Origin: Actinomycetota bacterium
Lineage (GTDB): Bacteria; Actinomycetota; Actinomycetes; Actinomycetales; Microbacteriaceae
Assembly: GCA_041179545.1 (NCBI GenBank)
Contig: JBEGTF010000004.1
Span: 1 to 60,035, forward strand
DNA: 60,035 bases
Direction: 5' to 3'
The position numbers and the translations under genes are program-made. The notes below the pieces were generated by a model. It saw nothing but the letters and a program-made list of their open reading frames with translations, had not been told where the DNA came from and searched no databases. Of the stretch, positions 1 through 60,035 are shown piece by piece (within the stretch, counting starts at the first letter, position 1; each line of letters opens with the position of its first letter).

Positions 1-210
<210 letters not shown>

Positions 211-300
211 CTTTTTGCTTGCGTCCACTATGTGGTTCCCGAGGTATGGGAACCAAAAAATCACACTTCAATGTGTGCTTTCGAAACATAACTCAATAGT

Positions 301-393
301 GTTTCGGCGGCCATAGCGGAGGGGAAACGCCTGGTTACATTCCGAACCCAGAAGCTAAGACCTCCTGCGCCGATGGTACTGACACCGCCGGAC
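301..393 (+). rRNA. rrf: 5S rRNA with an internal deletion (93 nt)
   Basis: 5' GTTTCGGCGGCCATAGC, CCGAACCC.GAAGCTAAG, GCCGATGGTACTG and 3' ACACCGCCGGAC are present, but the segment normally between GGTACTG and ACACCG is missing. Confidence 0.93.
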
Positions 394-403
394 TTAATTT
401 AAC

Positions 404-433
404 AAAATGGCCACCTTTCGAGGTGGCCATTTT
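404..433 (+). terminator. Intrinsic terminator of the rRNA operon
   Basis: Perfect hairpin AAAATGGCCACCT-TTCG-AGGTGGCCATTTT right after 5S. Confidence 0.9.
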
Positions 434-518
434 GGTTTAACTTTCATTTGCTCGAGCATTTGCTGGTTTACAAGTCAGTATTCACAAGGCATTTGTAGAA
501 TGCTTACAGGAGATAAAT

Positions 519-1415
519 ATGCGTGAACGTGATTCAGGACAGGGTTCCGGCCGTGGTGGCCGCGATCGTCGACAAGACGCACCCGCTGGCCGCGGCGCAC
601 GACCAAATGCTGGCGGTTCACGACCTGCTTGGCAAGAGCGCGTAGCTCGACCAATCGACTATGACAAGCCAAAGAGCCCGATTATCCCTGATGAGATTAC
701 TGAAAAGGATCTTGAGCTTGGCATCCGTGTTCAACTGAAGACGCTGACCGCTGAAAATGCCGAAAAAGTTGCACGCCACTTGGCGATGGTTAGCATTCTG
801 CACGATCAAGACCCGGAACTTGCTCACCAGCACGCCCTAGCGGCAGCTGAACGTGCTGGGCGAATTGGCATGGTTCGCGAAACCGTTGGTGTGACAGCCT
901 ACGGTGTTGGTGATTTTGCCTTGGCGCTTCGCGAATTACTTACTTACCGTCGCATATCGGGTTCAAATGATCAGGTTCCATTGATGGTTGACTGTGAACG
1001 TGGACTTGGTCGCCCAGAGCGTGGCTTGGAACTTGGCCGAGAGGTTGATCGCAGCAAGTTAGCTCCAGAGGTTCGAGTGAATTTGGCAATCGTCATGTCT
1101 GGCGCTCGTTTGGACCTAGGTCAAGACGAACTCGCGTTGGCCGAATTGCAGATTCCGGAGCTAAATCCTGAGAAGGTTTTCGATTATTCAGCACCACTTT
1201 TTCATGCATACGCCGAGACCTTAGAAGTTTTGAACCGAGCCGAAGAATCGAAGCGCTGGCGTAAGCTCGCTGAGCGCGCCGAGCAGGCTTACTCGGGTTA
1301 CAAGTCACCAGAAGACGAAGTTTTTTCAGTACTGGAAGAAATTGAAATTCCAGAATTTGTAGAGAAGCCGGTAGAACGCGAAGCATGGAAGCGAGAACCA
1401 CAAAATGACCGATAA
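519..1415 (+). CDS. Conserved actinobacterial helical/TPR-like hypothetical protein
   Basis: SD AGGAGA before ATG; motifs VARHLAM, RIGMVRETVG and DCERGLGRPE are typical of the protein found after actinobacterial rRNA operons. Confidence 0.8.
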   Translation: MRERDSGQGSGRGGRDRRQDAPAGRGARPNAGGSRPAWQERVARPIDYDKPKSPIIPDEITEKDLELGIRVQLKTLTAENAEKVARHLAMVSILHDQDPELAHQHALAAAERAGRIGMVRETVGVTAYGVGDFALALRELLTYRRISGSNDQVPLMVDCERGLGRPERGLELGREVDRSKLAPEVRVNLAIVMSGARLDLGQDELALAELQIPELNPEKVFDYSAPLFHAYAETLEVLNRAEESKRWRKLAERAEQAYSGYKSPEDEVFSVLEEIEIPEFVEKPVEREAWKREPQNDR

Positions 1416-1611
1416 GCCAGCCGAAGATAAGAAACCTGCTGAAGAGAATGCCGGTGCCGAGAAGAAGCGCCCATCGCTAGATGAAATCCGTAAGTCTCGC
1501 AACACCTTTGGTGGTAATGGCACTTTCGGCGGTAGCAAAATCGGTGGCGGAAACAGCCGCGGTAAAGGTGGCGGTCTAAGCCGACCAGGCGGAAGCGCGC
1601 GCGGTCGTTAG
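1405..1611 (+). CDS. Small Gly/Lys/Arg-rich disordered protein
   Basis: 68 aa ORF overlapping the upstream gene's end and filling the gap before the HAD gene; coding-like codon usage. Confidence 0.6.
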   Translation: MTDKPAEDKKPAEENAGAEKKRPSLDEIRKSRNTFGGNGTFGGSKIGGGNSRGKGGGLSRPGGSARGR

Positions 1612-1655
1612 TGCGACCCAGCAAGTTTCCATCTGCTATCTGTCATTGAATCTGG

Positions 1656-2660
1656 TTGATAAAAATGTTTGGTAAGAGGAGCGCTACGGTTTGGGGAAAG
1701 TACGACACCGTACTTTGTGACCTCGATGGCGTGATCTATGAAGGAACCGACGCAATCGTTGATGCCGTTGAAACCATCAACAAATTTATTTCGCAGGAAA
1801 TCCCGGTTGGTTTTGTGACCAATAATTCGTCGCGAAAGCCAGAAACAATTGCTGATCAGCTTGCCGGTTTTGGTATTCATACGGCACCTGAAAATGTGAT
1901 TGGTTCGGCCAAGACCGGGGTGGACATTTTGGCCACCTTGATTCCGGCCGGATCCAAAGTTTTAGTAGTTGGCGGCGAGGGCTTGCGCTCACGCGTAGTT
2001 GAAGCTGGTTTTGAGCTGGCTAAAAATTCTGATGAAAAGCCGGCTGGCGTAATTCAGGGTTTTGATCCGAGCGTGGCCTGGACTGATTTGGCTGAAGCCT
2101 CATACTCGATTGCCAACGGCGCTAAGTGGGTTGCTACCAATCAGGACTGGACGATTCCTCGTGAAAAGGGGATCGCGCCGGGTAATGGCACTTTGGTTTC
2201 GGCAGTCCACACCGCGGTTGGGCAGTTGCCAATCGTTGCTGGTAAACCGGAGCCAGCCATTTTTAAAACCGCAGTGGAACACTTCGGAGCTAAGCAGGCA
2301 ATCTTCATAGGTGACCGCATTGACACCGATATCCGCGGCGCTAATCGAGCGGGAATTTCATCGGTGTTGGTGATGACCGGCATAAGCACTCGCAAAGAGG
2401 TGCTGGGCGTGAAGAAAGAAGACCGCCCGGATTACATAATCGAGACCATGGCGGAGCTACTTGCCGATTATGACCAGCCTAAAAAGACCAAGCACGGGTA
2501 CTCTTGCAAGGCTGCCGGAGTTGAGTTGCTTGGCAACAAAGTTTTGGTCACCCACGGTGACCCAGGGAGCATCGGTGCCTTGAGGGCAGCCTGTGCCGTG
2601 ATTTACAACTCAGAAACTCCAATTTACGGGCTGGATGTAGAACCAGCTCTTTACGAATAG
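1656..2660 (+). CDS. HAD-IIA family hydrolase (NagD-like); start may be ATG 1665
   Basis: DLDGV motif I, TNNS, ATNQD, GKPEP and IGDRIDTDI motifs. Confidence 0.93.
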   Translation: MIKMFGKRSATVWGKYDTVLCDLDGVIYEGTDAIVDAVETINKFISQEIPVGFVTNNSSRKPETIADQLAGFGIHTAPENVIGSAKTGVDILATLIPAGSKVLVVGGEGLRSRVVEAGFELAKNSDEKPAGVIQGFDPSVAWTDLAEASYSIANGAKWVATNQDWTIPREKGIAPGNGTLVSAVHTAVGQLPIVAGKPEPAIFKTAVEHFGAKQAIFIGDRIDTDIRGANRAGISSVLVMTGISTRKEVLGVKKEDRPDYIIETMAELLADYDQPKKTKHGYSCKAAGVELLGNKVLVTHGDPGSIGALRAACAVIYNSETPIYGLDVEPALYE

Positions 2661-2669
2661 GCTGAAGTC

Positions 2670-2843
2670 ATGTCTGAAGATCTAACCCAAGAGATAAAAG
2701 AAGAAGTAGCTCGAGTTTCAGCGCTGCCACTTGAAGAGCAGCCATCGGCGTTTGCGGCAATTCGTGATCAGCTGGAGCGCACGCTAAATTCAGACGAAGA
2801 CAGTACTTCTTCAAACCAGAACTCTTCACGACAGGGCGAATAA
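2670..2843 (+). CDS. Small 57-aa hypothetical protein (not in the ORF track), possibly chimeric
   Basis: MSEDLTQEIKEEVARVSALPLEEQPSAFAAIRDQLERTLNSDEDSTSSNQNSSRQGE; TAGGCT -10 lies 6 nt upstream of the ATG; the stop abuts the trmD GTG. Confidence 0.75.
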   Translation: MSEDLTQEIKEEVARVSALPLEEQPSAFAAIRDQLERTLNSDEDSTSSNQNSSRQGE

Positions 2844-3530
2844 GTGCGCATTGACGCAATTACGATTTTTCCGGACTACTTCAAAGCACTGGATCTTTCT
2901 CTTCTAGGTAAGGCTCGAGAGAAGAACTTGATTGATCTGAGAGTTCGCGATCTTCGTGACTTCACTTTCGATAAGCACAAGACAGTTGACGACAGCCCTT
3001 ACGGCGGCGGTGCTGGAATGTTGATGAAACCTGAACCTTGGGGCTTGGCATTCGATGAAATCTTGCCTGCGGATGGAAATTGCACCGTAATTTTCACATC
3101 ACCGGCGGGCGAGCAATTCAAGCAAGCTACCGCTCACGAATTGGCTGAGCTGGATCACATTGTTTTTGCCTGCGGGCGCTACGAGGGTATTGATCAAAGA
3201 GTTGTTGATTACGCTGAAACGAAAGCCAATGTTCGCCTAATTAGCCTTGGTGATTATGTTTTGAATGGTGGCGAAGTTGCCGCGCTGGCAATGATCGAGG
3301 CGATTGCTCGCTTGATTCCGGGGGTAATCGGAAACGCCGAAAGCTTGATCGAAGAATCACACTCCGATGGATTGCTCGAGTATCCGAGCTACACAAAGCC
3401 ATCTTCTTGGCGAGGATTTGATGTACCCGAAGTCTTAACCAGCGGAAATCACGCGGCGATTGCGGCCTGGCGTCACGATCAACAGATTGAGCGCACAAAA
3501 CGTGTTCGCCCAGATTTGCTTGCAGAATAA
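2844..3530 (+). CDS. trmD: tRNA (guanine-N1)-methyltransferase
   Basis: [33 protein letters not shown] and [10 protein letters not shown] motifs. Confidence 0.98.
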
Positions 3531-3616
3531 TCGGTTAGAAGGCTAACTGCCCCATAAATACTGGGTTTCCGGCTCGATCGAGTTCTTCGAGGGTTGCCGA
3601 CATCGGTGTTGGGAGG

Positions 3617-3736
3617 TAAACTGAACAGGTTATTCGCCTTAGATACTCTGCCGCAGGGGAGTTAGGCAAATGAATAACAACCATCAATTACTTACCCGTT
3701 GTTGACCTGCGCGCAGTAACAGAAGGCGATACAAAA
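3617..3736 (+). promoter_or_regulatory. rplS promoter (-10 TAAACT) and structured 5' leader
   Basis: TAAACT at 3617-3622; hairpins at 3629-3678 and 3698-3720 with complementary loops; SD AGAAGG at 3721. Confidence 0.65.
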
Positions 3737-4087
3737 ATGCACATTCTTGACTCAGTTGACGCAGCGTCTCTTCGTTCAGATATTCCTGAGTTCCGCGTTG
3801 GTGACACCGTGAACGTTCACGTAAACATCATCGAAGGTAACCGCAGCCGTGTTCAGGTTTTCAAGGGAATCGTAATTCGTCGTTCAGGCGAATCAGTTCG
3901 TGAAACCTTCACCGTTCGCAAGATTTCATTCCAGGTTGGTGTTGAGCGTACATTCCCAGTTCACTCACCAGTAATCGAGAAGATCGAAGTTGTAACCCGC
4001 GGTGCAGTGCGCCGTGCGAAGCTTTACTTCCTACGCGATCTTCGCGGCAAGAAGGCAAAGATTCAGGAAAAGCGCGACAACGCTTAA
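3737..4087 (+). CDS. rplS: 50S ribosomal protein L19
   Basis: [26 protein letters not shown] and [10 protein letters not shown] motifs. Confidence 0.99.
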
Positions 4088-4128
4088 ATCTGGACCTCAA
4101 TCCAGTTTTTAGCATCTAGCCTTAAGAC

Positions 4129-4875
4129 ATGACAGACCTCGGGCAGTTTTCCAGCCCAACTAGAAAAGCACCACGCCGCCGAAGCAAATGGCGCAGATTT
4201 AGAAAAAACATATTTGTTTCTTTCTTTATTGATCTGCTCGTTATTGCCGGAACTGCGTTGGTGCTTTCTCTTTTAATCAAGACTTTCTTGATTCGCTCTT
4301 TCTTCATTCCCTCTGGCTCAATGCTCGAAACCTTGCAAATAGACGACCGAATCATCGTGAACGAACTTGTCCCAGATGTCGTACCCCTTGAGCGTGGCGA
4401 CGTAGTCGTGTTCAAGGATCCGGGAGGCTGGCTAGGTACAGTTGACGAAACCACAGTTGATCCGGTTACGGCAGCAACTGATTGGGTTCTTTCAGCCTTC
4501 GGAATTACCGCGCCTGACAGCAGCCAACATTTAGTGAAGCGAGTTATCGGTGTTGGTGGCGATCACGTAGTGTGTTGTGATTCGGATGGCAAGATCACCA
4601 TAAATGGTGTCGCAATTACAGAGTCGTATCTTGCGGCAGACAAATTGCCGTCGACGACAAAATTTGATGTGACTGTGCCCGCGAATTCTTACTGGGTGCT
4701 GGGCGATAACCGTGATGGGTCTGCCGATTCAAGATTCCACACGGACCTGCCGAGCAAGGGATTTGTTTCTAAGGATGTCGTAGTGGGAAGAGCTTTTTTA
4801 GTCACTTGGCCCTTTAGTCACTTCACCTGGCTGGACAACTATCCAGATGTCTTCAAAAACGTACCCAAGCCTTAA
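4129..4875 (+). CDS. lepB: Signal peptidase I
   Basis: TM helix, IPSGSM (catalytic Ser), LVKRVIG (catalytic Lys), LGDNRDGSADSR. Confidence 0.97.
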   Translation: MTDLGQFSSPTRKAPRRRSKWRRFRKNIFVSFFIDLLVIAGTALVLSLLIKTFLIRSFFIPSGSMLETLQIDDRIIVNELVPDVVPLERGDVVVFKDPGGWLGTVDETTVDPVTAATDWVLSAFGITAPDSSQHLVKRVIGVGGDHVVCCDSDGKITINGVAITESYLAADKLPSTTKFDVTVPANSYWVLGDNRDGSADSRFHTDLPSKGFVSKDVVVGRAFLVTWPFSHFTWLDNYPDVFKNVPKP

Positions 4876-5572
4876 TCTCGAAAATGAATTGTGGGCAAAG
4901 GGCGCACGATTTGTAATTGGGATGGATGAGGTGGGTCGCGGAGCAATCGCCGGGCCTGTTGCTGTTGGCGTGGCTTTACTGGATAGAGAAGACTCAAGAT
5001 CTAAAACAGCTTGGCCAGAGAAACTTTGCGATTCAAAGCTAATAAGCGAAAAAGTGCGAAATGCAATTGTGGGACCGGTGACCGAATGGGTTTCTGCATC
5101 CGCGGTGGGAATGGTCTCAGCTAAAGAAATAGACTCACGCGGAATCGTGGACGCTTTGGCCACTGCTGGGGCCGAAGCACTTTCAAGAGTGCTCGAGAAT
5201 CAGAAGCTTCGGCAAGAAATCATTAGTGACGGTGCTGTGATTATTTTGGATGGTTCACACAATTGGTTAGGGCCTAAGGCAAGCGGAATCGAGGTCATGG
5301 TTCGCACAAAGGCTGACCGAGACTGCGTTTCAGTTGCCGCGGCGTCTGTGATTGCCAAGGTAGCCCGTGACAACCTGATGATTGAACTATCGGACAAATT
5401 TGCTGGATATGGCCTCTCTGGCCACAAGGGCTATGCCTCTGCTAGTCACATTGAGGCTGTTCGTAATCTGGGTCCCAGCAGTGAACACCGGGTTACTTGG
5501 TTGACCAAGATTTTGGCAGTGGACAACCCCTTGGATGCGGTGTCGAACAAGCCGATCGGCCAAGAGGAATAG
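4847..5572 (+). CDS. rnhB: Ribonuclease HII
   Basis: GMDEVGRGAIAGPV, DSK, ILDG, SVAAASVIAKVARD and HKGY motifs. Confidence 0.97.
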   Translation: MSSKTYPSLNLENELWAKGARFVIGMDEVGRGAIAGPVAVGVALLDREDSRSKTAWPEKLCDSKLISEKVRNAIVGPVTEWVSASAVGMVSAKEIDSRGIVDALATAGAEALSRVLENQKLRQEIISDGAVIILDGSHNWLGPKASGIEVMVRTKADRDCVSVAAASVIAKVARDNLMIELSDKFAGYGLSGHKGYASASHIEAVRNLGPSSEHRVTWLTKILAVDNPLDAVSNKPIGQEE

Positions 5573-5582
5573 ACTTTCAGCA

Positions 5583-5906
5583 ATGGAAGAGAACGAATTC
5601 GAGGACTACGACAGAGAAGCTGAGCTGGCTCTGTATCGCGAATACCGCGATGTCGTAGGCACCTTCAAGTACGTCATTGAAACGGAACGCCGCTTCTACC
5701 TGGCAAACGAAGTTGAATTACAGCGCGTTGATACAGTGAATGATTTTTATTTTGAACTCAACATGAAAGACGTCTGGGTTTGGGACATCTACCGCACAGA
5801 TCGATTTGTGCAGAGCGTTCGGGTCTTGACCTTCAAGGATGTAAACGTTGAAGAACTTACCGGCGCGAGCTTCAATCTCCCTAAGGAATTCGCAGTAGGC
5901 GAGTAA
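5583..5906 (+). CDS. DUF2469 family protein
   Basis: ELALYREYRDVV, ETERRFYLAN and VRVLTFKDVNVEEL; syntenic rnhB-DUF2469-yraN; TAGACT -10 lies 7 nt before ATG 5583. Confidence 0.92.
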   Translation: MEENEFEDYDREAELALYREYRDVVGTFKYVIETERRFYLANEVELQRVDTVNDFYFELNMKDVWVWDIYRTDRFVQSVRVLTFKDVNVEELTGASFNLPKEFAVGE

Positions 5907-5910
5907 CCAC

Positions 5911-5920
5911 TTTTCCACAG
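5911..5920 (+). promoter_or_regulatory. DnaA-box-like motif TTTTCCACAG upstream of yraN-comM-dprA
   Basis: Starts 59 nt before the yraN ATG (5970); also part of the inverted repeat CCACAG-ATTCT-CTGTGG. Confidence 0.55.
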
Positions 5921-5969
5921 ATTCTCTGTGGTGGCTTCTTTATGCAAACGTGTGGGCAATGCTTTGCCC

Positions 5970-6323
5970 ATGACTCAAAAACAATTCATGGGCAAGTACG
6001 GCGAAGACCTCTCTGCCAAATACCTTCAAGACCGCGGATATCAAATCATTGAACGCAATTGGCGATGCAATTTAGGTGAAATCGATTTGATTGCAAAAGA
6101 GGGCAATCGAATTATTTTTGTTGAGGTGAAGACCCGAAACGGTTCTGGTTACGGCCACCCGTTCGAAGCAATTACCGCTTTGAAAGTGTCTCGCATGAGG
6201 AAGCTCGCTGCCCAGTGGTGTGCAGAGCATAAATCCGCCGGTTCTAAAGTGCGATTGGATGCCATAGCTGTTCTGATTCAAAATGGCAAAGTTGCGATTG
6301 AACACTTGAAGCAAGTCTTCTGA
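5970..6323 (+). CDS. yraN: YraN family (UPF0102) nuclease
   Basis: GKYGED, ERNWRCNLGEIDLIA, FVEVKTR and RLDAIAV motifs. Confidence 0.95.
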   Translation: MTQKQFMGKYGEDLSAKYLQDRGYQIIERNWRCNLGEIDLIAKEGNRIIFVEVKTRNGSGYGHPFEAITALKVSRMRKLAAQWCAEHKSAGSKVRLDAIAVLIQNGKVAIEHLKQVF

Positions 6324-7933
6324 TGGTCGCTAAACGCCTATTAGCAAAATCCTACGCAATCAGTCTGATGGGTTTGGCTGGCACAGTAGTCGAGGTTGAA
6401 TCAGAAATCTCGAGTACCCTTCCGGGGTTTGTCTTGGTTGGTTTGCCGGATGCGTCGTTGAGTGAGTCTAAAGATAGGGTTCGTGCCGCAATTCAAAACA
6501 GCGGATTGAAAATGCCAGATCGGCGTGTGACCGTAAATCTTTCTCCCGCATCTGTCCGCAAGCAAGGTTCAAGTTATGACCTTGCCATTGCTGTGAGCTT
6601 GTTAGCGGCAAGTGGAACTCTAAGTTCCGCCTCCGTAGAAGGTTGTCTGCATCTAGGTGAGCTTGGTCTTGATGGGTCGGTTCGTAAAGTCGCAGGCATC
6701 CTTCCTTCGCTAATGGTTGCTAAAGATGCTGGAATTCATCGTGCTGTCGTACCCCAGGCAAACTTTGCTGAAGCAAAACTCGTATCAGGCTTGGACGTGA
6801 TTGCAGTCGATAGTTTTCGAGAGGTCGCGAACCTGCACGGCGCAAATTTGATTCTTGAAGAAAACTTTTCGGCTACATCAAAGCAAGAGGCAGGCACTAA
6901 GACAAATTTAGATTCAACAAAAGATTTCTTGCAGCTCGATGTGTCCGACGTTCTTGGCCAAGAGGATGCAATCGACGCGCTTGTAGTGGCCGCTGCAGGT
7001 GGACATCACATCCTGATGATTGGGCCACCTGGAGCTGGAAAAACCATGATGGCCGAGAGGCTGCCCGGCTTGTTGCCTGACATGAATTTTGAGCAAGCGC
7101 TGGAAACAACGGCGGTTTTGTCAATTTCTGGTAATCGTGCAATCGCGAATGACTCGCTTGTCCTGCGACCTCCGTTTGAAGCTCCACACCACAGTGCTTC
7201 TGTTTCGTCGTTAGTGGGAGGCGGAATGGGCATACCTCGACCGGGCATCATTTCACTTGCCAATAACGGCGTTCTGTTTCTAGATGAAGCACCGGAATTT
7301 CAAAAGCCAGTGCTGGAAGCACTTCGACAACCTCTGGAATCCGGCGAAGTGGTGATAAACAGATCGGGTGGCTCTGCAAAATTTCCGGCGAAATTCCAGC
7401 TAGTTCTAGCTGCAAATCCCTGTCCCTGTGGAAACTCTTTTGGCACTGGAAGATCTTGTCGCTGTTCAGATCTACAAAAGAACAATTACATGTCCAAGCT
7501 TTCTGGGCCTTTGCTGGACCGCGTAGACATAAGACTCAGTATTTTTGCAGCCAGCCCCGCACAGCTAGCCCTCTCACGGGCTAAAACGCTATCCAAGATG
7601 GGCACAAACGTAACCTCAGCTGGTTTGCGAGAAGTCGTTACCGAAGCTCGATCACGCGCCTACTCGAGACTTCGTGAAACGCCCTGGATGCTAAACGCAC
7701 AGGTACCAGGTGCCTATCTTCGAAAGTTCATGCCACTTCCAGCTGAGGTTGTTTCACGATTAGATAGCGCACTTGCAAAGGGCCGCATGAGCATGCGTGG
7801 CTATGACCGCTGCCTCAGGTTGGCTTGGTCGGTCGCTGATCTTGCTGGGCGAGATATTCCTAATGAACTTGATGTTTCCAAGGCAATCTTCCTGAGGGGT
7901 TCTGAAGACTTTGGGAGGCTGGGCAATGGCTGA
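6323..7933 (+). CDS. comM: YifB/ComM family Mg-chelatase-like AAA+ ATPase
   Basis: VGLPDASLSESKDRVR, Walker A GPPGAGKT, LFLDEAPEF, AANPCPCG and SGPLLDRVD motifs. Confidence 0.96.
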   Translation: MVAKRLLAKSYAISLMGLAGTVVEVESEISSTLPGFVLVGLPDASLSESKDRVRAAIQNSGLKMPDRRVTVNLSPASVRKQGSSYDLAIAVSLLAASGTLSSASVEGCLHLGELGLDGSVRKVAGILPSLMVAKDAGIHRAVVPQANFAEAKLVSGLDVIAVDSFREVANLHGANLILEENFSATSKQEAGTKTNLDSTKDFLQLDVSDVLGQEDAIDALVVAAAGGHHILMIGPPGAGKTMMAERLPGLLPDMNFEQALETTAVLSISGNRAIANDSLVLRPPFEAPHHSASVSSLVGGGMGIPRPGIISLANNGVLFLDEAPEFQKPVLEALRQPLESGEVVINRSGGSAKFPAKFQLVLAANPCPCGNSFGTGRSCRCSDLQKNNYMSKLSGPLLDRVDIRLSIFAASPAQLALSRAKTLSKMGTNVTSAGLREVVTEARSRAYSRLRETPWMLNAQVPGAYLRKFMPLPAEVVSRLDSALAKGRMSMRGYDRCLRLAWSVADLAGRDIPNELDVSKAIFLRGSEDFGRLGNG

Positions 7934-9152
7934 CTTAAGGATTTCGAAAAAAGAGTTGCTTTCTTTGCTGCCGGAAAGCGATGAAGATCAGGTACAGAAT
8001 GTTTTTGCGTCCATTGCCTGGAGTGTTATTTGCGAACCGGGAGATGGTTTTGCAGGATTACTGGTTTCTGCTTTAGGTCCAGCTGCAGCCCTTGAATTGC
8101 AAATTCAAAGCAGTGATCCCTCACAGGTAAAATCGCGAGTCTTAGACGCGGGACTTTGCGCGACGGATTTAGATTCATTCGGCGTATTCGAAAAGGCGTT
8201 GATGAATTCTCGTGAGCGTTGGCAGCCAAGACTATCTTTGGATTTGGTTCGATCGGCGCTTTTTGGAATTCGTAAATTTCATGGTCACGTCATTACGCCA
8301 ACGTCAGACTATTGGCCAGAACAACTCAGCGATTTGGGAAATCACGCACCGATGGCGCTCTGGGTTAGAGGTAGCCTCGATGCAGTGGCCGGGTTGGGTC
8401 AATCAATCGCAATCGTGGGTTCCAGGGTAGCTACAGCATATGGTGAACACGCCACCGACGCGATGATTAGCGCTTTGGTGCCAAAAGACATCCCGATTGT
8501 TTCTGGAGGGGCGTACGGAATTGATGGATGCGCACACCGATCAACTCTTGCCCTGAAAGGTCAGACGGTAGCTGTTATGGCTGGAGGTGTGGATAGGTTT
8601 TACCCAACTGGAAATTCCGATTTACTAAAGCGCGTTTCTCAAACCGGTGCAGTGGTTAGTGAACTACCACCGGGAACTACGCCAACGAAGTGGCGATTTC
8701 TTCAACGTAATCGGCTTATTGCCGCATTATCAAAAGCAACTTTGGTTGTAGAAGCAAACTGGCGTTCTGGAGCGTTGAATACGGTCTCGCACGCGGAGCG
8801 CCTTGGCAGAGACATCTACGCCATACCTGGACCAATCACTTCACCAAAATCTGCCGGAGTTAACAAACTTGTGGCCGATGGAAGAGCGCAGTTGGTGGTT
8901 GATGCGGCCGATCTTCTTGATCGGCTGGGAGTTCAAACTCGACAAGTTTCAAAGACTGAGCTGGCCGGTTTAGGTGCAATTGAATTGCGTGTTTTGGATG
9001 CGATTGGATTCAATGCTCTTGAAATCAATGAGGTGTGTGCTGCGGGTGGGTTGACTCGTGACGAAGCCCGTTTTGGGTTGGCAAATTTAGAGCTAGACGG
9101 ATTAATACTGAGGCGTGACAACACTTGGATGCGAAGCCAAACTACAGTTTGA
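7926..9152 (+). CDS. dprA: DNA-processing protein DprA
   Basis: AIVGSR, VSGGAYGID, FLQRNRLIAAL and VVEANWRSGALNT motifs; C-terminal winged helix. Confidence 0.96.
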   Translation: MADLRISKKELLSLLPESDEDQVQNVFASIAWSVICEPGDGFAGLLVSALGPAAALELQIQSSDPSQVKSRVLDAGLCATDLDSFGVFEKALMNSRERWQPRLSLDLVRSALFGIRKFHGHVITPTSDYWPEQLSDLGNHAPMALWVRGSLDAVAGLGQSIAIVGSRVATAYGEHATDAMISALVPKDIPIVSGGAYGIDGCAHRSTLALKGQTVAVMAGGVDRFYPTGNSDLLKRVSQTGAVVSELPPGTTPTKWRFLQRNRLIAALSKATLVVEANWRSGALNTVSHAERLGRDIYAIPGPITSPKSAGVNKLVADGRAQLVVDAADLLDRLGVQTRQVSKTELAGLGAIELRVLDAIGFNALEINEVCAAGGLTRDEARFGLANLELDGLILRRDNTWMRSQTTV

Positions 9153-9155
9153 TGT

Positions 9156-10064
9156 GTGAGCACTAGTTTTAGGAAAGCGATTTTAGGTTTCGAGGCCTAT
9201 CTCGATGCTGGTCGCGGCTACTCCGAAAATACGGTCAAGGCATATCTCATTGACGTGCAAGATCTTGCCGATTTTCTAGAGAAAAAGAACATCGAAAATG
9301 TTGAAAACTTGAATCTTGAACACCTGCGCGATTGGTTGTGGCAGGCAACCCAACAGGGGCTAACAAAAGCCACAATCGCTCGAAAGAGCGCCGCCATAAG
9401 ATCCTTCACCGCTTGGGCCCTAAAAAATGGACTTTCTGGATCTGATCCGGGGCTCAGGCTCAGGTCTCCAAAAGCAAGCCGAACACTGCCCAAGGTAGTT
9501 TCTCGCGAGAGTTTGTCGATGGTTTTTAAATCTTTGACTGAACGTGCAACCGAGGATAATCCTCAAGGAATCCGTGACCTTGTAGCTGTTGAACTTCTTT
9601 ATGCCAGTGGCGCCCGTGTCAGCGAACTTGTTGGGCTTGATCTAGAAAGTATCGACTACAGCAGAAACATCATGCGAGTTATGGGTAAAGGCGCAAAGCA
9701 GCGCATGGTCCCTTTTGGCCAGCCGGCCCGGGATGCACTAGATCTGTGGATTCGAATCGCACGACCAATGTTGGCAAACGAAAAAAGCGGGCAGGCGTTG
9801 CTTCTGAATTCGCGTGGACAGCGCATCGGTGTTCGCCAGGTCTACAGCTTGGTTGCGAATCTTTTAGAGGTAACTCCAACCGGCGCGGCTGGCCCGCACT
9901 CGCTTAGGCATAGTGCCGCAACACATCTTTTGGACGGCGGGGCAGACTTACGCGCCGTACAAGAACTTCTTGGGCACGCAAGTTTGGGCACCACGCAGAT
10001 TTACACTCACGTTTCTATAGAACGCCTTCGGGACGGTTATAAAAACGCTCATCCGCGAGCCTAG
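9156..10064 (+). CDS. xerC: Tyrosine recombinase XerC
   Basis: LLYASGARVSEL, GKGAKQRMVP, HSLRHSAATH and LGHASLGTTQIYTH; usual position after dprA. Confidence 0.93.
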   Translation: MSTSFRKAILGFEAYLDAGRGYSENTVKAYLIDVQDLADFLEKKNIENVENLNLEHLRDWLWQATQQGLTKATIARKSAAIRSFTAWALKNGLSGSDPGLRLRSPKASRTLPKVVSRESLSMVFKSLTERATEDNPQGIRDLVAVELLYASGARVSELVGLDLESIDYSRNIMRVMGKGAKQRMVPFGQPARDALDLWIRIARPMLANEKSGQALLLNSRGQRIGVRQVYSLVANLLEVTPTGAAGPHSLRHSAATHLLDGGADLRAVQELLGHASLGTTQIYTHVSIERLRDGYKNAHPRA

Positions 10065-10599
10065 GTAGTAATCGGCTGGGATTTAATCCACCTATAAACA
10101 GCAGCGGAGAGAGGTATTCGCTTCCTCCCTTTGTTCTGACGGGGCTGCGCAGGGAAAAGTGCAAGCAGGCCGCTTTGGGGCAGTGTCCCTGATAAGTCGG
10201 CAGGGCCGGGCACACCACGGCAATTTCTTGCCCTGCGAATACAGGCTCCCCGATAGATAGATCTGTGCATGCAGGTTCAAATTCGGTGAGGTATCCGCCT
10301 TCATGCTTCAGCGACAGCACCGGACGCTGGGCCACCGTGCCTGCAAACCACACTTTTCCATCGGCTGGGGCAAGTATCGGTTGGTCAACGGTCACGAGGT
10401 AATCCACGCCCCGGTGACCAGCGGAGTAGTCGCTATTTGGCTGACGGTACTGGTTCACCAGGCGAACAGGGGGCTCCAATGGTGGATTCCAGTTGCCAAG
10501 AGGAAGCGATGAATTAGCCGCTGCCGCAGCCTGCAGGCAAATTAACAGGCTCAAAGAAATCAGGCTCGCCAAGGTCAAGTTCTTTAGTTGTTTATGCAT
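10015..10599 (-). CDS. Secreted M23 family peptidase domain protein
   Basis: N-terminal signal peptide, GHRGVD, APADGKV and CLHFSLR; usual position divergent from rpsB. Confidence 0.88.
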   Translation of the reverse strand: MHKQLKNLTLASLISLSLLICLQAAAAANSSLPLGNWNPPLEPPVRLVNQYRQPNSDYSAGHRGVDYLVTVDQPILAPADGKVWFAGTVAQRPVLSLKHEGGYLTEFEPACTDLSIGEPVFAGQEIAVVCPALPTYQGHCPKAACLHFSLRSPVRTKGGSEYLSPLLFIGGLNPSRLLPRLADERFYNRPEGVL

Positions 10600-10648
10600 G
10601 TTCAATGGTTGTACCTAAGGCCTGCCGCCCAGTTAAACCTTGGGAAAA

Positions 10649-10658
10649 CGGTGGATAA
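10649..10658 (-). promoter_or_regulatory. DnaA-box-like motif TTATCCACCG upstream of the M23 peptidase
   Basis: On the minus strand, starts 59 nt before the ATG at 10599. Confidence 0.55.
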
Positions 10659-10675
10659 CCCTGGATTTCCGCTGC

Positions 10676-10880
10676 TAGACTGTCACTTAGCGGCAAGCTC
10701 GCGAAATCCCCAATTTGAGGCCTTCAAAAGCATGTCGACTTCGCGTGTCGAATCAGATTTACCTTTCACTCAGTCCAAAGAAATTTGGCGAAAGGGATCC
10801 GGCACCAGGTGTGTCAATCAACCGATTGAAACAGTAAAACTGAGTGGCGCCTTGGCGCGCCAAAAAAGGAGACACTGCTC
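10676..10880 (+). promoter_or_regulatory. rpsB promoter (-10 TAGACT) and long structured 5' UTR (probable S2 autoregulatory leader)
   Basis: TAGACT at 10676-10681; leader of about 190 nt with stems CGCGAAA/TTTCGCG, TTTGAGG/CCTTCAAA and TCAATC/GATTGA; SD AAGGAG. Confidence 0.55.
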
Positions 10881-11671
10881 ATGGCAGTAGTAACAATCCG
10901 CCAGCTGCTAGACAGCGGCGTGCACTTCGGGCACCAGACCCGTCGTTGGAACCCATCTACATCATTGACCTACAGCAGTCACTTGCTTTGATCGACAAAG
11001 CTTACGACTTCGTTAAGGAAACCGTTGCTCACGGTGGCAGCATTCTTTTTGTTGGTACCAAGAAGCAGGCTCAGGAGTCAATCGCGACCGAAGCGCTACG
11101 AGTTGGTCAGCCTTACATTAACCAGCGCTGGTTGGGTGGTCTCTTGACCAACTTCCAGACCATTCAAAAGCGTCTTTCACGCCTGAAGGAACTTGAAGTA
11201 ATGGACTTCACCGGAAAGACCAAGACTGGTCTAACTAAGAAGGAACTTCTTATTCTTCGTCGCGAAAAGGACAAGCTAGAGAAGGCTCTAGGCGGTATCC
11301 GCAATATCACCAAGACTCCATCTGCGATTTGGGTTGTTGACACCAACAAGGAGCACCTAGCAATCACCGAAGCTAAGAAGCTTGGTATCCCGGTTATCGG
11401 AATCTTGGACACAAACTGTGACCCTGATGAAGTAACTATCGGTATTCCTGGAAATGATGACGCAATTCGCTCAGTTCAGTTGCTAACTCGCGTAATTGCT
11501 GACGCAGTTGCAGAAGGTCTAATTGCTCGTCACTCGAAGCCAGAGGCAGCAGCAGAGCCTCTTGCTGAATGGGAGCGCGAGCTTCTAGAGCAGGGCAATG
11601 CCGCTGCAGAAGCAAGTGCCGCAGCTGAAACAACCCCAGCAGCAGAAGCTGCAGTAGAGGAAGCAAAGTAA
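10881..11671 (+). CDS. rpsB: 30S ribosomal protein S2, frameshifted by an internal deletion at about 10954
   Basis: ATG 10881 gives [25 protein letters not shown], then the frame shifts to IYIIDLQQ...RWLGGLLTN...PGNDDAIRS. The intervening conserved ~12 codons are absent. Confidence 0.95.
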
Positions 11672-11673
11672 AC

Positions 11674-12501
11674 ATGGCAAACTACACAGCCCAAGATGTA
11701 AAGGCTCTGCGCGAGCGCAGTGGCGCCGGAATGATGGACTGCAAGTCAGCTCTTGATGAGGCAGACGGCAACCTAGACAAGGCGATGGAAGTTCTTCGCC
11801 TTAAGGGACTAAAGGGTGTTACCAAGCGTGAGGGTCGTACAACCAGCAATGGTTTGATCGTTGCTCGCGTAAACGGTGGCACCGGTTACCTAGTTGAACT
11901 TGCTTGCGAGACTGACTTCGTTGCGAAAGCCGCAAAGTTCATTGAGCTTGCTGACAAGGTTGCTGACGCAATTGCTGCGGCCGGCGCGACTGACCTAGAT
12001 TCAGCTTTAGCAGCCGACCTCGGTGGCAAGAGTGTTCAAGACGCAATCAACGACGAAGCCGCAATCATGGGCGAGAAGGTTGAGCTTCGCAAGGTTGGAT
12101 CTCTAAAGGATGCAGCGGTTGACGCTTACATGCACCGCACTAGCAAGGACCTACCGCCACAGGTTGGTGTTTTGGTCGCTTACTCAGGTTCGGATTCTGA
12201 CACTGCTCACGATGTTGCCGTTCACATCGCAGCATTCTCTCCAAGCGTTCTAAAGCGTGAAGATGTAGATGCAGATGTAGTTGCAACTGAGCGCCGTATT
12301 GCAGAAGAGACAGCACGCAACGAAGGTAAGCCTGAGGCTGCACTTTCAAAGATCGTTGAAGGTCGCGTAACCGGATTCTTCAAAGAAAACGTGCTTCTTG
12401 AGCAGGACTTCGCAAAGGACACCAAGCAGACTGTTTCTAAGGTGCTTGAGAATGCAGGCGTTACTGTTTCAGGTTTCCTACGCTTCCGCGTAGGCGCCTA
12501 A
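11674..12501 (+). CDS. tsf: Elongation factor Ts
   Basis: VKALRERSGAGMMDCK and ELACETDFVAK motifs. Confidence 0.99.
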   Translation: MANYTAQDVKALRERSGAGMMDCKSALDEADGNLDKAMEVLRLKGLKGVTKREGRTTSNGLIVARVNGGTGYLVELACETDFVAKAAKFIELADKVADAIAAAGATDLDSALAADLGGKSVQDAINDEAAIMGEKVELRKVGSLKDAAVDAYMHRTSKDLPPQVGVLVAYSGSDSDTAHDVAVHIAAFSPSVLKREDVDADVVATERRIAEETARNEGKPEAALSKIVEGRVTGFFKENVLLEQDFAKDTKQTVSKVLENAGVTVSGFLRFRVGA

Positions 12502-12512
12502 ACCCAAATTTG

Positions 12513-12546
12513 AAAAGGCTCGGCCGTTTTCGGCCGGGCCTTTTTT
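12513..12546 (+). terminator. Intrinsic terminator after tsf
   Basis: AAAAGGCTCGGCCG-TTTT-CGGCCGGGCC followed by TTTTTT. Confidence 0.88.
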
Positions 12547-12599
12547 ACTGCCACGCCTAGGATAGAAGCAGTATCCAGGGACTATTCAGGAGGATTCCA

Positions 12600-13310
12600 G
12601 TGCCACAGAAAAAGCGCCGTGTATTGCTAAAGCTTTCGGGTGAGGCTTTTGGTGGTGGCACACTCGGTGTCAACCCTGACATCGTTGCTGAAATGGCAAA
12701 GGAAATTGCAGAAGGGGCAAAGCACGCGGAGGTAGCCATCGTAGTTGGTGGCGGAAACTTCTTTAGAGGTGCTGAACTTTCGCAACGCGGTATGGAGAGA
12801 TCACGTGCCGACTACATGGGTATGTTGGGAACCGTTATGAACGCCCTTGCTCTCCAGGACTTTCTTGAGCAGGCCGGCGTAGATGTGCGAGTCCAGTCAG
12901 CTATCACAATGTCTCAGGTGACAGAGACTTATATTCCACTTCGAGCGATACGCCACCTTGAAAAAGGCCGAGTTGTAATTTTTGGTGCAGGTGCCGGTCT
13001 GCCTTATTTCTCCACCGATACCGTTTCTGCACAGCGCGCTTTGGAAATTAAGGCTGACGAAGTACTTGTTGCCAAGAATGGCGTCGACGGCGTGTATACA
13101 GCGGACCCAAAGAAAGATCCAAAGGCAACCAAGTTGGAAACCATTACGTACCAAGACGCACTGATTCAAGGACTAAAAGTTGTTGACTCGACCGCCTTCA
13201 GCCTCTGCATGGATAACAAGATGCCGATGCGTGTGTTTGGTATGCAGGGCAAGGGCAACATTACGGATGCCATCAAGGGTAAAAAAATCGGTACTTTCGT
13301 AACCGCTTAA
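12600..13310 (+). CDS. pyrH: UMP kinase
   Basis: [16 protein letters not shown] and PYFSTDT motifs. Confidence 0.99.
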
Positions 13311-13333
13311 AGTTTTAGTAAACAGGAGAACAA

Positions 13334-13894
13334 ATGATTTCAGGAATTATTGCGACCGCAGGCGAGAAGATGGCCAAAGCTGTTGAGTCTGCGAAGGAAG
13401 ATTTCGCTGGCGTTCGCACCGGTCGTGCGAATCCACAGATCTTTCAGAAGGTGATGGTTGACTACTACGGCACACCAACACCGCTTGGTCAATTAGGTCA
13501 GCTCGCAAACCCAGAGGCTAGAACAATCGTGATCACTCCTTATGACAAGGGTGCTCTAAAGGCAATTGAAGCCGCGCTTCGTGAGATGCCAAACCTGGAT
13601 GCAAACCCGCAGAATGATGGAAACCTGATCCGCGTTACTTTGCCGGACCTCACTGAAGAGCGCCGCAGAGAGTACGTAAAGCTTGTGAAAGCAAAAGCCG
13701 AAGATCACCGCATCGTGGTTCGCAATCTGCGTCGCAAAGGAAACGATGACCTCGCTGTCTTGAAGAAAGATGGCGATGCCGGAGATGACGATATCGCCCG
13801 TGCCGAAAAAGAACTAGATGCGCTTACTAAGACTCACGTAGATGCTATTGATGACGCACTAAAGCGTAAAGAAGCAGAACTTCTAGAGGTTTAA
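13334..13894 (+). CDS. frr: Ribosome recycling factor
   Basis: [16 protein letters not shown] and [11 protein letters not shown] motifs. Confidence 0.99.
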
Positions 13895-14746
13895 TTGTCT
13901 ATTCCAGCAACCGGCGGCCGCAGCCTCTCGAAGTCTGTTGCCGTTGGACTTTTTCTAGGCGCTTTATTTCTTCTTTCAGTTTTGATTTACAAAGAATTAT
14001 TTGTCGTGCTTGCAGCTGCCGCAGCGGGCGCGGGCGCCTGGGAGCTTTCGTCGGCACTTCGACTTAAGGGCTGGTACGTACCACGAGTTCCAGCCGTGGT
14101 TGGCTCTGTTTTGATTATGCCTGCCGCCTTCTACGGCGGTGCTGAACTTCAATGGCTCGTATCTCTGGGCATAGTTGCCGCGCTAATTTTATGGCGCACG
14201 GTTCATCTGCTTTGGGAAGCTCGCGAAGCGCCCCGACAGGCAATAGCCCACAATCTTCGCGACTATGCTGCCTCGGCATTTGTAGTGATTTACCTGCCGC
14301 TGATGACCAGTTTCACAATGTTGCTTTTGCGCAGACCCGATGGCGCTGCGTGGGTCATTACATTCGTGGTGACCGTGGCCATGATTGATACCTCCGGGTA
14401 CCTTGTTGGGCGAAAACTTGGGAAGCATAAATTAGCCCCGGGGGTAAGCCCAAAGAAAACTTGGGAGGGATTGGTTGCGTCAATTTCTGCTGGTGTAGTT
14501 ACCGCCGTACTTCTGACGCAAATTTTTTGGGGCTTTGATTGGTGGATCGGTCTAATTTTGGCCGCTGTCCTATTGCTTGCCGCCGTTTTTGGTGATCTAG
14601 CGGAATCACTTATTAAGCGTGACTTGGGAGTTAAGGATATGAGCAGTTTGCTGCCGGGGCACGGCGGCATTATGGACAGATTGGATTCAATTTTGCCATC
14701 CGCTCTGATCACGTACCTTTTCGCGCAGTTCTTTCTTCCGCTTTAG
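13895..14746 (+). CDS. cdsA: Phosphatidate cytidylyltransferase
   Basis: SPKKTWEG and GDLAESLIKRDLGVKDMSSLLPGHGGIMDRLDS; multiple TM helices. Confidence 0.97.
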   Translation: MSIPATGGRSLSKSVAVGLFLGALFLLSVLIYKELFVVLAAAAAGAGAWELSSALRLKGWYVPRVPAVVGSVLIMPAAFYGGAELQWLVSLGIVAALILWRTVHLLWEAREAPRQAIAHNLRDYAASAFVVIYLPLMTSFTMLLLRRPDGAAWVITFVVTVAMIDTSGYLVGRKLGKHKLAPGVSPKKTWEGLVASISAGVVTAVLLTQIFWGFDWWIGLILAAVLLLAAVFGDLAESLIKRDLGVKDMSSLLPGHGGIMDRLDSILPSALITYLFAQFFLPL

Positions 14747-14755
14747 ACTTACAAC

Positions 14756-15307
14756 GTGAACTATTCCTTCTCCTTCGCCGCGGCTGACAAGCCAGGATAT
14801 GAAACGTCGCAGGTAGACGCATTCATAGCTAAAGCAAGAACCCAATACTCAGACGCGACTCTGGAGTTGGTGACTTCCAATCAGCTTAGAAACACTGAAT
14901 TTGATTTGGTTCACGGCGGATACGACATCATCGCGGTTGATACCGCCATGGACAGGCTTGAAGATGCTTTCGCAGCTCGTGAGATTTCCAGACAGAAGCA
15001 ATCCAGGGGAGAGCACGCTGTTGAGGATCGATTATCCCGAATTGTTGAAATTGTATCTGGCAGGCTAGTGCGCCCAAAGAGGAAGAAATTTTCTAATGTG
15101 GGTTATCTATTGCGTGGTTATGACCGCAAGCAGGTGGACCAACTTTGCAACCAGGTTTCGGTTCACCTAGCATCCGGCACACCTTTACAGCTAAATGTTG
15201 TTCGCAGGGCTATCTTCAAAGCAAAACGAGGTGGCTACGTGGAAAGTCAGGTTGATGCCTTCATCGACCGTGTAGTTGAAATTCTGCAGATTGAGAAAAA
15301 CCGTTAG
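14756..15307 (+). CDS. DivIVA-repeat domain protein
   Basis: Four GY-x3-(Q/A)VD repeats: GYETSQVD, GYDIIAVD, GYDRKQVD and GYVESQVD. Confidence 0.88.
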   Translation: MNYSFSFAAADKPGYETSQVDAFIAKARTQYSDATLELVTSNQLRNTEFDLVHGGYDIIAVDTAMDRLEDAFAAREISRQKQSRGEHAVEDRLSRIVEIVSGRLVRPKRKKFSNVGYLLRGYDRKQVDQLCNQVSVHLASGTPLQLNVVRRAIFKAKRGGYVESQVDAFIDRVVEILQIEKNR

Positions 15308-15953
15308 CCATCACAAATCCGCACTTACTTTAGCTTTTGTGGGTGCTTCCATGATTCTGAGCGGGGTAGTTCCTGCGAGTGCAGCCTCTGGCCAAAATGC
15401 CTTAGCAGCCGTTGAACAATTGCAAGTAAAGGGAAAGGCTCCAAAAACCGGATATGAGAGAAGCCTTTTCAGTGATGGTTGGGGAGAATATGGTTCCTGT
15501 GATGTTCGAAACTATATTCTGAAGCGCGACATGAAATCCGTGAAGCTAAGAGATTCGTGCAAAGTGGACACCGGAGTCTTGCTTGATCCGTATACCGGTA
15601 AAACTATCCGCTTCAAATACGGTGTTGGAACCTCAAGTGCTGTGCAAATAGACCACGTCGTTGCACTAAGCGATGCCTGGCAAAAAGGTGCTCAAAAAAT
15701 TGGTTCCGCTAAAAGGTATGCGTTTTATAACGACCCATTGAACCTTTTGGCCGTAGACGGCCCAACAAATGCAAGTAAAGGAGACAGCGACGCATCGGCT
15801 TGGTTGCCTCCAAATAAGGCTTATCGGTGTGCCTACGTTGCCCGCCAGGTGGCTGTGAAGCTTAAGTACAAACTTTGGGTTACCGAAGCAGAAAAATCAG
15901 CAATAAAGCGAGTATTAACCGCTTGCCCAACCGAAAAGCTGCCTTCTCGCTAG
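15276..15953 (+). CDS. Secreted HNH/His-Me finger nuclease (DUF1524-type)
   Basis: Signal peptide; DPYTG, QIDHVVALSDAW, NDPLNLLAVDGPTNASKGD and WLPPN motifs. Start uncertain. Confidence 0.88.
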   Translation: MKFCRLRKTVSHHKSALTLAFVGASMILSGVVPASAASGQNALAAVEQLQVKGKAPKTGYERSLFSDGWGEYGSCDVRNYILKRDMKSVKLRDSCKVDTGVLLDPYTGKTIRFKYGVGTSSAVQIDHVVALSDAWQKGAQKIGSAKRYAFYNDPLNLLAVDGPTNASKGDSDASAWLPPNKAYRCAYVARQVAVKLKYKLWVTEAEKSAIKRVLTACPTEKLPSR

Positions 15954-16028
15954 CTATGGCGCATAAAACTACCCCAAGGTAAACTGGAGTTTTGCGGGTG
16001 AATTAGTGCCCGATACGAAGGGCAGTAA

Positions 16029-16694
16029 ATGGGCAGGTACGAGGCTGAAAGAACCACTCTTTCGCACCGTCTAGCCGGTGGTATCGATCAGGCGCTGGCC
16101 AAAACCCCATTCAGCAGGCCGGCCCTTCCAAAACTCAAGCGTCACGCAACTAGGCCGGTTTGGGGCTTCCTTTTTTCTGTCGGCTTCTTGCTGGTTAGCA
16201 TCGTTGATCCATATTCTGGAACCATGGCCAGCGCTAGCACGATGCAGGTTTACGATTACGAGTCAGGTTCCCCTGAGCAAACCTACGGGTATGCCAGCAC
16301 ACAGAAGATTTCTTATTCTCGAGGGGGATTTAACATCGTCACAGGCGACGATGCTGCGGCAATGTTCGTTGAAGCTGCGGGTGCTCCTGAGTCCGGAACT
16401 GCCAAGGCCTACGCTTTGGATCTTTTGACTTCCATGAAATATGGAGATGATCAGTACTCATGCCTGGTCAAACTCTGGGAGCGCGAATCGAATTGGCGTC
16501 ACACCGCTCGAAACAAATCATCGGGCGCGTACGGAATCCCTCAATCTCTGCCGGCTACAAAGATGGCAACCGAGGGGCCCGATTATTTAACCAATCCTGA
16601 AACTCAGATTCGCTGGGGGGTTAAGTACATTAAGGGGCGCTACGGCTCGCCTTGCGGCGCATTGGCACACTCAGACAAACTTGGCTGGTACTAG
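16029..16694 (+). CDS. Lytic transglycosylase (SLT-like) domain protein
   Basis: TM helix, then CLVKLWERESNW, SGAYGIPQSLP, NPETQIRWG and YIKGRYGSPC...GWY. Confidence 0.92.
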   Translation: MGRYEAERTTLSHRLAGGIDQALAKTPFSRPALPKLKRHATRPVWGFLFSVGFLLVSIVDPYSGTMASASTMQVYDYESGSPEQTYGYASTQKISYSRGGFNIVTGDDAAAMFVEAAGAPESGTAKAYALDLLTSMKYGDDQYSCLVKLWERESNWRHTARNKSSGAYGIPQSLPATKMATEGPDYLTNPETQIRWGVKYIKGRYGSPCGALAHSDKLGWY

Positions 16695-16993
16695 TGCCAC
16701 GCAATAACCGCCCAAAGAGATCTAGAAGCAAAGATGCGCCAGAGGAATTAGATTTTTCCCTCCTACGTATGGGGATTCGAAGAACTGAAATCAAGCGCGG
16801 GGTTGAATACACAACTCAAACCAGCATCGGTGCTAACGCCGATGACGATAAATCATGGGTTTGCCCTCATTGTCATCTACAAATTTCCAAGGGTCTGAGC
16901 CACGTCGTGGCGTGGGATACAGTGCGTGGAGTCGAAACCCGCAGACACTTTCATAACGCTTGTTGGAGATCATTTCAGGGGCAGTTGCTGTGA
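16694..16993 (+). CDS. Conserved actinobacterial hypothetical protein with CxxC...H motif
   Basis: GTG overlaps the upstream stop; MPRNNR, WVCPHC, HVVAW and RRHFHNACW. Confidence 0.8.
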   Translation: MPRNNRPKRSRSKDAPEELDFSLLRMGIRRTEIKRGVEYTTQTSIGANADDDKSWVCPHCHLQISKGLSHVVAWDTVRGVETRRHFHNACWRSFQGQLL

Positions 16994-17718
16994 GTGAAGT
17001 AATTCAAATTCGTTCGAGTGTGGAACTTCCAGTTCACAGGGAACCAATTGTGCTCACTACAGAAGATGGACTTGAACTAATCGGGGAGCTAGCAACACCA
17101 GTTGGCAAAGCCCCAGTTGCGACTCTAATTACGTTGCATCCTTTGCCAACTCATGGCGGATTTATGGATTCGCACATCCTAAGAAAGGCTTCCAACCGCC
17201 TTCCAGAACTTGCTGACATCGCTGTGCTTAGGTTCAATACTCGAGGCACAGAATCCCCGCACGGCAAAAGTCAGGGTTCGTTTGGGGACGGTGTCACCGA
17301 ACAGCACGATGTGGAGGCTGCAATTGCCTTCGCGCAAGCTCGAAACCTGCCCAATCTTTGGTTAGTTGGCTGGTCATTTGGAACTGAGCTTGCACTCAAG
17401 CACGGTCACGACAAGGAAATTATTGGAGCGATCCTGCTTTCGCCCCCGCTTCATCGAGCAACCGAATCAGACTTGGACATGTGGATGGGCAATGCCCGAA
17501 AATTAATTGCTCTGATTCCCGAGTTAGATGACTACCTGCAGCCTGAAGAAGCGCAGCAAAGATTTGCGAAAATTTCGCACATGGAAGTTATCGGTGTTGA
17601 AGGCGCAAAGCACCTATGGGTGGGCGAGAACGCAACTAAGCGTGTGCTGGATGAAATAGTGAGGCAAGTGAACCCTGAGTGCTATCCGTTGCCAGATAGT
17701 TGGACGCCAAAAAACTAG
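16990..17718 (+). CDS. Alpha/beta fold hydrolase
   Basis: LHPLPTHGGFMDSH, LRFNTRG, nucleophile motif GWSFG and HLWVG. Confidence 0.92.
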   Translation: MSEVIQIRSSVELPVHREPIVLTTEDGLELIGELATPVGKAPVATLITLHPLPTHGGFMDSHILRKASNRLPELADIAVLRFNTRGTESPHGKSQGSFGDGVTEQHDVEAAIAFAQARNLPNLWLVGWSFGTELALKHGHDKEIIGAILLSPPLHRATESDLDMWMGNARKLIALIPELDDYLQPEEAQQRFAKISHMEVIGVEGAKHLWVGENATKRVLDEIVRQVNPECYPLPDSWTPKN

Positions 17719-18767
17719 CGCTGTTCTTGGTATGGAACCAGGACCTGTCGAATAATCAGGATTATCGATGCTGCGATTGGAATAGCGACCAAAGCGCCCA
17801 GCACACCAAGCAGTGCACCTCCGGCCAGTGCTGCCACAACAACAACTGCACCAGGAACCTCAACTGCGCGGCTCATGATCCTTGGGGTTATAACGTATGC
17901 CTCAATCTGCATGTAGATCACATAGACAACTGCAACAATTAGTGCGGTCGTAGGGGACACACTCAAGGCTACGAGCGAGGCAATTATTGCCGAAGTGACA
18001 GAGCCAACCAGAGGTATTAGAGCCAGCAAGAATGCGATAAAAGAAATTACCAATGCGTAAGGAACGCCGGTAACGGTTAGCAGAATGAAGACAAGTACAG
18101 ATTGAATAATCCCGATGGTCACCTGACTCATCACGTATCGCCCTACCGAACTCGCAATTTGTTCGGCAATATCAGAAAATTTATCGCGCTTTGAAGCGGC
18201 CACTAGTCCGTAAAGCCAGCGTTTGAAGCTTTCCATCGAGGCCATGAAGTAAAGGCTCAAAATGATTACGATTAGCGCCCCAAAGAAACCATTAAAGATT
18301 GAGAGTCCTACTTGGACCACGCCACCGAGCATTTTTGGCCAATTACTTGAATCGCCGAGGTAAGCGCCAGCATTGCTAAGCGCGTCAGCAATTGCTCCAC
18401 CTAGTTGTGAATCAAGGTTCACAATGAATGGAATCTGGTTCACACCAGACAGAAACGCGGGAGCAGTCTTGACGAAGTTTGCGGTTTGAGCAGCGAGAGT
18501 CGGAAATACTGCAGCTACCAAAAATCCGATGACCACCAGGAGCGAAACCATGACAATCAAAATGGAGTAACGGCGCTTGACGCCTAGGCTAGAAATTTTG
18601 GTTACCAGCGGTTCCAGGCCAAGGGAAATAAAAATAGAGGCAGCAACATAGGTGATGATGTTTGCCAGTGTCGTAATTGCGCCACCGATTACCAGAGCCG
18701 TTAGAACTCCGAGTCCGCCAAGCAGACCGATTTGGAATGAGTTCGTGATTTTGGTGTTCCCTTGCAT
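17715..18767 (-). CDS. AI-2E family transporter
   Basis: Multi-TM; IPLVGS, QIEAYVITPRIM and GALVAIPIAA motifs. Confidence 0.92.
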   Translation of the reverse strand: MQGNTKITNSFQIGLLGGLGVLTALVIGGAITTLANIITYVAASIFISLGLEPLVTKISSLGVKRRYSILIVMVSLLVVIGFLVAAVFPTLAAQTANFVKTAPAFLSGVNQIPFIVNLDSQLGGAIADALSNAGAYLGDSSNWPKMLGGVVQVGLSIFNGFFGALIVIILSLYFMASMESFKRWLYGLVAASKRDKFSDIAEQIASSVGRYVMSQVTIGIIQSVLVFILLTVTGVPYALVISFIAFLLALIPLVGSVTSAIIASLVALSVSPTTALIVAVVYVIYMQIEAYVITPRIMSRAVEVPGAVVVVAALAGGALLGVLGALVAIPIAASIILIIRQVLVPYQEQR

Positions 18768-18791
18768 AGCTACTAACCTATCGGCTTATCT

Positions 18792-19889
18792 CTACGCGTT
18801 TGGGTTTGAATTGCCGCCGGCACTTTGAAGGACGTTGCGCAGATTTCTGAGATACACCTCAACCGAATCCCGTTCTGCCTTGATTCGATCAAGTTCAGAC
18901 TTGGCTTGGGTCACTTGAATCTCCAGATCTTGACCTGACTTAACCAAAACCGTGCGTGCCTCTGCTTCTGCGGCGGCGATAATGGCATCGGATTTCTTTC
19001 GCGCAGCATCCGTGGTTTGTTGGTTAATTGAAATCGCTGCCGCTTCAAGGGTTTCAGCTTCAAGGCGAGCTGCGTTTGCCCTGGTCAAGGCCGAAGAAAG
19101 CTGAGCGTTGGCATCGTCTAGATACCGTTGAGTAGCTGCGACGGCTTCCTGGTGTTTACGCAGGTATTCCGCCTCGGCCTCTTGGCGGCGAGCAGTAAGT
19201 TCAAGTTCAAGGTCAATTCTGGCCTGCTCGGTAAGCAGCGAATTTGCCTGATCAAAATCAAGACTCCGTGAGTTTTCACGGAAGGCTAGAAGCTTGCGCT
19301 CGGCCAAATCGCGCTCGACCGCAGCTTTTTGAGCTTCGATTTCACGTTTTGCGGTCGCTTTCATGCGAGCGACTTCTGTAGAGATAGCACCACGGATGGA
19401 GCCAGCCTCGCGGATTGATTCCTCCTTTACGCGGGTAGCCTCTGAGCGGGCTTGCGAAAGCATATCGTCGTAATCGCTTCTGGCAGCGACCAGAATTCGG
19501 TCGGAACGGCGCTGAGCTTCTGCAACCAGAGAGTCGTAGTATCCCTTAGCTTCGCCTCTAAGGTTGTCGATCTCTTCGTGAAGGGCCCGCTTTTGCTTCT
19601 CAATTTCCCGATTGGCATCCTGAATAAGGTTCTGGGCCTGGTCCTCTGCGGTGCTTAGGATTAGGGCAGCACGGGCGCCTACGCCCGAATAGGTGGGGTC
19701 TGCGGCCTCAGAAAGCGATGCCTTGGCCTCTTCTAAGGCCTTAGTGGCATCCTTTAGCTCTTGAGCTAGCTGGGCATTTTGGGCCGAAAGCTGCATCAGC
19801 TCCTTGCGTAGGTCCAAAATGGCGTCATCGACCGGGCCACGCTCGTAGCCACGCATGACTACGGGGAATTGGGTCTCTTCGCCAGACAA
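18792..19889 (-). CDS. DivIVA-motif coiled-coil protein (Scy/FilP-like)
   Basis: N-terminal FPVVMRGYERGPVD followed by a long Ala/Glu/Arg/Lys coiled coil. Confidence 0.82.
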   Translation of the reverse strand: MSGEETQFPVVMRGYERGPVDDAILDLRKELMQLSAQNAQLAQELKDATKALEEAKASLSEAADPTYSGVGARAALILSTAEDQAQNLIQDANREIEKQKRALHEEIDNLRGEAKGYYDSLVAEAQRRSDRILVAARSDYDDMLSQARSEATRVKEESIREAGSIRGAISTEVARMKATAKREIEAQKAAVERDLAERKLLAFRENSRSLDFDQANSLLTEQARIDLELELTARRQEAEAEYLRKHQEAVAATQRYLDDANAQLSSALTRANAARLEAETLEAAAISINQQTTDAARKKSDAIIAAAEAEARTVLVKSGQDLEIQVTQAKSELDRIKAERDSVEVYLRNLRNVLQSAGGNSNPNA

Positions 19890-19967
19890 AAGGTGGGCTC
19901 CTAGGCACTTGGTTAGAATAGTGAGGGCAATCCTGCCCGTGCCAAGTTTACCCTGATTGGATATCGC

Positions 19968-21668
19968 ATGCGCTTCCTGATTGCTGCCGCGCTATTCGTC
20001 ATATCTGTCTTGATGTTGCTTTTTGGGCTTGCAGAGCGCACTATCTGGGCGCCGCCGGCAAATTTTTCCGAATCAGTCGAAATCAAAAGTTCCAAGCCAC
20101 TTGCCCTCATTCCAGCTAAAACTTTGGCGAAACATCCGGGAAACCCCTACATTCAGGTGGAGGGGGCCAAACCGGTTTTTATTGCTTCCGGACGTGAATC
20201 TGACATTCGCGCATGGATTGGGGTTTCAGAATTTGAGACCATCGAATTCAATGAAAAAGGAACCAAGCTGGAGGCAAAAGCAACGCTTGGTGCGAAAAAT
20301 ATAGAAAACCCCATGGGTGCGGATCTATGGCGAACCGAAATCCAATCAAACTCTTTCGCTGCACTTCAGATTGGAAGAGCTGAAGAGGGCGCCGCGCTGG
20401 TTGCTAGCGACGGTGTGAAGCCGGTTCCTTCAACCATTAGCGTGCTGTGGCCCATTGCCCACGACTTAACTCGATCAAACATTTTCTTGATCGCTGGTTC
20501 GGTCGCACTGATTGGCGCTTTTATTATGAATTACATCGCCTATCGCCACATGCGCAAATCGCGAGGACCTCGCAGGCGAACCCCAGCTCCACCTAAGCCA
20601 CCGCGCTACAAAGTGAAGCGAAACAAAGCCAACGCTCCGGTTCGCGGTCGCAGATCAGCGCGACGCGCATTTATTGCAATTCCTTTGTCAATGACGCTGC
20701 TGGCTTTGGGAACCGGATGTGCCTCGGATGTAAAACCATCGCCGAGCCCGACTCCTTCTATAAGTGCAATCGATGTTCCGCCGGTTGCACTAACTGCCAC
20801 TCAGGTTGACCGAATCCTTTTGGATGTTGAAAAGATTGCAGCCGACGCCGACTTAGTTTCAGATAAGAAAATTCTTGCTTCTAGGTTTACTGGTCCCGCA
20901 TTGGCCCAGCGAACCGCAAACTATATTCTGAGAACTCGAGACGCAAGCGTCGCGAAGTTGCCCAAAATTGTTTCTAAGCCGATTACATTCAGCCTTCCGG
21001 CTGCAACCGATGCCTGGCCACGAACGCTCATGGTGGTAACTGATGAAGCCGGAGATGAAGCCCTTCCGCAGATGCTGGTTTTTGAACAGGCAACACCAAG
21101 AAGCAACTACATGCTTTGGTACAACATTCGCTTAATGCCCGGCGCCAAGATTCCTGAAGTGCCATCAAGCGAGAGCGGGGCCATTCCGGTGGATGTGAAG
21201 TCGCTCTACTTGAAACTTGCTCCTGAAGATATTGCTTCTGCCTATGGAGATGTGCTGAACCGTGGCGCTTCAAGCTTGAGCTATGGCCTTTTTGATCTGG
21301 CTAAAGACGAGTTTTATAAACAGGTGTCTGAAAGCCAGAAGAGTCAGGTGGCAAACCTGAAAACTGGAACCATCAAATTCACGCACACCTTGGGCAACAA
21401 GAATGTGATTTCGCTTTCAACCACCAAAGCTGGGGCACTGGTTGCGGTTTATATGACAGACACTTACGTCATCAAGCCAAAGAAGCGCGGTTCTGCGGTA
21501 GCCGTTTCTGGCCAAGAAAAGGTGCTTCTAGGTGCTGATGGTTCGACCCGCGGTGTTCGGAGTATCTACGGCGACATGATGTTGTTCTACGTTCCAGCAC
21601 TGAGCGACTCAGCGGGCATCAGGCTTTTGGGTGTTACCCAGGGCTTGGTAAGTGTCAGGAGCCTATAA
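19968..21668 (+). CDS. Conserved membrane protein with an internal lipobox-like segment
   Basis: 566 aa ORF with three hydrophobic segments; LLALGTGC around residue 251. Confidence 0.8.
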   Translation: MRFLIAAALFVISVLMLLFGLAERTIWAPPANFSESVEIKSSKPLALIPAKTLAKHPGNPYIQVEGAKPVFIASGRESDIRAWIGVSEFETIEFNEKGTKLEAKATLGAKNIENPMGADLWRTEIQSNSFAALQIGRAEEGAALVASDGVKPVPSTISVLWPIAHDLTRSNIFLIAGSVALIGAFIMNYIAYRHMRKSRGPRRRTPAPPKPPRYKVKRNKANAPVRGRRSARRAFIAIPLSMTLLALGTGCASDVKPSPSPTPSISAIDVPPVALTATQVDRILLDVEKIAADADLVSDKKILASRFTGPALAQRTANYILRTRDASVAKLPKIVSKPITFSLPAATDAWPRTLMVVTDEAGDEALPQMLVFEQATPRSNYMLWYNIRLMPGAKIPEVPSSESGAIPVDVKSLYLKLAPEDIASAYGDVLNRGASSLSYGLFDLAKDEFYKQVSESQKSQVANLKTGTIKFTHTLGNKNVISLSTTKAGALVAVYMTDTYVIKPKKRGSAVAVSGQEKVLLGADGSTRGVRSIYGDMMLFYVPALSDSAGIRLLGVTQGLVSVRSL

Positions 21669-21670
21669 CC

Positions 21671-22627
21671 GTGTCTGATTTTTTGTCGAGGGCGAGTCTT
21701 GCCGGAGCCGTGGATTTATCTGGATTCAAGAAATCGGACCCAGTTACCAAGGCGGCAGGTTTGAACGCCGGACAAGACAGCAATGGCCAGCTGGGCGTAG
21801 CTCAAGGTAGTACCGTAAAAGTTCCAGATGTGGTTGCGCTTGGCACAGAAACCAATCTGAAGAGTTTCGTAAACATCTCGGCGAGCGTTCCGGTTTTGAT
21901 TGACTTTTTTGCAAGCGACCTTGAGCAAAGCGTGCTGCTTAGCGAAAAGCTTGAGCGGTTAGTTAGGAAAGCTTCAGGAAAGATCCTGCTGCTCAAAGTT
22001 GATAGTCAACTTTCGCTTTCTATTGCCCAGGCATTTGGTGTCAAAGAAGTGCCAAGTGTTGTTGCCGTGATCAAGGGCCAGCCAATTCCGCTTTTCGAGG
22101 GAGACCAAACCGAAGAGACAATTGCTGCCGTGCTAGATCGATTGCAGCAGGTTGCGGCAGAGAACGGCGTTGCTGGATTACTTGAGGTTTCGGGGGAGTT
22201 TGACGAGGCTTCTATTCAAGATATGCCACCGAAGCACAAAGCAGCCTATGACGCCATTGATGCAGGAAACTACGCAGAGGCAGTAGCTCAGTACGAGGCT
22301 GCTCTTCGCGAAAGCCCAGCCGATGCGATGGCAACCGCAGGTCTAGCGCAGGCCAAGCTGCTTTTACGCACTCACGAAATTGACTTCGAGGCGGTTCTCG
22401 CTTCTGCGCCAACAGATTTGGAAACCTGCTTACTAAAGGCCGATGCCTGTGTTGCAGTGGGTCACGCTGGCGAGGGTTACCAGACAATCCTCACTAGGTT
22501 TGCAGTCGCCGATAAAGATGAACGTGAGAAACTTCGCAAACATCTACTTGAGCTATTTGCTGTTTCGCCTCCTGATGCACCAGAGCTTGCCGCTGCGCGT
22601 CGTTCGCTAGCTGCGTTACTTTACTGA
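21671..22627 (+). CDS. Thioredoxin-fold/TPR co-chaperone (YbbN/CnoX-like)
   Basis: GAVDLS, VPVLIDFF, AQAFGVKEVPSVVAVIKGQP and C-terminal ARRSLAALLY. Confidence 0.88.
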   Translation: MSDFLSRASLAGAVDLSGFKKSDPVTKAAGLNAGQDSNGQLGVAQGSTVKVPDVVALGTETNLKSFVNISASVPVLIDFFASDLEQSVLLSEKLERLVRKASGKILLLKVDSQLSLSIAQAFGVKEVPSVVAVIKGQPIPLFEGDQTEETIAAVLDRLQQVAAENGVAGLLEVSGEFDEASIQDMPPKHKAAYDAIDAGNYAEAVAQYEAALRESPADAMATAGLAQAKLLLRTHEIDFEAVLASAPTDLETCLLKADACVAVGHAGEGYQTILTRFAVADKDEREKLRKHLLELFAVSPPDAPELAAARRSLAALLY

Positions 22628-22642
22628 TGCGAGCCGGTCAGT

Positions 22643-24853
22643 TTACTGAGCTGGCTTAAACCAAACTGCGCCAAGCGGTGGTACTGAGATTATTGCTGAG
22701 TGAGGCTGACCGTGGGTTCCATCTTGGTTCGCGTTTATTGCCCCAAAGTTACCCACACCTGAGCCACCGAACTCAATCGCATCGGTGTTCAGTATTTCAG
22801 TCCACGCACCTGATTTGGGCAGGCCAAGCCTGAAATCATGATGTGGGTGTCCTGCAAAATTAATCACAACCGCGATTGGAGTACCTGAATCGTCATATCT
22901 CAGGAACGTGAGCAAATTGCCATCTGCGTTACCGCCATCAATCCAAACAAATCCGCGGTGGTCATGATCAAGCTGCCACATCGCAGGATTTTCAACATAA
23001 ATTTTGTTCATTGCTGCTACAAGGGATTGCAGGCCTCTATGGCTTGGCTGATCCAGAATCCACCACTCCAGGCCACGTTCTTGAGACCATTCAGATTGCT
23101 GGCCAAATTCCGAACCCATAAATAGTAGCTGCTTGCCAGGGTGAGCCCACATAAACGCTAGGTAGGCGCGAACATTTGCCAGTTGCTGCCATCGATCGCC
23201 AGGCATTTTTGCCAGCAGCGATCCCTTCCCGTGCACTACTTCATCGTGGCTTATCGGCAAGATGAATTTCTCGTCGTAGGCGTAAAGCATCGAGAAAGTT
23301 AATTCACCGTGGTGATACTTGCGGTACGCAGGATCTTTTTCAATGTACTGAAGAGTGTCGTTCATCCAGCCCATGTTCCATTTGAAACCAAAGCCCAGCC
23401 CGCCGCCGTCTGTGGGTGCGCTAACGCCTCCCCAGCTAGTTGATTCTTCTGCAATCATCATGATGCCTGGGTTTCGGCGATAAGCAGTTGCGTTGACCTC
23501 CTGCATGAAGGCGATTGCGTCTAGATTTTCTCTGCCTCCGAACTGGTTGGGTAGCCAGTCATCACCTTCGCGCGAGTAATCGAGGTAGAGCATCGAAGCC
23601 ACCGCATCAACGCGCAGTCCATCGACGTGGAACTCTTCTAGCCAATAAAGTGCATTGGCAACTAAGAAGTTCTTAACCTCGTTGCGGCCAAAGTCAAAAA
23701 TGTAAGTGCCCCAGTCTGGGTGCTCACCGCGTCTTGGATCTACGTGTTCATAGAGAGCTTGGCCGTCGAAACGTCCGAGGGCCCATTCATCCTTCGGAAA
23801 GTGCGCTGGAACCCAGTCCACAATTACACCGATGTTTTCTGCGTGCAATCTGTCAATCAAGTACTTTAGGTCATCCATTGAGCCAAACCTGGAGGTAGGC
23901 GCATAGTATCCAGTTACCTGGTAGCCCCAGGATGGCGCGTAGGGATGTTCAGCAAGCGGCATGAACTCCACGTGGGTGAATCCCATTTCTTTCACGTATG
24001 GAATTAGTTCATCCGCAAGAGAACGATAGTCAAGACCAAGTTTCCAGGAACCGGCATGCAGTTCGTAGATCGACATCGGTGATTTCAGCGCGTCTCGCTT
24101 GCTGCGCTCACTCAACCAAGCAGAGTCTTTCCACTCATAGGTGGATTCGGTGACAATAGACGCGGTGGCCGGTGGTATCTCGGTCGCACGGGCGAGAGGG
24201 TCAATCTTTGTAATCCAAGTTCCGGCCTTGGTCAAAATTTCATATTTATATTTGGTGCCAGCGCCAATTCCAGGAATGAAAAGCTCCCAAACTCCTGAGC
24301 CTCCCATCACGCGCATTGCGTGGGATGTGCCGTTCCAGTGATTGAAGTCACCAACCACCCTGACCGCGTCTGCGTTCGGTGCCCAAACGGCAAACTTAGT
24401 GCCAGAACTTGAACTGGAAGGAGACTTGATGGTGATTGGATGCGAGCCAAGTGCTAGCCAAAGTTCTTCGTGGCGCCCCTCGCTTATCAGGTGAAGGTCT
24501 AGGTCGCCAATAGTTGGTAGGTGACGGTATGGATCGTCTATTTGCCATTCGATCTCATCACCATCGCCTTCGTATTTGGCGCTAATCCGGTAGTCAGGCA
24601 GCTTCTTGGTGCTTAGGAATCCCTGCCAGATTCCATCGCTAAGGTGGGAAAGTTCTACAGCATCTTCACCCGCCACTACAACCGCGACACTTTTTGCCAT
24701 CGGTTTGAGCGTGCGAATTACCCAACCCTTCTCTAACGGGTGGACCCCAAGAAGCGAGTGCGGGTCATGGTGCGAGCCACTGGCAACCCTGCGCAAGAAA
24801 TCTTGGTTAATTTCGGGAAGCGTAATCACGGACTTCTTTCTGATGATTGCCAT
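22643..24853 (-). CDS. glgB: 1,4-alpha-glucan branching enzyme
   Basis: FAVWAPNA, SWGYQVTGYYAP, DGLRVDAVASMLY, AEEST and SHDEVVHGK motifs. Confidence 0.98.
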   Translation of the reverse strand: MAIIRKKSVITLPEINQDFLRRVASGSHHDPHSLLGVHPLEKGWVIRTLKPMAKSVAVVVAGEDAVELSHLSDGIWQGFLSTKKLPDYRISAKYEGDGDEIEWQIDDPYRHLPTIGDLDLHLISEGRHEELWLALGSHPITIKSPSSSSSGTKFAVWAPNADAVRVVGDFNHWNGTSHAMRVMGGSGVWELFIPGIGAGTKYKYEILTKAGTWITKIDPLARATEIPPATASIVTESTYEWKDSAWLSERSKRDALKSPMSIYELHAGSWKLGLDYRSLADELIPYVKEMGFTHVEFMPLAEHPYAPSWGYQVTGYYAPTSRFGSMDDLKYLIDRLHAENIGVIVDWVPAHFPKDEWALGRFDGQALYEHVDPRRGEHPDWGTYIFDFGRNEVKNFLVANALYWLEEFHVDGLRVDAVASMLYLDYSREGDDWLPNQFGGRENLDAIAFMQEVNATAYRRNPGIMMIAEESTSWGGVSAPTDGGGLGFGFKWNMGWMNDTLQYIEKDPAYRKYHHGELTFSMLYAYDEKFILPISHDEVVHGKGSLLAKMPGDRWQQLANVRAYLAFMWAHPGKQLLFMGSEFGQQSEWSQERGLEWWILDQPSHRGLQSLVAAMNKIYVENPAMWQLDHDHRGFVWIDGGNADGNLLTFLRYDDSGTPIAVVINFAGHPHHDFRLGLPKSGAWTEILNTDAIEFGGSGVGNFGAINANQDGTHGQPHSAIISVPPLGAVWFKPAQ

Positions 24854-24855
24854 GG

Positions 24856-26892
24856 CTAAGAGGTTTTCACTTCTTTTCCAATTGCAAAAATATGCACCGG
24901 CTCTTTGAATGAATCCAGTCTGACAAAATTATCTGCAGTCCAGATGTAGCTTTCGTTGGTAATAAGATCAACAACCTCAAAGCTAGCTCCGTAATCAAGC
25001 CCCAGTTTTGCCAAATCCAAATGCACGGTGGTTTCGCGAACGGCGTGTGGGTCAACATTCGCGACTACCAAAACTGCATCACTCTTTCCGATAGGGCTGT
25101 GTTCTGCAGCTAGGTACTTTGAGAAAGCCAAAATTGCGGTGTCATCTGTATTGTGAAATTCAATGTTTCTTAGCTGACGAATCGCCGGATGCGCCATTCG
25201 AATCTGATTCAGTTTTGAAATGTACCCTGCGATGCTGCGACCGCTTGCCTCGGCAGCAACCCAATCGCGTGGGCGATACTCATATTTCTCGCTGTCGATG
25301 TGTTCTTCAGCTCCTGGTCTAGCAACTGACTCGCAAAGCTCGTAGCCCGCGTACATTCCCCAGCTAGGTGAGGACATCGCTGCGATTGCTGCACGAATCT
25401 TGTGTGCAGCTGGACCGCCAAACTGTAAGTATTCGGTGAGGATGTCCGGGGTGGTGACCCAGAAGTTAGGTCTGAAGAATGCGGCACTTTCATGGGCCAA
25501 TTCCTTTAGATAAGACTCAAGTTCCCACTTCGTATTTCTCCAGGTGAAGTAAGTGTAAGACTGCTGGAATCCTGCCTTGCCAAGTGCGTGCATCATCGCG
25601 GGTCGCGTGAACGCTTCTGCTAAAAATACGACATCGGGGTTCTTGAGGTTTACCTGTTGAATCAACCATTCCCAAAATGCGAGCGGTTTGGTGTGCGGAT
25701 TGTCAACGCGGAATATCTTTACGCCTAGAGCTATCCAGTGATTCACGACTCTCAGAACTTCTAGGTAGATGCCTTGAGGATCGTTATCGAAGTTGATTGG
25801 ATAAATGTCTTGGTATTTTTTTGGCGGATTCTCTGCATAAGCAATGGTTCCATCGGCGCGAGTACTAAACCACTCAGGGTTGGATTTAACCCACGGGTGA
25901 TCAGGAGATGCTTGCAATGCCAAATCCAAAGCAATTTCAATGCCGATTTCATTTGCTGCACGAACAAACGCCTTGAAATCCTTTTCCGTTCCTAAATCAG
26001 GATGAATCGCATCGTGCCCACCATCAGCAGATCCGATCGCCCAAGGCGACCCCGGGTCTTGAGGCCCAGCAACGAGCGTGTTGTTTGGGCCTTTTCGATA
26101 TGCAACACCGATTGGGTGAATCGGGGGCATGTATAAAACGTTGAAGCCCATCGCAGCGACTGCCGGAAGGCGCTTGGCTGCTGTTTTGAAGTTACCGGAG
26201 GTCCATGTTTTTGTTTTGGAGTCGAAGGTTGCTCCTTCGCTCCGTGGGAAAAACTCATACCAAGCGCCAACACCAGAAAGCTCACGCTCGCACTTCAGGG
26301 TGAAACTTTCGCTAAGTGTGATCAGAGTTCGAATCGGTTCATCGGCCATCGATTTCAAAATCTCTGGAGACTCTACCGCGGCCAGTCTCGCCTTAGCGGT
26401 GCGTTTGGAGTCTTCTAGGATCGATATTGCTTCCAAACAGATTTTGATACTGGTCTTGGAGCGGCTGATCTCGGCGATCGCGCGTTTGAATACTGAGGTA
26501 CCTTCGAGCATCATCAAATCTTCGTCGACTCCAACTGCAATTTTGATGGTTGCATTGTGGTGCCAGGTGTCGAAATCATCCGCAAATGCGCGAATTTGAA
26601 AAAAATAGTTTCCCTGTTCGCGGATGGCCAAATTGGCATGCCATAGATCAGAACCTGGGTGACCCGCATGCATTCTTTGTGTCAGGGTTTTGCCAGTTGG
26701 GCTGGTAAGTAATAGTTCGACTCCCAGGGAATCGTGACCCTCGCGAAAAACACTCGCACTGAAAGGTATGACTTCGCCAACAAAGGCCTTGGCTGGCCAG
26801 CGCCCACCTTCAACCGTGGGGGAGACATTAAGAATCGGGAAGCGGCCAAACGGGTGCTCGTTCAGGTAGCTGATACCGCTCATCTTGCTCAC
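24856..26892 (-). CDS. glgE: Alpha-1,4-glucan:maltose-1-phosphate maltosyltransferase
   Basis: WYEFFPRS, YAENPPKKYQDIYP, FRVDNPHTKP and LAEAFTRP motifs. Confidence 0.98.
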   Translation of the reverse strand: MSKMSGISYLNEHPFGRFPILNVSPTVEGGRWPAKAFVGEVIPFSASVFREGHDSLGVELLLTSPTGKTLTQRMHAGHPGSDLWHANLAIREQGNYFFQIRAFADDFDTWHHNATIKIAVGVDEDLMMLEGTSVFKRAIAEISRSKTSIKICLEAISILEDSKRTAKARLAAVESPEILKSMADEPIRTLITLSESFTLKCERELSGVGAWYEFFPRSEGATFDSKTKTWTSGNFKTAAKRLPAVAAMGFNVLYMPPIHPIGVAYRKGPNNTLVAGPQDPGSPWAIGSADGGHDAIHPDLGTEKDFKAFVRAANEIGIEIALDLALQASPDHPWVKSNPEWFSTRADGTIAYAENPPKKYQDIYPINFDNDPQGIYLEVLRVVNHWIALGVKIFRVDNPHTKPLAFWEWLIQQVNLKNPDVVFLAEAFTRPAMMHALGKAGFQQSYTYFTWRNTKWELESYLKELAHESAAFFRPNFWVTTPDILTEYLQFGGPAAHKIRAAIAAMSSPSWGMYAGYELCESVARPGAEEHIDSEKYEYRPRDWVAAEASGRSIAGYISKLNQIRMAHPAIRQLRNIEFHNTDDTAILAFSKYLAAEHSPIGKSDAVLVVANVDPHAVRETTVHLDLAKLGLDYGASFEVVDLITNESYIWTADNFVRLDSFKEPVHIFAIGKEVKTS

Positions 26893-26968
26893 CCTTCATA
26901 ACTTACTGATGTTTTAGGGGCGGTTCAGCCCCGTTTGCAATGCTTTACCTAGTTGTTAGATTGGGCAC

Positions 26969-29038
26969 TCAGAGCACCTTGAAAAGGATCATTGACGTGC
27001 CAGAGATGTCAACTTCCTGGCCGGAGCCAAGAGTAAGCGACTCTTTATTTGCACTTGGTACCTCGTGCGCACTATTCCATAGTTGTTCGAATCCCTTGGC
27101 GCCATCGATCTGCGGCATGGTGACGGTAATGCTGGTCTCGCTTCCGTGAATTACAAGCAGGAGAGAGTTTTTTGAACCATCTTCAAAGACTCGCTCGCTG
27201 TGACGAGAAATTGTTCGACACTCTGAATTGTGCCAATCTGCTTCACTCATTATCTCGCCGGTTGGGTTGTACCAACGCAGCAGGTCATGCTCGGGGGTTG
27301 CTTCGTTGAAATCACCAAATGTCTTTGGCCTAAGCACCGGGTTTTCTCGACGAAGCTTGGTAAGAAAGCAAAAAGTTTCTTCGAGGTCTTGCTGTTGCCG
27401 GGTCAGGTCCCAGTTCAGCCATGTCATTACGCTGTCTTGGCAGTAGGCGTTGTTGTTCCCATTTTGAGTCTTGCCGCGCTCGTCGCCAGAGGTAATCATG
27501 GGTACCCCCGAAGAAAAAAGAACGGTACCCAACATATTGCGAATCGCTTTTCTTCTCTGGATCCGAATTTCTTCGCTGGCAGCTTCGCCTTCGTGACCAT
27601 GATTGAAGGAACTATTGTTGTTTGCACCGTCGCGGTTGCTTTCACCGTTTGCGTTGTTGTGCTTAACGTCGTAGCTCACCAGGTCGTGCAAGCAAAAACC
27701 GTCGTGGGCGGTGATGAAGTTAATTCCGCCAAGTGGCCCCGAGGGACCGTCAATGATGTCTCGTGATCCTGAAAGCCTGGTGGCTAGATCGGCCACGCCA
27801 TTCCAGTGGCTACCCCCGTTGCGTGCAGCTGCAACGTCGCTCAACCAAAAACGACGGGTACTGTCACGGAATCTATCATTCCATTCGCTGAATCTGTCCG
27901 GGAAATTGCCTGTTTGCCAGCCGCCAAGGCCAACATCCCACGGCTCAACAATCATTTTTGTGTTTGTGAAGTTCAGGTCGTCGTTGATGGCCCGAAGCAG
28001 CGGGTGATTTGAATCGAAATGGTTGTTGTCGTTTCGAGCCAGAGTGGTAGCCAGGTCAAAACGATAGCCATCGATTTGCAAATCGTTAGTCCAATATCTC
28101 AGTGAATCCAGCGTCAGTTGAACAACGTGCGGATTTGAGAAGTCAAGTGAATTTCCGCAGCCCGTGGTGTCTTGGTAATGACCATTGTCATCTTGACGGT
28201 AATAACTTGAGTTATCGATGCCGCGGTAAGAATAGGTGAGGCCACCGGCACCGCCCTCGGCAGTGTGGTTATAAACGACATCCAAAATTACTTCGATGCC
28301 GTTCCTGTGAAGCTCGCGGATCGCTGTTTTCAATTCAGCGATGATGGCTTCCGGTCCTGCCTGGATTGCTGCCGCCGTCGCGTATCGGTGGTGGGGAGTA
28401 AAAAAGTTGATGGTGTTATAGCCCCAGTAGTTGATCAGCCCGTTCTTGATCAGGTGGGGCTCAGAAATCAACATCTGAATAGGAAGTAATTCAACCGCGT
28501 TGACACCAATTTTCTTGAGGTGCGCGATGGTACTTTCGTGTCCGAGCGCGGCATAGGTTCCACGGAGGTCATCGGGCAAGGCTTTGTTTCCACGCGTTAG
28601 ACCACGAGCGTGAGCCTCGTAAATGACCAGGTCCTCGAGCGGAATATTTGGCTTGGCGACGCCTTGCCAATCAAATTGGCCATCAATTACCACGCAGTGG
28701 TATTCGCGGGCGCTTTCTCGGACGACGCCTTTGGCATATGGGTCAATCAGGAAGATGCTGCTATTGAACCGGTTCCTTGGCGCTTCGGGACCGTCAACAC
28801 GCAAGGCGTACTTGGTGCCAAGGGTAAGGTCAGGGTCGGTGGCCTGCCAAATACCCCCATCGCCTGGCTGCAGAGAAATGGACTTAGTGACTTGGCGAGT
28901 GTCATCAGCGTTCAGAATGCAGAGTTCAACCGTCGAGGCCGTCTCTGAGTAGACCCGAATCGTGCCAACCCCATTCTGCAGAGTCACACCCATTGCTCGC
29001 GCTACGGCGGAATGGTTCTGGGCTTCTGGCGAGGACAT
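26969..29038 (-). CDS. glgX: Glycogen debranching enzyme
   Basis: NYWGYNT, DVVYNHTAEG, DGYRFDLA, EPWD, TAHDGF and GNNNAYCQD motifs. Confidence 0.97.
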   Translation of the reverse strand: MSSPEAQNHSAVARAMGVTLQNGVGTIRVYSETASTVELCILNADDTRQVTKSISLQPGDGGIWQATDPDLTLGTKYALRVDGPEAPRNRFNSSIFLIDPYAKGVVRESAREYHCVVIDGQFDWQGVAKPNIPLEDLVIYEAHARGLTRGNKALPDDLRGTYAALGHESTIAHLKKIGVNAVELLPIQMLISEPHLIKNGLINYWGYNTINFFTPHHRYATAAAIQAGPEAIIAELKTAIRELHRNGIEVILDVVYNHTAEGGAGGLTYSYRGIDNSSYYRQDDNGHYQDTTGCGNSLDFSNPHVVQLTLDSLRYWTNDLQIDGYRFDLATTLARNDNNHFDSNHPLLRAINDDLNFTNTKMIVEPWDVGLGGWQTGNFPDRFSEWNDRFRDSTRRFWLSDVAAARNGGSHWNGVADLATRLSGSRDIIDGPSGPLGGINFITAHDGFCLHDLVSYDVKHNNANGESNRDGANNNSSFNHGHEGEAASEEIRIQRRKAIRNMLGTVLFSSGVPMITSGDERGKTQNGNNNAYCQDSVMTWLNWDLTRQQQDLEETFCFLTKLRRENPVLRPKTFGDFNEATPEHDLLRWYNPTGEIMSEADWHNSECRTISRHSERVFEDGSKNSLLLVIHGSETSITVTMPQIDGAKGFEQLWNSAHEVPSANKESLTLGSGQEVDISGTSMILFKVL

Positions 29039-29106
29039 TCATCAATCCTAACTAGAGCCCTGTCTATGAAAGGTTTGGGGTCCCAAGCGGAAAGTAGGCT
29101 TATCCC

Positions 29107-30279
29107 ATGGCCATTTATCTAGACCACGCCGCTACCACGCCCATGAGGCCTGAACTAGTAGATGGCTATTTGGCTCAATTGCAGGTTGTTGGCAACCCCT
29201 CGTCGGTGCACGGATCAGGGCAAAAGGCACGCCGGGCCCTTGAAGATGCCCGAGACAAGCTGGCCTTAGCGCTTGACTGCCATCGCAGTGAGGTTCTCTT
29301 TACCTCTGGCGGCACCGAAAGTAACAACTTGGCGATCAAGGGTATTTATTTGCAGCGAGCGACTGAGGATCCCAAGCGCACCATCATCATCACGGCAGGC
29401 ACCGAGCATCATGCAGGTATTGACCCGGTTGAGTGGTTAGAAGCAGTCGAAGGAGCCGAAGCAGTGTGGGCGCCGGTTGATGAATTCGGCGTTGTAGACC
29501 TGAAATGGCTCCAGGTGTTTATCGCCGAAAACGCAGACAAAATAGCTCTAATTTCGTTTATGTGGGTAAATAACGAAACTGGCCTAATCACACCGATAGC
29601 CGAAGTCACCGCTATGGCGGCACAGCATGGGATTCCAGTGCACTCTGATGGGGTGGCCGCGCTTGGACATGTGCCGATCAGTTTCAAAAACAGCGGACTA
29701 GCAACAATGGCCGTTTCAGGACACAAACTCGGCGCACCAGTAGGCGTGGGAGCGTTAATTGTGGCTCGTGATGCAAAATTGGCCGTCACAAGTCACGGCG
29801 GTGGGCAAGAGCGCGGGATTCGATCAGGCACACTAAGTTCTCCGCTCGCCTTCGCGTTCGGTGAAGCGGCTGCGCTCGCCGAAGCAGAACGAGTTGAGCT
29901 GCACAGCCGGCTAGAAGGCTTCAGACAGCAAATAGTTGCATCCGTAATGGAATGTGCACCAAATGCCATTTTCACAAGAGGGGATAAGCCGGGTTTCAGC
30001 GGGATCATTCACTTCACTTTCCCGGGTTGTAGCGGCGATTCTTTGTTGTTCCTGCTGGACACCGCGGGTGTATCTGTTTCTACCGGGTCAGCCTGCCGCG
30101 CTGGAGTCGCACAGGCATCGCACGTGATCATGGCCATGGGTCGTACTGAAGATGAGGCCAGGGGGAGTCTAAGAATCTCACTCGGCTACACGACCACCCA
30201 GGCAGATGTAGATGGTTTCCTTGAGGCTTTTCCTAGGGCATATGAGGGCGCACTCAAGGCTGGATTGCCATCTAAATAA
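29107..30279 (+). CDS. Cysteine desulfurase (IscS/NifS family)
   Basis: YLDHAATTP, FTSGGTESNN, SGHKLG and STGSAC; directly upstream of mnmA. Confidence 0.95.
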   Translation: MAIYLDHAATTPMRPELVDGYLAQLQVVGNPSSVHGSGQKARRALEDARDKLALALDCHRSEVLFTSGGTESNNLAIKGIYLQRATEDPKRTIIITAGTEHHAGIDPVEWLEAVEGAEAVWAPVDEFGVVDLKWLQVFIAENADKIALISFMWVNNETGLITPIAEVTAMAAQHGIPVHSDGVAALGHVPISFKNSGLATMAVSGHKLGAPVGVGALIVARDAKLAVTSHGGGQERGIRSGTLSSPLAFAFGEAAALAEAERVELHSRLEGFRQQIVASVMECAPNAIFTRGDKPGFSGIIHFTFPGCSGDSLLFLLDTAGVSVSTGSACRAGVAQASHVIMAMGRTEDEARGSLRISLGYTTTQADVDGFLEAFPRAYEGALKAGLPSK

Positions 30280-30306
30280 GTCCTGCCCAAAAGTTAGACT
30301 GGACTC

Positions 30307-33539
<3,233 letters not shown>

Positions 33540-33551
33540 CTATTTAAATGA

Positions 33552-33585
33552 AAAATCCTCGAGAAGTTACCTTCTCGAGGATTTT
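33552..33585. terminator. Bidirectional terminator between convergent ligA and the coiled-coil gene
   Basis: Perfect 15-bp stem AAAATCCTCGAGAAG-TTAC-CTTCTCGAGGATTTT. Confidence 0.88.
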
Positions 33586-33594
33586 CTAAACTTT

Positions 33595-34656
33595 TTAGTG
33601 CTCTTCGAGCTGCTCAACAGCAGAGTTTTCATCTGCTGCAACCATTGACTCAGTTGTCATTAAGTTTCGAAGGGTTCCCAAGAATTCTTCGATGTCAGTG
33701 CGTTCAGCCTTCATGCGGTTTAAGCGCTCTTCGCTGTCTTTAATTGCATTGTTTGCGTAGCCCTCTGCCTTTCGGCTTAGCATGTCTGCACGGCGACGTG
33801 ACTGGTTGATCAAGTTAGTAGCGGTGCGGTTAGCATCTTCGAGCTGTTGACTTGAGTTCTCTTGTGCGTCACGCATGATTGCATCCGCTTCAGAAATTAG
33901 TTGTGCAGCACGAGCAGATGCTTCGGCAAGTGTCGCATTAGCTTCGTCAGTAACCTGCTGTGCCTGAGATACGGCGTTTTGGTAAAGTCGCAAAGCCTCT
34001 TGTTCAGTTTCATCGCGCTTTGCCTTGATCTCGGCTTCAAGCTCAACACGTGCCTGGGCAGTTTTCTGTGAAAGTTCAGTTGCTAGAGCGCGAGCCTCTT
34101 CGGTTTCGCGGTGCACTTGTGCACGAAGCTCTGCGGCGTATCGCTCGCCCTCAGATTTGATGGCTGACGCTTCACGCTGTGCGGTTCCAATTTTTTCGGC
34201 AGCTTCAGATTCGCGTGTCTTAGCACTGCTTAGAATTTCTGCAGCCAGGCGTTCTGCGTCGATGCGTGCCTCGTTTAGCTTTGCCTCGGCGTCAGCAATT
34301 ACGCGATCCGCCTTAGCCTGAGCTTTGCGAGTAAGTTGTTCGCTCTCTGCCTTTGCGGTTTCGCGAATTCGAATCGCGTCCTGGCCAGCATCGGATACAA
34401 GTTTTTTTGCCTGCTCTTCAGCAAGACGCAGAGTCTGCTCAAACTGGGCGCCTAGTTCAGCATATCCAGGAGCTCCACCCTTTTTTACCTGGCTCTTTAG
34501 TGATTCAAGTTCTGACTTGAGTGCCTCAACTTCGCTAGATGCGCTGAAGTTGTACTCGCGAACGTGCTCAAGCTCGGCACGAAGTTCGGTCAGGACGCGG
34601 TCAACCTCGTCCTTTTCGTAGCCACGGAAAGCAATCGTGAACTGTTCGTTTTCCAA
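33595..34656 (-). CDS. DivIVA-motif coiled-coil protein (Scy/FilP-like), second copy
   Basis: N-terminal FTIAFRGYEKDEVD, then GYAELGAQFEQTLRLAEEQA and a long coiled coil. Confidence 0.82.
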   Translation of the reverse strand: MENEQFTIAFRGYEKDEVDRVLTELRAELEHVREYNFSASSEVEALKSELESLKSQVKKGGAPGYAELGAQFEQTLRLAEEQAKKLVSDAGQDAIRIRETAKAESEQLTRKAQAKADRVIADAEAKLNEARIDAERLAAEILSSAKTRESEAAEKIGTAQREASAIKSEGERYAAELRAQVHRETEEARALATELSQKTAQARVELEAEIKAKRDETEQEALRLYQNAVSQAQQVTDEANATLAEASARAAQLISEADAIMRDAQENSSQQLEDANRTATNLINQSRRRADMLSRKAEGYANNAIKDSEERLNRMKAERTDIEEFLGTLRNLMTTESMVAADENSAVEQLEEH

Positions 34657-34853
34657 AATAATGAGCCTTCACTGATAAGGGGTCAGCACTTAGCAACTAT
34701 GGGGTAGCCACTACGTTTGCTTGTCTGAGTTTACAGGCATTTTGGGCCTATTTGCCTGAAAATCCTAGGCGCTAGCGCGTTTGTTCGGGGAACTCCACAT
34801 TTGGCCGTTTGGTAGGCTAAAGGTAAATCATCAATTGCCCAGCGAGTGGATCT

Positions 34854-35150
34854 ATGTCTGAAATTACCCCCGACCTGGTTAGGCATCTTGCCAACCTGGC
34901 CCGAATCGACGTCACCGACCAGGAAGTAGACCTATTTGCGGGTCAATTGGGGCTAATAGTGGAGTCAATGGCCACTATCAAGGCGGCCGTCTCTGGAGAT
35001 GTGCCGGCAACCAGCCATCCAATTCCAATGGCAAATGTCTATCGAGAAGACGTGGTTGAGCCTTCGCTCAGCCAGGCTGAGGCGCTTTCTGCCGCGCCAG
35101 ATAGCGCTGATGGTCGTTTCCGCGTTCACGCAATTTTGGACGAGGAGTAG
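34854..35150 (+). CDS. gatC: Asp/Glu-tRNA amidotransferase subunit C
   Basis: VRHLANLARI and NVYRED; first gene of gatCAB. Confidence 0.96.
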   Translation: MSEITPDLVRHLANLARIDVTDQEVDLFAGQLGLIVESMATIKAAVSGDVPATSHPIPMANVYREDVVEPSLSQAEALSAAPDSADGRFRVHAILDEE

Positions 35151-35156
35151 GCCCAA

Positions 35157-36659
35157 ATGTCAGAACTAATTCGTAAAAATGCTTCAGAGCTTGCGGAGCT
35201 TCTGAAAAAGGGCGAGATTTCATCGGTGGAATTGACCCAGGCTCATCTTGACCGCACGTCTCAGGTGGATGGGGCCGTACACAGCTACCTCCACGTTGGC
35301 CCTGATGCAGCTTTGGCTGCAGCGGCAGACATCGATCGCCGTCGTGCTGCGGGTGAAAAACTTCATGATCTAGCGGGTTTGCCGATTGCCGTGAAGGACA
35401 ATCTGACAACAACCGATGCACCCACTACGTCGGGTTCCAAAATTCTTGAGGGCTGGATTCCTCAATACGACGCAACCGTGGTCAAGAAATTGCGCGCCGC
35501 AGGCATGCCGATTCTTGGTAAAACCAACATGGATGAGTTCGCGATGGGTTCATCGACTGAATTCTCTGCCTTTGGCCCAAGTAAAAACCCTTGGGATCTC
35601 GGCCGAATTCCAGGTGGTTCCGGTGGCGGTTCGAGTTCTGTAGTTGCTTCATTCCAAGCCCCGCTTGCCATCGGTTCTGACACCGGTGGTTCCATTCGGT
35701 ATCCGGCTTTTGTGACCGGGACAGTTGGCACTAAGCCAACCTATGGTGCGGTGTCGCGATACGGTTTGGTGGCTTTGGCCAGTTCACTTGATCAGATCGG
35801 TCCGGTTTCTCGAAATGTTTTGGATGCTGCACTGCTTCAGGACGTAATCGCAGGGCACGATCCGCATGACAGCACCTCGCTTCCGGAATCGCTTGGTTCA
35901 ATGACCGAGGCAGCCAAGAAATTGGATGTCAAGGGATTGCGCATCGGTGTGATCAAGCAACTAACCGGCGAAGGTTTCCAACCAGAAGTTTCAGCGAGAT
36001 TCAACGAAAGTCTGGAGCTTCTAAAAAATGCCGGAGCACAAATCGTCGAAGTTTCATGCCCAAGTTTTGAGTATGCAATTGCGGCTTACTACCTGATTTT
36101 GCCTGCGGAAGCTTCTTCTAACTTGGCAAAATTTGACTCAGTGCGTTTTGGCTTGCGAGTGACACCTGAAGGTGCGCCAACAATCGAGCGAGTTATGTCA
36201 GCTACACGTGAGGCCGGTTTTGGTCCTGAGGTTAAGCGCAGAATCATTCTTGGAACCTATGCGCTGTCGAGCGGCTACTACGACGCTTATTACGGTTCAG
36301 CCCAGAAGGTTCGTACTTTGATTCAGCGCGATTTTGATGCAGCGTTTGGAAAGGCCGACGTTCTAGTGTCGCCAACAGCTCCGGCTACCGCTTTTAAGTT
36401 TGGTGAGAAACTTGAAGACCCACTAGCTATGTATCTGAACGACATTGCTACTATTCCGGCAAATCTGGCTGGCATTCCAGGCATGGCGATCCCGAATGGA
36501 ATCGCAGAGAACAACATGCCTTCAGGCATCCAATTGCTGGCTCCAGCACGAGGCGATGCGCGACTTTATCAGGTTGGCGCTGCCCTTGAAAAAATGCATG
36601 AAGAAGTCTGGGGTAAGCGAATGATTGATTTTGCACCTGAGCTGGAGGTGAGCAACTAA
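35157..36659 (+). CDS. gatA: Asp/Glu-tRNA amidotransferase subunit A
   Basis: [22 protein letters not shown] and [14 protein letters not shown] motifs. Confidence 0.98.
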
Positions 36660-38161
36660 TGGCTAAAGATGAATTGATGAACTACGAAAAGGCACTTGAG
36701 CAGTTCGAGGTAGTAATCGGTCTTGAGGTTCACGTTGAACTCAACACCAACACCAAAATGTTCTGCGGTTGTCGAAACGAGTTTGGTGATGAGCCGAACA
36801 CGAACGTTTGCCCAATTTGCATAGGCTTGCCAGGCTCGCTGCCGGCTGTAAACAAGAGGGCTGTTGAGTCAAGCATCAAGATTGGTTTGGCGCTTGGTTG
36901 TGAAATCGCCCCAACCGGACGCTTTGCACGAAAGAACTATTTCTACCCAGACTTGGCCAAGAACTTCCAAACGTCGCAGTACGACGAACCAATAGCCTTC
37001 GAAGGTTCATTAGATGTAGAAGTGCCATCGGGTAAATCTTTTACCGTTCAAATTGAACGAGCACATATGGAAGAGGATGCTGGAAAGCTGACTCACGTAG
37101 GTGGTTCAACCGGCCGCATCCAGGGCGCTGAGTACTCGTTGGTTGACTACAACCGCGCTGGTGTGCCGCTGGTAGAAATTGTGACCAAGCCCGTTTACGG
37201 TGCCGGGGCAGAAGCGCCGGAATTGGCGGCCGCCTATGTTCGATCGATTCGAGAAATCGTTAAAGGTTTAGGCGTTTCAGACGCAAAGATGGAGCGCGGA
37301 AATGTGCGATGTGACGCTAACGTTTCGCTTCGTCCGCACGGCCAAGAAAAACTTGGTACTCGAACAGAAACCAAGAACGTAAACTCGCTTCGTTCAATTG
37401 AGCGAGCCGTGCGTTATGAAATTCAACGCCAGGCAGCATTGCTAGCAAAGGGCACCGCGATCATCCAAGAAACTAGACACTGGCATGAAGATAAGGGCGC
37501 AACCTCATCGGGTCGTCCAAAGTCCGATGCCGATGACTACCGATACTTCCCAGAGCCAGATTTAGTTCCAGTTCAGCCTTCAAAGGATTGGATTGAAGAA
37601 CTTCGCGCTGGACTTCCAGAGAAACCGTCCGAGCGACGTAAACGAGTCCAGGCAGAGTGGGGCTTTGCTGACCTAGAATTCCGCGACGTAGTAAACGCGG
37701 GTCTCATGGATCAAATTGAAGAAACCGTTTCTGCCGGTGCAAAGCCACAGGCGGCGCGTAAGTGGTGGACCGGTGAACTCGCTCGTATTGCAAACAGCCA
37801 AGATAAAGACGTAATCGATCTTGAAATTTCGGGAGCCTATGTTGCAGAACTTGCAGGTCTTGTAGACGCCGGAAAGATTAACGACCGCTTGGCTCGAGAA
37901 GTTCTGACCTATGTGCTTGATGGCGAAGGTAGCCCTAGTGAAGTTGTCGCAAAGCGTGGGCTCGAAGTTGTCTCTGATGACGGTGCACTGATTGCGGCAA
38001 TTGAAGCTGCATTGGCAAAGCAACCAGATGTGCTTGATGCGATCCGTGAGGGTCGCATGCAGGCAGCGGGAGCTGTCATTGGTGCAGTTATGCAGGCCAT
38101 GAAGGGCTCAGCTGATGCTGGCCGTGTGCGCGAACTTCTAATCGAAATGGCAAATAAGTAA
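36659..38161 (+). CDS. gatB: Asp/Glu-tRNA amidotransferase subunit B
   Basis: [25 protein letters not shown] and [10 protein letters not shown] motifs. Confidence 0.98.
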
Positions 38162-38184
38162 GTAGAAAATTTCTAACCAAATAG

Positions 38185-38212
38185 AAAACCCAGACTTCGG
38201 TCTGGGTTTTTT
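38185..38212 (+). terminator. Intrinsic terminator after gatB
   Basis: AAAACCCAGAC-TTCG-GTCTGGGTTTTTT. Confidence 0.9.
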
Positions 38213-38240
38213 AATAAAAAGGGTTTCGCCCCAATGCACA

Positions 38241-38269
38241 AAACTCCCGGAATTTATTTCCGGGAGTTT
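38241..38269 (-). terminator. Hairpin/terminator downstream of tRNA-His
   Basis: AAACTCCCGGAA-TTTAT-TTCCGGGAGTTT. Confidence 0.75.
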
Positions 38270-38280
38270 GATAGGTGCAT

Positions 38281-38357
38281 TGGGGTGAGTAACGGGGCTT
38301 GAACCCGCGACCCCCTGGACCACAACCAGGTGCTCTACCAGCTGAGCTATACCCACC
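38281..38357 (-). tRNA. tRNA-His (GTG)
   Basis: The reverse complement GGTGGGTATAGCTCAGCTGGTAGAGCACCTGGTTGTGGTCCAGGGGGTCGCGGGTTCAAGCCCCGTTACTCACCCCA folds as a cloverleaf with G-1 and encoded CCA. Confidence 0.97.
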
Positions 38358-38406
38358 AAGTGTTGTGCGCTAGGCGCAACAACCGAATAAGTCTATCAGT
38401 TCAGGG

Positions 38407-39015
38407 CTAAAGATTTGCCGAGACATTTTCTGAGGCAGCACGGGCCTCTTCTGTTGTTGGCCCTGGCGCTGGAACCATTACGGTTTCACGGTAGTAGCGA
38501 AGTTCCTTAATCGATTCGAGAATGTCTGCCAGCGCGCGGTGGCCGCCGTCTTTCTTGGGCATTTGGAAATAGACCCTTGGGTACCACCGGCGGGTTAGTT
38601 CTTTGATTGAACTGACATCGATGTTGCGATAATGAAGGTGTTGATCTAGGGCAGGCATGTATTTATTTAGAAACATGCGGTCAGTTCCGATGGTGTTTCC
38701 GGCTAGCGGAGCCTCTTTGGCGTTGGGAACAAACTTCTTTATGTAGTCAAGGATGACTTGTTCGGCAGCTTCGAGCTCTAATCCGTTTTCAACTTCATTA
38801 ATCAGACCTGACTCAGTGTGCATGTTGCGAACGAAATCATTCATGTTTTGCCACGAGTCTGGGCGAGGTTTGATGACTACATCTAGACCGGCATCAAGGA
38901 TTTCTAGTTCAGAGTTGGTAATGACTACGGCAACTTCCACCAAGCAGTCAGCTTCCGGGTTGAGGCCCGTCATCTCGCAGTCGATCCAGACTAAATTTTC
39001 TGAAATTTCAATCAC
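38407..39015 (-). CDS. orn: Oligoribonuclease (start uncertain: 39015 or 39051)
   Basis: LVWIDCEMTGL, MHTESGL, LHYRNIDVSSIKEL and HRALADILESI motifs. Confidence 0.97.
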   Translation of the reverse strand: MIEISENLVWIDCEMTGLNPEADCLVEVAVVITNSELEILDAGLDVVIKPRPDSWQNMNDFVRNMHTESGLINEVENGLELEAAEQVILDYIKKFVPNAKEAPLAGNTIGTDRMFLNKYMPALDQHLHYRNIDVSSIKELTRRWYPRVYFQMPKKDGGHRALADILESIKELRYYRETVMVPAPGPTTEEARAASENVSANL

Positions 39016-39020
39016 AATCC

Positions 39021-39060
39021 AAAAATAGGGGAGGCCCGTGACAAAAGCCACGGACCTCCC
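39021..39060 (-). terminator. Intrinsic terminator after the RND gene
   Basis: Minus strand GGGAGGTCCGTGGC-TTTT-GTCACGGGCCTCCC followed by CTATTTTT. Confidence 0.7.
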
Positions 39061-39077
39061 AATTCTAGACTGGCGAA

Positions 39078-42000
39078 TTAGGCGAGAGTTGCCTTTCGGC
39101 GAGCATGAGCCTTATTCTCTTTCTTCTCTTTGCGAATGGCCTTGCGCTCCTTACGTCCTTCAACCAACCAATAAAGAACTGGCACGATAACCAGGGTCAA
39201 AATAGTTGAAGAGAACAGACCACCGATAACAACTACGGCCAATGGTTGAGAAATGAATCCGCCACCACCGGTGATGCCGAGCGCCATCGGGGTAAGAGCA
39301 AAGATTGTTGCCAAGGCGGTCATCAGAATTGGACGAAGGCGCTGTCTTGCGCCATCCATGATGGCCTGCTGAATTGGTCGTCCTTGCTTGCGGTACTGGT
39401 TGATCAAATCGATCAGCACGATTGCGTTTGTTACAACAACGCCAACCAATAGCAACATACCAATCAGCGATGGAACTCCAAGTGGAGTATCAGTGATCAA
39501 TAGGAGCCCAAGGGCACCGGTTGCAGCAAACGGAATTGAGATCAACAGAATCAACGGCTGAATCAAGCTAGAGAAGGTGGCAACCATCACCACGAAAACG
39601 ATCGCAACAGCCGCAAGCAGTGCTAGGCCCAACTGGCTGAATGAGTCAGCCTGATCAGCACTAATTCCACCTAGCGTTGCAGTTGTTCCTAGCGGAAGGC
39701 TCACGCCCTCGAGTCGCTTAGTCACTTCAGCAGAGATTGCACCTAGATTGTCTCCGCTCGGAGTCAGTGAGACCTTCGCTGTGCGGTCACCCTTTTCACT
39801 TGTTATTGAGACCGGTACTTCTACCTGTTCAATTTTTGCAATTGTTGAAAGCTTCACCATGCCCGAGGCACTTGGAACGTTGATGTTCTTAATGTCTTCA
39901 ACTGTCTCTGGAATGTCTGTTTGAACTACATAGATTGCAGTTTCAACGTTTTCGATATTTACTTTGCCGATGCTGCCTGGGCGAAGCTTTGACGCCACAA
40001 TCCCACCCACAGTAATCTCGGTCAGACCCTTTGCTGCGGCTGCCTTGCGATCAACTGTCACTCGAAGCGTACGTTGGGTCTCAGCTAGCGAGTTGGTGAC
40101 TTCAGAGGTGTCTGGCGTGCCGACCATAGCCGCTTGGATTTTATCGATTGCCTCCAGCAACTTTTCATCGTCAGGAGCCAGAACCTTAATATCGATGGTG
40201 CTTGATGAGCCAAAGCCTGGTCCACCACCTGAGCTAAATTTCACTTCGCCAAGGGACAAATCTTTGGCAAATTTTTCTTCAAGATCAGCTTGAATAGCAA
40301 CCGCATCCGCGTCATCGACTAAAGAAACCTGCAGCGATGTGCCACCTGCAGAGGCACCAAAAGCGACTCGACCGTCTCCGGAGGAACCGATAGAAGTTTG
40401 CACTACCTCAATTTCCTTGTTTGCCAGCAGTAAGCCTTCAAGTTTTGCGGCGGCAGCATCTTTCTGCTCGAAGGTTGCTCCCGCAGGAAGGGTTTGATTA
40501 ATCACAAATCCGTTTGAGCCGGAACTTCCAATGAAGTCGGTCTTTAGGAATGGAACTAGCCCAAACGTGAAAACCAAGATGAGAAGGGAAGAAATCACGG
40601 TGATAACCGGGTGGCGCTGAGTACCGCGCAAGACCGGCAAGTAGCCGCGCTGTAACCAGCTCTTGCGCTCTTTCTCTTCTTCTGTTTTGCGCGCTTGTTC
40701 TGCAAACACCGATGCTTCGAACTCGCTTGCAGAAGCTAGTTGCACAGGGTTCTTCAAGAACCAGTAGGCAAGAACAGGAACGATGGTTAGTGAAACAAAG
40801 AGGGAGGCAACCAACGCGATGGTGAAGGTGAAGGCAAATGGGCGGAAGATTTCACCAATTAGTCCACTCACGAGCGCGATGGGCAAGAACACGGCGACAG
40901 TAGTTATCGTCGCTGCCGTGATGGCACCCGAGACTTCCTTCACGGCGTCGAGAATTGCCTGCTTCTTTGGTTCACCGTATGAAAGGTGGCGATTGATGTT
41001 TTCAATAACCACAATCGAGTCATCAACTACACGACCAATCGCAATTGTCAATGCACTCAAGGTGAGGATGTTTAGGCTATAGCCAAATTGCCCAAGACCG
41101 ATAAAGGTAATCAGCACGGATGTTGGAATCGAGATAGCTGTCACGAGAGTAGAGCGCACGGAAAGCAAGAACACGAGAATGATCAAGATTGCGAAGCCAA
41201 GACCCAGCAAGCCTTCGGTAGTTAGGTTTTCAAGAGATTTCTCAACGAACGGAGCCTGATCAAAAACAGTCACGATGGTAACGTCGCCAAGTTTTTTCTT
41301 TAGCTCAGCGATTTTATCCTGAACGCCGTGTGACACTGCAACCGTGTTTCCGTCTTGAGTCTTCACGATGGAGATTGACAGGGCTTCTTTGCCATTGGTT
41401 CTGGCGATACTCGTCGTTGGTGCGTTTTCCAAAGTAACTGTCGCAACATCGGCCACTGTTAGAGCAGAAGGCTTAGCCACACTCGGAATTGATATTCCAG
41501 ATGGAATCTGTGAGTTTCCAGAAAAACTTGGCATGCCCGAAGGTGCGCTTGAAGTTGCACTACCAATTAGGGCAAGATTCTTGAAATCTTCAAGGGTTGC
41601 CACAGGCGTTCCAACCTCAACAGATATTGAACCCTTTTCATCATCGATTGTTCCAGCAGGAATTACAAAGCCATTTGCTTGAAGGGCACTCACGATTGAT
41701 TGCTGAGTGAGTCCATTTGCTGCCATCACTGCAGTCTTGAACTCTAAGTTGATTCGTTTTTCTTTGACTCCAGCGATGTTCACATCTCGAACACCTTTAA
41801 TCTGAGAAAAGAGCGGGGTAGCAATGTCGCTCAAATCTTGAGCGAGAGCCTCGTTATCGCCGTTGTTGGCAGAGATTCCCAAGGCAATAATTGGAACGGA
41901 ATCAAAACTTCCTGAAAGAACGCTTGGTTCCACATCTTTTGGCAAATCAGTTTTGATCTTTGCAATCGCGGCTGCTAAAAGTTCAGAAACTTTAGCCGTG

Positions 42001-42317
42001 GTAGTGCCGTATTCAAATTCCACGCGCACGATAGAGATATTGCTTTGTGAAGTTGAAGTCGAGTTGGCTAGGCCATCAATCTTTCTAACTTCATCTTCAA
42101 TTACCTTGCTGACCTGGTTGTCGACTACCTCAGGCGATGCACCAGGGTAGGCGGTGACAATCGCAGCTTGTGGCACCTCGAACGATGGAATCAACTCTTG
42201 CTTTAGTGCCCCAAGGGAGATGAATCCAAATATCGCTGTGATTACCGTAATCAGAGCAACAACGGAGCGATTGGCAACACTTAGTTTGGCAAGACGAAAC
42301 ACAAAAACCTCTTTCAT
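39078..42317 (-). CDS. RND efflux permease (AcrB/SwrC-like)
   Basis: YPGASPEVV, GRVVDDSIVVIENI, TNAIVLID and RLRPILMTALAT; 1079 aa. Confidence 0.96.
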   Translation of the reverse strand: MKEVFVFRLAKLSVANRSVVALITVITAIFGFISLGALKQELIPSFEVPQAAIVTAYPGASPEVVDNQVSKVIEDEVRKIDGLANSTSTSQSNISIVRVEFEYGTTTAKVSELLAAAIAKIKTDLPKDVEPSVLSGSFDSVPIIALGISANNGDNEALAQDLSDIATPLFSQIKGVRDVNIAGVKEKRINLEFKTAVMAANGLTQQSIVSALQANGFVIPAGTIDDEKGSISVEVGTPVATLEDFKNLALIGSATSSAPSGMPSFSGNSQIPSGISIPSVAKPSALTVADVATVTLENAPTTSIARTNGKEALSISIVKTQDGNTVAVSHGVQDKIAELKKKLGDVTIVTVFDQAPFVEKSLENLTTEGLLGLGFAILIILVFLLSVRSTLVTAISIPTSVLITFIGLGQFGYSLNILTLSALTIAIGRVVDDSIVVIENINRHLSYGEPKKQAILDAVKEVSGAITAATITTVAVFLPIALVSGLIGEIFRPFAFTFTIALVASLFVSLTIVPVLAYWFLKNPVQLASASEFEASVFAEQARKTEEEKERKSWLQRGYLPVLRGTQRHPVITVISSLLILVFTFGLVPFLKTDFIGSSGSNGFVINQTLPAGATFEQKDAAAAKLEGLLLANKEIEVVQTSIGSSGDGRVAFGASAGGTSLQVSLVDDADAVAIQADLEEKFAKDLSLGEVKFSSGGGPGFGSSSTIDIKVLAPDDEKLLEAIDKIQAAMVGTPDTSEVTNSLAETQRTLRVTVDRKAAAAKGLTEITVGGIVASKLRPGSIGKVNIENVETAIYVVQTDIPETVEDIKNINVPSASGMVKLSTIAKIEQVEVPVSITSEKGDRTAKVSLTPSGDNLGAISAEVTKRLEGVSLPLGTTATLGGISADQADSFSQLGLALLAAVAIVFVVMVATFSSLIQPLILLISIPFAATGALGLLLITDTPLGVPSLIGMLLLVGVVVTNAIVLIDLINQYRKQGRPIQQAIMDGARQRLRPILMTALATIFALTPMALGITGGGGFISQPLAVVVIGGLFSSTILTLVIVPVLYWLVEGRKERKAIRKEKKENKAHARRKATLA

Positions 42318-42404
42318 GTGAATACCTCTAGGCTAACCGCCTCGAAAGGGGACCTATTCCATGGTTCTAAATACCCAGCGCATTCTCAGGGTTAGGCTTG
42401 GAAA

Positions 42405-42755
42405 ATGACTGAAAAACTACCGAATTGCCCGGCCTGCAACAGTGAATACACCTACGAAATGGGCAATCTTTTGGTCTGCCCAGAATGTGCCCACGAATGG
42501 ACTAGTCAAGATGACGAACCTGAAGAGACCGCAGCGGTGGTTAGGGATGCTGTAGGAAACGTCCTGGTAGACGGCGACAGTGTGACGATCATCAAGGACC
42601 TGAAAGTTAAGGGAAGTGCGACTTCGGTAAAGGTGGGCACCAAGGTTCGCAATATTCGTTTGATCAGCCCGGTCGACGGTCACGACATCGATGCCAAAGT
42701 TGACGGCTTTGGCTCCATGTACCTGAAGTCAAGCATTGTTAAGAAAGTGCTGTAA
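42405..42755 (+). CDS. phnA: PhnA/YjdM zinc-ribbon protein
   Basis: [33 protein letters not shown] and HDIDAK motifs. Confidence 0.93.
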
Positions 42756-42785
42756 AAAACAGCTTTCTCTCACCGCTAAAGATCT

Positions 42786-43772
42786 TTAGTTAGCTTTTGC
42801 TTTCTTTCGGTTCGCTGCAACCACGCTTACAATCGCGGAAACCGCAATCGAAGCAACAATGACAACTAGCGAGGTATTGCTGCTAATTTCGGGGGCCCAT
42901 TCGATGTGCTTACCACCGTTAATGAACGGAAGTTCATTCACATGCATAGCGTGAGCCACCAGCTTGAAGCCGATGAATCCAAGAATGAATGCAATTCCGT
43001 ACTTTAGGTATTCGAGCTTGTCTAGAAGACCGCCCAGCAAGAAGTAAAGCTGGCGAAGACCCATCAAAGCGAAAACGTTTGCGGTGAACACGATGAATGG
43101 ATCGGTGGTAATTCCGAAGATTGCAGGAATTGAGTCAAACGCAAACATCACATCGGTGAGGGCAATTGCAGCAAAAACCACAATCATCGGTGTGAAAACT
43201 TTTTTACCATTTACAACCGTTCGCACCTTGGCACCATCGAACCCGTCGGAAACGTGGATGCGCTTTCTAAGAAGCTGAATTAGCTTGCTTTCAGTCTCTT
43301 CCTCGTCTTCGTGACTGCGGAATGCTTGGTGGTAAGCGGTGTAAAGAAGGAACGCTCCAAAGATGTAGAAGATCCAGCTGAACTGTTCGATAAGCGCAGC
43401 GCCTATTACGATAAAAATTCCTCGAAGGATCAGGGCTAGAACAACTCCAACCATCAGAACTTCTTGCTGATATTTCTTTGGCACGGCAAAGCGAGTCATG
43501 ATGATTACAAAAACAAACAGGTTGTCAATGCTGAGGCTGTACTCGGTTAGCCAGCCGGCGAAGAATTCCGTAGCTTTTGTGGCACCAAAAAGTTGGGCGA
43601 TGATGATTCCGAAAATAACCGCAAGACCGGCGTAGAAGGCAACCCAAAGTGACGATTCCTTAGTGCTTGGAATATGGGGTCTCTTAAATACGATCAGAAG
43701 GTCAGCCAGCAAAATGCCGGTGATTACAACCATCGAAATGACTTCGAACCAGAAGTAGGAATTTTCGCTCAT
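42786..43772 (-). CDS. TerC/Alx family membrane protein
   Basis: EYSLSIDNLFVF, DVMFAFDSIPAIF and NVFALMGLRQLYF motifs. Confidence 0.95.
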   Translation of the reverse strand: MSENSYFWFEVISMVVITGILLADLLIVFKRPHIPSTKESSLWVAFYAGLAVIFGIIIAQLFGATKATEFFAGWLTEYSLSIDNLFVFVIIMTRFAVPKKYQQEVLMVGVVLALILRGIFIVIGAALIEQFSWIFYIFGAFLLYTAYHQAFRSHEDEEETESKLIQLLRKRIHVSDGFDGAKVRTVVNGKKVFTPMIVVFAAIALTDVMFAFDSIPAIFGITTDPFIVFTANVFALMGLRQLYFLLGGLLDKLEYLKYGIAFILGFIGFKLVAHAMHVNELPFINGGKHIEWAPEISSNTSLVVIVASIAVSAIVSVVAANRKKAKAN

Positions 43773-43784
43773 AGTGGTTCCAGT

Positions 43785-44180
43785 CTATTTGCTAGTTTTG
43801 CTCCATGCCTCTGTTGACCACAGGGCCCAAAGCATAAGTAGGGGCTGAAAAAGAAGTCTGATGGCTCGAGCTTCATCGGTGTTTAAGCCAAAAGCATCAG
43901 TCTGGGTCAGAAATTGAGAAATATTTCCAGGAAAAATTGCTAGGAAGAAACCTGCGGTTAGCCACCCAACTAACTTTCTATGCTTCTTCAGAAAAATGAG
44001 GGCAATACCTAAACCGATTTCGACCAAGCCTGACGAGATCACAACAAAGTCTGGATCTAATGGCAACCAGGAAGGAACCTGTGCTTGAAATGTAAGTCGC
44101 GCAAACGTCAGGTGACTCGAGCCCGCAAAGAATAGGGCTCCGCCCAGCAAAAGCCGGGCCAATGTTTTGATTGTGCGCAT
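43785..44180 (-). CDS. DoxX-like membrane protein
   Basis: AGSSHL, VPSWLP, SGLVEI, AIFPGNI and RLLFQP motifs. Confidence 0.85.
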   Translation of the reverse strand: MRTIKTLARLLLGGALFFAGSSHLTFARLTFQAQVPSWLPLDPDFVVISSGLVEIGLGIALIFLKKHRKLVGWLTAGFFLAIFPGNISQFLTQTDAFGLNTDEARAIRLLFQPLLMLWALWSTEAWSKTSK

Positions 44181-44237
44181 GACTGCAAGTTAGCACAGTC
44201 ACTCATTTAGACTGAGAGGCGTTGCTGTGAGCCGCAT

Positions 44238-44313
44238 GCCCTCGTAGCTCAGTGGATAGAGCAAGAGCCTTCTAATCTCTTGGTCGCAGGTTCGATTCCT
44301 GCCGAGGGCGCCA
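44238..44313 (+). tRNA. tRNA-Arg (TCT)
   Basis: GCCCTCGTAGCTCAGTGGATAGAGCAAGAGCCTTCTAATCTCTTGGTCGCAGGTTCGATTCCTGCCGAGGGCGCCA cloverleaf. Confidence 0.96.
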
Positions 44314-44314
44314 A

Positions 44315-44629
44315 ATGAATAAAAGAATCGACTTAGTAGAGCAGTATTTAGCGGCCTACGCCGCTAAGGATATCGGCGCAATCTCGGAATTGATATCCAG
44401 CGATGTGAAATTGCAAGACTGGAACATCCAAGGCTCAGGCGCTGCATTCTTTTTGGCGGAGACGGCAAAAAACTTCGATGAAGCCCAGGATATTCGCATC
44501 GAGATTCTTGCACTTCACGAATCAGACTCGGCGATTGCCGCTCAACTTCATATCGAGTTGGACGGTGGTGCCGTGGCAAATTTGCTGCAAAATCAGGAGC
44601 CAATCGAGTCAAATAGCCCATCAGCTTAG
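44315..44629 (+). CDS. SnoaL/NTF2-like protein; native C-terminus lost at about 44576
   Basis: YLAAYAAKDIGAISELISSDVKLQDW is an NTF2-like start; after LDGGAV the frame reads antisense into the SDR gene. Confidence 0.7.
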   Translation: MNKRIDLVEQYLAAYAAKDIGAISELISSDVKLQDWNIQGSGAAFFLAETAKNFDEAQDIRIEILALHESDSAIAAQLHIELDGGAVANLLQNQEPIESNSPSA

Positions 44630-45356
44630 AATCGCTGCCTACGTAAATGCGGTGAGCTTTGGCTTCAATCGCATCGACGATCAGTTTGCCGGCAACCGAT
44701 GGCGAAGTGACGCGAGCCGCCGCTTTCTTTTGCGCTTCGGTCAATTCCCCTGAGCCAAAGCTCACTCCAGAGTTCGCAGTTATGTTTGTCCCAATGGCGC
44801 CCGGCCAAACCAAAGTAAGTCCAACATTGGTTTCTTTTAATTCTGAACGAAGGCCCTCGGTGAGCATGTTTAGCGCGGCCTTGGTGGAACCGTAAAGTGT
44901 CTGGCCTGGTACAGGAGCATACGAACCCATGGAAGACACATTCAAAATGTGTGCTTCAGGCCGAGCAAGAAGCCCAGGTAGGAAAGCTTTGATCATGTTT
45001 AGTGGACCGTTGAAATTCACATTCATGACGCGATCTATTGCTTCAAAGTCGAGTTCGTTAATTTTTACAAAAGGCTGAATGATACCGGCAACGTTTATCA
45101 GGGCATCGATTTTTCCAAGCTCGGTTTCAATTTCAGCTGGGAGAGCATCAACCCGGTTGCGATCCGTGATGTTGGCATCGAAGCCTAAAAAATTCTTTGC
45201 GTTCTCGCCGGCAAGGCTTTTGGTTTCTTCAAGAAACTCGTGCTTGAGGTCTAGGCCGGCAACTTTCGCACCACGGCGAAGAAGCTCAAGTGCCACCTCG
45301 CGACCGATTCCGTTTCCGGCACCCGTCACAACAATTGTTTTTCCGTGCACCTTCAT
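44364..45356 (-). CDS. Short-chain dehydrogenase/reductase; native 3' end lost at about 44577
   Basis: TGAGNGIG, NVAGI, NVSS and YGSTK motifs; after APDFAANL the frame reads antisense through the SnoaL gene. Confidence 0.88.
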   Translation of the reverse strand: MKVHGKTIVVTGAGNGIGREVALELLRRGAKVAGLDLKHEFLEETKSLAGENAKNFLGFDANITDRNRVDALPAEIETELGKIDALINVAGIIQPFVKINELDFEAIDRVMNVNFNGPLNMIKAFLPGLLARPEAHILNVSSMGSYAPVPGQTLYGSTKAALNMLTEGLRSELKETNVGLTLVWPGAIGTNITANSGVSFGSGELTEAQKKAAARVTSPSVAGKLIVDAIEAKAHRIYVGSDSKLMGYLTRLAPDFAANLPRHHRPTRYEVERQSPSLIREVQESRCEYPGLHRSFLPSPPKRMQRLSLGCSSLAISHRWISIPRLRRYP

Positions 45357-45368
45357 TGAATCTCCTTT

Positions 45369-47216
<1,848 letters not shown>

Positions 47217-47220
47217 GCGA

Positions 47221-47712
47221 CTAGAGCGCAAATTCCCCTAGGTCCACGCCAAGATAATCGGCAATCACGTCGGTGACTAATTTGTGGTCATCGCGTTGAG
47301 GTAACCCTGAAATTGTTGCCGTGGCAACTATTCCTTCACCGCTGACGCGAATAGGGAAGCAGCCACCATGCCAGGCGTAGTCTTGCTCATCAAGGCTTTC
47401 TACCCGGTCTATTGCCCCGGCAAACTTGATTTCTAATCCAACAAGGTAAGAGCTCGTGTGCATGAGGTTTACTAGATTGCGCTTACGTCTGGCCCAATCG
47501 GCATTAATAGCAGTTGCTCCAGGCATGCAACTAAAGAAAAGAACTTCTTCACCTCGACGAATGTCGATTGCTACGCCGGTTGGATATTTAGCTGCCTCAA
47601 TCCTTAGAGCGTTGCCCAGCGACCAGGCATCGCTCTCATCAAAAGACCTAAAGACCAACAGTTCCTCTTGTTTGATTACTTTTTGAATGTCCGATTCGCG
47701 TGGTTCGTTCAT
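47221..47712 (-). CDS. Heme-degrading domain protein (UPF0303/DUF336)
   Basis: WARRKRN, HGGCFPI and ISGLPQRDDH motifs. Confidence 0.88.
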   Translation of the reverse strand: MNEPRESDIQKVIKQEELLVFRSFDESDAWSLGNALRIEAAKYPTGVAIDIRRGEEVLFFSCMPGATAINADWARRKRNLVNLMHTSSYLVGLEIKFAGAIDRVESLDEQDYAWHGGCFPIRVSGEGIVATATISGLPQRDDHKLVTDVIADYLGVDLGEFAL

Positions 47713-48185
47713 TACGCCACCGGCCCTTTGTTGAAGTGTTCGAAGACCATGTTGGTTCGAGTCGAAGCCACGGTGGCATTGCTCGAAAGGTTTTCAAGCA
47801 CAAATTCACGGACGTGGTCATTGTCCCGAACTGCGAGATGAACTATGAAATCTTCTGAGCCCCCTAAGAAAAACACCTGGATTACTTCAGGCAGCGAGCG
47901 CATCTCATTCATGAAATCTGCCAGATGAGACCTGGCCCCGGCACGAAGCGATACAGAAATCAAAACTTGACTAGCCAAACCAACAGAGGCTGGATTGATG
48001 TTGGCACTAAATCCAGTTATGACTCCTCGGCTAACCAGTGACCGAACTCGAGTGATGCAGGTCGAAGGAGCGATTCCGGCCGCCTCTGCAAGATCAGCGT
48101 TCGTGATTCGGGCGTTTTGATTCAGCAGCTTCAACAGCTCAAGGTCAATCTCGTCTAATTCAGCCTGCAGATTATTCGTTGCCAT
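47712..48185 (-). CDS. aldR: Lrp/AsnC regulator, probable AldR
   Basis: LDEIDLELL...NARITNADLA HTH; divergent from ald. Confidence 0.88.
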   Translation of the reverse strand: MATNNLQAELDEIDLELLKLLNQNARITNADLAEAAGIAPSTCITRVRSLVSRGVITGFSANINPASVGLASQVLISVSLRAGARSHLADFMNEMRSLPEVIQVFFLGGSEDFIVHLAVRDNDHVREFVLENLSSNATVASTRTNMVFEHFNKGPVA

Positions 48186-48308
48186 TGGCCAGATTCCCTT
48201 CAAAAATGAATTTCTTAGAAAATATTAGGTCAATTTTGGCAGAAAATACGGTCTTTACACGAATGTAACGTAATACCTGCAGTATTTACCTGAAAGAAGG
48301 AGCAAATC

Positions 48309-49427
48309 ATGCGCGTAGGCATTCCAACCGAAATCAAGAACAACGAAAACCGAGTGGCGATTACGCCAGCGGGCGTTCACGAACTTGTTCGTCGAGGTCA
48401 CGAGGTCTTTATCCAGGCTGGGGCGGGAATCGGTTCAGGATTTGAAGATTCTGATTTTGAAACCCAAGGCGCAAAGATGCTTGCAACCGCAGAAGAAACC
48501 TGGGCTGCCGGTGACCTTCTGCTAAAAGTAAAAGAGCCCATCAAGGCAGAGTACAAGTTGATGCGTCGTGATCAAGTCCTGTTCACTTACCTTCACCTAG
48601 CCGCGTCTCGCGAATGCACCGATGCCCTTCTAGCGTCTGGAACTACAGCGATTGCTTACGAGACCGTGCAGTTGCCTAACCGTGCCTTGCCGCTGCTACA
48701 GCCAATGAGTGAAGTTGCCGGTCGTCTGTCTGCGCAAATCGGCGCCTACCAGCTCATGAAAAATGAAGGTGGTCGTGGGGTGCTTATGGGGGGTGTTCCA
48801 GGGGCGCCGAAAGCGAAGGTCGTTGTGATCGGTGGTGGAGTTGCCGGCGAGCACGCAGCGACAATGGCGCTGGGCATGCAGGCGGAAGTAACCGTTATTG
48901 ACATCTCGTTGCCAAAACTTCGCGAACTTGATGCGCGTTTTGGTGGCCACGTTCGCACTCGTGTATCGACAGCCTTAGAAATTGCCGAGCAGCTAAAGGA
49001 AGCCGACCTTGTTATCGGATCTGTTTTGATTCCAGGAGAAAAAGCACCAAAGCTGGTAACAGACGCGATGGTGAAGACAATGAAGCCTGGCTCAGTGCTT
49101 GTTGATATCGCCATCGATCAGGGTGGTTGTTTCGAAAATTCAAAGCCAACGACACACGATGACCCAACCTACAAAGTTCACAACAGTGTTTACTACTGCG
49201 TGGCAAACATGCCAGGAGCTGTTCCTGCAACATCTACTCGCGCACTGACCAACGCGACGTTGCCTTATGTCGTTGCTCTTGCAGACAAAGGATGGAAGGC
49301 TGCATTGGCTGGGGATGAGTCTCTTGCTAAAGGGCTGAACGTGCACGATGGAAAAGTGACTTACTCAGGAGTACTGCACGCTTTCCCAGAACTGCCTTTC
49401 CAAGACTTGCACGAAGCAATCGCCTAA
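48309..49427 (+). CDS. ald: Alanine dehydrogenase
   Basis: PTEIKNNENRV, KVKEP, FTYLHLA, DIAIDQGG and VANMPGAVP motifs. Confidence 0.98.
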   Translation: MRVGIPTEIKNNENRVAITPAGVHELVRRGHEVFIQAGAGIGSGFEDSDFETQGAKMLATAEETWAAGDLLLKVKEPIKAEYKLMRRDQVLFTYLHLAASRECTDALLASGTTAIAYETVQLPNRALPLLQPMSEVAGRLSAQIGAYQLMKNEGGRGVLMGGVPGAPKAKVVVIGGGVAGEHAATMALGMQAEVTVIDISLPKLRELDARFGGHVRTRVSTALEIAEQLKEADLVIGSVLIPGEKAPKLVTDAMVKTMKPGSVLVDIAIDQGGCFENSKPTTHDDPTYKVHNSVYYCVANMPGAVPATSTRALTNATLPYVVALADKGWKAALAGDESLAKGLNVHDGKVTYSGVLHAFPELPFQDLHEAIA

Positions 49428-49436
49428 AGGATATGC

Positions 49437-50447
49437 CTATGCGGGCTGCTGCTGTGTGATGCAGTGGATTCCGCCGCCACGGGCAAAAAGAGCGCGGGCA
49501 TCAACTAAGACAATTTTTCTATCCGGGTAAACCTGCTGAAGAGTTTCCACGGCCAGAGAATCGTTGTCATCATTGAAGCCACATAAAATCACACCTCCAT
49601 TAACTAGGTAGTGATTTATGTAGCTGTAGTCAACAAACCCTTCTTCATCGCGCAAGATTTTTGGCGCGACCAGGGGGATTAGTTCGAAGCCGCCGTGCTC
49701 TTCAAGAGTCCTTTTTACCTCGTGACTAACCGAGTAATCCGGGTGGGTTGGATCTTCTTGACTGTGAAACAAAATTTTTGTGGGCGATGCAAAGCAAGCA
49801 ACTATATCGATATGTCCGCGGGTGCCGAATTCGTCATAATCGCGGGTAAGTCCTCGTCGAATCCAAATTGCCTCCGTGGTGCCTAGTTTTTCGTGGATTT
49901 CTTTTTCCACCTCATCGCGCGACCAGCTTGAATTGCGCCCCTCACCTAGCTGCACGGTTTCAGTAAGCAGAACGATGCCTGCACCATTTACGTGAATTCC
50001 ACCACCTTCATTAATGAGCGAGGAATCGAGTATTTTCTTGCCAGACATTTTTGTGATGATTGAGGCAACCTCGGAGTCTTTGTCCCACTTTGCCCAACTT
50101 TGCGCGCCCCAGCCATTGAAAACCCAGTTCACTCCGGCAACATCTCCTGCGGGATTTTTTACGAATGTCGGCCCGATATCGCGCATCCAGGCATCATTGA
50201 GTGGGGCCTCGACTATTTGAATTCGTGGATCTAAATATTCTCTAGCTGTGTCCATTGCACTGTTTTCACAAAGCATGGAAACCGGTTCAAACTCTATGAC
50301 CGCGTTTGCAACTGCCGCCCAAGTTGAGCGTGCCTCGTGGCGCTGCTCTTCTGTGTCGCCGAGTGTGTACCCCGATGAGGGCCAAGCCATCCACGTGCGC
50401 TCGTGGCGATCCCACTCGGCGGGCATAAACCAATCGGGTTTTGACAT
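49437..50447 (-). CDS. aguA: Agmatine deiminase
   Basis: MPAEW, WMRDIGP, EGGG, GHID, SYINHY and GGGIHCITQQQP motifs. Confidence 0.95.
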   Translation of the reverse strand: MSKPDWFMPAEWDRHERTWMAWPSSGYTLGDTEEQRHEARSTWAAVANAVIEFEPVSMLCENSAMDTAREYLDPRIQIVEAPLNDAWMRDIGPTFVKNPAGDVAGVNWVFNGWGAQSWAKWDKDSEVASIITKMSGKKILDSSLINEGGGIHVNGAGIVLLTETVQLGEGRNSSWSRDEVEKEIHEKLGTTEAIWIRRGLTRDYDEFGTRGHIDIVACFASPTKILFHSQEDPTHPDYSVSHEVKRTLEEHGGFELIPLVAPKILRDEEGFVDYSYINHYLVNGGVILCGFNDDNDSLAVETLQQVYPDRKIVLVDARALFARGGGIHCITQQQPA

Positions 50448-51446
50448 TTAGTAACTGACTCCCGCGATGCCACCGTCTTCGCCATCGCCACTTTCCGTGC
50501 GTCGATTTACCACCGGTTCGCCTAGCATCCCGTAAGTATCCGGTCTGCGAGTAGCAAGAAATGGGAACAGGTCAAGCCAGTCGCGTCTTTGATCCAAATC
50601 AAGGTCTGTGACTAAGACTTCATCACCTTCGCGCTCGGCACGAGCAAGGATGCGACCATACGGATCGCAGATGAAACTGCTTCCGTAAAAATTAAGTGCA
50701 CCTTCGTTTCCATATCTATTTGGAACAATCATGAATGTGCCGTTTGCGATGGCGTGACCTACGATTACCTGACGCCAAAGCGGTTCGGTATCAAATTCCG
50801 GGTGATCCGGCTCTGAACCAATTGCCGTTGGGTAGACCAAGACTTCTGCTCCACGCAAGCTGTAATTTCTTGCGACTTCTGGAAACCATTCATCCCAGCA
50901 CGTTGGCAGACCAAATTGTGCATCAACATCGTTGAACTCAAGATCGTACACAGGGTATGGCTCCCTATCAGCTGGACCCGGTGCGAAATATTTGTCTTCG
51001 TAGTAGCCGGCTGTAACAGGTATGTGAAGTTTTGGAGTCCTGGCAACTATTGCGCCTTCTGGGTTGACGATTATTGCAGTGTTTAGTGCCCGACCATCAG
51101 GCATGTCCTGGTACTCATAGAGCGAAGCGTGAACGTACACATTGTTAGCGCGCGCCGCTGCCGCAGCAAATGCGTGCGTTGGTCCACCCTCAAGCTTTTC
51201 AGCAATTGAGTTGGGCGTTCCGTTTGGTAATTGATCGGCGGGGTAGCGGCTAAGTGTGAGTTCTTGAAGGCAGACAATTTGAGCACCATTTTCCGCTGCG
51301 AGGCGAATGCCTTCATTTAATTTGGCTAGGTGTTCACCTAGGTTCTCATGCCACTTGGTTTGCACGAGTGCGACTCGAAGAGATGAGCGACTTGAAGCTT
51401 TGACCCTCGACAAAGACTGCAAGGCGGGAGTGACTGTAACTTTCAC
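50448..51446 (-). CDS. aguB: N-carbamoylputrescine amidase-type C-N hydrolase
   Basis: Nitrilase triad LQEL / KLHIP / CWDEWFPE plus YPTAIGSEP; adjacent to aguA. Confidence 0.85.
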   Translation of the reverse strand: MKVTVTPALQSLSRVKASSRSSLRVALVQTKWHENLGEHLAKLNEGIRLAAENGAQIVCLQELTLSRYPADQLPNGTPNSIAEKLEGGPTHAFAAAAARANNVYVHASLYEYQDMPDGRALNTAIIVNPEGAIVARTPKLHIPVTAGYYEDKYFAPGPADREPYPVYDLEFNDVDAQFGLPTCWDEWFPEVARNYSLRGAEVLVYPTAIGSEPDHPEFDTEPLWRQVIVGHAIANGTFMIVPNRYGNEGALNFYGSSFICDPYGRILARAEREGDEVLVTDLDLDQRRDWLDLFPFLATRRPDTYGMLGEPVVNRRTESGDGEDGGIAGVSY

Positions 51447-51449
51447 GAT

Positions 51450-52817
51450 CTAACTTTCTTCATCCATGCTTTCAAGTATTGCTTTCAGAGAACTGAGCTC
51501 TGTTCGAGGGTTCACGATAGCAAACCTTGCGTTCGGTTCACCTTGGTGTGAACTCGGAACCACAAACGCTTCTCCTCGAGCTAATAGTTTTTCCGACCAA
51601 GAATCATAATCATTCAATGCCCAACCTTTTTTTGTGAAGACGACCACTGAAAGTTCAGGTTCGCGAACCAATTCCAAATCGGACTTTCCTCTAATGATCT
51701 CTGCAATTTGCTTTGCAAGCTCTATGTTTTTGCGAACTCCCTCTCGGTAGGCCGCGACTCCATGCGTGGCCAAAGAGAACCAAAGGGGTAGACCGCGTGG
51801 ACGGCGAGTTAGGTTGTAGGCATAGTCGGAGGGGTTCCAGTCACCAGACTCGGTTAGAGTCTCAAGGTATTCCCCGTGTTGGGTGTGTGCCGCTCTGGCA
51901 AGTTCTGGGGATCTGTATATCAAAGCGCATGCATCAAACGGGGCAAATAACCACTTGTGCGGGTCAACAATAAAACTGTCGGCTTTTTCAATACCCGCAA
52001 AAATCGGTTTAGTCTCGGTAGAAAGTATTCCGGCAAGCCCGTAGGCACCATCCACGTGGAACCAAATCTGATTTTCCTTCGCTACATCTGCAATTTCGTC
52101 GATCTTGTCAACGATTCCAAAGTTTGTTGTGCCAGCCGTTGCAACTATCGCAAATACACCTTCGCCTGCGCTCTGTAGCGCGTTTGATACCGAAGAACCG
52201 CGAAGATGTCCAGTTTCATCCACCGGAGCCTTGATTATCTCGACATCCATCACAGCTGCTGCGGATTTTAATGAAGAGTGTGCTTCAGCAGAGCAGATGA
52301 ATTTCCATTTAGTTGGCAATGGTTTTCCAGCGGAAATGAGTTTTTGCGATGCGGAATGTCTAGCAGCAACTAGTGCGCTCAAATTTCCAAGGGTGCCGCC
52401 TTGAACAAAAACTCCCCCCGCGCCTTTGGGTAACCCTGCCTCATCTGCCAACCAAGAAAGCACTTCGTTTTCAGCAAATACGGCACCAGCACCCTCCATC
52501 CACGATCCACCGTAAATTGCAGATGCCGAGACAATCAGATCAAACAGCTTTGACGCTTCGGTAGGTGCAGATGGAATGAAAGAAAGATAGTTTGGGTGAT
52601 CGGTTGAAATAGTCGATGGGGCCAGGACCTCGCTAAAAATTTCTAACGCTTTTGAGCCACCAATGCCGCTCTCTGAGATTGTTTTTCCGGCGTTCTTTTG
52701 CAGCCATTCGGGTGACTGTGGGCCGTCGAGTGGGGCCGGATCGTATTCGAGCCTTCGTCTTGCGTATGCGAATACTTCCTCGCGCAGTTTTATTGAGTCT
52801 TCATTGACTTCGTGCAT
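51450..52817 (-). CDS. Group II PLP-dependent amino acid decarboxylase
   Basis: GGTLGNL, AHSSL, TAGTT, HVDGAYG and DPHKWLF (PLP Lys); TAGGCT lies 6 nt before ATG 52817. Confidence 0.92.
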   Translation of the reverse strand: MHEVNEDSIKLREEVFAYARRRLEYDPAPLDGPQSPEWLQKNAGKTISESGIGGSKALEIFSEVLAPSTISTDHPNYLSFIPSAPTEASKLFDLIVSASAIYGGSWMEGAGAVFAENEVLSWLADEAGLPKGAGGVFVQGGTLGNLSALVAARHSASQKLISAGKPLPTKWKFICSAEAHSSLKSAAAVMDVEIIKAPVDETGHLRGSSVSNALQSAGEGVFAIVATAGTTNFGIVDKIDEIADVAKENQIWFHVDGAYGLAGILSTETKPIFAGIEKADSFIVDPHKWLFAPFDACALIYRSPELARAAHTQHGEYLETLTESGDWNPSDYAYNLTRRPRGLPLWFSLATHGVAAYREGVRKNIELAKQIAEIIRGKSDLELVREPELSVVVFTKKGWALNDYDSWSEKLLARGEAFVVPSSHQGEPNARFAIVNPRTELSSLKAILESMDEES

Positions 52818-52826
52818 ATCCAAAGC

Positions 52827-53060
52827 CTACTTTTGTTTTTTTCTTCGCACGAATGAAGCTGCAAAACCTAACACCGATAGAGAAAGCAGTACCCAGGATC
52901 CGATTTGACGGTCCCTAGCAATGGATTCGCAAGATGTCCAACCTTCGGTCTGCACATCCACGCAAGTGCTTGGATCAAAAAGCCCAATGATGGAAGCAAA
53001 AACACCTACTAAGGCGACGGTTGCGACCATTGCCATTGAGTTGTTCTGAATTTTTACCAT
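52827..53060 (-). CDS. Small two-TM membrane protein with a Cys pair in the loop
   Basis: 77 aa; two hydrophobic helices flanking C-x9-C; basic tail; tightly packed in the operon. Confidence 0.7.
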   Translation of the reverse strand: MVKIQNNSMAMVATVALVGVFASIIGLFDPSTCVDVQTEGWTSCESIARDRQIGSWVLLSLSVLGFAASFVRRKKQK

Positions 53061-53068
53061 GCCTAGCC

Positions 53069-53461
53069 TTAGGCCTGCGGTTCGGAAACGTCGCCGAAAT
53101 CTCCGCCTTGCGACTCAATTTCTTGGCGAATCTCATCCATGTTCAAATCGCGCACGGCCTGAATTAGCTCCTCCAGTGCCGGGGCTGGTAAGGCACCAGC
53201 CTGATTGAACAGCAAGACTCCATCACGGAACACCATGAGCGTTGGAATCGAGGTGATGCCTGCCTCGCCAGCGAGCTGAGTCTCAGCTTCGGTGTCCACT
53301 TTGCCGAATCGAATATCGGTGTGCTTTTCTGAAGCTGCCTCATAAACCGGCGCAAACTGCATGCAAGGTCCACACCATGCCGCCCAGAAATCTACAATCG
53401 TGATTCCTTCGTTTACCACGGTGTCACCAAATGTCTTGATTCCTAATTCAATGGTTGCCAA
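53069..53461 (-). CDS. Thioredoxin
   Basis: VDFWAAWCGPC and ITSIPTLMVF; probable TTG start (MATIEL). Confidence 0.94.
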   Translation of the reverse strand: MATIELGIKTFGDTVVNEGITIVDFWAAWCGPCMQFAPVYEAASEKHTDIRFGKVDTEAETQLAGEAGITSIPTLMVFRDGVLLFNQAGALPAPALEELIQAVRDLNMDEIRQEIESQGGDFGDVSEPQA

Positions 53462-54392
53462 GCGTTTTACCTCTCGAAATTTGAGCCACAATGATGCCTG
53501 CAATTACCAAAGTACCGCCGATTAGTTGCAAGAACTCCATTTTTTCACCCAACCACAAATAACCAAAAATGAAAGCAAATACAGTCTCCGCTGTAGAAAT
53601 GACCCCAACTGAAGTTGCTTTCAAGTGCCCCAGGGCGACAAAGCTAAAAAACATCGGAGCAAATGAACCGAGAACTCCAATCCAGATAATCAACAGCCAA
53701 GCTGGAACGAATATTCCTGCCAGATTTCCATCTAGATCGATAGCCTTTGAGGTTATCGATTGGTCGAAATCGCGCCAGTTGCTAAACAAAATCCAAAAGA
53801 CAGAGGAGACCAGCATTGTGTAAAAAAGTGTGGAAACGGGGTCTCTGGATTGCTGGCTTTTTTCGCCCATTATGAAGTAAACGCTCAGGAATATCGCTGC
53901 AGAAAATGCAAAGAGTATCCCGACTGGATTCAGCTGGCTGTCCCAAATTTTTGAGACGACCATAAGCCCTCCAAGAACTAACGCGACCCCGAACCACAGC
54001 TTGCGAGCTGGTCTCTCCTTGAAAAGCAGGAAGGAGGCTAGCGGCACAATAATGATTGCGGTGTACTCAATCAGTAGTGCAATTCCAACCGGCAGATTTT
54101 TCACAGCATTCGAATATGACCACTGCATAAGCGCCACTCCAATGACACCAAATGCAATTAGGAACTTCCATTCGTGTTTCTTGACTATGAAGCTTTTTGG
54201 ATTAGTAGCCATCATGATTAGGCAGGCGATCAGTGCGGTGGAAAAAGACCTGAACAGCACAATTTGTTCGGGAGAAACGCCGGCAGCCATGACAACTTTT
54301 GTTGTGCTGGCGTTCAATCCAAAAAGAAGTGCGGCGGAAAAGGCTAGAGCAGCACCGAAAGCTGGTCTTTTCGTTTTCACCAGGACACTCAT
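53448..54392 (-). CDS. EamA/DMT family transporter
   Basis: About 10 TM helices; LPVGIALLIEYTA and ETVFAFIFGYLWLGE motifs. Confidence 0.93.
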   Translation of the reverse strand: MSVLVKTKRPAFGAALAFSAALLFGLNASTTKVVMAAGVSPEQIVLFRSFSTALIACLIMMATNPKSFIVKKHEWKFLIAFGVIGVALMQWSYSNAVKNLPVGIALLIEYTAIIIVPLASFLLFKERPARKLWFGVALVLGGLMVVSKIWDSQLNPVGILFAFSAAIFLSVYFIMGEKSQQSRDPVSTLFYTMLVSSVFWILFSNWRDFDQSITSKAIDLDGNLAGIFVPAWLLIIWIGVLGSFAPMFFSFVALGHLKATSVGVISTAETVFAFIFGYLWLGEKMEFLQLIGGTLVIAGIIVAQISRGKTLGNH

Positions 54393-54429
54393 CTCTTATG
54401 CGGGCTCCGTGCCCGTCACAGCAGATTCA

Positions 54430-54439
54430 AGCCTAGGCT
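54430..54439. promoter_or_regulatory. Palindromic bidirectional -10 element (AGCCTAGGCT) between eamA and msrA
   Basis: Perfect palindrome giving TAGGCT on both strands; 6 nt before the msrA ATG. Confidence 0.6.
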
Positions 54440-54445
54440 AGTTAA

Positions 54446-54970
54446 ATGATGAGTTTTTTCCTAGCCGGAGGCTGCTTCTGGTGCCTCGATAGTTCTTACA
54501 TGCAGTTCAAGGGCGTCACAGATGTTGTAGTGGGTTACATGGGCGGACATCTTGATAATCCCGGTTACGAAGCGGTCTGTGGCGGAAACACGGGCCATGC
54601 TGAAATAGCAGAGGTTATTTTTGACGAGGATGTTATTCCAGCTGAAATCATCTTGGATATCTTTTTCACTTTGCACGACCCTACACAATTGAACCGCCAG
54701 GGAAATGACATTGGTACCCAGTACCGTTCAGCCATGTTCTACACCGATGAAAGTCAACGCGAAGTTTTTGCCGCTGCAATTGAAAGGGCCAAGGCAACCT
54801 GGGGCGATGGGATTGTCACCGAACTGAACCCAGCCAGCGAATTTTGGGTGGGCGAGGAATATCACCAAGATTTCTTCGCAAAGAACCCAAATCAGGGTTA
54901 TTGCAATGCTGTTGTAGCACCAAAAATGCTCAAAACTCGTAAAGCATTTTTGAATTACATTCGCGAATAA
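54446..54970 (+). CDS. msrA: Peptide-methionine (S)-S-oxide reductase
   Basis: GGCFWC, TGHAE, HDPTQLNRQGNDIGTQYRS and EEYHQ motifs. Confidence 0.97.
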   Translation: MMSFFLAGGCFWCLDSSYMQFKGVTDVVVGYMGGHLDNPGYEAVCGGNTGHAEIAEVIFDEDVIPAEIILDIFFTLHDPTQLNRQGNDIGTQYRSAMFYTDESQREVFAAAIERAKATWGDGIVTELNPASEFWVGEEYHQDFFAKNPNQGYCNAVVAPKMLKTRKAFLNYIRE

Positions 54971-54986
54971 TAAAACCACCGGCAGG

Positions 54987-54996
54987 TTATCCACAG
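54987..54996 (+). promoter_or_regulatory. Perfect DnaA-box sequence TTATCCACA(G) upstream of ssb
   Basis: Intergenic; weak -10 CAAACT at 55034-55039 predicts a start near 55046, 59 nt from the box start. Confidence 0.6.
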
Positions 54997-55086
54997 ATTT
55001 TTCACTAGGCACCAAAGTTTTGACTTTGCTAGCCAAACTCGAAAGACGTCACACTCCGTGGCTTCAAGTTTCGAGAAGGGCACAAA

Positions 55087-55524
55087 TTGTCAGAAACACT
55101 ATCGGTCACCGGGTTGGTGGCCACAACTCCGCGACACCTTGTTACTCAAGACGGCCTTCCAATCACTTCGTTTCGATTGGCATCTTCGCAGCGCCGCTTT
55201 GATAGAAATCAAAATAAATGGATTGATGGAGAAACAAATTGGTTCACCGTCACCGCATTTCGCCAGTTAGCTATTAACTCGGCCGGCTCAATCAATAAGG
55301 GTGATCGACTCGTCGTTGCTGGAAAACTCCGAGTCAGAGATTGGGACAATGGTGAACGTGCAGGCACCTCGGTAGAAGTCGAGGCTGATTCGCTAGGGCA
55401 CGACATGACTTGGGGGAGCTCTGTTTTCACCCGCACTGTTTTAGTACGTGAAACCGAGCCAGATCCAGAATCGGAACCCGATGAACTGCCGGACCTGGAG
55501 CCGGTCCTGGCTAAAAAGAAATAG
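55087..55524 (+). CDS. ssb: Single-stranded DNA-binding protein (secondary SSB paralog)
   Basis: SFRLASSQRRFD, TNWFTVTAFRQLA and KGDRLVVAGKL; lacks the DDxPF C-terminal tip; SD GAAGGG and TTG start. Confidence 0.93.
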   Translation: MSETLSVTGLVATTPRHLVTQDGLPITSFRLASSQRRFDRNQNKWIDGETNWFTVTAFRQLAINSAGSINKGDRLVVAGKLRVRDWDNGERAGTSVEVEADSLGHDMTWGSSVFTRTVLVRETEPDPESEPDELPDLEPVLAKKK

Positions 55525-55748
55525 TTTCCTAAACTGCTGGGCTGCCTACCGTCCCCTCGTTGTTGGTGGCCCAGCGCTACACCTCTTCACGGAGGTCAGG
55601 CACCCTCTGCGCAAGGCTTGCATTTACTGGCCCAATATGTGGCCAAATTGGTCGGGTAAACTGATACCCAAAGCAAGCCAAGCGTTGGAGGGTGCCATTC
55701 TCACGCTTTCGAGGCTGCTGCTTTAAATATCGAAAGTGATTCTTCTTC

Positions 55749-57431
55749 ATGGCTGAATTCATCTATCAGATGATCAAAGCGCGTAAGGCGCATGGCGACA
55801 AGGTAATTCTTGACGACGTAACTTTGGCATTTATCCCAGGCGCAAAAATCGGTGTTGTTGGGCCTAATGGTGCTGGAAAATCAACCGTCTTGAAGATTAT
55901 GGCTGGGCTAGATACTCCATCTAACGGTGAAGCGCGACTTGGTCCTGAGTACACCGTTGGTATCTTGATGCAGGAGCCTCCGCTAGACGAATCGCTAACC
56001 GTCCTTGGAAATGTGGAGCTGGCAGTCAAAGAGACAAAGGCGAAGCTTGATCGCTTCAATGAGATTTCCGCGTTGATGTCTGAACCTGATGCCGATTTCG
56101 ACACACTGTTGGCAGAGATGGGAACGCTGCAGGAGCAAATTGATCACCTTGATGCCTGGGATCTGGATTCGCAGCTGGAGCAAGCAATGGACGCCTTGCG
56201 CTGCCCACCAAGCGATTCCCCGGTAACCGCTCTCTCGGGTGGTGAGCGCCGCCGCGTAGCACTCTGTAAGTTGCTGCTAGAAAAGCCAGACTTGCTGCTT
56301 CTCGATGAGCCAACCAACCACCTTGATGCTGAATCTGTGTTGTGGCTAGAGCAGCACCTCGCGAAATATCCGGGTGCGGTGCTTGCCGTAACTCACGACC
56401 GTTACTTCTTGGATAACGTCGCTGAATGGATTCTTGAGCTTGATCGTGGTCGCGCTTATCCTTACGAAGGAAACTATTCAACCTATCTAGAGAAAAAGCG
56501 CGAGCGCTTAGAGGTTGCCGGCAAGAAGGATGCAAAACTTGCCAAGCGTTTGAGCGAGGAACTTGACTGGGTTCGTTCATCGTCAAAGGCTCGCCAGACC
56601 AAATCAAAGGCACGTTTGGCTCGCTATGAAGAGATGGCAGCCGAGGCGGACCGCACAAGAAAATTGGACTTTGAAGAAATTCAAATTCCAATGGGTCCAC
56701 GATTGGGCGACATTGTCATCGAAGCTAAAAATATTCAGAAGGGCTTTGATGGTCGTTCGCTAATTAGCGATCTATCTTTCAGTCTCCCGCGTAACGGCAT
56801 CGTTGGCGTTATTGGTCCGAACGGTGTTGGTAAATCAACACTGTTCAAGACAATCGTTGGACTCGAGAAGCTCGATGGTGGCGAACTAAAAATTGGTGAG
56901 ACTGTGAAGATCTCATATGTAGACCAATCTCGCGGAGGAATTGATCCGGACAAGTCGCTCTGGGAAGTAGTTTCTGGTGGATTGGACTTTATCCAAGTCG
57001 GAAACCAGGAGATGCCTTCACGTGCCTATGTTGCGGCCTTTGGGTTCAAAGGCCCAGATCAACAGAAACTAGCTGGCGTTCTCTCAGGTGGTGAGCGAAA
57101 TCGCTTGAACCTGGCGTTGACTCTTAAAGAAGGTGGCAACCTGTTGCTACTTGACGAGCCAACAAACGACCTTGATGTTGAAACCCTAGGTTCGCTTGAG
57201 AATGCTTTGCTTGAGTTCCCTGGTTGCGCGGTAGTTATTACGCACGACCGCTGGTTCCTTGATCGTGTTGCCTCACACATTTTGGCTTACGAAGGAAGCG
57301 ACGACAACCCAGACAACTGGTACTGGTTCGAAGGAAACTTTGAGGCATATGAAGAAAACAAGATTGCTCGACTTGGGCCAGATGCCGCAAAACCACATCG
57401 TTCCACATACCGTCGCCTGACTCGCGACTAA
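55749..57431 (+). CDS. ettA: Energy-dependent translational throttle protein EttA
   Basis: Two ABC cassettes (GPNGAGKST, GPNGVGKST), MAEFIY start, LEQAMDALRCP and WFEGNF motifs. Confidence 0.97.
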   Translation: MAEFIYQMIKARKAHGDKVILDDVTLAFIPGAKIGVVGPNGAGKSTVLKIMAGLDTPSNGEARLGPEYTVGILMQEPPLDESLTVLGNVELAVKETKAKLDRFNEISALMSEPDADFDTLLAEMGTLQEQIDHLDAWDLDSQLEQAMDALRCPPSDSPVTALSGGERRRVALCKLLLEKPDLLLLDEPTNHLDAESVLWLEQHLAKYPGAVLAVTHDRYFLDNVAEWILELDRGRAYPYEGNYSTYLEKKRERLEVAGKKDAKLAKRLSEELDWVRSSSKARQTKSKARLARYEEMAAEADRTRKLDFEEIQIPMGPRLGDIVIEAKNIQKGFDGRSLISDLSFSLPRNGIVGVIGPNGVGKSTLFKTIVGLEKLDGGELKIGETVKISYVDQSRGGIDPDKSLWEVVSGGLDFIQVGNQEMPSRAYVAAFGFKGPDQQKLAGVLSGGERNRLNLALTLKEGGNLLLLDEPTNDLDVETLGSLENALLEFPGCAVVITHDRWFLDRVASHILAYEGSDDNPDNWYWFEGNFEAYEENKIARLGPDAAKPHRSTYRRLTRD

Positions 57432-57435
57432 GAAT

Positions 57436-57467
57436 TAAAAAACCCACTCAAGCGAGTGGGTTTTTTA
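57436..57467. terminator. Bidirectional terminator after ettA
   Basis: TAAAAAACCCACTC-AAGC-GAGTGGGTTTTTTA. Confidence 0.9.
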
Positions 57468-57494
57468 TTTGTCCTTGGACAGATGACTAATTGC

Positions 57495-58847
57495 TTAGGC
57501 AACTAATTCCTTAATTGCCTCTTCAAAAACCTCATTGTGTTTTTCCACGTCGGCAAGTGTTGTGGTTGGACACATCAAAGCCATGTTGTGGAACGGCGTA
57601 AGCATGATGCCTCGGTTGGCAAGATAAACGTGAAGGTAATCTTCAAGCTCGCCATCGGCGGCGTGGAACGCATCGGTGCCGTTTTTAGGATATGGCTTTG
57701 CGAAGCGATACTCAGCGCGCGCACCAAGCTGGTTAATTGACCAAGGGAGATTGTATTTCTCAAACAGTTCATTAGCGCCGTCAGTAAATACGGTGGCTAG
57801 GTCGATCATGTATTTGAAGTTATCTTCAGTCAAAATCTTCTCCAGCGTTGCACGCATAGCTGCAACCTGAAGCGGGTTTCCAGCTAGTGTTCCACCAACT
57901 CCACCCATATCGACAAGGTCAAGATCAGTCCGGCTAAGAATTTTCTCAGCAAGGTGTGCGCTTAGACCATAGGTACCTGTTGGAATTCCGCCAGCGATTG
58001 CCTTTCCGATTACGAAAACATCAGGCTCAAGTTGATCACGTTTTGTCATGCCTCCATAACCGGCAGAAAAGGTGTGGGTCTCGTCGATGATCAGCAGTGC
58101 GTCATATTTTCGAGTTAATTCTCGAACTCCCTTTAGGTAGCCTGGCTCTGGAAGAACGATTCCGATGTTGGTCAGTGCTGGCTCCATAAGTACTGCTGCG
58201 ACATCGCCATTTTTCAATTGGCGCTCAAGCCCGGCAAGGTCATTGAACTCAGCTACGCGTGAGGTTTCGGTTACATCAACCGGGGAGCCAACATTTCCTG
58301 GGCGGCTCATTCCTTCGCCGTCTGGACCTACAACAATCAACGCTTCATCAACCGAACCGTGATAGCAGTAGGCGTTGAAAAGAATCTTTGGCTTACCCGT
58401 AATTGCTCGAACCAATCGGATTGCCCAACGGTTGGCATCGGTTGCCGTGAGAGAAAAACTCCACTTGGCCATGCCGAAACGCTCGGTCAGGTTTTTCGCA
58501 ACCCATTCAGCGTCTTCGGTTGGCAACATTGTGGTCAAACCGCCCAGGTCTTTTACCTGGTGAGTAATTGCCTCAACTAGTGCAGGTGCAGAGTGCCCTG
58601 CCATCGCTCCGGTGTCCCCAAGTGCGAAATCAATATATTCGTTGCCATCGATGTCCCAGATTCGATTACCGAGAGCTCGGTCTAGATAGATGGGGAAGCC
58701 GCCGGCCTTTTTGTTCATCCAGGTCATCGGCACTTTGCCAAACAGATGGTCGGCTTTTTCGAAGGCTGCTCTGGATTTAGGGTTTCGCGAAAGGAATGTT
58801 GCCTGTTCGCGCTCGTTCAAGATAGCAAGTTTTTCTCTGTTGATCAT
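57495..58847 (-). CDS. Class III aminotransferase (GSA-aminomutase-like, substrate unknown)
   Basis: DIDGNEYIDF, LGDTGAMAGH, YHGS, MEPALTN, IIDETH, GKAIAGG and GGTLAGN motifs. Confidence 0.9.
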   Translation of the reverse strand: MINREKLAILNEREQATFLSRNPKSRAAFEKADHLFGKVPMTWMNKKAGGFPIYLDRALGNRIWDIDGNEYIDFALGDTGAMAGHSAPALVEAITHQVKDLGGLTTMLPTEDAEWVAKNLTERFGMAKWSFSLTATDANRWAIRLVRAITGKPKILFNAYCYHGSVDEALIVVGPDGEGMSRPGNVGSPVDVTETSRVAEFNDLAGLERQLKNGDVAAVLMEPALTNIGIVLPEPGYLKGVRELTRKYDALLIIDETHTFSAGYGGMTKRDQLEPDVFVIGKAIAGGIPTGTYGLSAHLAEKILSRTDLDLVDMGGVGGTLAGNPLQVAAMRATLEKILTEDNFKYMIDLATVFTDGANELFEKYNLPWSINQLGARAEYRFAKPYPKNGTDAFHAADGELEDYLHVYLANRGIMLTPFHNMALMCPTTTLADVEKHNEVFEEAIKELVA

Positions 58848-58851
58848 TTTT

Positions 58852-59742
58852 CTATCCTGCCAGTTCTGGAATGCGAACCATGCCCTCTTGGGCCACGGTC
58901 GCCAAGAGTTCACCTCGGCTACTAAAGATGCGCCCTAGCGCAAGGCCCCTGCCTCCCTGAGCGCTGGGGGATTCCTGAACATAAAGCATCCATTGATCTA
59001 CGCGCGCTGGACGATGAAACCACATTGCGTGATCGAGGCTTGCCGATTTCAAACCTGGGTGAGACCAGGCGATCCCATGACGTCTATAGATACTTTCCAA
59101 AATTGAATAGTCACTGGCGTAGGCAAGAGCAGCCGTGTGAAGTTCCTGTGAGTCAGGTAGATCGCCAAGTGAACGAAGCCAGACCGCCTGGTGAGCTACG
59201 GGTTCGCCTTCGACTTTGAAATAAATTGGCGATGGCACGTGCCGCATATCGAATGGTCTAGCCTTCGACCAATACTGCGCAACCGGATGTGGGTTATCTC
59301 CCATCATGTCGGCGGCGCTAGGTAAAGTTTCCGGATCGGGGATGTCTATCGGGAATTCGTCTTGGTGTTCTAATCCAGGGTCATGCTCTTGAAATGACGC
59401 AATCATCGAGAAAATCGCTTCATCTTTTTGAAAAGCTTGAACTCTTCGTGTGCTAAATGAACGCCCGTCGCGAAGTCGATCGACCGAAAAAGTTATTGGC
59501 AAATCTATGTCGCCCGGCCTAAGAAAATATCCGTGCAGTGAATGCACTTCACGATTTTCTATAGTTCTTGTAGCAGCAACCAGGCTTTGAGCAAGAACTT
59601 GGCCGCCAAATACTCGCCCGTGAGGCATCCACTGACTTGGGCCCTCGAACTGGTCCTCGTTTGAGTCTGGCGGCTCGATTTTTTTCAGGTCCAGAGTGCT
59701 GATCATCTCAGCCAGGGGATTTGCAGGAATCTTTGGATTCAA
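58852..59742 (-). CDS. tesB: Acyl-CoA thioesterase II (start uncertain)
   Basis: RVFGGQVLAQ, HSLHGYFLRPG, RDGRSFSTRRV, SLDHAMWFH and TVAQEG motifs. Confidence 0.95.
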   Translation of the reverse strand: MNPKIPANPLAEMISTLDLKKIEPPDSNEDQFEGPSQWMPHGRVFGGQVLAQSLVAATRTIENREVHSLHGYFLRPGDIDLPITFSVDRLRDGRSFSTRRVQAFQKDEAIFSMIASFQEHDPGLEHQDEFPIDIPDPETLPSAADMMGDNPHPVAQYWSKARPFDMRHVPSPIYFKVEGEPVAHQAVWLRSLGDLPDSQELHTAALAYASDYSILESIYRRHGIAWSHPGLKSASLDHAMWFHRPARVDQWMLYVQESPSAQGGRGLALGRIFSSRGELLATVAQEGMVRIPELAG

Positions 59743-59799
59743 GATTTTGCTCAATTCTTTCGGGCAACATTGCCATTCACAGGCTAGTTTAGACAAGTC

Positions 59800-60035
59800 A
59801 TGATTAACCCTTTCTCTCTAGCCGACGAGCACACTGCAGTCGATTTGCAGGCCTACTTGTCGAGAGCTAAACGCCTCGACCCGGATGGGCTAGTGAGATT
59901 GCGTGCATTCGGCAACGTGTTAGCCGCTTACGTGGCTCCTATCTATTCTGGAAACTTGATGGATTCGGGTCCTACGGTTCTTGGGCTTAGAACATGCGAA
60001 TTGGCAGAACCGGCCGAAATTGATATCTTGGTGCC
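59800..60035 (+). CDS. Hypothetical protein, partial (runs off the window end)
   Basis: Open frame from ATG 59800: MINPFSLADEHTAVDLQAYLSRAKRLDPDGLVRLRAFGNVLAAYVAP...GPTVLGLRT. Confidence 0.75.
   Translation, partial: MINPFSLADEHTAVDLQAYLSRAKRLDPDGLVRLRAFGNVLAAYVAPIYSGNLMDSGPTVLGLRTCELAEPAEIDILV

What the first reader, a model, noticed from the sequence alone, without database searches (positions are those of the whole stretch)
5911..55046. Candidate competence/transformation regulon marked by a DnaA-box-like motif at a fixed -59 position
Seen: three intergenic copies of TT(A/T)TCCAC(A/C)G with the same spacing. TTTTCCACAG at 5911 (+) is 59 nt before the yraN ATG (5970). TTATCCACCG at 10658 (-) is 59 nt before the M23 peptidase ATG (10599). 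TTATCCACAG at 54987 (+) is 59 nt before position 55046, the start site predicted from the -10 CAAACT of the ssb paralog. All three have a degenerate -10 lacking the first T (AATGCT, AACCAT, CAAACT), whereas housekeeping genes here have TAGGCT/TAGACT/TAAACT. Established: ComM, DprA, YraN and secondary SSBs are natural-transformation factors in other bacteria, and TTATCCACA is the canonical DnaA box. Inference: an activator (DnaA itself or an unknown factor) switches on a DNA-uptake/recombination programme, with the M23 peptidase possibly opening the wall. I know of no described regulator of this kind in Microbacteriaceae.
Basis: partly seen in the sequence, partly recalled or inferred. Interest (0 to 1): 0.85.

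Follow-up and report, generated by a model that had tools for sequence, protein, structure and literature searches.

The report
Shared switch for actinobacterial DNA uptake
A short DNA word identical to the binding site of the replication starter protein DnaA sits at a fixed distance in front of the DNA-uptake and recombination genes of this bacterium and of relatives across its class, and likely marks the still unknown on-switch of natural transformation in actinobacteria, most likely worked by DnaA itself.

Summary
Observation confirmed and extended. The three boxes lie where stated (4 window matches against 0.48 expected). In this genome and a complete same-genus genome, the box sits 37-38 nt before a predicted -10 at comEA-comEC, comF, tadA1, yraN-comM-dprA, ssbB, M23, recA, a WXG100 gene and ogt. 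It sits reversed, 26-27 nt before it, at tadA2, the SAF/CpaE operon and the prepilin peptidase. The geometry holds across the class: 95 of 188 target loci against 1 of 156 random genes; 162 genome-wide matches against 7 for the control. The -10 mostly lacks its first T. The box matches the oriC boxes of the same genomes, and published in-vitro data show weak DnaA binding at one such promoter. Against DnaA: five other target promoters are missing from that list, one common oriC variant is rare at promoters, and lineage co-variation vanishes after correcting for G+C. Regulon real about 95%; DnaA the activator about 50%. Ten paper searches found no description. This scan noted the same regulon twice on other DNA. 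The M23 protein lacks the usual catalytic histidines, so wall opening is uncertain.

The parts
5911..5920 (+). box TTTTCCACAG, 37 nt before the predicted -10 of the yraN-comM-dprA-xerC operon
   Evidence: conserved at -59 in G009
5958..5963 (+). predicted -10 AATGCT of a predicted leaderless yraN transcript
   Evidence: spacing peak in orthologs
5970..6323 (+). yraN
   Evidence: PF02021, NF009154 above cut-off
6323..7933 (+). comM (YifB family AAA ATPase)
   Evidence: TIGR00368 above cut-off
7911..9152 (+). dprA (longest frame; true start may lie further in)
   Evidence: TIGR00732 above cut-off
9156..10064 (+). XerC-type tyrosine recombinase, likely the last gene of the operon
   Evidence: NF001399 above cut-off, TIGR02224 just below
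10015..10599 (-). M23-family protein with N-terminal hydrophobic stretch, atypical active-site motifs (HRGVD kept; FEP and CLH where Y-x-H and H-x-H are usual)
   Evidence: PF01551; alignment of 29 orthologs
10605..10610 (-). predicted -10 AACCAT of the M23 gene
   Evidence: G009 has CAACCT at spacer 37
10649..10658 (-). box TTATCCACCG, 38 nt before the predicted M23 -10
   Evidence: spacing fixed to the M23 side, variable to the rpsB side
54987..54996 (+). box TTATCCACAG, 37 nt before the predicted ssbB -10
   Evidence: 21 of 22 ssbB loci carry a core against 1 of 6 ssbA loci
55034..55039 (+). predicted -10 CAAACT; predicted start 55046, leader 41 nt
55087..55524 (+). ssbB, secondary single-strand binding protein (TTG start)
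   Evidence: PF00436; 34% identical to the other SSB of G009

Best explanation
A DnaA-box-like 10-mer sits at a fixed distance before the predicted -10 element of the DNA-uptake and recombination genes of this genome and of relatives across the class, and it likely marks one competence regulon switched on by an upstream activator, most likely DnaA itself. Shown: the word NN(G/A/C/T)TCC(A/C)CAG lies 37-38 nt before an nAnnnT hexamer in one orientation, or 26-28 nt before it in the other. These two positions differ by one helical turn. About half of the proximal boxes have a second box 16-39 nt further up, and the hexamer mostly starts with C or G. Inferred: these are weak promoters of the main sigma factor that need a protein bound at about -55 or -44, outside the -35 region, to recruit RNA polymerase, probably through the alpha-subunit C-terminal domain. 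Inferred: because these promoters carry one or two boxes while oriC and dnaB carry arrays, they would fill last, only when free DnaA is in excess (slow or blocked initiation, starvation) or with a co-activator. That would tie pilus assembly, DNA import (ComEA/EC, ComF) and strand exchange (DprA, SsbB, RecA, ComM-YraN) to the state of replication.
For: Fixed geometry: spacing counts 36 at 37 nt and 61 at 38 nt against about 4-5 per position elsewhere; reversed core at 26-28 nt 12 times among 29 SAF-operon loci. Specificity: 95 of 188 target loci against 1 of 156 random high-GC genes. In complete G009, 14 of 1537 ORF calls have the geometry at up to 1 mismatch; 8 of these are competence or recombination genes and 3 are M23, WXG100 and ogt. 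Genome-wide pattern 162 against 7 control matches in 61 genomes (my sums). Weak -10: first base T in 14 of 106, while T dominates G009 leaderless hexamers (153 of 338). For DnaA: the commonest oriC 10-mers in this family are built on TTATCCACA, the same word as the promoter boxes of G000 and G009. The oriC and dnaB boxes across the class show the same degenerate 5' ends, the A/C at position 7 and the G at position 10. One DnaA domain IV per genome in 59 of 60 family and 96 of 100 class genomes. Purified ATP-DnaA enriched a site 92 nt upstream of Rv2415c (comEA-like, label recalled) 3.6-7.2-fold at 300 nM (PMC7738170 Table S8). A DnaA box was noted in the Streptomyces coelicolor ssbB promoter (PMC3616714). 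The Micrococcus luteus-type HTH_17 regulator is not found in complete G009, which keeps all boxes.
Against: In the same in-vitro table (about 50 sites) nothing lies at Rv289x, Rv324x, Rv365x or Rv366x, and the site near Rv2478c is 1.5 kb away. The Rv2415c site ranks among many weak sites, several of them at PE/PPE loci. M. smegmatis ChIP in exponential growth names only five sites, none a competence gene. The variant TGCACAG is common at oriC (54 against 187 exact) but rare at promoters (5 against 137), and this is not double counting. High-GC members of this family have C at position 3 in 70% of promoter boxes but in 15% of oriC boxes. The family-level correlation of position-3 G between oriC and promoters (rho 0.43, 22 families) falls to r 0.07 after removing G+C. 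dnaB promoters, a known DnaA target, do not show the 37-38 geometry in the 9 examined. In a dnaA I282T mutant 4 of 6 target genes were unchanged and 2 slightly up. In family f33 the yraN boxes are reversed yet 38 nt from the hexamer in the 2 loci I counted by eye, which a rigid orientation rule does not explain. No start site, binding or expression was measured here.
Confidence: 0.5

Rival explanations
1. The regulon is real but the box is read by a dedicated, still unidentified monomeric activator whose specificity resembles that of DnaA; DnaA only cross-binds weakly.
For: Promoter cores are stricter than oriC cores (TGCACAG 5 against 137 versus 54 against 187) and looser at the 5' TT. Most target promoters are absent from the DnaA in-vitro and ChIP lists. 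No co-variation remains after G+C correction. DnaA is always present, yet competence is conditional in M. luteus (PMC12849477).
Against: No second DnaA-domain-IV protein in nearly all genomes (the 5 second matches were not examined). The factor would have to be kept in 1.4-1.5 Mb streamlined genomes of two families (G009; f24 yraN promoters). The best genetic candidate is not found in G009, and the WhiA motif GACACGCC is different (PMC13473873). I did not list all regulators of G009.
Confidence: 0.36
2. DnaA binds the boxes but acts as a repressor or gate (keeping uptake genes off during active replication), and another factor activates.
For: ssbB-like Rv2478c and tad-linked Rv3660c rose slightly (log2 +0.35, padj 0.025 and 0.017) in the I282T mutant. 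DnaA represses its own promoter in model bacteria (recalled).
Against: The proximal box lies wholly upstream of the -35 region at a spacing fixed to within 1 nt, in front of poor -10 elements: the geometry of activation, not of steric block. About 390 genes rank at or above that significance in the table, so 2 of 6 is weak.
Confidence: 0.07
3. The BldC-like HTH_17 protein encoded opposite the SAF/CpaE operon (Mlut_14660 in M. luteus) is the box-binding master regulator.
For: Nearly all M. luteus mutants with deregulated comEA map to this locus (PMC8467076). The gene was recovered in 21 of 29 SAF loci, and boxes lie in the shared intergenic DNA.
Against: A profile of 21 orthologs finds nothing at E below 0.01 in six frames of complete G009 or incomplete G000, yet both keep the boxes at 13 of 13 listed promoters. 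The paper's model makes it a repressor.
Confidence: 0.04
4. The boxes are chance or have a replication-related role (DnaA titration) unrelated to the adjacent genes.
For: DnaA boxes occur outside origins in many bacteria (recalled). The box also precedes unrelated-looking genes: AbiEi-like, XRE, HicA.
Against: Spacing is fixed to the downstream hexamer. Boxes are at ssbB but not ssbA. Control pattern 7 against 162. At M23 the spacing is fixed on the M23 side and ranges from 39 to 162 nt on the rpsB side.
Confidence: 0.03

Closest known systems
DnaA-activated promoters (Caulobacter gcrA, E. coli nrdAB; recalled) and the mycobacterial DnaA sites at dnaB, rpmH-dnaA and Rv0010c (PMC7738170)
   Same: Same 9-mer; box upstream of the -35 region; in PMC7738170 weaker binding at dnaB goes with lower dnaB expression.
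   Different: Targets are a whole DNA-uptake pathway; one or two boxes instead of arrays; spacing fixed to within 1 nt; not among the strong DnaA sites.
Late-competence regulons of model bacteria: ComK boxes (Bacillus subtilis), combox/CIN box of ComX (streptococci), CRP-S sites with Sxy/TfoX (Haemophilus, Vibrio); recalled, partly named in PMC8467076
   Same: One cis element in front of pilus, comEA/EC, comF, dprA, ssbB, comM and recA genes. CRP-S/Sxy is also a general DNA-binding protein re-used for competence.
   Different: Different sequence; asymmetric; Tad/Flp pili instead of Com or type IVa pili; M. luteus lacks ComK and ComX (PMC4322843, PMC12849477).
MarA/SoxS/Rob class I promoters of E. 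coli (recalled; paper not held)
   Same: Asymmetric site working in one orientation at one distance from the -10 and in the opposite orientation about one turn closer.
   Different: Analogy of geometry only; unrelated sequence; no AraC-family candidate was tested.
M. luteus competence locus Mlut_14660/Mlut_14650 (PMC8467076)
   Same: The homologous divergent region carries the reversed box in relatives, and tad, comEA/EC and the prepilin peptidase are the genes needed for transformation there (PMC4322843).
   Different: No DNA motif or DnaA role appears in the passages found (0 hits for 'DnaA' in PMC8467076 and PMC12849477).

Membership tests
DnaA box / DnaA regulon | matches the 9-mer TTATNCACA or the organism's own oriC boxes | tested here: met
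   window boxes TTATCCACA, TTTTCCACA, TTATCCACC; family oriC top words built on TTATCCACA; consensus from PMC4588119
DnaA box / DnaA regulon | same tolerated variants as oriC boxes, changing together between lineages | tested here: inconclusive
   7C and 10G shared; TGCACAG not shared; partial r 0.07 after G+C
DnaA box / DnaA regulon | bound by DnaA in vitro or in vivo | not testable with these tools
   published data mixed: weak site at Rv2415c, none at five other targets; ChIP names none
DnaA box / DnaA regulon | expression depends on DnaA | not testable with these tools
   one published mutant table read for 6 genes: 4 unchanged, 2 up by log2 0.35; none in the shared list of three mutants
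late-competence regulon | shared element before pilus, uptake and processing genes | tested here: met
   13 of 13 listed promoters in both G000 and G009 at up to 2 mismatches; class-wide counts
late-competence regulon | element absent from housekeeping paralogs and random genes | tested here: met
   geometry at ssbA 0 of 6, at random genes 1 of 156
late-competence regulon | genes co-induced and organism transformable | not testable with these tools
   only assembled RNA contigs were available
class I activator-dependent promoter | site upstream of -35 at fixed helical phase with weak core promoter | tested here: met
   37-38 and 26-28 nt peaks; -10 first base T 14 of 106; start sites predicted only
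class I activator-dependent promoter | activator contacts the alpha-subunit C-terminal domain | not tested
catalytically typical M23 peptidase (LytM type) | H-x-x-x-D and H-x-H motifs plus the second catalytic His (motifs recalled) | tested here: not met
   H-x-G-x-D kept in all 29; C-[LIV]-H in 25 of 29, an H-x-H string in 1 of 29; [YF]-[EQ]-P in 26 of 29
WhiA/WhiB regulon | GACAC(GCC) motif | tested here: not met
   motif from PMC13473873; no such word shows in the aligned promoter columns

The most novel reading that the evidence does not exclude
DnaA, the replication initiator, is the direct master activator of natural competence throughout the Actinomycetes. A large family of AbiEi-like genes appears to have adopted the same signal.
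Probability: 0.45. Interest if true: 0.92.

Novelty: new variant of a known kind. Interest (0 to 1): 0.8.

Why it matters
How actinobacteria turn on DNA uptake is stated to be unknown as of 2026 (PMC12849477). A conserved box with known position gives a probe to pull out the regulator, a list of regulon members including unassigned ones (atypical M23, WXG100, a secreted PKD protein), and a route to make laboratory and industrial actinobacteria transformable. If the factor is DnaA, competence is wired directly to replication initiation in a whole class, including abundant streamlined freshwater lineages.

Tried and rejected
(1) Mapping the M. luteus promoter mutation G1607081A onto a box: a scan of genome contigs with a published tadA1 primer gave one hit in an unrelated 3.6 kb record with no tad gene seen; left open. 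(2) RNA evidence: only assembled contigs existed. Ribosomal-protein genes were covered and comM-dprA hardly at all, which shows neither start sites nor silence. (3) My first idea of an 11-bp direct repeat behind the box: no such columns in the aligned promoters. (4) Lineage co-variation as proof of DnaA: striking in pooled counts (position-3 G 24 of 175 against 138 of 277 at oriC; 9 of 43 against 117 of 166 at promoters) but gone after G+C correction; not used as support. (5) dnaB promoters as a positive control for the geometry: arrays of boxes without the fixed spacing, 9 examined of 40 genomes with a match. (6) The box at 10649-10658 as an rpsB element: rejected on variable spacing. (7) HTH_17 as universal activator: rejected. 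(8) Structure prediction of DnaA with the alpha C-terminal domain: tool not available, no result. (9) Three recalled papers (DnaA domain IV structure, SigM regulon, marbox orientation) are not held. (10) The solved-structure search for the M23 protein gave only a weak zoocin A match. (11) A motif search for radA, recG, recO, priA and ftsK in G009 returned nothing, so their promoters were not examined.
Full report
1. Observation. The three boxes and their spacing are as described. The pattern occurs 4 times in the window against 0.48 expected; the fourth copy lies inside a coding frame. The downstream genes are yraN-comM-dprA-xerC, an M23-family gene and a second ssb. The genome G000 is 59% complete and its dnaA is not in the assembly.

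2. Own genome and a complete relative. With at most one mismatch, intergenic boxes peak at exactly 59 nt before a start codon: 6 cases in G000 and 5 in G009, against 0-2 at every other distance from 15 to 139. Genes found this way, none used to define the motif, are tadA1, comEA-comEC, a WXG100 gene, ogt and comF. A second geometry appeared: the box reversed, 26 nt before the hexamer, at tadA2, the prepilin peptidase and the hyp-SAF-CpaE operon. All 13 listed promoters show one of the two geometries in both genomes at up to 2 mismatches. Only 14 of 1537 ORF calls of G009 do so at up to 1 mismatch, and 33 at up to 2. The rule for this last scan was tuned on these genes, so it shows specificity, not independent discovery.

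3. Conservation. A forward core TCC(A/C)CA lies within 200 nt of the estimated start in 22 of 30 family yraN loci, 45 of 49 class yraN loci (49 of 49 on either strand), 17 of 30 family comEA loci, 1 of 4 class comEA loci, 21 of 22 ssbB, 19 of 24 comF and 25 of 29 M23 loci. Resampled sequence gives about one in ten, and ssbA gives 1 of 6. These are the best-scoring loci of each search plus 20 yraN loci that I picked to cover other families (49 of 99 class matches); five sets include the window's own genome. Dropped: loci of unpublished genomes, 4 comF loci without a hit and 1 without enough upstream DNA, 1 ssb locus without upstream DNA, 1 ssb set apart, 1 comEA locus without its start. The distance from box to the next nAnnnT peaks at 37 (36 counts) and 38 (61) over a floor of 4-5, with echoes at 56 and 65-66 that come from a second box, present in 49 of 97 cases. 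The full geometry is in 95 of 188 target loci, 0 of 6 ssbA loci and 1 of 156 random genes from four high-GC genomes. A gene-blind pattern gives 162 matches in 61 class genomes (51 with at least one) against 7 for the reversed pattern (my sums; one match is in unpublished G085). The reversed geometry is class-wide at the SAF operon: 12 reversed cores at 26-28 nt among 29 loci. In other classes of the phylum only 5 of 27 yraN loci have a core (2 expected), four of them in one family. Kin are not independent, so I give no p-values for these counts.

4. Promoter type. Among 106 proximal boxes the hexamer starts with C 64 times, G 25, T 14 and A 3, whereas T leads 153 of 338 hexamers at the leaderless position in G009 and 14 of 124 at a control position. 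No strong -35 shows in the aligned columns. The two box positions differ by about 10.5 nt with a flip of orientation. This is the picture of an activator bound upstream of -35 at a weak promoter; the step from picture to mechanism is inference, and all start sites are predicted. One exception: in family f33 three yraN loci have reversed boxes, 18 nt apart and 38 nt from the hexamer in the two that I could count (read by eye).

5. Which protein. For DnaA: the promoter boxes of G000 and G009 are the same word as the top oriC words of the family; oriC and dnaB arrays across the class use the same degenerate forms; nearly all genomes have a single DnaA domain IV; PMC7738170 Table S8 lists a weak in-vitro DnaA site 92 nt upstream of Rv2415c; PMC3616714 notes a DnaA box at ssbB. 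Against: five other target promoters are not among about 50 in-vitro sites, and ChIP names none; TGCACAG is frequent at oriC but rare at promoters; high-GC members of this family prefer C at position 3 in promoters but not at oriC; co-variation disappears after G+C correction; dnaB promoters lack the fixed geometry; a dnaA mutant moved 2 of 6 genes slightly upward and none is in the shared list of three mutants. The Rv gene labels are recalled. The M. luteus HTH_17 candidate was recovered in 21 of 29 SAF loci but not in complete G009, although G009 has two other HTH_17-like matches. WhiA has another motif. I put DnaA as activator, alone or with a co-activator, at 0.5 and a separate factor at 0.36. 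The low-occupancy model reconciles weak binding with conditional expression but is untested.

6. The M23 gene. It is tied to the box class-wide, and the box keeps its distance to the M23 side, not the rpsB side. The protein keeps one zinc motif and the last His but lacks both usual catalytic histidines, so a wall-opening role is possible but not supported by typical motifs.

7. Literature. Ten full-text searches found no report of this motif as a competence element. What I saw: PMC3616714 passages, without the figure, so the position of its box is unknown to me; PMC8467076 passages, sections 17 and 24 (part 1 of 2) and a supplement search; PMC12849477, PMC4322843, PMC13473873, PMC4588119 and PMC10832538 passages; PMC6667448 a supplement search; PMC7738170 passages, Tables S6, S8, S9, S10 whole and six rows of S3. 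Tables S4 and S5 of that paper, bioRxiv supplements and subscription journals were not seen and could hold relevant data or a prior description. PMC12849477 (2026) states that the regulators in M. luteus remain to be identified. The scan itself reported the same regulon on two other genomes (e1-2985623, e1-5272063); these are unchecked AI notes and I do not count them as support.

8. Verdict. A real, class-wide cis element marks the competence genes of these actinobacteria. It works like a late-competence activator site and reads like a DnaA box; membership of the DnaA regulon is met on sequence, inconclusive on variant spectrum and untested on binding and expression. Novelty: new variant of a known kind. 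Interest 0.8, because it makes a stated open question directly testable with a pull-down and a few reporters.

Noticed in passing
window 10015-10599; loci L338-L367: The M23 gene opposite rpsB is a class-wide subfamily that keeps HRG(V/I)D and a final His but has (Y/F)EP and CLH in place of the usual catalytic histidines, with a conserved upstream HC; possibly non-catalytic or of altered chemistry.
   Followed up: partly
window 10649-10681 (+): Read on the + strand, the M23 box ends 17 nt before TAGACT, a likely rpsB -10, so binding there could also affect rpsB-tsf in this genus; the distance is not conserved in relatives.
   Followed up: partly
L432, L452, L455, L456, L458, L464, L465, L467 (G064, G113): Eight genes of an AbiEi-antitoxin-like family carry the box in the exact leaderless geometry (4 with a PF13338 hit; 4 assigned by eye), as do two XRE-type HTH genes, a PD-(D/E)XK nuclease, DUF5319 and hicA; the regulon may be wider, or selfish genes may use the signal.
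   Followed up: partly
G090:C1:3672559-3672620 and 5121088-5121149: Two promoters combine the box with TGTCGGTG-N8-TA and TCGAAC/TCGAGC words that resemble the RecA-independent damage promoter and the LexA box (both recalled).
   Followed up: no
L402, L410, L415, L416, L423 (family f47, another class): yraN promoters lack the box but show a TGTC-purine-G-like word about 10 nt before a TA hexamer, like the PafBC damage motif (recalled); control of this operon may differ between classes.
   Followed up: no
G000 C79:1762 and 2297 (-); G009 1111077 and 1111612 (-): The hyp-SAF-CpaE operon has two reversed boxes, one inside the 3' end of the first gene where it also encodes S-V-D-N; this genus lacks the divergent HTH_17 gene found here in other families.
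   Followed up: yes
G009 413640 (+), G000 C51:4998 (+): A predicted secreted PKD-domain protein has the reversed box at 26 nt in G009 and a similar box upstream in G000; candidate pilus tip or DNA-uptake accessory.
   Followed up: partly
G000 C62:3177, G009 68314; G000 C3:164, G009 683038: A 66-aa gene in front of a Fic/Doc gene and an unassigned membrane protein gene also have a box or degenerate box at -59/-60 in both genomes.
   Followed up: no
L032-L061: DnaA domain IV of this family differs from most of the class (SRSQ for SRSR in the basic loop; HTTVMY for HTTVMH), and its oriC boxes avoid G at position 3.
   Followed up: partly
G000 C21:9014-9023 (+): The reversed box of tadA2 lies 11 nt before the likely -10 (TAGACT) of a divergent tRNA-like gene (tRNA judged by eye).
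   Followed up: no
window 54236-54245 (-): Fourth motif copy inside the EamA transporter frame, in sense; treated as chance.
   Followed up: no
G156:C68:4785-4979: A second, weaker DnaA-domain-IV match (E 5e-14, 226-aa frame) in one genome; not examined.
   Followed up: no
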